DNA of 64,000 bases from Laetmonice hystrix (Eukaryota), in the NCBI GenBank assembly GCA_965235115.1, contig OZ249436.1, forward strand, positions 14,942,001 through 15,006,000. Direction: 5' to 3'. Shown piece after piece: positions 1-64,000 of this stretch. The notes beneath the pieces are model-generated. The model did not search any database. It saw nothing but the letters and a program-made list of their open reading frames with translations, and was not told the origin of the DNA. Position numbers and translations under genes: made by a program. Position 1 is the first letter of the stretch, and each line of letters starts with the position of its first letter.

Positions 1-475
1 AAGTCTAAATCTAACGCAGTTTAACTTTTTAAGCTTCCCATAGGACGACAATGGTTGCTACTAACGATTATCTACAGTCACATGTTTTCATTTGATACGG
101 GACATCACTTTCATTTAAATACCAATTATTTTTTTGGCTCTCTGTAAAGGCTGCAATGTTTCATTCATATGGGGTAGACGGACGTACATATATTCTATAC
201 GATCCACTATGCATGTATAAGGTTGAACGCAGTTAAGTTTTTAGAATGTGCGAGGGTATAGAAATTAGAGTAAATTAGCATCGAACCCGGGTTCCAAGTT
301 TAATGCAACTACACCTGTGCTACCTCCGTTAAAACATTGGGGAAAGTTTGATGATGAAGTAAACAATGGATAATCCCCATGCCATACAGACAACTCCGAT
401 ATGCAATGGATGTTAGCCTTCCCGAATTTGGGCTACCACACAGGGTTTTATGGAATTATTCACATGTTAAGCTTA

Positions 476-962
476 CACGGTGTCCCAATTTCAGATTACC
501 CCCACCATCAGATTACCGGGGGGTAATCTGAAGTTAACTTCAAATTACCCCCGGTACGTTGAAGTTGGTTTCAAAGTACCGGGGCTAACTGAAGCTAGTT
601 TCAGGTTACCCCCTACATGTCCAATCGCATTACGATCGTAGCAGCAAGAATGACCTTCTTCTTATAGTAGCTCCTAAAATACTTCATATGTGCATTGCAT
701 TAAATCTGGTAAAAAGCGCGAAAGGAGATGGTAGTGCATGTATTTTTTATTGAGTCTATAACTCGATGAAAATGTATTTTTAGTGAGGAACTACTGGCAA
801 CAACCAGAAGTAAATGAAGCTAGAAACCAAAGTTTACAAATAGATAGCTAAAAATCGGGGCATAAAAGTTTTTGTGTAAATTGGGGAGGGGGGTAATTTG
901 AAGTTAACTTCAGATTACCTGGGGGTAACTTGAATGGGGGGTAATCTGAAATTGTTACACCG
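476..962. mobile_element. MITE with about 30-bp TIR and sub-terminal inverted repeats
   Basis: Left CGGTGTCCCAATTTCAGATTACCCCC; right end reverse complement CGGTGTAACAATTTCAGATTACCCCC; inner GATTACC/GGTAATC repeats. Confidence 0.75.
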
Positions 963-1882
963 GCATTAAATACCTATGCAAGTTTTTAGTTTTCAGGGTT
1001 GTTCAGAGAAGTACACTATTTCCACCATGCACGCATGCATGTTGGGTTATTCTTGTTCCGAGAGTATGCCTGTATGATGTCATATGCTGATATATGATCT
1101 ACGGTATAGACCCCTATCTAAATGATATTAGTATTATAGCGTATTTATGTTGATTTTTTGTATCTCCTCCCATGGTTACTACAAATTCATGCTTCAGTAG
1201 TCATTTAAACACATCGAAGATAATTACTAAGTGGACCTCTTCGGGTATTTTTTGGGCGCGTATGGTAATCTTTTATATTTTGGGTATGCATCAAATCGGT
1301 TATTTTACTAAATGGGCTTTTATCTTTCCATGCAGCTCACAACAGGAGCGTGAATATAAATATGGTTTATTTCGTAGAAAAAAAAAGAGAACAATCATGG
1401 ATGGCTCATGTTCGTAGGATTAAATGAATGGTGAAACTTTCTGGATAATACATTCATTGTCGAACGGCTTCATAAAATTGGACAGAATAATATTTCAAAT
1501 ATTTCAGAAGCGACAACTTAACTCAAGTCGAATTGTTTAAAATTGTCTTATGTGAATAATGGGACAATATCGCCATCCCCAATATTTAAAAGTACGTTCT
1601 ACAGGGCTGTTAATTCACACACAGCGGAAAGGCATAAAATCAAGGTCATTCGCCCCTTCCGTACTGGGTCAGCTAGAGCCCGATAATTGCAATAGGAGTT
1701 TCTCTTTCTTAATGAGGCTCAATGTCGGGGGTGAATGTATGGATAGCATCCATATAGATAAGAACTTTACTCGTCTTGTGGTGCACCTAGGACACTTGAA
1801 GGTAGATTTTACTTCAGTCAGTAATCCGGGAGTAAGAGAATAGAATCATCAGTCATGACAAAAGGAAATGGATATTAAGATG

Positions 1883-1888
1883 TTTATT
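1883..1888 (-). terminator. Polyadenylation signal of copy 1
   Basis: AATAAA about 480 nt after the stop, conserved at the equivalent position in all six tandem copies (e.g. 6896-6901). Confidence 0.65.
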
Positions 1889-2365
1889 CATATAAAATGT
1901 AATAAGTCATGTAACAAGTCCCGGTTTTTCATTCAATCCTCGATGCTGTCAGATGTCACTACCCTTATCAACATTATCCGGCCTGGTGCAGTGTCTGTTG
2001 TTGATTATTGTCAACATTGTGTCGACGCTTCATGCCCACCAGATGAATTTTATTTCAGCGTCGATAAAAATTGCAGTACCGTACTAATGTTTCCCGGATC
2101 CCCTGTGAGAAAAGATGCTTCACTGACAGGAGTGTGGTCCACCAATAACAGCTCGATAACCTGATCCAAACACAAGGCGTCAAGTCAACTTCGTAATTGC
2201 TATTTTCAAATGCGAGTTTATCACAGTTTGATCCATCCACATAGGGTGATGCTGACTTCATAATCTCTCCCTGATGTGTTCGCCAGTTTGATGTCCTGTT
2301 CTTTAGGGAATCCGTCAGCTCACAGCCGCTGTGAAAGTTTCCGTTGTGGAGGTCAAGGTCGTAAT

Positions 2366-3248
2366 TTAGAACAGGCGCATAGCAGCGACACCTGCCGTGA
2401 GCAGCAACACCAGAGATCCTGACACGGACACTGCAGCATTCTGCCCCTGGAAATGTAGACACACATATACATGCTATTAATACCCACATAATTGGGTCAA
2501 TTTATAATACAAAGGAACCCTCTGGAAACCATAAGAAACAATACACACATATATGCCGATAACTATTGCCCCCTTTGAGGATTATCCCATTAATAGGTCG
2601 ACTATGTCGATTGTATTGTTACATTATCATGACCCGCTCACCTGAGTAGTGTTTGTTGCGGCTGCGGTTGTTGCTTCCATGGTGGTGACGGCAGCGTTGG
2701 TGACGGCGGCGTTGGTGACGGCGGCGTTGGTAACGGCGGCGTTGGTGGCACCGTCAGCGGTGGCCGCGGCCGTTACAGCGTCAGTGACTGTGGGGACGAC
2801 GGTACTCGTTGATCCCTCGCATCCAGCTGAAATTTTTATGATGAAGGAATTATTTCTCTTTTAAGAAAAAGTCAAATGAATTGAAAATTTCAGTTAAGCT
2901 GTTTCCTGCCTGTGTTGCGGATTTCACTTCAGTTGGCCTATTTCTGTATTAACTGTTTGTCGGATACCTGATGTTTGTTTTGCGTATGTAGAGGCATTGA
3001 GCTCTGATATATATTAGGCGTATGGCTTTAAACCACCACGTAGAGGTTCTGTAGGTATTATAATCCCGAATCCAATGGTTTGACCCCCCCCCCAATTTCA
3101 AATGTAATGTACTTTAGCAGGTATCTTATCAGAAGGTCTATGAGAAAGGTCTATATCAAACACGTTTATCAGTTGGTCAGATGATTTGAGTTTCCTTACC
3201 GAAGTATGCGATCAGGGAAACAGCGATCAGGGCAGCGACAGACTTCAT
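2366..3248 (-). CDS. Small putatively GPI-anchored Thr/Ala-rich glycopeptide, tandem copy 1 (104 aa)
   Basis: Coding exons 3248-3200 (MKSVAALIAVSLIAYF+G, donor GTAAGG), 2826-2642 (AGCEGSTSTVVPT...ADGAT(NAAVT)4TMEATTAAATNTTQ, TTTCAG/GTGAGC) and 2446-2366 (GQNAAVSVSGSLVLLLTAGVAAMRLF*). Phases 1 and 0 join in frame. Non-coding exon donor at 3560, TATA at 3613-3621, AATAAA at 1888-1883. Confidence 0.88.
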
Positions 3249-3612
3249 GATTGGGTTATGTTGTGTTGTGGAGCTTGAGTTTAGCGGTCGCTGCAAATCA
3301 AACATATTCAGTTCATATCTAGTTATTAGTTCTCCAAAGCAAAAGTAGCCACAATTCCAATCCAAATTGTGACGTGGTAATCATGAACTAAACAACTTTC
3401 CAAGCTAACGCATGAGTAGTATTGGCTGTGAAATGTTCTTGTGTATTAAGTATTAGACGGTAAGTGAGGAGAGTCAGCCAGTTATGAGAGATACCCCATG
3501 CTGGTACAACAGGTATCACTAATGTTGACTGTGTTTCCCATGGTCTCTTCGTATACTCACTGTTTCAATGGCTCCAGTCGGCTGTTTGCTGTCCCTTCTT
3601 GGACTCCCCCAC

Positions 3613-3621
3613 TTTTATATA
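3613..3621 (-). promoter_or_regulatory. TATA box of tandem copy 1 (TATATAAAA)
   Basis: About 55 nt upstream of the non-coding-exon donor; same position in copies 3 (13681), 4 (17793), 5 (22050) and 6 (28116); damaged in copy 2. Confidence 0.7.
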
Positions 3622-5696
3622 GGTTAACCTTAGTTCTGGTTGCCATAACACCAACACGACAAGAATAATACCTTTAGCCGTTTTAATTCGTTACACATTC
3701 GTCAAGAGATTATCCTGAGACTTATTACAATACTCCAAGAGTGTTTAACATCCGGGTAGGTATTAGCACAGGATTGCAGGGAGCAAATGCAGAGACCTGC
3801 GCGCCATCTACCGTGAACGCTAGTGCATAATCTTGAATCAAATAAGTTTTTCTATTCCTCTCTCGCGACGCCAACAATTAGGCCTATTACCGAAACATTT
3901 GATGTTTTCATTAGATATGGGAGATCTTTATACTTCACACAGAAGGCCCCCGCTATTCGTATTCATTCTACTGTAGACTTAATAGTCCATAAGTTATGTT
4001 GATATGTACATGGTTGGCCTTATGTATACAGACTAGAACATGTACTTCATAAGGGGCTCATGGCAGATGTATATTACATGGCTTCAAAACTTAAAGGTTA
4101 AATATATACGGCCAATGCGATTTATGTTTCTATCTTAAAACAGGATCCTAAATAGGAATATGTACTATTTACATGAGATGGGCTATTTCGAAAAAGAACA
4201 ACAATCGTGCAGGGCGCCCGCTTAGATGATTACCTATTTCAAACTGGCGGAGCTCCCCGAGGTTTCGGCCCCCCGAAACACTTCTACTCGGGGGGGGGGG
4301 GAGGGGGGTTGACAGATTTCAGTGGGTTTACGCTGAAACATTATGCCTTTAAAAGAACGTTGAAACTTTCTGTACAATGTACATTTGTGGTGAAATGGCT
4401 CTATAAAATTGGGCAGAATATTATTGTATTTACAATATGGGCAAAGTGACACATATTTCAGAAACTACAACTTATTCCAAGCCGAATTATGTAAATCTGG
4501 AGCAATATCGCCGTCCCCAATATATAAAAGTACGTCCTACAGGGCTATTAATTTAAACAACGGAGGAAATACACAAAATGAAGGTCATTCGACCCCCTCC
4601 ATACTGGGTCAGCTAGATCTGCCCCAAAAAGATAGGAAAACACTTTTTTCTGTGACTCCTCCAGCCCCGGATCTTCTACCAGAGATGATGGTATTAGACC
4701 ATGTCTGCTTCTACCGAACGATGACCAACGGATAATTCCATCAAGCGATACCAAACCAATCATCACTTACATACAGCCGATTACCAACCAATCCTCCCGT
4801 CAAAATGCTAAACGATCCTACATTCTATTGCTCACCGATCTTACAACCGATCACGCCTGGGCGTCATCTCATCAGGTGTGTACTTGGCGGGTGGCTACTT
4901 TTGGTGCCGTTCGAGCTGCTCTTGCAGCTGTCGCAATTCTGGGCGAAGATCACCTACCAAAAAAATTATATTATGGCTATATTCATATTTTTTGGAAATT
5001 TAAATAAAATAAGTTTTGAAGACACTTGGCTTTCTCCTTTAAAGAAAACACCAATTTCCATAGAGAAAAATATTGACTACTTTATTTTATGACTTACTGT
5101 TTTAGGCATAGCCATACCTACCCTCCCCCTACAGTGGCTACAATTATACGTCACTGCCTCCGTGGGGTAAAATCCCAGATTTCTTTCTAGTTTTGACCAT
5201 AAGAATGTATCCTCTCCAGAAACATCACTAAGTAAAACTTCGAGTGTTAAAAGGTCAGTATTTTCAGAATCGGAACGGCTCCAGTAATAATTTAGAATTG
5301 ATACTTAACCCTCTAGTGACAATTGACAGCCACTGACTAATAAGCAGATTGTGATGAAAACTGCCCCAAAGTCCTACTCGTATAGTAATATTTAGAATAA
5401 TACATATAAGATCAAATGCTTTAACTGTTCAGCTTGTCTGCAGAAATATAGCGTGCATCCCCTAAAACTCCGTCTCTGATCGATGCAGGCACCCTGAAGC
5501 GTTACCCCGACCCTGTGTCTACGAGGCTGGAGACGGCGGGGACTGCGGGTTCTAAGGGTGAGGGTCTACTCATCGCAGCCTTTTGTTTGCCTAAAATGTG
5601 TATGTATGGACAGTATCGAGTCACATGACAGTAACAAACGCTTCTAGTAGAAAACGTTCCATGAAGCTAAACGACCAACCGACAAAATCAAAATAA

Positions 5697-6351
5697 ATAG
5701 ATAGATAAATCTATAGTCTTTATTAGAGTGAAATGTGTGCATGTAGTACAGTACCTAACAAACATGACCAAACATCAACAATTTGCTAGTCACACCCAGC
5801 CCACTTGGGCTTACAAGTCACTTTATACCGAAAGTTATTCATTGATCTCTAAGTCACATGAGGAATATATACAAATTAATTATAGATAGCTTTTCGTCTT
5901 CTAAGGAAAGCATTTTTAAGCACGTCTTTACTCATTAATACAATCAACTTCTCTCTCTCCCCTTTAGACTTGAAGAACCAGGGTTATCCTCCAATACGTC
6001 TGACAATAAAATTTCTCTTAAATCTTCATAAAGATTACACTGTAGCAGAAAATGAGCTTCCGTCTCACAAATGTTATGGTTACAGAACAAACATAGCCTA
6101 AATTCAACTGGAATGTTTTGATACCGTCCAGTTTCAATTTTACTGATAACGTTCCACTTCTAAATTGGGCCAAAAATAATCGCTTTGATCTATTCATCAC
6201 TTGACAAACATAGGGTTCAATTGCATAGGCATCCTTGTAGGTACGATAAATTCTCACAGGTCTCACAGGCCCAATTTATTTCAATAGGTGTTTCATTGTT
6301 AAAAGTCAAATGAAGTCCAATCTCACCAAATATCTGGCAGAACTGTAAATT
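5697..6351 (-). mobile_element. 5'-truncated LINE (L2/CR1-group) 3' fragment
   Basis: Frameshifted RT C-terminal region (LAQFRSGTL / IETGRYQNIPVEFRLCLFC...ETEAHFLLQC), AATAAA and an (ATCT)n tail; 7-bp TSD AAAATAA at 5690-5696 and 6352-6358; absent from the homologous spacer at about 11050. Confidence 0.85.
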
Positions 6352-6499
6352 AAAATAATTCGGTTAGGATCCGATTGGTCGCCGACGTCTCCTGGACAAG
6401 CCGACTATCAACTGATACCTAATAACTTTAGGTATACACCAGCGATCTCGGCAGAGGGATCGGCTATAGGGCAGCCGACGAATCGGATAAAAAAAATGT

Positions 6500-6775
6500 G
6501 TGATCTAGCCTGTATCCCCCTACAAATTTTTAAAATTTAAGAAGTCCCGGCACATGACGTCATGCGGCACATGCAGATCCGCGTATACGAGTATCAATAT
6601 GGCTACCAAGTTTCATTGGGATATCTTGACAAATAAGCGAGACTTACTACGACTACTACTGCTACTACTACTACTACTACAACCACCACCACTGCTACGC
6701 CCATGATAATAGGGCAGACGAAACCACACAATTTCATAATCCCATTCCCCCATCAGCGGGAATGGGATAATAAGT
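6500..6775 (+). mobile_element. Non-autonomous element with (ACT)n microsatellite and 3' hairpin (Helentron/HINE-like); second copy about 11240-11500
   Basis: ACT microsatellite at about 6645-6695; hairpin CCCATTCCC...GGGAATGGG at 6741-6766 followed by ATAATAA. The class assignment is inference. Confidence 0.45.
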
Positions 6776-7384
6776 TACTCGTATTGTGGCGCACCTATGA
6801 CACTTGGACGTAGGTTTTACTTCAGTCAGTAATCCGGGAGTAAGAGAGAAGAATCATCAGTCATGACAAAAAGAAATGGATATTGTTTTAAGATGTTTAT
6901 TCATGTACAGCGTAATGAGATACATGACGAGTCCCGCGATTTTTCATTCAATCCTCGATGCTGTCAGATGTCACTACCCTTATCAACATTCTCCGGCCTG
7001 GTGCAGTGTCTGTTGTTGATTATTGTCAACATTGTGTCGACGCTTCATGCCCAACAGATAAATGTCATTTCAGCGTCGATAAGAACTGCAGTCCCGTACT
7101 ATTGTTTCCCGGGTCTCCTGTGAGAAAAGATGCTATCCTGACAGTAGTGTGGTCCACCAATAACAGCTCGATAACCTGATCCAAACACAAGGCGTCAAGT
7201 CAACTTCGTAATTGCTATTTTTAAATGCGAGTTTATCACAGTTTGATCCATCCACATAGGGTGCTGCTGACTTCATAATCTCTCCCCGATGTGTTCGCCA
7301 GTTTCTTTGATGTACTGTTCTTCAGGGAATCCGTCAGCTTGCAGACGTTGTGAAAGCTTCCATTGTGTAGGTCGAGGTCGTAAC

Positions 7385-8292
7385 TTAGAACAGGCGCATA
7401 GCAGCGACACCTGCCGTGAGCAGCAACACCAGAGATCCTGACACGGATACTGCAGCATTCTGCCCCTGGAAATATAGACACACATATACATGCTATTAAT
7501 ATCCACATAATTGGGTCAATATATTATAATACAAAGGAACCCCCTGGAAACCATAAGAAACAATACACACATATATGCCGATAACTATTGCCCCCTTTGA
7601 AGATTATCCCATTAATATGTCGACTATGTCGATTGTATGGTTCATTATCATGACCCGCTCACCTGAGTAGTGTTTGTTGCGGCTGCGGTTGTTGCTTCCA
7701 TGGTGGTGACGGCAGCGTTGGTGACGGCGGCGTTGGTAACGGCGGCGTTGGTGGCGCCGTCATTGGTGGCGCCGTCAGCGGTGGCCGCGGCCGTTACAGC
7801 GTCAGTGACTGTGGGGACGACGGTACTCGTTGATCCCTCGCATCCAGCTGAAATTTTTAAGGTGAAGGAATTATTTCTCTTTTAAGAAAAAGTCAAATGA
7901 ATTGAAAATTTCAGTTAAGCTGTTTCCTTCCTGTGTTGCGGATTTCACTTCAGTTGGCCTATTTCTCTACTAACTGTTTGTCGGATACCTGATGTTTGTT
8001 TTGCGTATGTAGAGGCATTGAGCTCTGATATATATTAGGCGTATGGCTTTAAACCACCACGTAGAGGTTCTGTAAGTATTATAATCCCGATTCCAATGGT
8101 TTGAACAAATTTCGATTCTTGACCCCCCCCCCCCCCCAATTTTAAATGTAATGTACTTTAACAGGTACCTTATCAGAAGGTCTATGAGAAAGGTCTATAT
8201 CAAACACGTTTATCAGTTGGTCAGATGATTTGGGTTTCCTTACCGAAGTATGCGATCAGGGAAACAGCGATCAGGGCAGCGACAGACTTCAT
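7385..8292 (-). CDS. Same family, tandem copy 2 (104 aa; one NAAVT unit replaced by NDGAT)
   Basis: Exons 8292-8244, 7847-7663 and 7465-7385; GT-AG sites intact; no stops or frameshifts. Confidence 0.86.
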
Positions 8293-9031
8293 GATTGGGT
8301 TATGTTGTGTTGTGGAGCTTGAGTTTAGCGGTCGCTGCAAATCAAACATATTCAGTTCATATCTAGTTATTAGTTCTCCAAAGCAAAAGTAGCCACAATT
8401 TCAATCCAAATTGTGACGTGGTAATCATGAACTAAACAACTTTCCAAGCTAACGCATGAGTAGTATTGGCTGTGAAATGTTCTTGTGTATTAAGTATTAG
8501 ACGGTAAGTGAGGAGAGTCAGCCAGTTATGAGAGATACCCCATGCTGGTACAACAGGTATCACTAATGTTGACTGTGTTTCCCATGGTCTCTTCATATAC
8601 TCACTGTTTCAATGGCTCCAGTCGGCTGTTTGCTGTCCCTTCTTGGACTCCCCGAGTTTTATGGGTTCTGGTTGCCATAACACCAACATGACAACAATAA
8701 TACCTTCAGCCGTTTTAATTCGTTACACATTCGTCAAGAGATTATCCTGAGACTTATTACAATACTACACGAGTGTTTAACATCCAGGCAGGTATTATCA
8801 GAGGATTTGCAGGGAGCAAACGCAGAGACCTGCGCGCCATCTACCGTGAACGCTAGTGCATAATCTTGAATCAAATAAGAGATCTCACGTTATATTTTTT
8901 AATCCCTCTCTCGCGACGCCAACAATTATGCCTATTACGGAAACATTTCATGTTTTCATTAGATATGGAATATCTTTATACTTCACACAGAAGGCCCCCA
9001 GCTATTCGAATTCATTCTACTGTAGACTTAA

Positions 9032-9358
9032 AGGGAATAGAAAAATTCCTCACTAACGTACCTTTGAACACCAGTAAGGTCACACCGATAAGTGGAACAC
9101 TGTCAACGGCGACTTTTTAAAAATACCGCCCGGGTCATTCGCTATTTCCCACGCGAGACAGCGGGAACTATATCTATTAATAGATTGAGATAAGGGCCAA
9201 ATAGGGTAAACAAACGGCTGAAGCCAGCGGGAGAATGTCTCTACATTTCGGTTGATTATTCCTTTATTAAAGATCAGATAATCACAGAATTGTAGGTAAG
9301 AACAAGCTTGTCCATGCTGAACACCTTTATATTGATAGTTTGAACTTTTCTATTCCCT
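9032..9358. mobile_element. Kolobok-like MITE (TTAA TSD)
   Basis: TIR AGGGAATAGAAAA(A/G)TTC; TTAA duplicated at 9028-9031 and 9359-9362; empty site GACTTAATAG present upstream of copy 1. Confidence 0.85.
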
Positions 9359-11522
9359 TTAATAGCCCAGTAGTCATTTTGATTGGCCTTATGTATAGAG
9401 ACTTATACATGTACTTCATAAGAGGCTCATGGCAGATGTGTATTACACGGCTCAAAACTTAAAGGTTAAATGTTAAAGGTTATACGGCCAATGGGATTTT
9501 ATGTTTCTATCTTAAAACAGGATCCTAAATAGGAATATGTACTATTTACACGAGATGGGCTATTTCGGAGAAAAAGACAATCATGCAGGGCGTCCACTTA
9601 GATGATTACCTTGATTTCAAAGTGGCGGAGCTTCCGAGATTTCGGCCCATGAAACAGTTCTACTGGGGGGGGGGGGGGGGGCGGTGACAGATTTCAGTGG
9701 GTTTACGCTGGAACATTATGCTTTTAAAAGAACGTTGAAACTTTCTGTACAATGTACATTTGTGGTCAAATGGCTCTATAAAATTGGGCAGAATATTATT
9801 GTATTTACAATATGGGCAAAGTGACACATATTTCAGAAACTACAACTTATCCCAAGCCGAATTGTTTAAAATTATGTAAATCTGGAGCAACATCGCCGTC
9901 CCTAATATATAAAAGTATACGTTCTACAGGGCTTTTAATTTAAACAACGCGTAGGAAATACACAAAATGAAGGTCATTCGACCCCCTCCATACTGGGTCA
10001 GCTAGATCTGCCCCAAAAAGATAGGAAAACACTTTTTTCTGTGACTCCTCCAGCCCCGGATCTTCTACCAGAGATGATGGTATTAGACCATGTCTGCTTC
10101 TACCGAACGATGACCAACGGATAATTCCATCAAGCGATACCAAACCAATCATCACTTACATACAGCCGATTACCAACCAATCCTCCCGTCAAATGCTAAA
10201 CGATCCTACATTCTATTGCTCACCGATCCCACAACTGATCACGCCTGGGCGTCATCTCATCAGGTGTGTACTTGGCGGGTGGCTACTTTTGGTGCCGTTC
10301 GAGCTGCACTTGCAGCTGTCGCAATTCTGGGTGAAGATCATCTACCAAAACACTATTAAGGCTATATTCATATTTTTTGAAATTTAAATGAAATAAGTTT
10401 TGACAACACTTGATTTTCTCCTTTAAAGAAAACACCAATTTCCATAGAGAAAAATATTGAATACTTTATTGTATGACTTACTATTTTGTTAGGCATAGCC
10501 ATACCTACCCACCCAACCCCCTACAGTGGCTACAATTATACGTCACTGCCTCCGTGGGGTAAAATCCCAGGTTTCTTTCTGGTTTTGACCATAAAAATGT
10601 ATCCTCTCCAGAAACATCACTAAGTAAAACTAGGCGTGGGTCTTCGAGTGTTAAAAGGTCAGTATTTTCAGAATCGGAACGGCTCCAGTAATAATTTACG
10701 TAACGCTCCAGTGACAATTGACAGACACTGACTAATAAGCAGATTGTGGTGCAAACTGCGCCAAAGTCCTACTCGTATGGTAATATTTAGAATAATAGAT
10801 ATAAGATCAAATGCTTAACTGTTCAGTTTGTCTGCAGAAATATAGCGTGCATCCCCTATAACTCCGTCGCTGCTCGATGCAGGGACCCGAAGCGTTACCC
10901 CGACCCTGTGTCTGCGAGGCTGGAGAAGACATGGCGGAGACTCCGGGTGCTAGGGTGAGGGTCTACTCATCGCAGCCTTTTGTTTGCCTAGAATGTGTTT
11001 GTATGGACAGTATCGAGTCACATGACAGTAACAAACGCTTCTAGTAGAAAACGTTCCATGAAGCTAAACGACCAGCCGACAAAATCAAAATAATTCCGTT
11101 AGGATCCTATTCGTCGCCGACGTCTCCTGGGCAAGCCGACTATCAACTGATACCTAATTACTTTAGGTATACAGCGGCAGAGGGATCGGCTATAGGGCAG
11201 CCGACGAATCGGATGAAAAAATGTGTGATCTAGCCTATCCCTCTACAAATCTTTAAAACTTAAGAAGTCCCGGCACATGACGTCATGCGGCACATGCAGA
11301 TCCGCGTATACGAGTATCAATATGGCTACCAGGTTTCATTGGGATATCTTGACAAATAAGCGAGACTTACTACGACTACTACTCCTACTGCGACTACTAC
11401 TACAACCACCACCACTACTACGCCCATGACAATAGGGCAGACGAAACCACACAATTTCAAAATCCCATTCCCCCATCAGCGGAAATGGGATAATAAGTTA
11501 CTCGTATTGTGGCGCACCTATG

Positions 11523-11978
11523 CTGCCGTGAAATGAAAAAAGGAAGCAAGTCCAAAAGTTCAAGTTTCGAGAAATGGTTTTCTCTAAGGCTTTCCTAAAA
11601 AGTTACATTTAGAAATTAAGTATTTGTAGTTTTAGTTTTAGAAATTCAGTATTTGTGTTATCAAATACTTTATGTACACCATTATATTGTTATGATATCA
11701 AGTAATTATTCATGTTATTCCAGGCGTGGGAAAAGTGACTTGCTTCCTTTTGTCTTGGCAACACAATTATTGGCTTTGGAATTGCTTCCATCTATCGTGA
11801 TAAATTCTGCACTTGGCTGAACTTGCTTCCTTCTGTCATGTGGCTGATAGCTTCATAGAAGGATATTTAGCAGAAATAGACCCATTGATAGATAGGACTT
11901 ACTTCCCAGAATCCAAATTTACACTTAAGTCGATTTTGATGAAAGTTGGACTTGCTTCCTTTTGTCATTTTACGGCAG
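11523..11978. mobile_element. MITE with about 33-bp imperfect TIR
   Basis: CTGCCG(T/A)..AATGA(A/C)AAAAGGAAGCAAGTCCA at both ends in inverted orientation; internal repeats of ACTTGCTTCC; absent at the homologous site near 6798. Confidence 0.8.
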
Positions 11979-12578
11979 TATCATGACACTTACAGTTGGA
12001 CGTAGATTTTACTTCAGTCAGTAATCCGGGGGTAAGAGAACAGAATCATCAGTCATGACAAAAAGAAATGGATATTGTTTTAAGATGTTTATTTATGTAC
12101 AGTGTAATTAGATACATGACGAGTCCCGCGATTTTTCATTCAATCCTCGATGCTGTCAGATGTCACTACCCTTATCAACATTCTCCGGCCTGGTGCAGTG
12201 CCTGTTGTTGATTATTGTCAACATTGTGTCGACGCTTCATGCCCAACAGATAAATGTCATTTCAGCGTCGATAAGAACTGCAGTACCGTACTAATGTTTC
12301 CCGGGTCTCCTGTGAGAAAAGATGCTATCCTGACAGGAGTGTGGTCCACCAATATAACAGCTCGATAACCTGATCCAAACACAAGGCTTCAAGTCAACTT
12401 CGTAATTGCTATTTTCAAATGCCAGTTTATCACAATTTGACCAATCCACATGGGGTGCTGCTGACTTCATAATCTCTCCCCGATGTGTTCGCCAGTTTCT
12501 TTGATGTACTGTTCTTCAGGGAATCCGTCGGCTCACAGACGCTGTGAAAGCTTCCGTTGTGGAGGTCGAGGTAGTAAC

Positions 12579-13293
12579 TTAGAACAGGCGCATAGCAGCG
12601 ACACCTGCCGTGAGCAGCAACACCAGAGATCCTGACACGGACACTGCAGCATTCTGCCCCTGGAAATATAGAGACACATAAATGCTATTAATATCAGGAT
12701 AATTGGGTCAATTTCTAATACAAAGGCAGCCCCTGGAAACCATAAGAAACAATACACACCTATATGCCGATAACTATTGTCCCCTAAGAGGATTATCACA
12801 CTAACAGGGAACCACACAACTATGTTGATTGTATGGTTCATTATCATGACCCGCTCACCTGAGTAGTGTTTGTTGCGGCTGCGGTTGTTGCTTCCATGGT
12901 GGTGACGGCAGCGTTGGTGACGCCAGCGTTGGTGACGGCGGCGTTGGTGACGGCGGCGTTGGTGGCGCTGTCAGCGGTGGCCGCGGCCGTTACAGCGTCA
13001 GTGACTGTGGGGACGACGGTACTCGTTGATCCCTCGCATCCAGCTGAAATTGTTATGGTGAAGGAATTATTTCTATTTTTAAAAAAAATGTCAAATGAAT
13101 TGAAAATCCACGTGAAGCCGGTTCGTGTCGGTGTTGCTGTCTTACATTTCAGTTTTTGCCTAGTTCTGCATATTTACTGTCGGAAGGGTTAAGGAAATAT
13201 CAAACACGTTTTATCAGTTGGTCAGATGATTTAAGTTTCCTTACCGAAGTATGCGATCAGGGATACAGCGATCAGGGCAGCGATAGACTTCAT
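12579..13293 (-). CDS. Same family, tandem copy 3 (104 aa; MKSI..., ADSAT, NAGVT variants)
   Basis: Exons 13293-13245, 13043-12859 and 12659-12579; intact splice sites and frame. Confidence 0.87.
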
Positions 13294-14883
13294 GATTGGG
13301 TTATGTTGTGTTGTAGAGCTTGAGTTTAGCGGTCGCTGCAAATCAAACATATTCAGTTCATATCTAGTTTTCCAAAACCAAAGTAGCTACCATTTCAATC
13401 TCGGGCAATATACCATATATCCAAATTGTGACGTGGTAATCATGAACTAAACAACTGTTCCAAGCTATAACGCATGAGTAGTATTGGCTGTGAAATGTTC
13501 TTGTGTACACATATTAAGTATTAGACGATAAGTGAGGAGAGTCAGCCAGTTGTGAGAGATACCCCATGCTGGTACAACAGGTATCACTAATGTTAACTGT
13601 GTTCCCCATGGTCTCTTCGTATACTCACTGTTTCAATGGCTCCAGTCAGCTGTTTGCTGTCCCTTCTTGTGGTTTCCGAGTTTTATATACGAGGTCCTGG
13701 ATTCTGGTTGCCATAACACCAACACGACAGGAATAATACCCTTAGTCGTTTTAATTTGTTGTATATTCGCCAGGAGATTATCCTGTGCCTTGTAACTCAT
13801 ACAATATACTATAAGCTACAAGAGCGTCGCGAAACGAAGTGTTTCACAGCTGGGTAGGTATAATTCGAGGATTTTCCAGACCTGTGTGCCATCTACCGGA
13901 TAGGCTAGTGCTTAGTTTTGATTCTTCTATGCCTCTCTTGCGACGCCGATGATTAGGCCTATTACTAAGGGATGTTTTAATTCATTAGCTACCGTATTGC
14001 CACACTTTTAGGCGCATGTGCCTATAAGTGAGCATGCGCGGATATAGGCCTAGGCGCATGCGCCTATATCTGACGATTTTTGATTTTGAAATTTCCGTAA
14101 AAAATGTAAAAGTCCGCTTATAGGCGCATGCGCCTAAACGTGCGTCAATATGTATGTTTGCTACCACTTTGTGAGCACCGTGTTTAAAAAATGGGGGAGG
14201 GTCTCCACTTAAAACACCGCCCCGTCCCCTGACCCCGCCCCCGCGGAGAAACGCGTATTTCCTGTTAATTATTGTTTATTGTTGGGTCTATTCCTTAAAT
14301 TAGAAATAATCCAAGTGTATAAACACAATAATAACGGGATTCGGCTCCTTCACGCGGGGAAAATAATTAGGCCTATGGAACGAGATGGCTGGCGCATGAA
14401 TACGGGAGGACACCGGAGGTTTCGCCCTCATATGGTATCACTGACCTCCAAGGCTACAGTCTGTCCCCGCTAACTTGAGCCTAATGCATATTCATGATAT
14501 GCAAGGTCAGCTTTGTTGACTGCCGGCTGTCGGCCAACGTGTAGAGAGGCGAGCACATGGTTTGACCAGCTGCCGGACACTGACACTCAACCTGTGTGAC
14601 TGTGCACACTGGTTTGAATGACAGGCCCCTCCTCTCCCCCATTGGCCGGTATTAGGTTACGTCAGCATTAAGCCAACCCACACCGCTGATGAGACCCAGC
14701 TCCGGGATCAAGTTAGCGCGGACAGAATGTAAGTATAAAATTCGTACGAAGTAAAAGCAAATATTGAGCAACGGTTTTATCAGTTTCAGTAACAGGTGGT
14801 CAGAAATCAGGGATATTAAGACACTAAATGATTAAAGCATTTCTATGCTCACACAAGGCAGGCCTATGACTGGTGCAACTACT

Positions 14884-15013
14884 CCGCCAGGGGGCGCGAC
14901 AGTCTGACCCCGTGGTAAGTTCCGCCAGGGGGCGCATCAGTCTGAGCCCATGGTTTAAGTTCCGCCGGGCGGCGCAACCGTCTGAGGCCGTGGTAAGTTC
15001 CGCCTGGTGGCGC
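14884..15013 (+). repeat. 38-40 bp minisatellite, each unit carrying a CTCF-like core
   Basis: CCGCCAGGGGGCGC at 14884 and 14922, CCGCCGGGCGGCGC at 14962, CCGCCTGGTGGCGC at 15000. Confidence 0.8.
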
Positions 15014-16692
15014 GTCACTCGCGTTGTGGCGCGCCTTATAATGACATTCGGACGGAGATTCTACTTCAGTCAGTAATCCGGGAGTAAGGGCATGTTCACA
15101 CTGAGAATTTCTGTCTGTAAATACCTGCTACAGCGGGAGCGCGCTTGGTAACGTGCTTACCCGAGGTAAGTTACCCGAGTGCTGCCGAGATATCTCGGGT
15201 GGAGGAAAGGAATAGCTCTCTTACCTCGGGTAGCGGCAATGTGAACACGGGATATGCCGAGATTAGGCACCAGGGGGCATTACGAGCGGCCGAAATGTTT
15301 GAATGAATAAAAATGTTGTCAAGTTATATTTTGACAATTGTACTTTGTTTATATATTAGTACATGTCGGAGTACTATACTATTTTACACATATATCTGAC
15401 ACAGAACAAGACCATTTACCTAGGTTTGTCAACAATATGAAATGCCCCTTCTTAAAAAAATGTAGGCCTATTATCAAGGAATCAACCCGCAACTCTACAG
15501 TTTATTAAACGCTGGGCCAAATTCAGCGTATCTCCTTTTATCTAATAATACATCAAATTTACTCGATTATATTTGATAAAAATCCTTCGCCTCCACGTGA
15601 CAAGTGATTTAACATTTCGACAAAATTAAAGGTCTGCCAGTAATTTACCTTGGTAGTGGCTTAGGAAACAGAGGGGATGGCTCCCACTCAATAGTTAGGG
15701 GGAGCCAGAGTATGTCTGCCCCCCCCCCTCCCCCAATATTAATGCTCCTGGAAAAGGAATATTATAGGGGTATACATCTTCATAGCTTTCATAAATAATG
15801 AAAAAAGGTGGCCAAATATGAGTAAGTTATTTTGCATAGAGGTATGACCAGATGAATTTCTATACTAAACTATCACATCCCCATTAGACCTCCGGAACAC
15901 CGAAGTTTGTCAAGTCAATTTTTCTTATTCAGTTATCAGATCGATGTCACAAATAGGCACGGGTATGTCATGAACACAATGACTCAATATTCTTTGAACT
16001 TTATTTAATCTTGGTTTAGTTCTCGCATAGCCTATAGCTTGTTGACGAAGTCTTTTTGGTTCTCGTTCGACTATCACATGACTGAACGAGGGGGGGGGGT
16101 CAATCTGAACGCTGAACTTTATCAGACCTTATCAGTTCTGCCGGCCGAAGCTCTGCCGAGGAATCATCAGTCATGACAAACGGGGATGGATTTTGTTTTA
16201 AGATGTTTATTTATATACAATGTAATAAGTCATGCAACAAGTCCCGGTTTTTCATTCAATCCTCGATGCTGTCAGATGTCACTACCCTTATCAACATTAT
16301 CCGGCCTGGTGCAGTGCCTGTTGTTGATTATTGTCAACATTGTGTCGACGCTTCATGCCCAACAGATAAATGTCATTTCAGCGTCGATAAGAACTGCAGT
16401 ACCGTACTAATATTTCCAGGGTCTCCTGTGAGAAAAGATGCTATCCTGACAGGAGTGTGGTCCACCAATAACAGCTCGATAACCTGATCCAAACACAAGG
16501 CTCCAAGTCAACTTCGTAATTGCTATTTTAAAATGCCAGTTTATCACAATTTGACCAATCCACATGGGGTGCTGCTGACTTCATAATCTCTCCCCGATGT
16601 GTTCGCCAGTTTCTTTGATGTACTGTTCTTCAGGGAATCCGTCGGCTCACAGACGCTGTGAAAGCTTCCGTTGTGGAGGTCGAGGTAGTAAC

Positions 16693-17407
16693 TTAGAACA
16701 GGCGCATAGCAGCGACACCTGCCGTGAGTAGCAACACCAGAGATCCTGACACGGACACTGCAGCATTCTGCCCCTGGAAATAGAGAGACACATACATGCT
16801 ATTAATATCAGGATAATTGGGTCAATTTCTAATACAAAGGCAGCCCCTGGAAACCATAAGAAACAATACACACCTATATGCCGATAACTATTGTCCCCTA
16901 AGAGGATTATCACACTAACAGGGAACCACACAACTATGTCGATTGTATGGTTCATTATCATGACCCGCTCACCTGAGTAGTGTTTGTTGCGGCTGCGGTT
17001 GTTGCTTCCATGGTTGTGACGGCAGCGTTGGTGACGGCGGCGTTGGTGACGGCGGCGTTGGTGACGGCGGCGTTGGTGGCGCCGTCAGCGGTGGCCGCGG
17101 CCGTTACAGCGTCAGTGACTGTGGGGACGACGGTACTCGTTGACCCCTCGCATCCAGCTGAAATTGTTATGGTGAAGGAATTATTTCTATTTTTAAAAAA
17201 TGTCAAATGAATTGGAAATCCACGTGAAGCCGGTTCGTGTCGGTGTTGCTGTCTTACATTTCAGTTTTTGCCTATTTCTGCATTAACTGTCAGAATTAAG
17301 GGTTAAGGAAATATCAAACACGTTTTAACAGTTGGTAAGATGATTTGCGCTTCCTTACCGAAGTATGCGACCAGGGAAACAGCGATCAGGGCAGCGACAG
17401 ACTTCAT
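16693..17407 (-). CDS. Same family, tandem copy 4 (104 aa)
   Basis: Exons 17407-17359, 17157-16973 and 16773-16693; intact. Confidence 0.87.
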
Positions 17408-19001
17408 GATTGGGTTATGTTGTGTTGTAGAGCTTGAGTTTAGCGGTCGCTGCAAATCAAACATATTCAGTTCATATCTAGTTTTCCAAAACCAAAGTAG
17501 CTACCATTTCAATCTCGGGCAATATACCGTATATCCAAATGTGACGTGGTAATCATGAACTAAACAAATTTCCAAGCTATAACGCATGAGTAGTATTGGC
17601 TGTGAAATGTTCTTGTGTACACATATTAAGTATTAGACGGTAAGTGAGGAGAGTCAGCCAGTTGTGAGAGATACCCCATGCTGGTACAACAGGTATCGCT
17701 AATGTTGACTGTGTTTCCCATGGTCTCTTCGTATACTCACTGTTTCAATGGCTCCAGTCAGCTGTTTGCTGTCCCTTCTTGGACTCCCCGAGTTTTATAT
17801 AGGAGGACATGAATTCTGGTTGCCATAACACAAACACGACAGGAATAATACCCTTAGTCGTTTTGATTTGTTGCATATCGCCAGGAGATTATCCTGTGAA
17901 TTGTAACTCATACAATATACTATAAGCTACAAGAGCGTCGCGAAACGAAGTGTTTCACAGCTGGGTAGGTATAATTCGAGGATTTTCCAGACCTGTGTGC
18001 CATCTACCGTAAACGCTAGTGCTTAGTGTTGATTCTTCTATGCCTCTCTTGCGACGGCGATGATTAGGCCTTTTACTAAGGGATGTTTTCATTAGCTACC
18101 GTATTGCCGCACTTTTAGGCGCATGTGCCTATAAGTGAGCATGCGCCTATGCCCAGATATAGGCGCATGCGCCTATATCTGACGATTTTTGATTTTGAAA
18201 TTTCCGTAAAAAATGTAAAAGTCCGCTTATAGGCGCATGCGCCTAAACGTGCGTCAATATGTATGTTTGCTACCACTTTGTGAGCACCGTGTTTAAAAAA
18301 TGGGGGAGGGTCTCCACTTAAAAAACCGCCCCGTCCCCTGACCCCGCCCCCGCGGAGAAACGCTTATTTCCTGTTAATTCTTGTTTAATGTTGGCTCTTT
18401 TCCTTAAATTAGAAATAATCCAAGCGTATAAACACAATAATAACGGGATTCGGCTCCTTCACGTGGGAAAATAATTAGGCCTATGGAACGAGATGGCTGG
18501 CGCATGAATACGGGAGGACACCGAAGGTTTCTCCCTCATATGGGATCACTGACCTCCAAGGCTACAGTCTGTCCCCGCTAACTTGAGCCTAATGCATAAT
18601 CATGATATATGCAAGGTCAGCTTTGTTGACTGCCGGCTGTCGGCCAACGTGTAGAGAGGCGAGCACATGGTTTGACCAGCTGCCGGACACTGACACTCAA
18701 CCTGTGTGATTGTGCACACTGGTTTGAATGACAGGCCCCTCCTCTCCCCCATTGGCCGGTATTAGGTTACGTCAGCACTGAGCCAACCCACACCGCTGAT
18801 GAGACCCAGCTCCGGGATCAAGTTAGCGCAGACAGAATGTAAGTATAAAATTCGTACGAAGTAAAAGCAAATATTGAGCAACGGTTTTATCACAGTTTCA
18901 GTAACAGGTGGTCAGAAATCAGGGACATTAAGACACTAGGCCTAAATGATTAAAGCATTTCTATGCTCACACAAGTCAGGCCTATGACTGGTGCAACTAC
19001 T

Positions 19002-19131
19002 CCGCCAGGGGGCGCGACAGTCTGACCCCGTGGTAAGTTCCGCCAGGGGGCGCATCACTCTGAGCCCATGGTTTAAGTTCCGCCGGGCGGCGCAACCGTC
19101 TGAGCCCGTGGTAAGTTCCGCCTGGTGGCGC
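19002..19131 (+). repeat. Second copy of the CTCF-like minisatellite
   Basis: Cores at 19002, 19040, 19080 and 19118; a single degenerate unit also at 26105. Confidence 0.8.
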
Positions 19132-19205
19132 GACACTCGCGTTGTGGCGCGCCTTATAATGACATTGGGACGGAGATTCTACTTCAGTCAGTAATCCGGG
19201 AGTAA

Positions 19206-20307
19206 GGGCGTGTTCACACTGAGAATTTCTGCCTGTAAATACCTGCTATAGCGGGAGCGCGCTTGGTAACGTGCTTACCTGAGGTAAGTTACCCGAGTGC
19301 TGCCGAGATATCTCGGGTGGAGGAAAGGAATAGCTCTCTTACCTCGGGTAGCGGCAATGTGAACGCGGGATATGCCAAGATTAGGCACCAGGGGGCATTA
19401 CGAGCGGCCGAAATGTTTGAATGAATAAAAATGTTGTCAAGTTATATTTTGACAATTGTACTTTGTTTATATATTAGTACATGTCGGAGTACTATACTAT
19501 TTTGCACATATATCTGACACTGAACAAGACCATTTACCTAGGTTTGTCAACAATATGAAATGCCCCTTCTTAAAAGAAATGTAGGCCTATTATCAAGGAA
19601 TCAACCCGCAACTCTTCAGTTTAATAAACGCTGGGCCAAATTCAGCGTATCCCATTTTATCTAATTATACATCAATTTTATTTCGATTATATTTGATAAA
19701 AATCCTTCGCCTCCACGTGACAAGTGATTTAACATTTCGACAAAATTAAAGGTCTCCCAGTAATTTACCTTGGTAGTGGCTTAGGAAACAGAGGGGATGG
19801 CCCCCACTCAATAGTTAGGGGGAGCCAGAGTATGTCTGCCCCCCCCCCTCCCCCAATATTAATGCTCCTGGAAAAGGAATATTATAGGGGTATACATCTT
19901 CATAGCTTTCATAAATAATGAAAAAAGGTGGCCGCTATGAGTAGGCCTAAGTTAATTTGTATAGAGGTATGACCAGATGGATTTCTATACTAAACTATCA
20001 CATCCCCATTAGACCTCCGGAACACCGAAGTTTGTCAACTCAATTTTTCTTATTCAGTTATCAGATAGATGTCACAAATAGGCACGGGTATGTCATGAAC
20101 CCAGTGACTCAATATTCTTTGAACTTTATTTAATCTTGGTTTAGTTCTCGCATAGCCTATAGCTTGTTGACGAAGTCTTTTTGGTTCTCGTTCGACTATC
20201 ACGTGACAAAACGGGGGGGGGGGGGGTCAATCTGAACGCTGAACTTTATCAGACCTTATCAGTTCTGCCGGCCGAAGCTCTGCCGGCAAATCGATGTGAA
20301 TGCAGCC
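19206..20307. mobile_element. Composite insertion with PIF/Harbinger-type ends; homolog at 15088-16158
   Basis: TAA|GGGCGTGTTCACACTG on the left and TGTGAATGCAGCC|TTA on the right; interrupts a 3'-flank motif that is contiguous in copies 1, 2, 3 and 6. Confidence 0.6.
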
Positions 20308-20849
20308 TTAGGCCGAGGAATCATCAGTCATGACAAACGGAGATGGATATTGTTTTAAGATGTTTATTTATATACAATGTAATAGGTCATGTAACAAGTC
20401 CCGGTTTTTCATTCAATCCTCGATGCTGTCAGATGTCAGTACCCTTATCAACATTATCCGGCCTGGTGCAGTGTCTGTTGTTGATTATTATCAACATTGT
20501 GTCGACGCTTCATGCCCAACAGATAAATGTCATTTCAGCGTCGATAAGAACTGCAGTACCGTACTAATGTTTCCAGGGTCTCCTGTGAGAAAAGATGCTA
20601 TCCTGACAGTAGTGTGGTCCACCAATAACAGCTCGATAACCTGATCCAAACACAAGGCTTCAAGTCAACTTCGTAATTGCTATTTTCAAATGCCAGTTTT
20701 TCACAATTTGACCAATCCACATGGGGTGCTGCTGACTTCATAATCTCTCCCCGATGTGTTCGCCAGTTTCTTTGATGTACTGTTCTTCAGGGAATCCGTC
20801 GGCTCACAGACGCTGTGAAAGCTTCCGTTGTGGAGGTCGAGGTAGTAAC

Positions 20850-21672
20850 TTAGAACAGGCGCATAGCAGCGACACCTGCCGTGAGCAGCAACACCAGAGA
20901 TCCTGACACGGACACTGCAGCATTCTGCCCCTGGAAATATAGACACACATACATGCTATTAATGTCCAGATAATTTATAATACAAAGGTGGACCATGAAA
21001 ACCGTAAGAAACAATGCACGTGCACCTCAGGCGCATGTCCGGGGGGGGGGGGGGTCCCTGCTCAGAGCCCCCAATTTGTTATTTATAGGTTGGGGCTTTC
21101 ACCGCCACATCGTCGACCCCCGCCACCCAGCGAAAAATCCTGCACATGCGCCTGTACCTTTATGCCAATAAGGATTATCACACTAATAGTGAACCACACA
21201 ACTATGTCGATTGTATTGTTACATTATCATGACCCGCTCACCTGAGTAGTGTTTGTTGCGGCTGCGGTTGTTGCTTCCATGGTGGTGACGGCAGCGTTGG
21301 TGACGGCGGCGTTGGTGACAGCGGCGTTGGTGACGGCTGCGTTGGTGGCGCCGTCAGCGGTGGCCGCGGCCGTTACAGCGTCAGTGACTGTGGGGACGAC
21401 GGTACTCGTTGACCCCTCGCATCCAGCTGAAATTGTTATGGTGAAGGAATAATCTCTCTTTAAAAAACATGTCAAGTGAATTGAAAAATCATGTGAAGCC
21501 GGTTCGTGTCGATTTAACGATTTTACATTTCAGTTTTTGCCTATTTCTGCCTGAACTGTCAGAAGGGTTAAGGAAATATCAAACACGTTTTATCAGTTGG
21601 TCAGATGATTTAAGTTTCCTTACCGAAGTATGCGATCAGGGAAACAGCGATCAGGGCAGCGACAGACTTCAT
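20850..21672 (-). CDS. Same family, tandem copy 5 (104 aa)
   Basis: Exons 21672-21624, 21426-21242 and 20930-20850; intact. Confidence 0.87.
21028..21154. mobile_element. Short hAT-like MITE in intron 2 of copy 5; degenerate homolog at about 27132-27220 in copy 6
   Basis: 11-bp TIR CAGGCGCATGT; explains the longer intron 2 (311 and 281 nt versus 195-199 nt). Confidence 0.6.
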
Positions 21673-22879
21673 GATTGGGTTGTTGTGTTGTAGAGCTTGA
21701 GTTTAGCGGTCGCTGCAAATCAAACATATTCAGTTCATATCTAGTTTTCCAAAGCGAGAGTAGTCACTATTTCAATCTCGGGCAATATACCATATCCAAA
21801 TTGTGACGTGGTAATCATCAACTAAACAACTGTTCCAAGCTATAACGCATGAGTAGTATTGGCTGTGAAATGTTCTTGTGTATTAAGTATTAGACGGTAA
21901 GTGAGGAGAGTCAGCCAGTTATGAGAGATACCCCATGCTGGCACAACAGGTATCGCTAATGTTGACTGTGTTTCCCATGGTCTCTTCGTATACTCACCGT
22001 TTCAATGGCTCCAGTCAGCTGTTTGCTGCCCCTTCTTGGACTCCCGAGGTTTATATAGGTTAACCTGGGTTCTGGTTGCCATAACACCAACATGACAAGA
22101 ATAATTCCCTTAGCCGTTTTAATTCGTTACACATTCGTCAAGAGATTATCCTCTAGACTTATTACAATAGGTGTATACTAGCGACAAGAGTGCCGCTATT
22201 GTAAGTGTCTCACAGCCGGGTATAGGTATTATCAGGGGATTTCCAGCGAGCAATCGCAGAGACCTGTGTGCCATCTACCGTAAACCGCCAGTGCTTAGTT
22301 TTGATTTTTCTATGCCTCTCTTGCGACGCCGACGATTAGGCCTATTACCAAGGATTCCTTACGTCCTTTACATGTTTTCATTAGCTATGGGAGAACTCAA
22401 TATTTCATACAGAAGAACTCCCGTTATTCCTATATTCATTCTCCTACAGACTTAATAGTCCAGTAGTTATTTTGATTTGTATAATTATGTCGGGACTATT
22501 ACTTCACATGAAGCTCGGAGCAGACGTAGGCCTATATTACACGGCTCCAAAACTTAAAGGTTAAAGGTATACTCCAATGGGCGTTATTTCCATCCTAAAA
22601 CAGAACCTTAAACAGGAATATGTCTTAAATTTACATGAAAAGGCTATTTCACAGAAAAAGGAGAACAGCCATGCATGCATGACACCCGTTGAGAGGATTA
22701 CCTTGATTTCAAAGTGGCGGAGCTCACCGAAATTTTACTCCCCACATATACAGAATTATAATCTCCCATTATGTAGAGGGGCTAGCTCCACTACCCCTCT
22801 GCCATACATGACTTTTTACGGGCAAAAGCGGCCCCCTACGCGTTAACCCCCGTTTTTGCAAAGTCGGCCGTCCTGACAA

Positions 22880-24410
22880 ACGGCAAACACTATAGTGAGG
22901 GCACTCGACATGTATTGACTGGCCGCCGCCTGGACCTAACACTACAGTGAGGGCTGCCAACATGGACTGACTGGCCTTATACTGGAGCAAACACTACAGT
23001 GAGGGCTCCCTACATGTATTGACTGCTCTTGGGCTAGAGCAAACACTACAGTGAGGACTCCCTACATGTATTGAGTGACCTTGGGATGGAGCAAACACTA
23101 CAGTGAGGGTTCTTTAGATGTATTGACAGGCCTCAGACTGGAGCAAACACTACAGTGAGGGCTGCCCACATGGACTGACTTGTCTTATACTCGAGCAAAC
23201 ACTACAGTGAGGGCTCCCTACATGCCTTGACTGGCCTTATTGTCGAGCAAACACTACAGTGAGGGCTCCTTGCATGTAATGACTGGCCTTGGGCTAGAGC
23301 AAACAGTACAGTGAGGGCTCCCTACATGTATTCACTGGCGTCATACTCGAGAACACACTACAGTGGGGGCTCTCTACATGTATTGGCTGGCCTTAGACCG
23401 GAGCAAACACTACAGTGAAGGTTCCCTACATACATGTATTGACTGCCCTTGGTCTGGAGCAAACAGTACAGTGAGGGCTGCCCACATGGACTAATTGGCT
23501 TTATACTCGAGCAAACACTACGGTGAAGGCTCCCTATATGTATTGACTGCCCTTAGGCTGGAGCAAACACTATAGTGAGGGCTCCCTACATGTATTGACT
23601 GCCCTTGGGCTGGAGCAAACACTATAGTGAGGGCTCCCTACATTATTGACTGGCCTTATACTCAAGCAAACACTACAGTGAGGGCACTCTACATGTATTG
23701 ACTGGAGGAAACACTACAGTGAGGGTGCCCACATGGACTGACTGGCCTTATACTCGAGGAGACACTACAGTGAGGGCTCCCTACATGTATTAACTGGCCT
23801 TATTGTCGAACAAACACTAAAGTGACGGCTCTCTACATGTATTGGCTGGCCTTAGACTGGAGCAAACACTACAGTGAAGGCTTCCTTCATGAATTGACTT
23901 CCCTTGGGCTGGAGCAAACACTACAGTGAGGGCACTCTACATGTATTGAATGGCCTCTGCCTGGAGCAAACACTAGAGTGAGGGCTGCCAACAAGGTACT
24001 GAGTCGCGTTATACTCGAGCAAACACTACAGTGAGGGTTGCCCACATGGACTGACTGGCCTTATACTTGATCAAACACAGTGAGGGCTCTCTACATGTAT
24101 TGACGGGCCTAAGACTTGAGCAAACACTACATTGAGGCCAAACAGTACAGTGAGTCGTCCCTACACTACTGGCTACCGTTGTATGCAAGCAAACACTACA
24201 GTGAGGCCAAACAATACAGTGAGGGCAAACAGTACAGTTAGGCCAAACAGTACGTAGAGGAGGCCCTAAATGGTACTGGCTAGTACCCAAGTAAACAGTA
24301 GAGTGAGGCCAAACAGTACAGTGAGGCCAAACAGTAAGGGAGGCCAAACAGTACAGTGAGAAGTCCCTACATAGACTGGCTGGTCTAGTACCCAAGCAAA
24401 CAGTACAGTG
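22880..24410 (+). repeat. 52-bp minisatellite (about 24 units) grading into 18-bp units
   Basis: Core AGCAAACACTACAGTGAGGG recurs at 22986, 23038 and 23090 (52-bp period); GAGGCCAAACAGTACAGT 18-mers after about 24120. Confidence 0.9.
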
Positions 24411-25148
24411 AGTTAGTGGAAATGAAAGGTATAGGCGATGGGCATCTATTGTTAAAATTTGGAGAAGATACTCAAATGGGAAGTATATATTTCACAACCA
24501 TTTATCTGTAGCGAACGTACGTGACGGAAATGTTTTACAGTTATTTTGAATACTTTCCAGAAGCACACGATATTTATACAATGCCAACACATGGAGGTAG
24601 TCATATTACATGGTTTTGATATAGAAATACTCCGATGCCCCTTAAACAGTGAAGACTGAAGTGCTCTCTTTTTTATGAGCGAACGTACGTGACGAATACC
24701 ATGCAAATATTCCAGTAGCGAATTACAATACCAGATATGCATACAAACATTGGAAAAATGACCTAATATTATGTAAAATAGATGTATTTAGCATTTTAAA
24801 TCATTCCCTGACCAGTACAAGCATATGTGTGCACACTGAAGGATGTAGCAGTGGCATTCAGAGGAAAATTTTCAAGGAAAATCACATATTTGTGCATTTA
24901 AGTGAATTCTCTAAAGATGCAATTTTTGCATTTTTGATGTTTTTTGTCATTCCGATGATTTTGTAATATTTTTCAATAAAAAAACGTACAAATAAAGGTA
25001 GCAATTGTGTTCTGTTATCACAACCATGTTTCTTCATGGATATCAGGAGCAAAAAAAAACTTTTATTAAAATGGTTTTACCCTCATTTTTCATGGAAAAC
25101 ATGAAATTCAATAAGGCCGCCATGAGGTCACGTTACCGTGTCATTAAG
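24360..25148 (+). repeat. Dispersed repeat; reverse-complement fragments at 35281-35580 and about 36780-37155
   Basis: For example, 24600-24668 is the reverse complement of 35281-35370; the repeat ends in GTTACCGTGTCATTAA, a possible TTAA-type transposon end. Confidence 0.7.
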
Positions 25149-25359
25149 GAAAAATGTATTAAAAATGCATTTTTCATGTAGCCTAACTACCAGTACAACC
25201 GATTATAGTGAAAGAATTTTGATAAAACATGGTCTCTTCTTTTTGTGGCAGAGATTCTACAGTCACTCATTTTTCCTTGAAAAAGGCCCAGCAAATAGGG
25301 TTACAGTAAGCTTCACCACGGAAGGGGTTAAATTAACTCTGACTATATAGAAATAAAGG

Positions 25360-26093
25360 TTGTTTGAGGTTCCCAGTAGAACTTCTGAGTTCCTTGTGGC
25401 ACCTGTTTTTTTTAGTTTCTTTGGGGAACCCGGAGGAAAGGTTCCTTGCAAGTATAGAGTTGAAATGTTGAGGGTTCCATGTAGAACTCTTCTAGAAAAA
25501 AGGGTTCCATACAAGTAACCAAGCACGAGTTGATCCTCAACCCCGTCGTGTCATAATAGGGGCCTACATGAATGCCGGCTAATGCGAGCATGGCATAGAT
25601 TGATAATAATATTAATACAGTCTTTGTCATATGGTGTTGAGTGGAAGGTCAATTAGTGGCCTAATTAGGCCCCTATGAAGTGTGATTCGTCAACATTTGT
25701 CTAGGAAACACCATCTTTGCAGGCCAGAAGACGTTATGTATAGACAGTCGATGTTTTGAATTCACCAGGCCATAAGGTTTGCTCCAACTGGTTCTAAACT
25801 AGTATAGATCCAGTATTGGCTTATTTTATGTCTATTATAGACAAAAAGGGTTCTTTATAAAACCCCTGAGGATTGGTTCTTTAAAAAAACCTTAAATAAA
25901 GTTTCCCTGTTGGGGAGAACCTTTGACGATTCCACTCTGAACCTTTCTCAGAACCTCTAATATTGAGAACCTTTAAGGGTTCTAAGTGTGGAACCTTTAA
26001 ATGGTGTCATTTAGAACTTTTGAAGGTTCCTTATCTATATCAAGGCTTAGAACCTCCAAAGGTTCCGCTACAGAACCATTTGTTCTAAGAGTG
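25360..26093. mobile_element. CACTA/EnSpm-like non-autonomous remnant
   Basis: Right end TTCTAAGAGTG (reverse complement CACTCTTAGAA) with dense GAACC/GGTTC sub-terminal repeats; left TIR not clearly seen. Confidence 0.55.
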
Positions 26094-26955
26094 TGGTTTA
26101 AGTTCCGCCAGGAAGCGCGTCATTCTGAGCCCGTGGTATAGATTAACCCCCCCCCCCTCGGAGCACATAAGCCCCTACTGGACCCCACCCGTATAGGGCT
26201 CCCTCGCTTCGCGAGCTCGGCACTGTTGGCCTCTCTGTAACCCCCCCCCCCCCTCCTTTGAAAAAATCCTAAATCCGCGCCTGGGTCGATATCGCGGGCA
26301 TATGGACCAATCAGAAAGCAGCATTGTTACTGGGACTGTGTTAAAACAAGTTACATGTAGGCCTACTCGTGTTGTGGCTCGCCTTATAATGACATTCGGA
26401 CGTAGATTCTACTTCAGTCAGTAATCCGGGAGTAAGGTAATGGAATCATCAGTCATGACAAAAGGAGATGGATATTGTTTTCAGATGTTTATTTATATAC
26501 AATGTAATAAGTCATGTAACAAGTCCCGGTTTTTCATTCAATCCTCGATGCTGTCAGATGTCATTACCCTTATCAACATTCTCCGGCCTGGTGCAGTGCC
26601 TATTGTTGATTATTGTCAACATTGTGTCGACGCTTCATGCTCAACAGATAAATGTCATTTCAGCGTCGATAAGAACTGCAGTACCGTACTAATGTTTCCA
26701 GGGTCCCCTGTGAGAAAAGATGCTATCCTGACAGGAGTGTGGTCCACCAATAACAGCTCGATAACCTGATCCAAACACAAGGCGTCAAGTCAACTTCGTA
26801 ATTGCTATTTTCAAATGCCAGTTTATCACAGTTTGATCCATCCACATAGGGTGATGCTGACTTCATAATTTCTCCCTGATGTGTTCGCCAGTTTGATGTC
26901 CTGTTCTTCAGGGAATCCGTCAGCTTACAGCCGTTGTGTAGGTCGAGGTCGTAAC

Positions 26956-27751
26956 TTAGAACAGGCGCATAGCAGCGACACCTGCCGTGAGCAGCAACAC
27001 CAGAGATCCTGACACGGACACTGCAGCATTCTGCCCCTGTAAATATAGACACACATATACATGCTATTAATGTCCAGATAATTTATAATACAAAGGTGAA
27101 CCATGAAAACCGTAAGAGAAAATGCACACCTCAGGCCTTCGGCGCTCCTCATGTGGGGCATACACCGGCATATCGTGGACCCCCACCCCCCACCCCCGCG
27201 AAATAGCCTGCACGCGCCTGCCCGATAACTATTGTCCCTTAGTTAGAGGATTATCACACTAATAGTAAACCACACAACTATGTCGATTGTATTGTTACAT
27301 TATCATGACCCGCTCACCTGAGTAGTGTTTGTTGCGGCTGCGGTTGTTGCTTCCATGGTTGTGACGGCGGCGTTGGTGACGGCAGCGTTGGTGACAGCGG
27401 CGTTGGTGACGGCGGCGTTGGTGGCGCCGTCAGCGGTGGCCGCGGCCGTTACAGCGTCAGTGACTGTGGGGACGACGGTACTTGTTGATCCTTCGCATCC
27501 AGCTGAAATTTTGATGGTGAAGAAATTATTTCTCTTTTTTATATAAAAAAAAAACATGTGAAATGAATTGTAACTCCATGTGAAGCCGGTTTGTGTCGGT
27601 GTTGCGGGTTTACACTTCAGCACATGCCTATTACTGCATTAAATGTCAGAAGGGTTAACGAAATATCAAACACAGTTGGTCAGATGATTTAAGTTTCCTT
27701 ACCGAAGTATGCGATCAGGGAAACAGCGATCAGGGCAGCGACAGTCTTCAT
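26956..27751 (-). CDS. Same family, tandem copy 6 (104 aa; MKTV...)
   Basis: Exons 27751-27703, 27502-27318 and 27036-26956; intact. Confidence 0.87.
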
Positions 27752-28794
27752 GATTGGGTTATGTTGTGTTGTAGAGCTTGAGTTTAGCGGTCGCTGCAAA
27801 TCAAACATATTCAGTTCATATCTAGTTATTGGTTCTCCAAAGCAAAAGTAGCCACAATTTCAATCCAAATTGTGACGTGGTAATCATGAACTAAACAACT
27901 TTCCAAGCTAACGCATGAGTAGTATTGGCTGTGAAATGTTCTTGTGTATTAAGTATTAGACGGTAAGTGAGGAGAGTCAGCCAGTTATGAGAGATACCCC
28001 ATGCTGGTACAACAGGTATCGCTAATGTTGACTGTGTTTCCCATGGTCTCTTCGTATACTCACTGTTTCAATGGTTCCAGTCGGCTGTTTGCTGTCCCTT
28101 CTTGGACTCCCCGAGTTTTATATAGGTTAACCTGGGTTCTGGTTGCCATAACACCAACACGACAAGAATAATACCTTAGCCGTTTTAATTCGTTACACAT
28201 TCGTCAAGAGATTATGCTGAGGCTTGTAACTCATTACAACATACTAAGCTATACAAGAGTGTCGCTATAGGAAGTCTTTCACAGCCGGGTTGGTATTATT
28301 AGAGGATTTCCAGGGAGCAAACGCAGAGACCTGCGCGCCATCTACTGTGAACGCCTGCGCGTAATCTTGGATCAATTAAAAGATCTCAGTTTAGATTTTT
28401 CTATGCGTCGCTCGGAACGCCGATTAACAGTTATGTCTATTGCCAAGGATTACGTAAGTCCATAACATGTTTTCACTAGATACGGGAGAACTTCACACAG
28501 AAGAAAGCCCGTTGGTATGCATAGTCATTCCACCGTAGACTTAATAGGCCAGTAGGTATGTTCATCTGTGTATAGTCTATTATTTCTTAAGAGGCTCGGC
28601 GCAGACGTGTACGGCTCGAAAACTTAAATGTTAAAGGTACAAGGAGAGTCTGTTAGCGGTATTTTAGTCACCACGACACTTTTATGCGTGTACATGTATA
28701 ACGCTGTTACATTGCGTGTATGAGCAGGTCCTAGACTGCATGTAGTAAGACTTCACGCGTTAAGATTATAGTTAAACATTTTAGCTGAAAACAC

Positions 28795-29142
28795 ATGAAG
28801 AGTCCAGGGGAAAAACGATCTATGTCACATTTTACTGATTTGCTAGAAAACGACAAAGAAAATTAAAAACGACTTTATGGACTTAGATCGTTTTCGTCTG
28901 TTGATATGCTGTCCCTATGCTGTACCATTGGACTTGGATCGTTCTTGTTCTGGACGCCGTGGACATAGATCGTTTTGGACAAGGATGCTAAATCATTATA
29001 CCCCCACAGCCAAGGACTCGAATCGAATTGACCTTTTTCTCTTGGGTCACAACAAAGCTTGATCAATAGTCAGGCAGATGGCGCAGTAATCGCCAATCCG
29101 ACAAAGATGTGACATAGATCGTTTTTCCCGTGGACTCTTCAT
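28795..29142. mobile_element. MITE with about 36-bp TIR
   Basis: ATGAAGAGTCCA(G/C)GGGAAAAACGATCTATGTCACAT in inverted orientation at both ends. Confidence 0.8.
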
Positions 29143-29737
29143 ATAGAGGTCTACATGCGACCCCTGAAGTTTAGACTATGTTATCATTGATCAGTAACTC
29201 ATTGTAAAACGACCAAATCACTATCGGCGCTTTGCTGACACTTCGCATTAGGGGTTTTTAGGGGCGCGACGATATGAATGAGGCAGGCGGACTGTCAACA
29301 GGCCATTCAGTCACTGGGGAGTAAAACTAGACAGTATTCAGTTGGGCAGGACGTATGCCCATTCACTCTAGTCAAAGGGTTGATTATGTCCCCTTGACCT
29401 GTTATTTATGGATATGGATAAATAAATATGGATGAAAATAAATATGTAAACCGTTTTTTAAGTTAACCGGTTCAGCAACAACTGGTGACCAAGAGAGGCC
29501 CATAGGCCTGCAGGTGGTGTACCCGAAATCTTGCCGGTCAGCCTTCTTATGCCCATATTCATAATTATAGTGTTCCGAAACTATTATAACCTTATTTGAC
29601 CGTTACATGACACAAAGGTTATAGAATACATGTAGTCTACATTCATTTAGCTTTAATTAATACCAACGGGCTCAAAACAAATGTAATATACACGACGAAT
29701 GATGCTGAAACCCCATGGTTAATCCAATCTACAAAGA

Positions 29738-29913
29738 AAGAAAATCTATGACCCACAAAATCAACGCCTCTAGATACACTGACATTAGGCCTAATATTGC
29801 TTCATTCAATCAGTGACTGTCTGTCAAGAAAATCTATAACCCACAAAATCAACGCCTCTAGATACACTGACCTTAGGCCTAATATTGCTTCATTCAATCA
29901 GTGACTGTCTCGT
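29738..29913 (+). repeat. 88-bp direct tandem duplication
   Basis: AAGAAAATCTAT(G/A)ACCCACAAAATCAACGCC... begins at 29738 and 29826. Confidence 0.85.
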
Positions 29914-31086
29914 CATCGTGCCATATATTGACAATCTTTTTATTTTGGTACAGGACATTGCTAATATAGCCACATGTAGTTGCCGAGAATGAATCGGTTC
30001 GACAGGAGAAGTTCTCAGTGACGATCTATTCCCCCAGTTTTGGTTTCATTCAAATTTAATGATTTCTAACTGACGAAACATGCAATAAAGTTATAGTGCT
30101 ACTATCTATCGGGTAGTCATAGAACTAACATATACTATCCACAGTTGTCTCAACGCCACATCGAGTGTCCAGTAAATTAATTGAGGGGACTCGGCTATGA
30201 GATAAACGACGCAATCTCCAGAAAACGTCATGTAGTACTCTTTGAAAAGAACAGATTGTGCAAGGGCAAGCGTCTAATAATCTGTGTGGAAGAGACTTTT
30301 GTCATCTTGTAGGATAGGCCTATCCCACTCACTTCGGCGTCATTGGGCGAAATTTTCCAAGTCCAATGTTCCACTGTCAGGAGTAGGTAATTTTAATGGA
30401 ACAGCCAGCATTGTAAGCGGACCGGGATAATAACACAGGGCATTCCTACGTAATGCTGGACGTTCCATTTTGAAATGACCTAGGCCTACTCCTCTCAGTG
30501 GCCAATAGAAATTTGAATATTTCCGTCAGGTACGACGCCGGGGCAAGTGGGATTTTCCCGTTTCTGATACCTCGATGACAGGACGGGTAGAATTCAAGTG
30601 TTCTCTAATATTTAGGTGCTTTTGTTTATCAAAGATCTTTTCTGAATATATCAACTATAATTTTATAAAGGATTAATCTATCCCTAGGGATATTTAAAAA
30701 AAAATGACTCGGCCAATATTAACCATCGGCCTCGGTTATAATGGGGGTTGAAAGGGGAAACAGTTGTAGATACATGTATACCCTTTTTAATCCCTATATT
30801 TTATTTTTCAAATCCATCAAATCCTTGTCAAAATATCAGTATTTTCATGAGGAAAACAAAGTCACCTTCTGTTTTCTTTCATATGTTTTATTCACAACAT
30901 TTCCAAGTTATATTATAAACCTCTGGTTTCCTTATAGATAAGCACATTCGTAAGTATATGAGCAGTACATTTATATCGAATTAGCATTATGTAGCTTTAT
31001 GTATTCATTTTCTATAAATTAATAATGCCTTCTTTAACATTTCCCTATATTATTAAAGACGTATAAAAAAATAAATACCCCCGAAA

Positions 31087-31735
31087 CCCCTTTCACACTT
31101 GGCGCACGATTAATTGCGACCGAAATGGCCAAATCGGTTGTGCGATCGTCCCAAAAACTTTTGAATCGCAACTGAATCGCAGTAGCTTTCACAAATGCGA
31201 TCGTGTTCGTGCGTCCACATGCGAGTGTTGCACGACCCAGTCGCATACGCTCGTGCGATCGATCGTCACTCGTCACTCGTACAACCAGTGCGACCGATCG
31301 CATGCTCGTGCGACTGGTCGTGCGAGCATGTTTAGGGGAGACCTGTTACACGAGCATGCGATCGCTCGCACTGTTGCACGACTGTTGCACGACTGTTGCA
31401 CGACCTCCGGCCGATCATGTACGCGCTTGTAGTCGCACATGATCTCACACAGTCGCATAATGGTCGCACAACGTTGCACGATGAGGTGCGACTTGTCGCA
31501 CAACAGTCTCATGGTCGCAGGACACATTTTCCAGGTCGCACGACTGATCGCCAGTGGTCGCTAGCACTCGTGCGACTGTTGCGCGACCTCCGGCCGATCA
31601 TGTGCGAGCTTTCAGTCGCACATGATCGCACGCGGTCGTGCGATCGATCGCATGACCGTCTGCAACGGTCATGCAACGGACTGCCATAATTTTGGTCGCA
31701 CCAAGTCGCCTCTGAATTTTTGACAGGTTTTCAGT
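31087..31735. mobile_element. CpG-rich truncated DNA-transposon/MITE arm in the 3'UTR of paralog 7
   Basis: Starts CCCCTTTCACACTT (Harbinger-like end); many CGATCG/GTCGCAC motifs; internal duplication at 31398 and 31580; no matching second TIR. Confidence 0.55.
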
Positions 31736-31772
31736 CACGACCTTTCTGTCTATAGTGACGACGACGAGTAGT

Positions 31773-32573
31773 TCACACGACCTGGGAGACGCTGACGACT
31801 GCCGCGATGAGAACAGTCACCGATCCTAGAACCATCCCGGCACCGTTCTGGGCCTGCATGGGTCGAAGAAAATGAGAGATGAACCAAAAGATGAAATAAG
31901 TTTCTAAGTGCTCGTATTTTCATATTGGCGCCAACCACATCTTTTGTTAAGGCAGAGTAAACAAATTGAACCAAACATGTCTGTCGTTACTGTAGTTCTT
32001 CATGACACGTTTCTCTATAAGCCTAGCAAACGTTTAGAAATGTATTTTTGTTGTCTGCAATAAAGCTTTATCGACGTCAACCATATTGTTTTCTTGATTC
32101 TAATATGAAATAATAATCAGAGAGAAGCCTACCTGTGTTGTGATTTCTCCTACTCCAGTGTTGGTAACGGCTGTTGCGGTCATACTTTCGGTGGCAGTCG
32201 GCGCAGTGCTGTTGTCTGTTGTGAAGGTTTCTGTAGTGGCAGTGGCAGAATCTGTGGCAGAGCCTGCTGTCGTTGGAGGGGCGCTGGTCGTGGCAGTTTC
32301 ACATTCAGCTACAACAAGAAAGTACCGTTAACGGAAATGTCTGAGAACAAAGGTCCTATACACCTTTAAAGAATTATGTGAGGTTTATTTTTGGTAACTC
32401 TCTAAGAACAGTTTCACCGTCAATCTGTCCATGTCGTTAGTCTCATACTGTAGGCTTACATGGTTTCTACAACCTAAAGATAATTGTACAGTACTGTGTT
32501 TTATTTGTAGACTATAGTACTCACCAAAGAAGACAACAATAGCGACGGCGGTGAGGATGGCGATGGTGTTCAT
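31773..32573 (-). CDS. Diverged paralog 7 (101 aa): signal peptide, Thr-rich region, GPI-like tail
   Basis: Exons 32573-32525 (MNTIAILTAVAIVVFF+G), 32308-32133 (AECETATTSAPPTT...DNST...EITTQ) and 31853-31773 (AQNGAGMVLGSVTVLIAAVVSVSQVV*). Same phases as copies 1-6; 5'UTR acceptor at 32597, donor at 32790. Confidence 0.82.
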
Positions 32574-33764
32574 GATTACGGAGCTAATACCGGTGGCTGT
32601 AACATCAAAAATACAAAATGTCCTTTTTTTCATTCAAATTCTCTCTGGAAAATTGCAAGAAAGAAATTGGAAAACAGGCAGACTAGGTCTACATAACTTT
32701 CCTCTTCCGGGAAACTAAGGTCATGACGAGAGCTCAACTTAGCCTATATGTACTGTGGATAGGGACACGATAGAAAATATCTGCACTTACTGGTCTTGCT
32801 GTAGCGAGGTGACTTTTTGCAGTTATGCAGATGGCGAAGTTCTTTAAGAGTTGTGGGTTACAAACCTGATGCTCGATGAACGGTAAAGTCAGACCAACCA
32901 CCTAATATATGCAGCGTACTAAGTCGTTACTATAAAGTTACCGACAACAGTTATAAATCCTGTAAAGGCGAGGCGCGAAAACTTACACATTATGGGCGTC
33001 CATTGCACCAGAATTTGGTGATTAATAAAATCTAGAGATATACACAATGGATTGCACACTAATTGAAAGTGAGGAACATGATATAAGTATGTATTTAATT
33101 AAGTTGATAAAGGCGAAAGTAGAGGTTTGAATAAGGCGCCACGGACATGAATTCAAACCTAAGTTTTCACACCTTTCTACAGGAGTTAATTAATAACTGC
33201 ATGTTGTCTGTTCTTATGGCAACACTCGGCATTATATAAGGCCTTCAGTCGACAGTGTAGCACTTAAACTGCAAGTCAGATCAACGAGAGCTTCAAAATC
33301 CAGCCTTTTAAAGGATCTCCGACCACATTCCAGGAAAAGTAAGGCCCACTTTCACATCTACGAATTTTGAGCAAAGTATAGAAGGGTAAAAAACATATTA
33401 TATACAGCGTGCAGTATACTGCATAGTGCAGAGAACCTCATGTACACACCTTTCTGAGTTATTGATGGTTCTGCACTATTATCAGCAAGAACTATTGGCC
33501 GGATGCAAGAACAGTGGCGAGAGTTAACCCCCAGAACGGCTTAACCCACTCTTTGGTTTAACCTCGTCTCTGGGTTAACTCAATATCACATATGGGCCTT
33601 TTTAACCAGCACTGTATGTCAAATAGTTTATCATAGTGACCTACAGTCACCATTCAATGATGCACACGGATTTGTCAAAAGAAGCGTTTGTCCAGCTGTA
33701 ACATGGAAATAATTTCCATTTCCAGCCAACTCCAGCACGGTGAAATCTTATTCCAGGAGACAAC

Positions 33765-34559
33765 ATGAACACCATCGGAGTTTTTTCTGTCGTCCTCATC
33801 GTTGCATTCTTTGGTGAGTACATGTAGCCCTATGCATTTCATTCTCAAAAGAGTCTTACTTTTGTGTACTTATCCAACCAAGTCCCTCTGTTCTAAGACT
33901 TCTTGCTTTTGATTTTGTTTTACCCATAAAGGATACCTTATCTCGGCCATGTCGCTGTATTTGAGCTCCCCTCACGAGTATTCCTAATAAACCATCCGCT
34001 CTAATTCCTGTGTTATTCCTCGTCTAAAGGTTTTTTTTCAATTTAAATGAAAAATAACGTCTAATTCAACATTTTTATGGATATAACTTGTGGTGTTCGT
34101 ATAGGTGGATGTGAAAATGCCACCACAAACGGCCCAACAACGGCAGTTGTCTCAAGCATAGATCCAGCGACAGTGGCAGTAGGCTCTACCACAGACAACA
34201 TGGCATCGGCTGCTACTGGCACTGTTGAGGCCACCACCGCTGCAGGAAACGCAACAGATGCAACAACGCAGGTTAGTTTCATCTTGAACCCGCAATGATA
34301 AAAATGTCAAACTTCATACTGCTATAGATCGCTTCCATTTTCCCGCTATTTTCAGCCAGGGGAAAGACAATCAATTTCAAAACGTTTGCAAGAATCATTC
34401 GCTAAAATCATTTACTCTCGATCAATGACTGACTCTTTCCATCCCTTCTTGAATTACTCACAGACCCCGGATTCGTCTCAGAATGGCGCCCACATGGTAA
34501 CAAGCTCTGTCGTCATCGTTGTAGCAACTATTGTCACTACAGCCCTCCTAGGGTGTTGA
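33765..34559 (+). CDS. Diverged paralog 8 (103 aa): signal peptide, Thr/Ala-rich region, GPI-like tail
   Basis: Exons 33765-33813 (MNTIGVFSVVLIVAFF+G), 34105-34271 (GGCENATTNGPTT...GNATDATTQ) and 34464-34559 (TPDSSQNGAHMVTSSVVIVVATIVTTALLGC*). TATA at 33233, 5'UTR donor at 33339, AATAAA at 34899. Confidence 0.83.
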
Positions 34560-35585
34560 CACGTGACAGTGCGTTGAACCAGTCGTAACCAAGCTAGATT
34601 TAAAGACGACACTTTTCTTGTAGTGTAGACGTTAAGATACACACCTATACGTCTTCTATATGTTGGTGTTGCAAGTTGTCTCCAAGCGGACAGGTGCACG
34701 TATGGATAAAACTTTGGTGCTTATTTAGTACGTATAAATTTGATCGGCTCGTCATGGGAAAATTTCTAACAGATATAAAGAAACGATTAAGGTCATTAGT
34801 GTTAAACGCCGAACTAAAAATAATGTACCTGTATGGAGGATAACGCTGGAGAAAACTGGGTGTGTATGTACATGTATAATCCGATTAAGTTGACGATGAA
34901 TAAATTTGAAAGTTTACAAGAACAATCTGTACATACATTTTACTTTCATCTGAGATTGTATATTGGTCAGTGTGAATTTCGAATTAACGCAACCATCGAG
35001 GTTAAATCAGGTATAACCAACCATAAGAGCGCAATCAGAGCCCCCCCCCCTACCCCCAACACCCCCTCATGAATTATTTTCATGTTCCCATCATGCAGTG
35101 CACCGGAAGTTTCAAACTATGAACCTGATTTGACCTTTTGAGGTCAAAAACGTGCCAGAATAGGTACATATTCGTTGCTTTATTTAATGCCCACAACGAT
35201 AAAATTGTTAATATTTCACTCTTTACTGACAAACCATTGTTAATCCATTTTAAAAGTAAAAATTGCAATGTTTGTGAAAAGAGAGCAATTCAGTCTTCAC
35301 TGTTTAAGGGGCATTGAAGTATTTATATATCAAAAAACCATGTAGGCTAATAGTCCTATGACTACCTCCATCTGTTGGCATTGCCAAGTATTCAAAATAA
35401 CTGTAAAACATTTCCGTCACGTATAGGTTCGCTACAGATAAATAGTTGTGAAATGTATACTTCCCATTTGAGTATCTTCTCCAAATTTTAACAGAAGATG
35501 CCCCTCGCCTATACCTTTCATTTCCACTACCTCACTGTACTGTTTGCTTGGGTACTAGGCCAGCCAGTATTATATAGGGACGGAA

Positions 35586-36745
35586 GATGTGTGTAGGGGG
35601 AGGGTCCATTGTCCTGCTCGACCACCAAAGCTCCTTTTTTAGGGGAGTCGCGGTGGCCGAGTGGGCATGAGTGTCGACACCTTATGCTATGCGAATGGGT
35701 GCAGTAATCTTGAGGCCGGGCTCGATTCCTGTAGAGGACTATACAACTTTTCTCTTTAGGGACATTGTCAAAGTAATTGGGTTACCCCTGATGCCCGTGC
35801 ATTTCAAAAGAAAAATACAGTCTACGCCAGTGCCAGGATTACCTTAACAGTCAATGTTCGGTAGAAATCATGTGTAGCTCTAATAGATTCCGTCTCATTT
35901 CAAAAAGATGTGTGTAGGGGGGAGGGTCCATTGTCCTGCTCGACCACCAAAGCTCCTTTTTTAGGGGAGTCGCGGTGGCCGAGTGGGCATGGGTGTCGAC
36001 ACCTTATGCTATGCGAATGGGTGCAGTAATCTTAGGGCCGGGGTTCGATTCCTGTAGAGGACTATACAACTTTTCTCTTTAGGGACATTGTCAAAGTAAT
36101 TGGGTTACCCCTGATGCCCGTGCATTTCAAAAGAAAAATACACTCTACGCCAGTGCCAGGATTACCTTAACAGTCAATGTTCGGTAGAAATCATGTGTAG
36201 CTCTAACTAGGAAAATATGGATTCCATCTCATTTCAAAAAGATGTGTGCAGGGGGGAGGGTCCATTGTCCTGCTCGACCACCAAAGCTCCTTTTTTAGGG
36301 GAGTCGCGGTGGCCGAGTGGGCATGGGTGTCGACACCTTATGCTATGCGAATGGGTGCAGTAATCTTAGGGCCGGGGTTCGATTCCTGTAGAGGACTATA
36401 CAACTTTTCTCTTTAGGGACATTGTCAAAGTAATTGGGTTACCCCTGATGCCCGTGCATTTCAAAAGAAAAATACAGTCTACGCCAGTGCCAGGATTACC
36501 TTAACAGTCAATGTTCGGTAGAAATCATGTGTAGCTCTAACTAGGAAAATATGGATTCCGTCTCATTTCAAAAAGATGTGTGTAGGGGGAGGGTCCATTG
36601 TCCTGCTCGACCACCATTTCAAAAGAAAAATATAGTACCAAAGCTCCTTTTTTAGGGGAGTGGCGGTGGCCGAGTGGGCATGGGTGTCGACACCTTATGC
36701 TATGCGAATGGGTGCAGTAATCTTGGGGCCGGGGTTCGATTCATA
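35586..36745 (+). repeat. Tandem array (about 3.5 units of 321-334 bp) each containing a tRNA-derived head
   Basis: Units start at 35586, 35907, 36241 and 36575; each has A box TGGCCGAGTGG and B box GG(T/C)TCGATTC; the three complete units have TTTT shortly downstream; the cloverleaf is degenerate. Confidence 0.8.
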
Positions 36746-38151
36746 TACAATTGCCTATTTTCAGACTTTCAGCAACTCAAGGTCCAATAAAGTGAAACGA
36801 AATGCATAAATATGTGATTTTCATACGGTATGGAAAATCATAACCTACGTGACGTTAAATATCACCTTTCTCAGTGTGCACAAAATATGCTTGTACTGGC
36901 CAAGGAATAATTTAAAACGCTAAATACATCTGTTGTACATAATATTAGGTCATTATTGCAATGTTTTTATGCATATCTGGTATTGTAATTCGCTACCGGT
37001 ACTGCAATTTTTGCATAGTATTCGTCACGTACGTTCGCTCATAGAAAAGAGGGCACTTCAGTCTTCAGTATTTACATCAAAACCATGTAATATGACTACC
37101 TCCATCTGTTGGCATTATATAAATATCGTGTGCTTCTTGAAAGTATTCAAAATACTTCAATGCAGTCGCTCTTGCTTTCAGTGCAAGCGACGATGAACAA
37201 ATGACCCTCGCTTGTAAAATCCTTGTAAAATGTGGACATGGCACTTAAGGTCATGTGCTACACCTCTCATATCTCGTGCCAAATCTCGCCATAGTAACTA
37301 ATGTATAAAACACAAACCCACTACATATCAATATTTCGTATTTTAAAAGAAAGAACAAGTGTTTTTCAGTTTAAAACTAGACAACTATGTCACCGTGCTT
37401 ATTTTTTTGTAATAAGCCTGGGTTTATAGGAAATGTATGCCTGTGCAAAGCCTTGAATTTACCTTGAAGGCCCCTGATGAGTGTAAGAAGCACTTAAAGT
37501 ACCCAAGACATGGATTTTCTATAGATATTCCACACAAAAGGTAGCATGGCGACATATGGATATTTATACATGTGTACATTGTTATAATCAGAACCACTTG
37601 TTCCTTCTATTAAAATACAAAGTATCGATATGTAATGGGTTTGATTTAGTGTAGCACATGACCTTAAGTCTGAACATCCTTAACGGCAAAGAAAAAACGT
37701 CCAGGAAATGTTTTGAAGACAACCCGAGGCCAACTTCATATTTCAACATTTTTATATTTCGTATGACAAAGCGTCCTGACAGCTCTCTGTACAATTACAG
37801 GGAGCTCGTGGCTACAGGTGGTCAACACATAACGACGTATTGTTGACGGTCAAGTCTATTTGTTTAAACTGTGAAATCAAAGTGTAGACCGCTCTATTGT
37901 GATATATCACCATGATAATAAATAATCCAGTATGCAACCGTTCAAACACAAACCATCTCGTCTACATAAGCAATTAGCAATAGTCTAAGGATATAATATA
38001 ACATTATAATACAATAACTTTTTGCGACATTAAGTGAAATTTATGATAAATAGGTACATGTATAAGCACGGATTCGAATGACAGCATTGTGGTGTATTTC
38101 GTATAAACAAACAAATCTTTATGTAATCTTGCTGTTATCTTTCAGAGAAGT

Positions 38152-39355
38152 TTAGAGGAGGTGAAGGGTGGCAATCGCGACAAGCAGTGGAAAGGTGACG
38201 GATCTGACAACTGTAGCGTCATTCTGGGGTGTGTTTTGCACCTAGAAAAAGACAACAAAACTAATTTTAGACATAGGACTATAATCTAAATAATTATGAA
38301 GTCATTTCCTTTAGGTGTAGAAACATGATAATTCTACGTTTAGCCTCTATCATATGTAATGAGAAGGCTCTCAGAAATCTATGACATGTAATACTAAGAC
38401 AGAAATATGCGCAAGAGGTTCAAAGCAGTATACATGTACATATACTTCTTCTTAGAATCATAATATAATGTATCTATTCAACTTTCCATTTGAACGATTC
38501 TAACCCTTTTGTCGCTTACTGATAGTTCAGACACATAATTTGATAAAGTTAGTCGAATCAGTGAGACATTCTTGACATAAAGAAATATAAGAAATATAGT
38601 TATCATGCCACTAGCTCACGTATCCCTTAGTATAGTTCAGTGAAGCTCACCTGTGCTGTGGTGTCTGTTGTATTTTCTGCCATGGTGGTGGCCCCGTCGG
38701 TAGCGGTAGCGGTAGCGGCCGTGTTGATATCTGTAGGGGCGGTAGTATATGTGGCACCGGCCGCTGCTGCTGTTGTGGCGCTCGTAGTGACACCTTCACA
38801 TAGGCCTACACCTAGAATAAAACAGATTTTTCGTTAGGTAGAACGCATATTTCGATAACTTATGACTCCCCCCCCCCCTTCTGAGATCCAGTGAGGGCTT
38901 CTTTGGCGATTCTGAAAAAGGTACCATTTTTGACAAGTTGCTGGGATCCCTTTTCAGTTGATGACTTTATTAACGGCACATGCCCTTCAGCATATTGAAC
39001 TGCCCCCCAGCGATTTTTGGCAGTGTACTCATTTATTTTATTGATCAGAGTAACAACACTACATGGGCCAAGGCGATGCGCTGAACAATAAACATAGATA
39101 AACAGCAGAGCTCTGTAAATATGAATTGTCAACATTTACTGTCACTTAATCAGAACAGGTGCAAAGGAGAGTACGAGACACACATCATGTGATGATAACA
39201 TTAAAACTTATTAGCATTTTCGTGAATGGTACGCTGAATCATTATTACTGGTGAAAAACAAAACCAAACGGTATAAAATGTTGGCCTATAGCGTACTCAC
39301 CAAAAAAGGCGACCATGGCTAGACCTACGACAGCGGTGACGGCGATAGTTTTCAT
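38152..39355 (-). CDS. Diverged paralog 9 (101 aa): signal peptide, Thr/Ala-rich region, GPI-like tail
   Basis: Exons 39355-39301 (MKTIAVTAVVGLAMVAFF+G), 38811-38651 (GVGLCEGVTTSATT...ENTTDTTAQ) and 38241-38152 (VQNTPQNDATVVRSVTFPLLVAIATLHLL*). TATAAA at 39740-39735, 5'UTR donor near 39657. Confidence 0.83.
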
Positions 39356-41851
39356 GACGTTTGTGGTGGATTTACCCTGCAGGCTCTGGTTGTAAACAAC
39401 ACAAAGTAATATGTATTAAGCACTTAGGTTGGTGCGTCAGCTCATGTTCCCATAACGTAAACGCCTATAGTTTCGCGCAACTAGTTTCGAGTTCAATAAA
39501 GGCCTAATAGTAGTGCTCATTTACACTGAATTCCCCGACCGGTCTTAAAATATCGGTTCATGTGTATTTCGACAAAAGTATTATTATATATAACCGATAG
39601 GCTATTACGAATAGAAGAATGACACATAATCATGGTACATGGGAAGCAAATCTTACCGTTCGTGCACCTAGAGTGAGTGAAGCAGCTGCCCTTTGAACAA
39701 ACTGGAATAGTGAACTGTACGATAGCTGCTATCCTTTATAATGCTACGAGCTAAGCTGTTGCCATGAGTACAGGCAACAGTTGTTAAGGGTAGTCGGGCA
39801 CATGATAGAACTGTTTGTCAAACCCTGTTTTAGACGGCAAGTCCCTTGCAATCCTGACAGTGGATTAGGACGTTTTCTCAGGTCATAGTTATGCTTTTAA
39901 ATCCTTTTGAAAAGTTGGTTTCTTTTTTTAACCCCCCCCCCCCTTTAATCAATATGGATTAGTAAGAATGTTCAATCATTTAAATACCGGGTCAGTAGGA
40001 TCCCAGTAGTTAACCCTGACCCTAATGCAACGCTTCATATTACTATTATGTATAATACTCCACACTACAATCTGAAGCGAACTGAAGCGAACCATTGTGA
40101 ATTGTGTGGACAAATCCAGAACCCTTTAGCAAACGATGCCCGTTTTATGTAACATGAGTTGTCTTTTTTGGAATTTTTCTTCTGGTAGCTCTATGCTGAC
40201 TATGTGCGCCCCAAAAGTTGAATTCGACCCACCCTTTGGAAATCCTGGGGACACCTGTGAATGCGCATCAATGTGTATCACAGAATATGATTCTTTTCAC
40301 ACTAAAGACAAGTCGGTTTTGCGTATTGAATCGCTCCAAATGCGCAATCGCTCCAAATGTGCAATTGATACCATACCATTCAGTCTGAATGGTATGGTAT
40401 GAATTCTAGAAGGCGCATCAATGCACTTTCTGGGTTCTCGTGTGAAAACAGTACATGTACACGTATACAGTAACTGAATGCCCATATAAAACGATATCGA
40501 AACATTTATTTACAACATTCAGAAAGGCTTCTCTACGTGACCCAGGTAGACCTCTCTATATCACTATATTTAAAACAGGTAGGTCTCTTTTCTATGATTG
40601 AAAACATATATTTAAACATAATAAGGAAAACACGTTGACCTAAAAACCCATGATCAAATGTTTATAACACATGATCATTTAACGGGAAAGGGTTTTCCGC
40701 CGACAAGGTGTGGAACGCGATGTGTCAAAACCAGCGGGGGGGGGGGGTCAGTAAACGCATCGGCCGTCCGTCCAGTGACGGTCCAAAAATGGCAGTCCCT
40801 ACAACCAAACGACAGTAAATAGGCCTATCATGTAAAAAAGTTGTCAACACGTCGTAATTACACCTTATAGGCTACAGAGAACTAAATTATACTCATCATT
40901 TCGTGCGTTACCAACACTGCAACAATACAACAAACGGCCCTAATAAACGCTCAACCTTTTCACATGTCAATTAAGGCGATTTTATGCGATGTCGATATCC
41001 GAGCAAGCCGAGAGACCGCCGGAAACGGGGCAAGAGGTAGGACCAAATCTGGCGCCTTGCTGCTCAGATGACTTTAAATGCTTCACAATCTTTCCCATAA
41101 TCCCACCAAAAAAAACCCCACTGTATATCTCCCATGATATTGTGAAAAGAAAATTGAATTTAAATTCAATTCGTGACCGCTGGCCGCTTCTTTGCCATTT
41201 TACCATTAACCCAGAAACAAATGGACGTGACGCCTGGCTTATATATTTTGTTTACTTAGTAATTATTACAATCATGAGTGTAAGCTTCTACTTGGCATTA
41301 CCTTCACAGGTTATACCTATTACATGTATATACATGTGTAACAGTATAAATTTGCTTGATGTCAACACAATACGGTAATCTTACTCTATATTAACGTATT
41401 TTAAATATCAGGTTGTTATTGGAGATAACGAAGCGATTTTTCACTTCCCTTTCACTCGTGCATTTTATTACCTGATATGTCACAGCTGTTGTTTTTAATA
41501 CAATTTGTAAGTTCGTGGAACAGAAATATGATGTGTGATCAGTATTAAATAAATTAATGCAGCATCCAGTAAAATAGGAGTTCATTATTCAGAATAATAA
41601 TGATTCAGTCGTGATAAATAGAATGGTTTTATTTGGGAAACGATGCACCTTTCCCTCAGAATCCCAAATTAGTAGCTCGAGTAAATCCGAGATAGGTCAT
41701 CTGTTTGGCTAGATCCTAATGTCATGTCTTTTGACCTGGTACATGAACTGTTTTCTACTCGTTCGTGCATATCTCACACTACTCCCTCCCCGGTAATGAC
41801 CACATAGGATAAATTGCTAACAGTCTTATATACAGCAGTCAATTTTTAATG

Positions 41852-44800
41852 CTATATCAGTCTCTTTGTTTCGAGCGCTGTATTCGGCTCAGCCAGCAGC
41901 TGTGGGTCTACCCTGTACGGTTTACGGCCGAGGAGAAAGTAGACCACATTGAGGGCTCTCTGTGCCCAGCCCAGCCTGGTGGTGCCCCTGCCGGGCTGGA
42001 AGTAGGTGGTGTGGCCCTTACCGACCACCTTGAACTGGTAGTGGAGGAGGTTCACTCCCCACAGTATCGAGAGAAAGTTGGCCACCATGGTAGACCACAG
42101 CCATGAGTGTTGGTGGAAGGCAGCCCAGAGTTTGACCTTCATTCTCCACACGACCCGGTCGGATACTCGCTCCTGGAGGAAGAGCAGGCCAAAATAGATG
42201 AAGAGCATTTGAGCAAAAAGCACGACGATGATGAAGTTGACAAAAAGACGGTGGTTGTTACGAGCCACGCAGCGGTACAGAAATAGACAGTGGTGGTCCA
42301 TGCCGATGTAACATGTTTCACACAGTTTGCAATGCTTGGTCCATTGCGGGGGGACGATCTGTGGGAAACAGAAAATGTGGAATATCATTATCATTATCTC
42401 AGCACGTTTAGATTAGAACATCTCTGAATTCTGTTCGATCACAAGGTAAAGAAATATTTTGGTTTAATTATGTCGAAGATAGATTATGAAGATAATTTAA
42501 TGAGATAGTCAGTCAGAAACATTTCCTCAGTTTGATTAACTTCATCTGCCGAGATTTGTGGCTGAAGTTATCAGTTACCAGTAATCCCATGCCATCAGAT
42601 CGACCTCTTTCAGTACATGTATTGGATATTTGCAGTTCGATAACAAATAGTGGTTTCTTCAACAAGACAACAAACACACCTCACAAGCTTTACAGAAAGC
42701 CTGAACTGGCCTTGTGCCCGTGCCCACATCGAGAATACTGTACTCCTCTCCGTTGGGCTTCACCTCCGACCTTTTGACGACACCTAGAACGGAGATAAAA
42801 ATATGTGTGTTTACTCCATGACTCACCCATAGAAAGCTGACATGAACAACAGAACCGACTCATGAATGTTTTTAACATCGAGGTTCCTGGAAGATTATCT
42901 GCAGTATTCACAATGAATATTCTACAAGTACATGTATCTCTCCAGTCTTATGGGCGGACCATTTGATACGTGGGGGGGGGGGGGACACAGGAAAAAAAAT
43001 AGTTTGTTCGATATGTAAAAAGATGTATAGTATAGTCCAAATGGGGAAAGACTAGTTTGATTAATGGTCATAGCGAGAAAAAAAGATAGCTTCGGCCTGG
43101 GGGCAAAAAAAAAAGTTTGCTCATGAAGAAAAAACCATAGCCCCCCCCCCTCCGTATCGAATGGTCTGCCCCTTATGGTTTTTATACAATGACCCATAGA
43201 CAGTTTCTCTATCCATCTGAAAACCCACCTCTAAATGCTCCATACTCTAAATAATGGGCTGAATCCCCACTTCACACAAATTGTGCACCACTAGTATTTT
43301 GTTGCAGTTCAATGCCTGATAAAGATATGATTGTCAATAGTCTGCTATCTGTGATTCTGTGGCAGCAATTTACCTGGATCGCCTGTCAGCAGTCTGTAGT
43401 ACATGGAGAATATCACAACGTTATAGACGACGGTGAAGACCACCGTGGCCAGATGATCGGGATACAACTCTGTTTGAAGGTCAAGGATAGAGTTCACAAA
43501 ATCCTATCAGCCCCTCACTGGAAGCTATCTGAGGCAGGCTCGAAATCTTGGCAGCCATTCATAGGAAACAAATAAATCATCTCTACTGTATTCTGCTTTG
43601 GTTGGTGAGATTCTTCCATTGTTATACACCCTATGGAAAAATATTTACCTTTCTGAAATAGCAGTTTAACTTTCATTGGTTGTTACTATCAGGATTTAGA
43701 CCATTTTAGCTTATGGTCAAGGATACCAGGAAATAAAACAGCATAATAACAGATGGTTGTGTGGAAAAGACCTGCAGCAAACATTCCCATAAACATTGGG
43801 TTCGGCCACCTGCATCAGGCGAAAGGACAAATTTATTAACCAACCTGTGAAAAAAGCCTCTTATGGAACACGATATGGACTCTGCAGTTCAATATAATGA
43901 CTTTTAGACAGCTAAGCAATATTAGTTCACATCTAATTTGTAAAAAAAGATCTTGCAGTACAACAGCTAATCCAGTGCTGGAGAAGTTTAGCATGTCATC
44001 TTGACCGGCCAGATCATAACTGTGAAGGATGCATGACACACCGACAGTACCGCAGTGACACAGCAATTCAGCATTCATTGCCTGCTACTGGGGCAGGTAT
44101 GGGGAGGGGGCCATAAATCTGGATATAACTGGTATAACTAAAGCCATCTGAGAAAAGCACCCCCAGGAATGCTGAAATCACTGATTAGTTTTCAAAACTC
44201 AAGTACCAGGACTGTTTAACTTGGAGGCCTTTTTTTCCTCTCTTTTTTTATTGACAGTAAAAAATATACCCGTAGCACTGATAAATTCCTTTGTCTCTTT
44301 TCTTCACTTCTTAACACTAAAAATGACACAAATGATACATTATTGAATTACTGACCAACCCATCCACAACGTAATCTGACATGATCTCCAATTAAAAAAA
44401 TTGTAAGGGACATGTAAAAAATGCCAGACTTTTAGGAATCTACCAGGGGTACCAACACTGATACTCATAAATGTTCTTGTTCATCATATAAATTATAATG
44501 GCAGATCCAAGGTTCCGCATATCTTGATGGAAAGTATCTCACCTGCACATATGCTTCAACCTGTGACCTTGTTGCATTGTGATCAAAAGTATGGTGACCA
44601 TGCAGCCCAACATAAGAAAACCAGCGTGGCTTGGGACACAATGTGTGGCACCTAGACCTAGTGCATAGAGAAGGAATGGTTGGAACAGCATCAACCACCA
44701 CACCCACTGAGGGCCGGCTATCTTTTGACCACGCCCACCTTTCAGCATCTTACTGTAGTAGTCCAACATTATCACGACTGGTACAAATCTGAAAAAAAAA

Positions 44801-47800
44801 CCAGAAGCAATTAAATTTCTTGGACCTGTCAAATTTTTATCATTAAATTTATTGGAACTTTGATAATCGTTTTCTAATTCACCAAATACAGCTATTGCAG
44901 GTATCATTTGCCTAGCGTCAATACAGAGTGTGTTTTGGATCATCAATACATTGCCTACCTGTTGCCTATCATGTTTAGTCTGTACTCACTTTGGCTGAGT
45001 TCCCTGCTTAGCCAGGTCCACAGGACTAAGACCTTGACTGTTTGGCTGATGTAACACTGGGATACCCCCAGCCTGAAGCAGCTGCCAGCACGCCATCGAG
45101 TGGCCATGCAGGGCGGCTATGTGTAGTGGTGTGTTTCCAGCAGAATTACACTGATGTATATTGGAACGCTGCCAAAAAATACCATTTGTAAAGGTTCAAA
45201 GAGCTCTGCTATTTCAACATACCACTTCAAAGGTCTATTTTGCTTTAAGTAAAATTTCAAGAAGTTGATAGTAGACAGACAGCAAATCCAAATACTGCTA
45301 TGTGATCTGAACTCTGTACAATTATGATCTGCTGCCATGCTGAAGGTTTTCATGTTTGTACCTGTACTAGCTGATTACGTATGGTACTGGAAGATGTAAT
45401 AGGCCACTGGAGCTTACCTCGTTTTTAAGCAGATATACAACTGCCTCAGCATGACCATGGGTGCAGGAAATATGGAGGGCTGAGTTGCCATCTTTATCCA
45501 CAGCCTGCAGGCTCAGGCCCACAACAGTAGACAGATAGTGCAACATTGGCCTGCAAAAACACATACATGATAGCCATGGCCAACTTAAAGCAAACCTCTT
45601 GCAACTAAAATTCTGGGCCCCGTCTTACTAAGAATATCCCTCGCCAAACGGCGACATCGCCAAACGGCGATGTCCCGGCGACATCCCCCGATGACTGTCT
45701 TACTAACAGGTCGCCGATTGCCGCTTATGCTGATGATAATTCGCCCAGCAGAGAAACTTAGAACACGATGTTTAACACAGGGATGAAAGTGGCCAGCTGT
45801 AAAATTTCCTGAAATTCTGACCGGGGGGGGGGGGGGAGCGGCGGGGGCCAATGTCCATAATTAATATTTGTTCATGCGCACATCCAAGGCTTACCCCCCC
45901 CCCCTTAAAAAAAGTCAGGCTAGGAACAGCAGACAATCATGATCCGATAAGGCCTCCTAGCTATTATATATTATAGGGCCTAGCCCTCAGTATTTAGTCG
46001 CCACCCCCCCCCCCACCCCCACCCCTCAACCCCCCCACCCCTGCAAATTTGCTGGATAGACTCCATCACTCATCAGTCCATGCCCCTGTTCAAGGCTGTT
46101 GCTTGCCTGTCACTCAGTCACAGTCAGTGCATGTCAACCTCTGCCTGGCTCTGCCGTCTCCCTCCAACATTGGAATCCAGTCGGCTTTTAGCGTCCAAAA
46201 TGCAACCGATTACGTTGTCAAACAGCTTCCATGTGTTAGACTGACCACACAGGCTGTCCATCAGTCTTGACCCTCAGCAGTCACGACCCTCAGCGGCTCT
46301 CAGCCAAGCAACACAGGCTTCGCTGAGTCGAGTGGTTCAGCCCGTGTGTCCATGTGCCACTCATGTTGTTGTGAAAATTGTCACTTCCGGTCTTATCAGG
46401 ACACCTGCACTGATCGACAAATGTAATGAAAAGTCCTGACAACCCCAAAACTTCAGTGAAAACCACTTACGTAATGCCATTATCCTCAAATTTATATGCA
46501 AGAACACATTATGAGAACTTACTGACATATATACTAGGCAGATTCATAGAACTAAATTGACCCAGTTTCCTGTGAGGAGTGACATTGTGATGGTGCATAG
46601 TTCGTCAGCCTAATCACTATCACCAACGCCGGGACTAGACAGACCGGTCTGTCTATACTATAGTCTCGTTCACTAAGTGAGCGCTCAGGCAAAACTCGCG
46701 CATGGATATGGCATAATGGCAAGCCTGAATCAACGGGCTTCGCAGCTGCCTGACCATCAATTTTGCCTGAAGTCATTACCTGAGGTGAGTCGCTCTCACC
46801 ACAGCGACACGGGGCCGTGCCTGCCAGACGGGACAGACGCCACCGCGTGCCGGTAGAAGTCAGCCCACGTGGGCCGGTCTATGTGAGCGATGTCACCACA
46901 GCTACAGGGACCAGCACCCCCGGCAGACCGGCCTATGCACGGTGGCACCCGTGACACTGAACGGGTTTGAGACACTCTAATATCCCCATCTATAAACGAA
47001 CTTTGGCAGGTAGAGATATATTGAGCTGCATGGTGTTAAAAAACGTCCTGGAAGGGGATATTGTTTCATTTGATATTAATTGCCCACCACACAGTCCAGG
47101 GCAATACTTAGCTTTGGCTTAGGCCTACCTCTTTTGCCTATAGATCTAGGCCTATTTTCTTTTTTGGGTGTTATTTCTTGGGGGGGGGGGATTTTTTCAA
47201 ATTTCCTGATTTCAGGAAATTTCCTGAAAACTTTCATCCCTGTTAACACCCTTTAAAGTCCATTTTACATTCTTACCTTTTACAAAATAGATATCTAAAA
47301 TCATGAGCTCAACTTATGCCGTTTGACCATGATAAACTAACATTCCAAAACACGCTATTTTAGACGTCCGCCATGCCCGTTCACTGTGTCAGCTAGAATC
47401 ACTGTCTATTTTGACGTCGGACAATGGTTTGTTTGGACGTCACGTAGCGCTCACTGTAAACCCAAACGTTGTGTTTTTGGCACTGGGGAGAGAAAGCAAG
47501 ATCTCTACTTCACGGTTAGACACATTTTAGCCTTAATTTACGTAAAGATGTAACTCTAATTAACAGTTTTTTATTGGCGATTTTGCGGCGACTGCTCAGT
47601 AGCACTCCCCGCCAAAGTCGCCAAATTGGCGACATCGCCAGTGAGGGATTTTTTAGTAAGACACCTAGAGCTGGCGATGTCGCCAATTTGGCGACTTTGA
47701 CGGCGATATTGCGGCGACCTACGTTAGTAAGACGGGCCCCTGTCCCTTTTCTTTAGGATAATATAAGATGTCCTTTTAACTTGAAGAAAGGAAACGGCAT

Positions 47801-49174
47801 CACTATGATGATGTCACATCATTAATTGAATCTTTCTTTAAAAAATATTTTCGTGACAAGAATCACATCAAGTTTTAAAACTGAATCCGTGAAAAGAATG
47901 ATAATCTCGTGACAGGGCTTGATCTTCACACTTGCCCAGATTCTGTGACAACTGGAAGTTTGTACAGACTACCAGAGAAGCCCAAACTGTTAGACTGACT
48001 CAGTGACTGGAGAGTGATTTATATTTAGTGAGGAACTGAACTTTGTTGGATGGTGAAGCAACTGTTATGTTTGCATCAATCATGTGAACTGATCGTTTTT
48101 TGAAGTGTTTAATGTTTTATTTGAAGTTTAAAGTGTTTTTTGTTTATTGAAGGTTTTTCTAAAATGTTTGCTATAAATTTCATACCTAGGTCATTATACT
48201 AGACATGGTTAACGTAGTCGTTTTCTTCCCATTTGTAAAATCTGCTGCAGGCTAGTGACTTTTTCCTGTTACTAGCCTGACTGGCTAGTAGCAAAAAATG
48301 GGAAGATGGAGCACATCATGACTTACACAGCTCCACTGTGTGCTGCATGCAAGATGGTACCCTTTCCTCCATAGTCTACAAGGGTGACATCCCCGCCCTT
48401 TTGCATCAACATGTGTATGACTTCCGGGTTCCCACGCTTGCAGGCAAAGTGGACAGGTGTCTCTGCATAGTTGTTCTTGGCATTTGGATCACCTCCATTG
48501 TCCAGGATTATCTCGACAGCCTCAGATGGTGCTGAAAGGACAGCTCTGTGCAGGAGGGTCTGCCCATTAAAACCTATACCGGTACAACATCAAAAGAATT
48601 TAATATAGATCCATAATACCACCTGGGTAAATGAAATATAAACATTTCTACCATTAGTATTCTCTCCCTGGTTGTGAGTAAAGAGGTTAAATAAGTACAA
48701 TGGCTATTGCTATTCCTACTGACAAGTTGCCAATTTTACACTAGATATTAACCCTGCCCTTAGATATCATAAATAATGGATGGCATAGCAATCTGAAATG
48801 TGCAGGTGAAACATTTTCTGTGATGAGTACCTTTTCAGCACCATCTGCTGGATAATTACTGCAATACAGCAACTTGAGCAAGGGTCACTCGATCAGCAAA
48901 TATTTTTATTCCAGGATATCCCTTCTGATAGCTCTCTTTTAATAGTACATATTGTGATTACCAATTTTTGTCTCAGTGAATGTATCTCATGATACTTCAG
49001 AACTTTACCTTTCTGTGTAAGCACCTCCGGATGGAAATCAATATAACCCTGCAGCAGCTCTGGTGCCAGCAGGCACATATCAATGACAGCACCCCCGTCT
49101 GGCATGGCAGGTCCTGAAGGGGGTGGTCTGGGTGAAGATGGGAGGGGACCGGGCAGGTAGCCAGGTAATGACAT
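41852..49174 (-). CDS. Ankyrin-repeat DHHC-type palmitoyltransferase (about 586 aa)
   Basis: Exons 49174-49009, 48573-48327, 45550-45418, 45168-44990, 44788-44543, 43809-43727, 43469-43374, 42783-42680 and 42358-41852 sum to 1761 nt with consistent phases. Ankyrin motifs (GQTLLHRAV, ETPVHFACKRG, GNSALHISC, GNTPLHIAALHGH), TM segments, a DPG motif and CKAC...HCKLCETC...DHHC. AATAAA at 41633-41628. Confidence 0.9.
45616..47739. mobile_element. Harbinger/PHIS-like non-autonomous element in the DHHC gene intron
   Basis: TIR GG(C/G)CCCGTCTTACTAA; CTG duplicated at 45613-45615 and 47740-47742; sub-terminal GGCGAC/GTCGCC repeats. Confidence 0.8.
45779..47241. mobile_element. Nested hAT-like element inside the previous element
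   Basis: TIR AGGGATGAAAG...CTTTCATCCCT; 8-bp flanks TTTAACAC and GTTAACAC (1 mismatch); sub-terminal TTTCCTGA repeats. Confidence 0.7.
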
Positions 49175-50639
49175 CAGTTTTGTTGGCTACAAATATTTTA
49201 AAAACCAGTGTTTTTTACAATGTGGAGAACATATTTTAAAACCAGTAATGCCTGCATTTTTCACTCTTCAAGCATATAGAGTCTAACGTTATATCTGATA
49301 GTTCACAACTTGAAACTGAAACTTGAGTATTTTGTCAAGACTATAAGAAGGATGGCCACAACACATTTTGTATGATTCTTATAGAATGCTGCCACTAACT
49401 GCTTCATTTTTAGTACGCAGTATATTTCCTTGCGAAATTTGTGGGCAAAGTTGGATATTTTCCGTTGAATTGAAAAAGACGCTCATGAATCTTTTTACCC
49501 ATTTTTTTTATCACTAGTCACAGGAAAACGATGTTTCCCCTAATTTAAGCTTAATTATAAGAAGAATATATGTTTATTTTATCTGTGATATGTTGGCCAA
49601 CAACCAGATGGTAATAGAGATCTAGAACAGAAGTATTTTTCAGTAGATCTAGATTCTACTTTCTGCATTATTATTGCACGGGTATCGTGTTTATATCCTT
49701 GCCCTAGCTCCCTTTATTTTTAATTGATTAATTATTAATATCCAAAAGGAGTGCAGTTTCACCTCACGAGCAAAAACAAGGGATAAACATGGGGAATAAC
49801 CCGTACAAGATCTACTACAGTGTACTGGCACTGGTCAGTCTCCGTACCCCCCCCCCCCTCCCGAACACAGGTTTAGCTACAAAATTTTGTTTAACGCTAA
49901 CCCGCCCCATGGCATACTGTTGACACAGACTATGCTCTCCCTCAGTCTGTGCAGTTGCCAACCAAAGGCTGAATAAAAACCTACCGGTGGAACACTCCAT
50001 CCTCCAGGCACAGGCACGGCGCCATCAGGACAATGGAGACGCCCTTCCGGATGCAGACTCTGGCCGCTTTCCCGGAGCATCGCTGCCAGTGTTGTCAACG
50101 CATACACCACACCCTCGTTGTCAACTTCCCGTAGTAAGCACTAGGTGGCGCCTCTGTCAGAACGTTTGTAACTTGTACAAGTTGTAGTCTAGCTAGCTAA
50201 GTAAGAGGTAGCTTAGGCTAGACTATAAGTTAGAAAAGTGATCTGTATCATAGCCAGGTATGTAAGACGCCCCTATTTGACATAACTTTGGGTTAATAAA
50301 ATGATAAAGGTGATGGCTTATTGCACTACCGTCACCTGGTGGGAGGCTTAAGGTTCTATGGGAGAAACATAACGAGACCTATGCTATGTCTTAGCCGTTA
50401 CAACGAATTTGGCGCTATCTCTCCCCCCTCCCCGTAGACTCCGTAGTAGGCCTCCCGAGGAAGCGAAGGCCGGTAGTTGGTATGTTTTGAACCGAAATAT
50501 CCTAAATTAATCAGATATAGGCCGTGACTAAAGAAAACAATATGTATCATTGAAAATGCGGTTGAAGGACATGTAAAACTTGGCAAGACATTTTTTGGAT
50601 AATCTTAAATTGAATAGTATACTTTCATTAACCCTATTA

Positions 50640-51170
50640 TCGCCCGTTTAAAAAAAAGGGGGGAGATAGACCTTGTTGCCGCGTTTTCCGCATGGCGGCA
50701 GCACTGTGCTAGCGGTTCTGAAGGGAACATTTTAGCATAGAATTAGATAGGCTGATATCTGCTAATCTGTGGCTGGTTGCCATACCGACATTTGTTCTAA
50801 AGTCAGTAAAGAGGTATGACAATTTTTAGACTTCTTTCATTCACTTTACTATACGAGTTAATAGCGAGCGCAGCGAGCTCTATGACAACACGTGTGAAAG
50901 GGTAGCCAAGGTGACACATACCGTCTCACAAAAAGATTTCGTCACGTAAAACCGGAACCGGAAAAACCATGGAGCAAATCCATGGAGAAATCCATGGGGG
51001 GTCATGTGACCCTTGCAGAGCGTGTGCGATTTGTGCTGTCGCAGTGAACAAACGGTCGCGTGAGTGTTTGTTCACTGTGACGCCACAATATCCCGACGTC
51101 CGTGCTGCTAAGTCCTGACATTGTATATTGTTATAATATGATATTGTAGGCCTCCCGTCGATGTGCTCGC
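50640..51170. promoter_or_regulatory. Candidate bidirectional promoter of the DHHC gene and LARP7
   Basis: CpG-rich stretch between divergent genes; CCGGAA twice at about 50952-50963, palindromic E-box GTCATGTGAC at 51001, plus-strand donor GTGAGT at 51060. Confidence 0.5.
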
Positions 51171-52255
51171 CCTCTAGGTAGCACCTACATCATATTATTA
51201 TATAGTAATGATAACTGATAAGGCTAGGTCATCCTAGAGTACATTAGCATTTTATCGTCCTATCTAAGCTTGTGCTAATGTACTCCAACAAGGACCGATG
51301 TGCAGGTGCTGCGGCCATGCGGATTTGACTGGAAAGCCCCGTTGCGCTGCTTGCGCATGCGTCTAATGTACCCCATTATTTATACTGATGCAGTGACGGG
51401 TCACAGTCACAGTCTAAAGCTAGGCTTTCATGTAAGCGTTGTGCGTCGATGTTCAGCGTCGACGTCGCTCACACCACATCCATGTGCGTGCTATGTTTGA
51501 AATCATTTGATGAACGTCTGTGAGGAACGACCTTTTTTTTCTCTGGCGAATGTAATTTTTGTAATGTGGTAATATAGGCTATATATACGAGTAGTAGGGG
51601 CCTACATCACAACATTCAGGCTATTATTAGGCCTACTATTTGATAATAAGATATCTTTTAAAACTCTAAGCTCACCTTGAAACTATCCTAATGTATTTAG
51701 TGAAATTATGATACATTGATACTTATACCAACTGCATGACAAAACTGTATTCCATCCTTATCTGACGTGGTTTCCTTATTGCACCTTCCACCAGGGAACG
51801 CGGTTCTATATAGGACAGGGAATCCCCGTCCCACTTTCCATATACATGTATGGTGCACGTCTGGTACGCGTCGACGTTTTGATCTCTCACCGAGTAATCG
51901 GAAGACGTCATCGCTGACGTTGACACTGCACGCCGTAGCGTCACGTTCACATGGATGGTGGCATGTAGAAAACACTTGTTTCCATTTTTCACGCCGACAA
52001 ACACCTCACACTGACGCACAATGCATACATGGATGCCTAGCTTTAGGCCTGGTTTCTTGAACATACTTAAGTCTAAATTTCACTCAAATTGACTTCTGAA
52101 GGATGGGTCCATGAACAGGATGCGGCATTTGCGAATGGGTCATTAAAATGAAAGACATACTTGTAATAAATGTAATTTTTCTGCTGTCATTTATTAGAAA
52201 ATCTGTAGCAGCCTGATACTTTAGTACCAGTGCCCAAGAACTTTAACCAGTAGAA

Positions 52256-55200
52256 ATGGGTCGAACAAAGGGGCCACGGCTGAGACGCAAGAAGATTTGT
52301 GAAAGTGTGCGACAACAGGTAAACCTCAGGAAGCAAGTTATTCATAACTACTGTACCCTGAAAAAAAAAGTTGAGTTCTAAACTGAAGGTTAAGGATCAA
52401 TGACAAGTACAAGTCTACTAATCTTATGTGTAAACCTACAAGATTGAAGAATACTCTTGCCAGTATGATCTATGCCAAGTCTGTCATAATGATGATACTT
52501 TATAAAAGTCCCAGGATAAAGTACAATTTATAAGCAATTTATTAATTCAAGTAGCAGCTTTTGTACTGCAAAGTTCAAATTTTACTCTTCCTGTAGATGG
52601 AGTTTTACTTCAGTGATGCAAATCTCCAGAAGGACAGATTTCTGAAACGTGAAATGGAGCAACAAGAGGATAGATGTGAGCTTCTTTTTTATTCTATCAT
52701 CACTTACAATACTGATGCTACGAGAGAGGTTGGGGCAGTAATTAGCAATACCTCATGACTTAAATACATCCAACAGCCACTGATAAAGTTTGGGAATGAG
52801 TATATTGTTTTTTACAAGTATCCATTAAGCATTTAGCAGAATGAAAAGAATTGCTTTTACAAATTTGAGAATGGGCCCTTTAAAAATGCATGTTCATAAG
52901 CTTTTTTGCTATAAGCATACATGTACTTTGTATTTGATAATTTGTCTTGAAGGTTTGTCTTTCTGTAGACTGTAGCATATGCAATACATCATGTGCTAAA
53001 TGTAGTATGTGCATGTTTCTTTCTGTCAATAGATGTGCCGTTGGCTACTTTTCTCACTTTCAACAAAATCCAGAATTTGGCAACAGATATTGATGTTTTG
53101 AAATGGGCTGTCTCAAAATCAGAAGTTCTGGAGGTATGTTGGTTCATGATGGCATATCTGTGATACACAGTTCAATACCTAGGCTGTTCAGGGAACCTAG
53201 GTCACGTAAATTCTGTTTACTAAAGCACTTCATCACAGTAGAAAATACACCTAGTTCTGCATACAGAGGTATCTCTGCTCTCGCTAAGAAGATCCAGGAT
53301 AAAATTTTAGTTATGTATATTTGTATCCCTCAGGAAGGTGTATACTGTATCTTGAACAGTTGAAAATTGAATTGTACTGAGGAAAATCAGGGAATGACAT
53401 AATTGCAAATTGTTTGAGCTATTTGTCAGAAGTTGCTCTCTGTTTTAATAGCTCAGTTCAAATAAGAAGATGGTGCGCAGAACAACGCCATTCATTGACA
53501 GGTCTACAGAAGAAGTGAATGAATGCACAGTATATGTTGTAAGTTTCCAGTTTATGTAATCAAATGTCACGTCCACCAAATGCTGTTGGCTCTGTACTTT
53601 TTTGAAAATTGAAATAATCTATATAAAGTTATATTTTTCCTTTTGTCCTTTTTCAGGGTTAGTAATAAACGATAGAAGAGTCCTTTTAAGGTTAGGGTTA
53701 AAAGATAGTATGTATCTGTTCTAAAAAAAGGTGATTGAAGGAATCTATATACAAAGTTTTATTTGGGATTATTTCTTCAACCTTGAGTCACCTTCCAATA
53801 CATAGTGACAGTCATATCATTTGTTCAAGACAGAGTAGGTCCTGTTGGGGGGGCTGTACGCTTTATAAGCTTGTTTAACATAACAATGACAGAATTTTCT
53901 TTCACTATATAAAAATTGTGGTATTAAGACAAAATGATTTTTGCCACTGGCTCAAAGATCAGATGTGAAAATTTCATAGATCAGTGTGATTCCAAGAGTA
54001 CCATGTCTCAGTTGATCTCATTGAGGGCCTAAGCCATCGATTGTCAATATAGAATCTGAAGCTCCTGTTAATTTATCTCATTGATAATCTCTCTCTCTCT
54101 GATCACTATCAACACAATGTAATGCTATTAATATATACATATTTAACAGGAATGTCTGCCATCAACAGCTGACCATGATTGGCTAAAACAAATTTTTAGT
54201 GCTCATGGAGAAGTAACATATGTCAGTCTGCCACGATACAAGACGACGGGGGACATAAAAGGATTTGCATTTATTGAGTACAAAACTAAGGAAGGAGCAG
54301 AGCAGGCATGTGCAGCAGTGAGTATTTGTGGTACATTATGTGTGTCATGAAATCATTACTTTCAAAATAGACAAGCTTCCATATGGGAATCGGCATGGAA
54401 CAATATCTACCTCGCCATAAGTTAAAAATAGATACTTCCACAAGGATAAATCTAGATGGTCATTCTTTATCCAAAGATATTGTTACGTCGACGTAACAAT
54501 ATCTTTGCTTTATCTCTGAATAATGTTAACGATTCTTTCACCTTTAGAATTATCTCATTGTATTTTGGTGTGATCTATTTTATTTTTTTAAATAGAACCA
54601 GTCTGCTGAGACAGAGACAGAAAAGGCTGGCAAGTTTCCAAAGTTTAACAAGCAAATTCTGACAATCAACAAACAGATCTCTGCTTCTCAGCCTTCAGGT
54701 AAGTTCAGGGTGTCAGGAGATATAGATCTTTAATATCTTAAAAATATTTCTATGCCACAGTAGGTGCTTGTGTTTTTATACCATAATTGATGCGATGCTA
54801 GAACACTTCTTTTGTGATTAAATGTTAGAAAGGAGATGGCGGAGTTCCTATCTGTATTTTTAAATAGAATATGGGGATGATTATTTAAATAGAATTTATT
54901 TGATATAATTTTAAATTAGCATTAATGTGGTTTGCAACATTGACAATTGACGTGTTTTTATGCAGCAGAAGGGAAACAACGTCCTCGACGTCGCCGAAAC
55001 ACAAGTGATAGTAGTGGAGGTGGTGGGGACACTCAGGATGAGGGTGGACTCAAGCGTGCCAGAGAGTCACTAGGGGACCCCGCTGATGGCGACCAGGGCA
55101 GCAAAATGTTCTGGATTGATCGATGTGGGCGTAAGCGCAGTAAGAGCAGCTCAGTGTCTGATGTTGAAACATCCTCTACTGGGGAGAAGGCAGCATCTGC

Positions 55201-57276
55201 AGAAACAACCAGAAATAAACGTAAGAGAAAACGATCGAGTGTGGACCCCGACCAAACTGATGAAGCTCAGGAGAAAGCAAAGAAAATGAGTTTATCCAAA
55301 GGTGATAGTAAGACAGAAATCCTGAAGACAGAACAAGGGGATAGTAAAGCTGAACTTATTCAAATCTCTGCACCCACTGAACGAGACATCAGTGAAACCA
55401 AAGAAGATACATCACAGGATCTGAGTAAACAATCTCAACAAGCAAGTGTTGCAACAGAAAGCAAAGAAATGTCATCACCAAGAACTGATGTTAAGCCAAA
55501 GGTAGAAAACGCTTCTTTGGAAAGCCCAAATCTAGGAAGTGGCATTAAAGAAGAGACAGAAACGCAGAAAATACCATCAGAGCAGGCCACAGATATCCCA
55601 CAAGAAACAGACAAGAGGGAACAGTCAAAGCAGGAATGTAAACAAATGCCATCTGAATCATCTGAAGACAAAAGTGAAAAAGTTGAGGAATCAGACGACT
55701 CATTAAAAGGGGTAATTGTTGACAAAAGTAAGAGAAAGCGTGTAAGTGATTGTGCGACAGGTGAGGATGGTGAAAAAGAGGTGAAACCAAAACGTGTCAG
55801 AATCAATGAAGAGGTCGATGTTCAGGAACCCACAGTGGCTGTTGGAAAGAAGAGGAGAAAGAGAAGGCAAAACAAGGATCAGAAAGAGAAAGTTCCAGAA
55901 TGCAAGCCAAGATTGAAGGTTATACCAAAGTAGGCTGGTTTAATTTGAAAATACTTCACTGTGGAATTTGTAAAACACTGATCATTTGAACATGGCTAGG
56001 TGGACAGCACAAATAATCAGGCTGTTAATGGTTCCACAGGGACTGGCCTCTTTGTCCATACTGTGGCAGAGTTAGGCAACTGCTGAGCTGATTACGTTTT
56101 GTTATTTCAGACAAGAGTGGCTGCGACTACGTAAGGAGTATTTGTCTCTTCAGAAAGACAGCATGACAGCATTGAAGAAATCGTTAAAAAAGGTTTCTTA
56201 CCAAGAGGGTAAGATCTGCATCCAAAAGTAACCAGTGTGACAATATACCAGGAGGAGGGTCCTACTGCAGAGTTTGGATATTCATCAAATTCCCCCCCCC
56301 CCCCCCAAAAAAAAAGTTGAAAGTCTCCAGGAGTAATATGAACTATGCCATGTCAATTTTGACATTGTACAAATGATCAAAGTTAATGGCATGCAAGCCG
56401 TTAGGCCTTTACAACATCACGTTAGTGGAATCGGATGTCATGTTCCCCCAGTATCTGAACCATGTTCTGATTGAATTCTCCGTCACTATCTCCTTTTGTC
56501 CTTCAGAAAGTCGGACAGAGATGGAGACCTGCGTTGAAGACAACCCAGCTGGAAAACCTTTTGAAGATAAGAGTCCCCAGTTTGAAGTCGGTGTCATCAT
56601 CAAGGCCACTAGCACCGAACCAATGAGGAGAAAAGAACTCTGTGTAAATATGAGTGGCGTCAAATACTAGAAAAATTCAACCTACTTGTAAAAGTATTAT
56701 CTCATTTAACATTTGAATCTCGTATCCTTAAAATAGTATAAGCTCACACAGGTTTTACAGCACTTTAGTTTGTATATGTTACAGAAACAACTGTCGACAG
56801 TTGGAGAAGTTGCATACATTGACCTCAAGGACGGAACAACTGAGGCCCATGTCAGGTGCAAGACTCCAGAGGATGCACAGAAGATAATTGCCATGGACCA
56901 GGGTAATCTTTCATTGAGCCTCCTGGATGGAGAAAATGAGACGAAGTACTGGGAGAAGATAACAGAAGACCGGGAGAGGACGATGTCGAAGAGAACAAGA
57001 ACCAAAAAAAGTGGTGCCAAAAAGGTACGTATAGGGGCTGACACCCGACTCCCGTTCTGGAGTTTTATGTTTTACAGAAAAATTCTTTTCTACTTTAAAG
57101 CTTTTTAAAGAATGATAAATTTGCACATATATATTGCAATCACACCATAACTCTTTTATTCTTTAAAAACAATTATTTCTTTCCAGCTAATAGAAAGAGC
57201 TGAACGAATGATTGTCCAGGGAGTTCCAAAGAAGCATGTCATCTTTGACGTTGATGACGATCCCGAACCTGTGTGA
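52256..57276 (+). CDS. LARP7: La-related protein 7 (La motif, RRM1, charged linker, C-terminal xRRM; about 709 aa)
   Basis: Exons 52256-52318, 52597-52675 (EFYFSDANLQKDRFL), 53033-53133, 53452-53538, 54150-54317 (VSLPRYKTTGDIKGFAFIEY), 54596-54698, 54966-55929, 56111-56208 (EWLRLRKEYLSLQK), 56507-56643, 56785-57024 (GEVAYID...YWEKITEDR) and 57187-57276 (KHVIFD) sum to 2130 nt in frame. AATAAA at 57967. Confidence 0.92.
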
Positions 57277-58374
57277 ATAGGTCGAGTCGGATCCAGAACA
57301 GAAACTTGATGGGGCCTCTAACAAACGAAACAAATGTCATAATGCTGGGTGTTGTTAAAAACCTGTTGTAATACTAGTATGGTACCGATTTGGTATGAAT
57401 CGAGATTACCACGCCACTGTGAATTCATAATCTAGTGATATCGTTCGTACTAAGTGACAGCTATAGCAAATATAGAATCTCCTGTTACTAATAGGTAGTG
57501 TAGGTGGTAGTACATGTACATGGTGAAGATTCTTGTGCATTTCCAACATGAAAATATCTACGAGTAGAAGTAAGCTCTCATCTGTTCCCAAGGATCTAAA
57601 ATGCTGCAGTATTTTTCAAAGGCCCTGTCTGTCCTTGCTTCGTATTTCAAGACCCATTATACACATCGATTTTTTTAAATACATGTACAGAAAACTACTC
57701 TCACAATATGGGAAGCATTATGTTTAACCCAGTGTTATTTGCTGAAAGTAAATCGATTAGGTCGGTGTTATAACATATATTTGTTATTTGTAGGGTGCGA
57801 ATGTTGTCCACGCAACGAAGTATAACTTTCTTTGTTTAAGACCAAGTAATCATTCACTTCGTGATAATAGTCTACATAATTATGGCTGAATGGTACATGA
57901 ACTTGTTCGTTTTATGTAATTAAAATATAAGTTACGTTAATGAAATGTATAAGTTTTGTTTCTATGAATAAAGGCGTTTTTGTGGTATCCAAGGTTGTCC
58001 AGTGCCTTCTAAATCACCTATGTCAAGCTTCACCTATGTCAATCCAGGTTCTTTTTTACACAACATTTTGCTTTTTCTTCCCACTCCTCCCGACTGTGCT
58101 GTAGATTTACCCGAATCCGTTCCGAGATGATTTGTTTTATCATAATAAAGCGGTTCCATTAACTAGTTTTAGACCCAGATTAACACGACGGACCCATATC
58201 ATGGTCGTATCTTGGCATCTCGGGAAACGAACGAAAACCATTCTCGCACAGAACCATTTTTATGGCGAACGCCAAATGACATCTCTCAGGGAAATAAGTT
58301 AAGATCATTCTTGGAAAATGTAAACTCCCCGCAATGTGAATGTACCATCAGTTTCAGGTTTGGGACGGGTGTAA

Positions 58375-58538
58375 AGCTGTATCCTCACTGGACGCGTGCG
58401 ACGCGAGCATTTATTTTAGAAGTAATGGAAATGAATGGAGCCATCTGCACTGGCCGCGCGCGACATTTTTTGTGACGCGCTCCATTCATTTCCATTACTT
58501 CTTTAGAAAAAATGCGCGCGTCCAGTGAGGATACAGCT
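58375..58538. mobile_element. 164-bp fold-back PIF/Harbinger-type MITE
   Basis: Perfect TIR AGCTGTATCCTCACTGGACGCG; TAA TSD at 58372-58374 and 58539-58541; inner arms also complementary. Confidence 0.9.
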
Positions 58539-61500
58539 TAAGGATTGCTAAGTGGATCAGATGGACAGATGCTATTATAATTCGCTCTTCCACAGAAGTT
58601 TGCTAAAGGCATTAAGCCCGGTTTGCTGGGACACCCCCCCCCCCCACCTCCATGTACAATTCGCTAAGTCATTAATTTGTTTGGATTGATCATAACTGAC
58701 AATTCGCACACCGATAGGTAATTATAACGCTAGTGTCGCTGCCTCGAGGGCAGCTAGTACGCCGACGTTAGCATACGCCAAATGGAAATATCACACTTAA
58801 AACTCGGCAAACAGAAATCCCAATCCTGGCCTAATGATAACATCGAAGCTACAGGTGATGTTCAATGGATTAACTGCTTTCATATTCCACCGTTTCATAT
58901 ACTTCTTTCTAATGGTAGTGGGGAAGGCCAATTACAAATTACCATAGGCCTACCTTTAGAATTCATTCATATAATAAAGCAAACACATGGGGTTAAAAAT
59001 CAACAGCAATTTATTTATCATATAACCATTGAAGAATCGACAATAAAACTGAGCCCCAACTTTTATTCCCTAGCAGCATGGCAGTAAAAGCAATTTACCT
59101 GCAGAGAAAAAAATCCTTGCTCTGAAAGCCTGAACTGGGTGGAGCGTTAGCTTTAGAACCACGTCCGCTGGGAAGCTGGCCCTCTACAGGCTGGACAAAA
59201 TCCATGTTATATGCACCAGATAAAGAGTAAATATCAAAAACAATGCTTGCCATGTAATAACAATAACAGTGAAGCACAAAAGAACTGTTCAACTGCCAGA
59301 AAAAAAGGGGGAACGCAAATAATAAACGTGTTCAACCACTGCTAACATTTGTCCCCGTAAACTATGTATCGGGTGTGGCTATCAGTTTATCGTGTACTTA
59401 GTATCATGACATTCGATAAAGAAAACCCAGGATTTTTTTTCTCACGAAGAGGAGCATCACGTCTAGCTAACGTAGTCATAACAGTGATAATCAGAAACAT
59501 GTATAAAAATTATACAATGCTTAATTTAAACCCTTTTCCATGCTAAATTTGGCATGTGGTTGGCCTTGGTTTTACTACCTCATGCAGGCCACTGCTGCCA
59601 TGCACAATTACACTCAGAACCGGTGTGTACTTCCTGACTGGTGAATGATTAGGACACACTGAAAAATCATTCGGCCTGCTGAAAATTAACTGGAAAACTA
59701 CTTCAAACTGATAAATTATATCTAAATGCGTTAAGTATTGTTTTGACACTGAATTGTTGTGTCGCCCATTTCATGGCGTATGTCAGTCCATGTGCTAAAA
59801 TCTGCCCTAGTTTTTTTTCCACGTAAAGATAGTTTTACCCTTTAGGGTAAATAAGACTGAAACATGTATGGCCTAATAATAATGACAATAATAATAATTA
59901 TATTTATAATAATATCACATCGTATTACTGCACTGTCAGCAAGAACAAGACAACCAAACATCGAGCTCAATACCATGCTACTCTGTTATACATTTTAGCA
60001 TGCCTCAATCAAAACAATCGTGCGTGAATAAAAGCTGATATAAATATATATCGTGATTAATAAAAGTTTAACAAATATTTTACATTAAAACACTCCAGAT
60101 TGTAAACAAAACATTAGTGTTATTCTTGAACTAACAGAACATCCTAGTAACATAATTGTAACGAATGAGATACCAATTGCATACAAACATCAACAATTAA
60201 CATGAGATCTGATCATAGTCTTCAGTAATCAATTATCTACTTGATAATATTGCTGTACACCCAAACTCCAAGACTTGAGATTTCAGGTCACACCAAGAAG
60301 AATTTTCGACGCAGCCCTCAAGGGGCGCACGTCCAGTACACCACGTTTCCCGTTAGGTGGAGACACTTACCCGTGACCAACCTGCCACGTTTCTACCGCA
60401 TGACGAAAAAGCTGCTTGCATAGACCGTACTAAGGATATGAATATAACCATGTCAAACACCTAGCCTGGCTTACACGTACTGGCCACTGGGACCGCGTTG
60501 TGTGAAATGTGTGAAGTTAAACACCTAGGCACTTCCACAAGAGTCGCATCCACCCTCTATATGTAGATATTACTTGACACAGAAATGCATAGATTTCCAG
60601 AGGCGTATTCGTTAACCTGCCCAGATTAAGTTATTCAGGTTAACAGTTAGGGAAACTCTAGTTCTCAGTGGGCACTTGGGAGAAGAAGAAATCCATACAT
60701 GTATGTACACGTGAAAGAAGGATTACACTTGAAACGATTCAAATGTTTGCATCCGATTGAAACGATTGTCCCCAAGGCCACAGTTATATGATATGTTTAA
60801 AGCAATTCGACTATAAGAGCGCGCAAAACTGTGAGGTGTGCTAGAGGCTGTACATAGTCAAAGAATACGTCTAACAGTCAATATACAATACATGGTATCA
60901 CATAAAAACTGCCACAATATGCACGGCGCATGGAGAACCCTCTATACAGAGAGCCTTACAGAGGTATAGTATGGTGAGGGAGAATTCGAATATTTGATTT
61001 GGAAGGCGTATATAGTATGCGATTCTCATAATGAAGTCCTCAATTCCATCACTAATATGCCAATCATAAAGTATTGGTAATTCCACTACCAGGTATCTTG
61101 CCACATTTAAATACTCATACCCGTTTACAAGTTCCATTCTTCCATAAATTTTCACAACTTTTCACGCATTTCCCTTTTACCACCTGTATGAAAGTTCTTG
61201 GTTGTTCCACCCACTCGCCATTTTCTAACACTTAACCGACTACTTAGTTGAATTCCACTCGTAGTTCCTCTTTTCTTTTCCTTATTACAGAGTACTGGTA
61301 GTTTAGTAAATAGGCTACCCCTTCCACTTCCAACACACACTTCCACCTCAATTCCCATCATCCAGGCAAAAGTACTCGGAGACATTTACAAATTACCCCC
61401 ATGGAGATCAGGTACACATGTCTATATCACGGTGTACTGGCATGCTATTGTAAGTCTTTCGTATATCCTGCACAACTCGGCCCTCGGAACAGCCTAGTTA

Positions 61501-64000
61501 CGACAGATCCATCTAACAAGTCGTTATCAAGCCAAGTCCTTACCCTAAAATTGTCCTTAAATTCGGGTTAAAAATTCACTTCGATCTTATCATTTTGAAT
61601 ATATAATACTCTTCATTATAATATAATATAACTGCACAGAGCAACAGCTCATTATAACGACTTTCTGATAACATTGGGCCTCATATATTGAGACCCGACG
61701 GCGACTTTCACTTACTAACTTTCAATGCCACCGACAAACATCAAACAGCATTATCTTTCTTTGGCACTGATCCAGTTTAGCATGTTAAGTTGAGCCCTTT
61801 TCACACACTGGCAATTGCGATAATTTTCTATAATGGTCTCTTTAAAGTAAAATTCTGATTACTCTAGCGGTAAGTTACTCTTCATAATAACCTCTTGGAA
61901 TATTCCGGGGTAATAGAACTGTTTTCAATCTGTATCGGCAACTTGTAGAAAATTGGTAAAAGTTCTTTTTGGTAAAAGAACTCAAGTAAGGAAATCTTGG
62001 GACTTTTGAATGAAAGGATAGTTAAACATATACACAAAGAAATTAATATGTACAAATTTTTTGCTGTACATTAGACCATACCGGTACACTAGACATTTAG
62101 AAGTTAATGTGAAAGATCTGTGGCACATTTTAACAAAGGCATTAAGAAAAAACACCTCATTAGAACAAGTAGTAGAAGTTGAATCACCCATTCATTGCAT
62201 CAGTTAATGGTAGGCAAACCGGTTCCCTTACAGGGTGTCATGAATGTGGGTAACCTTCTTTGACTTTCAATTAATGAAAACCTTTATCTCCTGATTTATT
62301 TCCCTCCGTACTGAACATCACGTTGCATGCCGTTTTTTTCACTCATCAAATGGAGACCCTTAAACGTTACATGAATCAAAATGATTTATGGAAAACACAT
62401 TTGACAAACCTCCTTTTTTCAAGGTCACATGCTACGACCCACGCATTATCTTGTTACATTCATTTCACAACCATTTCACCTTAGGAGGTTCCAATTTAAA
62501 GACTCTTTTTCAATACCAAACCTTTTGGTAAAATTTCTACCATGATTCTTACGAGACAGTATTAACTTAAGAACATTCTCCACCAGGCCATATTAAATAA
62601 ATACGAATTTTCACCCGAGGAGTAGTAATCACGATATAAACATAATTTATACCGCATATGTATATTTCTATTTGAAGTAACATAAATGTAAATCTACTCA
62701 GGAAAAAAAAATAATATCGATTGGTTTATTGGTGACATAATTGCTAGCGCCTTCTAATTAAAGTAATTATGTGAGTTTCCACATACTTGTAGCTGTCCCC
62801 TTTTTTTAGATCATCGGGAGAAATAAGAACGATAGTGAAGTTGTAACAAGCTGTTAAGGCTGGGAAAATTGTTGCTGATGCTGCCATGTTGAACGATTGC
62901 TGGGTACCCTTACTAATGAATTTTGCTCAATTTTTGTTATTACACTATCAAATAAACAATTACGCATATCAGTATATATACGAGTGGTAAAAGGAAACAT
63001 TCAACAGTTGTGCAGGAGTTGAAGCATGTCACCTTTACTTGTGCAGCCAAAGTCCTTTAATTAACCTTGCGCGCTATGAAGGAGTTACTAAGAGAAAGAT
63101 CAGGGTATTCTTCAATATGCAAACATCCAGTACAATGACTACAACTGGTGAAGTACTAGAGCGATTTTCGCTTTTAAAACTCAAATTATACAACATCGTC
63201 ACAATGCTTGCACCACCGCACAACAATTGCAAAGTTGAAATGTAAGTTCTATGTAATATACCACCCGATAGTCATCACAATGGCAATATGAAAGCTACAG
63301 TCTTTACACTTTAGAAGCTTACCCTTTGAGATCCTCATTCTGAATACAGTACATCAAGGCATTGAACAGCACATAATGGATACACTGTACTAAAACAGTC
63401 TCCCTTAGATAATGGCTGAATACACATTACTGTGGATGTTCTTTACACTCAAGCATGCCACCACAGCAGCTGTGCCCTTAGGACTGACTTATAGCTAGCA
63501 CTAATTTATCACATGGCTATCAATAACGAACTAAATAGCAGATGATCACATTTTGTCACTCCCTTTACGTGAGTAGCGGCAGAGCATACAATGCCCAACA
63601 TCAGCCCATGCGTCGTTATTGGTTTGGCACTACTAAGTAACCCCAGCATTCACTTGCCTCATCCAAAGAAATGGGACTATTTTTAGTTTGTACAACATCC
63701 AGCAGATGGCTCTGCAAACAAGCTAAAGTCATAGCTTCCACATGGACCAGTTCATAAGAATATCAGCCTTGGAAAAAAAATATATTAGGAGATCTATAAT
63801 AAAACCCTGATGTGGACCATTGTCCGTAAGTGTTTAATTACAAGAATCCAAATTATACATCCACTGCTTAATAACAGTACCCCGTAACATATGCAGCTGG
63901 CAAAGGGACAATATCGAGATGCTGCATTTTCTGGTGAAGGGTACTTCTTCAGTGAGGGTTCCTGAGGATTTCCTGTGAAACAGACAGCGTCCAATGCAAG

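What the first reader, a model, noticed from the sequence alone, without database searches (positions are those of the whole stretch)
2366..39355. Nine-member family of tiny, putatively GPI-anchored mucin-like glycopeptides (CD24/CD52-like architecture) largely invisible to the ORF track
Seen: nine spliced genes share one exon plan and intron phases, 101-104 aa length, a hydrophobic leader ending xCE(G/T/N), a Thr/Ala-rich core ending T(T/A)Q exactly at the exon boundary, and QN(A/G/D)A followed by a hydrophobic C-terminus. The predicted copy-4 mature peptide is 60 aa with 17 Thr, 2 Ser and 18 Ala, and no Cys, aromatic or basic residue. Every paralog keeps at least one N-X-S/T sequon despite core divergence. 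Established: signal + short O-glycosylated stalk + GPI signal is the design of vertebrate CD24 and CD52, surface glycan scaffolds. Inference: this is an invertebrate family of glycan-display surface peptides (glycocalyx/mucus, gamete surface or self-marker role); homology to CD24/CD52 is not claimed.
Basis: partly seen in the sequence, partly recalled or inferred. Interest (0 to 1): 0.85.

Follow-up and report, generated by a model that had tools for sequence, protein, structure and literature searches.

The report
Small mucin-like, probably GPI-anchored peptide genes
The nine tiny three-exon genes are real and under purifying selection, and belong to a family of about 40 genes with no detectable relatives in public protein sets; they encode short, threonine-rich secreted peptides that are probably sugar-coated and lipid-anchored, though no RNA or biochemical data could be obtained to confirm this.

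Summary
All nine window genes have intact ATG, GT-AG introns in phases 1 and 0, and a stop codon. They give 99-104 aa products.

The cluster continues left of the window with two more intact copies and one truncated at the 5' end. Profile searches of the genome find about 40 loci at four places on two chromosomes; 34 look intact. One of them is a 25-copy array.

Evidence that the genes are real:
- The coding sequence has no indels, while the introns have many.
- dN/dS is 0.1-0.25 within the main type and about 0.4 between subfamilies.
- Copies on different chromosomes are similar only across the three exons.

All subfamilies share one design:
- a hydrophobic leader with small residues at -3 and -1, then an invariant Glu;
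- an acidic core of 56-63 aa with no basic residues, 15-22 Thr and at least one N-X-S/T sequon;
- an invariant Q-N-x-A followed by 22-25 residues that end in a hydrophobic tail.

This fits a GPI-attachment signal by the published rules, but a tail-less membrane anchor is not excluded.

No homologue was found in four protein searches, Pfam or the Atlas. No RNA run holds these genes, so expression, splicing, GPI anchoring and glycosylation remain untested. The design is a known kind (CD24/CD52, trypanosome mucins) in a new family without homologues.

The parts
2366..3248 (-). Gene c1 (type A, 104 aa). Exons 3248-3200, 2826-2642, 2446-2366.
   Evidence: Model built; GT-AG introns; protein identical to c5 and one conservative leader residue from c4.
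7385..8292 (-). Gene c2 (type A, 104 aa). Exons 8292-8244, 7847-7663, 7465-7385.
   Evidence: one five-residue repeat unit of the core is altered.
12579..13293 (-). Gene c3 (type A, 104 aa). Exons 13293-13245, 13043-12859, 12659-12579.
16693..17407 (-). Gene c4 (type A, 104 aa). Exons 17407-17359, 17157-16973, 16773-16693.
   Evidence: Read base by base; translated.
16206..16211 (-). AATAAA polyadenylation signal of c4, about 484 nt after the stop. The same signal lies 465-488 nt after the stop in all six type-A copies of the window.
20850..21672 (-). Gene c5 (type A, 104 aa). Exons 21672-21624, 21426-21242, 20930-20850.
26956..27751 (-). Gene c6 (type A, 104 aa). Exons 27751-27703, 27502-27318, 27036-26956.
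31773..32573 (-). Gene c7 (divergent, 101 aa). Exons 32573-32525, 32308-32133, 31853-31773.
   Evidence: A 91%-identical exon 2 lies at C1:8.627 Mb.
33765..34559 (+). Gene c8 (divergent, 103 aa; the only one on the + strand). Exons 33765-33813, 34105-34271, 34464-34559.
   Evidence: Its exon 2 is 66-71% identical and the whole protein 62% identical to 27 copies on contig C7. DNA similarity to those copies is confined to the three exons and short flanks.
38152..39355 (-). Gene c9 (divergent, 99 or 101 aa). Exons 39355-39301, 38805 (or 38811)-38651, 38241-38152.
   Evidence: Two acceptors lie 6 nt apart; the downstream one restores the FFxxCE register of the other paralogues. No other copy in the genome.
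17449..17460 (-). Acceptor-like pyrimidine tract plus CAG, 43 nt upstream of the c4 ATG. An equivalent site lies 8-45 nt upstream of the ATG in every subfamily. It may mark the 3' end of an intron in the 5' UTR.
   Evidence: In-frame stops lie between the site and the ATG in u1, c8 and the C1:8.6 Mb copy.

Best explanation
This is a lineage-specific multigene family with about 40 loci, 34 of them apparently intact. Each gene encodes a precursor of about 100 aa that enters the secretory pathway. Inferred steps follow. Signal peptidase cuts after a small residue (Cys or Gly at -1, Ala or Gly at -3) and exposes an invariant Glu. The remaining 56-63 aa are acidic, contain no basic residues, are Thr/Ala/Ser-rich and presumably disordered; they carry 1-3 N-glycan sequons and many candidate mucin-type O-glycosylation sites. 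The last 22-25 residues act as a GPI-attachment signal: GPI transamidase cleaves after the invariant Asn of Q-N-x-A and adds the lipid anchor. The product would be a small, heavily glycosylated, negatively charged peptide held in the outer membrane leaflet, working as a glycan scaffold or hydrated anti-adhesive coat on an apical cell surface. Shown here: gene structure, family size, purifying selection, and motif and hydropathy conservation. Inferred: cleavage sites, glycosylation, GPI anchoring, abundance, tissue and role.
For: Gene models are intact with GT-AG introns and conserved phases in 11 of 12 cluster copies, in 2 of 2 copies at C7:29.09 Mb, and in 21 of 25 copies at C7:27.26-27.54 Mb. 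Selection: exons are 89-95% identical against 67-72% for introns, and the coding sequence has no indels. dN/dS is 0.1-0.25 with dS up to 0.39. It is 0.42-0.46 between c8 and the C7 copies and about 0.4 between subfamilies whose dS exceeds 1.2. Copies on different chromosomes are similar only across the three exons and short flanks. Among the six reading frames, the predicted one has pN/pS 0.20, while four others have 1.5-3.1. Design: the leader core has mean hydropathy 2.3-2.8. Residues at -3 and -1 are A/G and C/G. Glu is invariant at +1. The mature part has 0 basic residues, 4-9 acidic residues, 15-22 Thr and at least one sequon. Only Q, N and the Ala at omega+2 are invariant in exon 3, while the tail keeps its hydrophobicity but not its sequence. 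That is the pattern expected of a cleaved GPI signal as described in PMC10491789. The GPI transamidase subunit genes PIGT and GPAA1 are present in the genome.
Against: There is no transcript evidence. Neither a 5.6-kb stretch nor the last exon plus 3' UTR is held by any run on record as RNA, and the three runs that hold them are DNA without spliced joints. Earlier notes on this genome report RNA support for other genes, so RNA data may exist in which these genes are rare. The spacer after omega+2 is 6-7 residues and partly hydrophobic, shorter than the 8-12 hydrophilic residues in the cited rule. The C-terminal 19-residue hydropathy of 1.7-2.3 would also fit a membrane-spanning helix. Pro is scarce (1-3 per core), which is atypical for classical mucin domains. 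No dedicated signal-peptide, GPI or O-glycosylation predictor could be run. The wobble-aligned antisense frame also shows a low pN/pS (0.25), so the strand rests on splice sites, ATG, stop and poly(A) signal rather than on dN/dS.
Confidence: 0.6

Rival explanations
1. Tail-less type I membrane mucin-like peptides. The C-terminal hydrophobic segment is not replaced by GPI and stays as a transmembrane anchor with no cytoplasmic domain or a 1-3 residue one.
For: The best 19-residue hydropathy window at the C-terminus is 1.7-2.3, enough for a membrane helix. Several tails end with Arg two or three residues from the end (..MRLF..LLRI..FLRL), which resembles a minimal stop-transfer charge. The spacer is shorter than the cited GPI rule.
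Against: The only invariant residues of exon 3 are Q-N-x-A just before the hydrophobic part, with small residues at exactly the omega and omega+2 positions. A plain membrane anchor gives no reason for this. The strongly hydrophobic runs are only 13-17 residues, and subfamilies c7, c8 and c9 have no terminal charge.
Confidence: 0.17
2. Soluble secreted Thr-rich peptides, for example components of mucus, tube or cuticle. The hydrophobic C-terminus would be a pro-segment or sorting signal removed before secretion, or the GPI anchor would be shed at once.
For: Large near-identical tandem arrays (9 and 25 copies) are typical of bulk secretory products. The core is acidic, contains no basic residues and has a glycosylatable composition.
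Against: No dibasic or other known processing site precedes the tail, and the core has no basic residue at all. The conserved motif matches GPI transamidase rules rather than any convertase site. No abundant RNA was detected.
Confidence: 0.15
3. Not functional genes: repeat-borne open frames kept by recent duplication or gene conversion and never expressed as protein.
For: No RNA holder was found. No homologue was found in any protein collection. Six of the 40 loci are defective. The Thr/Ala-rich composition keeps antisense frames open as well.
Against: Synonymous changes are strongly in excess (95 synonymous against 48 non-synonymous, with about 89 synonymous and 223 non-synonymous sites per comparison). 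There are no indels in 315 nt, while introns carry many. Subfamilies with saturated dS still keep the ATG, both introns in phase, the stop and the three-part hydropathy. Conservation between chromosomes is confined to the exons and short flanks.
Confidence: 0.05

Closest known systems
Vertebrate CD24 and CD52 (small GPI-anchored sialoglycopeptides)
   Same: The design is the same (from my own knowledge of these proteins): a short precursor with an N-terminal signal, a very short Ser/Thr-rich core that is mostly a glycan carrier, and a C-terminal GPI signal. Little beyond the signals is conserved.
   Different: There is no sequence homology: the Pfam scan of the exons found nothing and the protein searches found nothing. 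The core here is longer (56-63 aa, against about 12 aa for CD52 and about 30 aa for CD24). The family has about 40 genes in tandem arrays instead of single genes. The three-exon plan places the GPI-signal region in its own exon.
Trypanosoma cruzi surface mucins (TcMUC/TcSMUG)
   Same: From my own knowledge, with reviews listed: large multigene families of small precursors with a signal peptide, a Thr-rich O-glycosylated core and a GPI signal. Copy number serves to build a dense surface coat.
   Different: They belong to a protist parasite and are intronless. No homology is detectable. The annelid core is Ala-rich, contains no basic residues and carries N-glycan sequons.
Plant classical arabinogalactan proteins and AG-peptides
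   Same: From my own knowledge: a signal peptide, a short Pro/Ala/Ser/Thr-rich glycosylated core and a GPI signal, in multigene families. JAGGER, one such GPI-dependent protein, appeared.
   Different: Plant cores are Pro/Hyp-rich and glycosylated on hydroxyproline. Here Pro is scarce (1-3 per core), so that chemistry does not apply. There is no homology.

Membership tests
GPI-anchored protein precursor (C-terminal signal as described in PMC10491789) | N-terminal ER signal peptide | tested here: met
   Rule-based only. The leader is 19-21 aa, its core has mean hydropathy 2.3-2.8, and small residues (A/G at -3, C/G at -1) precede an invariant Glu. SignalP was not available.
GPI-anchored protein precursor (C-terminal signal as described in PMC10491789) | Small residue at omega (G, A, S, N, D), omega+1 not Pro, small omega+2 | tested here: met
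   Omega is Asn and omega+2 is Ala in all six subfamilies; omega+1 is A, G, D or S.
GPI-anchored protein precursor (C-terminal signal as described in PMC10491789) | Generally hydrophilic spacer of 8-12 residues | tested here: inconclusive
   The spacer is about 6-7 residues, ends in Ser-rich positions and also contains V, M and L.
GPI-anchored protein precursor (C-terminal signal as described in PMC10491789) | Stretch of 15-20 hydrophobic residues reaching the C-terminus, with no cytoplasmic domain | tested here: met
   Hydrophobic ends are 13-17 residues, slightly short in c9. Omega+1 to the C-terminus is 22-25 residues, and nothing follows the tail.
GPI-anchored protein precursor (C-terminal signal as described in PMC10491789) | Unstructured polar linker of about 10 residues before omega | tested here: met
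   The residues before omega are rich in T, N, D, Q and S, and this is the most hydrophilic part of each protein.
GPI-anchored protein precursor (C-terminal signal as described in PMC10491789) | Actual GPI attachment (PI-PLC release, loss of the C-terminal peptide) | not testable with these tools
   This needs an experiment. The machinery genes PIGT and GPAA1 are present.
CD24 / CD52 families (homology) | Detectable sequence similarity to the Pfam CD24 or CD52 models or to any member | tested here: not met
   No Pfam family at E<=1 for exons 2 and 3 of six members, apart from one sub-threshold chance match. There were no protein hits. The exons were searched separately because a spliced product has no reference.
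Mucin-type O-glycoprotein domain | Dense Ser/Thr (about 25% or more), usually with Pro, in a secreted disordered region | tested here: inconclusive
   Thr plus Ser make up 31-46% of the mature core, but Pro is only 1-3 residues. Glycosylation itself cannot be tested here.

The most novel reading that the evidence does not exclude
An annelid has independently evolved a trypanosome-like or CD24/CD52-like coat. In this reading, several dozen tandemly amplified genes supply the main GPI-anchored glycan scaffold of an apical cell surface (epidermal microvilli, gut or gametes). Selection would act almost only on the two processing sites (x-C/G|E and Q-N|x-A) and on composition. This would be a clean animal case of convergent evolution of minimal glycan-display lipopeptides.
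Probability: 0.3. Interest if true: 0.6.

Novelty: new member of a known kind. Interest (0 to 1): 0.42.

Why it matters
Small spliced genes like these are routinely missed by annotation. Here a family of about 40 genes has no counterpart among 1.84 billion representative proteins. If the products are GPI-anchored glycopeptides, they may be a major but unrecognised component of the worm's cell-surface glycocalyx. They would also be a further independent origin of the design 'signal + glycosylated stub + GPI' known from CD24/CD52, trypanosome mucins and plant AG-peptides. The family is also a compact natural data set. Six subfamilies have diverged to saturation, yet Q-N-x-A, the -3/-1/+1 positions at the leader end, and a Thr-Thr at the end of the core stay fixed. 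That makes it useful for studying what signal peptidase and GPI transamidase really require.

Tried and rejected
1. RNA evidence. Two searches for sequencing runs found only three low-coverage DNA runs of one sample. Laying them on the window gave DNA unitigs with no spliced joints, so expression stays untested. Depth was higher over the type-A gene, in line with a multi-copy sequence, but the tool warns that depth is not copy number.
2. Homologues. The search for homologous proteins was run with type-A exon 2, with exon 2 of the C7 array and with an alignment of all subfamilies; it found nothing. The exhaustive HMMER search with the c8-subfamily profile gave one low-complexity hit at E 2e-4 in a 516-aa protein, which I rejected. 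Pfam gave only a sub-threshold RebB match, also rejected. The Atlas feature search scored 0.85 or less, which is not informative.
3. Literature. Four searches for an annelid or invertebrate family of this kind found nothing relevant.
4. Full-length spliced proteins could not be given to any search, fold or look-up tool, because they have no reference and I did not type them. All searches were therefore run exon by exon, which limits their sensitivity.
5. An upstream coding exon. An acceptor-like site precedes every ATG, but in-frame stops between it and the ATG in several members argue that the ATG is the true start.
6. dN/dS as proof of strand was rejected, because the wobble-aligned antisense frame scores as low.
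7. Exon 1 of the leftmost copy u3 was not found within 10 kb, so I treat that copy as truncated.
Full report
**Observation**

On the minus strand at 16693-17407 I read, base by base, an ATG exon of 49 nt ending ..YF+G|GTAAGG. It is followed by a 185-nt exon that starts after a pyrimidine tract and CAG and ends ..TTQ|GTGAGC. An 81-nt exon then runs from a CAG acceptor to TAA. Spliced together they give a 104-aa protein.

tblastn and regular-expression scans found the same three exons in six near-identical tandem units, spaced 4.1-6.1 kb apart. I read the three divergent genes directly. The final models have GT-AG at every intron and phases 1 and 0 throughout. Product lengths are 104 aa for c1-c6, 101 for c7, 103 for c8, and 99 or 101 for c9. 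The c9 gene has two acceptors 6 nt apart.

**The family is larger than nine**

A DNA search of the window's own assembly showed further copies just left of the window. I fetched 60 kb of flank and found two more intact type-A genes. A third copy has intact exons 2 and 3 but no recognisable exon 1 within 10 kb. No other Thr-rich exon of this kind lies in the 124 kb I examined.

Protein and profile searches of the genome gave 40 exon-2 matches and 39 exon-3 matches at four places:
- C1:14.92-14.98 Mb: 12 copies, which is this cluster.
- C1:8.627 Mb: one c7-like copy.
- C7:29.09 Mb: two copies.
- C7:27.26-27.54 Mb: 25 copies at a period of about 7.5 kb.

I fetched the copies on C7 and rebuilt them. 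Both copies at 29.09 Mb are intact (100 aa). In the 25-copy array, 21 are intact (107 aa), two have an altered exon-2 donor and two lack the ATG. The C1:8.627 Mb copy has no recognisable exon 3 within 2 kb. In total about 34 of the 40 loci look intact. The tool states that such counts are lower bounds.

**Are they real genes?**

- Exons against introns: among the eight intact type-A copies, the coding sequence is always 315 nt with no indel. Exons are 89-95% identical. Introns are 67-72% identical, with more than 100 gapped columns per pair.
- dN/dS: the Nei-Gojobori ratio is 0.1-0.25, with dS up to 0.39. Fisher p for the five pairs tested runs from 1e-8 to 1e-4 for the most divergent (u1, u2, c4) up to 0.009-0.04 for two near-identical pairs.
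- Between subfamilies: c8 against the copies on the other chromosome gives 0.42-0.45. Subfamilies whose dS is saturated (above 1.2) still give about 0.4.
- Footprinting: blastn of the c8 locus against the C7 loci aligns the three exons with a few tens of bases of flank, plus two short blocks after the stop in the L007 comparison.
- Six-frame control: the predicted frame has pN/pS 0.20 and four other frames have 1.5-3.1. The antisense frame that shares wobble positions has 0.25. The strand is therefore set by the GT-AG introns, the ATG, the stop, and an AATAAA 465-488 nt after the stop in all six window type-A copies.

I consider the gene status well supported.

**Expression is not shown**

No run on record as RNA holds either query. 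The three holders are low-coverage DNA of one sample and show no spliced joints. Earlier notes on this genome report RNA support for other genes (I did not check this). RNA data may therefore exist in which these genes are not abundant, which tempers the idea of a bulk product.

**Anatomy**

All subfamilies share a three-part hydropathy profile.
- Leader: 19-21 aa with a strongly hydrophobic core. A or G sits at -3 and C or G at -1, followed by an invariant Glu. The 25-copy array has Gly where the others have Cys. The Cys is therefore best read as the -1 residue of the signal-peptidase site, not as part of the mature peptide.
- Core: 56-63 aa from that Glu to the Asn of Q-N-x-A. It has 15-22 Thr, 4-18 Ala, 4-9 acidic residues, no basic residue, no Cys, at most one aromatic residue and 1-3 N-X-S/T sequons.
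- C-terminus: in exon 3 only Q, N and the Ala two residues after the Asn are invariant. The following 22-25 residues keep their hydrophobicity but not their sequence.

The published description of the GPI transamidase substrate lists:
- a small omega residue, which may be Asn;
- any omega+1 residue except Pro;
- a small omega+2 residue;
- a hydrophilic spacer of 8-12 residues;
- 15-20 hydrophobic residues;
- a polar linker before omega (PMC10491789).

These proteins meet every point except the spacer, which is only 6-7 residues and partly hydrophobic. One tail (c9) is also short at 13 residues. The PIGT and GPAA1 genes are present in the genome.

**Interpretation**

The most likely reading is a family of small secretory-pathway peptides that are glycosylated on the Thr-rich core and GPI-anchored after the Asn. 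They would serve as a negatively charged glycan scaffold on a cell surface. A tail-less transmembrane anchor or a soluble secreted product cannot be excluded without experiments.

Nothing here speaks to the gamete-surface or self-marker ideas. dN/dS gives no sign of diversifying selection.

**Comparison with known families**

Four protein searches, Pfam, the Atlas and four literature searches found no relative and no description of such a family. By design it resembles CD24/CD52, trypanosome mucins and plant AG-peptides. By descent it belongs to none of them. I rate it a new member of a known kind, of moderate interest.

**Limits**

The spliced proteins have no reference, so I did not type them into any tool. 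All searches were run exon by exon. No dedicated signal-peptide, GPI or glycosylation predictor was available.

Noticed in passing
L010:2126-4164 (G000:C1:8625126-8627164, minus strand): The c7-like paralogue carries a 54-bp minisatellite of about 38 copies. Each unit repeats the last 33 nt of exon 2 plus the first 21 nt of the intron, so the splice donor is present about 38 times. No exon 3 was found within 2 kb downstream.
   Followed up: partly
L008:2443-2854 (G000:C7:29086443-29086854): A 47-bp tandem repeat of 8.8 copies duplicates the 3' end of exon 1 plus its splice donor. This is a second paralogue with a minisatellite born at an exon-intron junction.
   Followed up: partly
window 17449-17460, and the equivalent site 8-45 nt upstream of each ATG: A pyrimidine tract plus CAG, which looks like a splice acceptor, lies before the start codon in every subfamily. 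It suggests an unannotated non-coding 5' exon, or less likely a trans-spliced leader.
   Followed up: partly
window 38805-38811: Gene c9 has two possible exon-2 acceptors 6 nt apart (TAG|GTGTAG|). They would add or drop two residues just before the leader's Cys.
   Followed up: no
window 22883-24137: A 52-bp tandem repeat of about 24 copies lies between genes c5 and c6 and explains the longer 6.1-kb unit there. Further arrays lie at 24186-24412 (102 bp) and 35584-36742 (334 bp, 3.4 copies).
   Followed up: no
window 28820-29203, 30356-30547 and 31124-31700: Unitig depth in the DNA runs is 20-100 times the single-copy level at these places. They are probably high-copy dispersed repeats. The 31.1-31.7 kb stretch is open in several frames on both strands.
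   Followed up: no
G000:C7:27760314-27764041: The gene for the GPI transamidase subunit PIGT (Pfam Gpi16) lies about 220 kb from the end of the 25-copy array on the same contig. This is probably coincidence.
   Followed up: no
window 41852-42394 (-) and 54947-57108 (+): The neighbouring genes are a DHHC palmitoyltransferase exon and a LARP7-like gene (RRM_3/xRRM domain at 56770-57108).
   Followed up: partly
window 16173-16487 (+), with equivalents in the other type-A units: A 98-109 aa open frame lies antisense to the 3' UTR in four of the six type-A units and is shorter (72-73 aa) in c2 and c3. It has no Pfam match. It is probably kept open only because the duplications are recent.
   Followed up: partly
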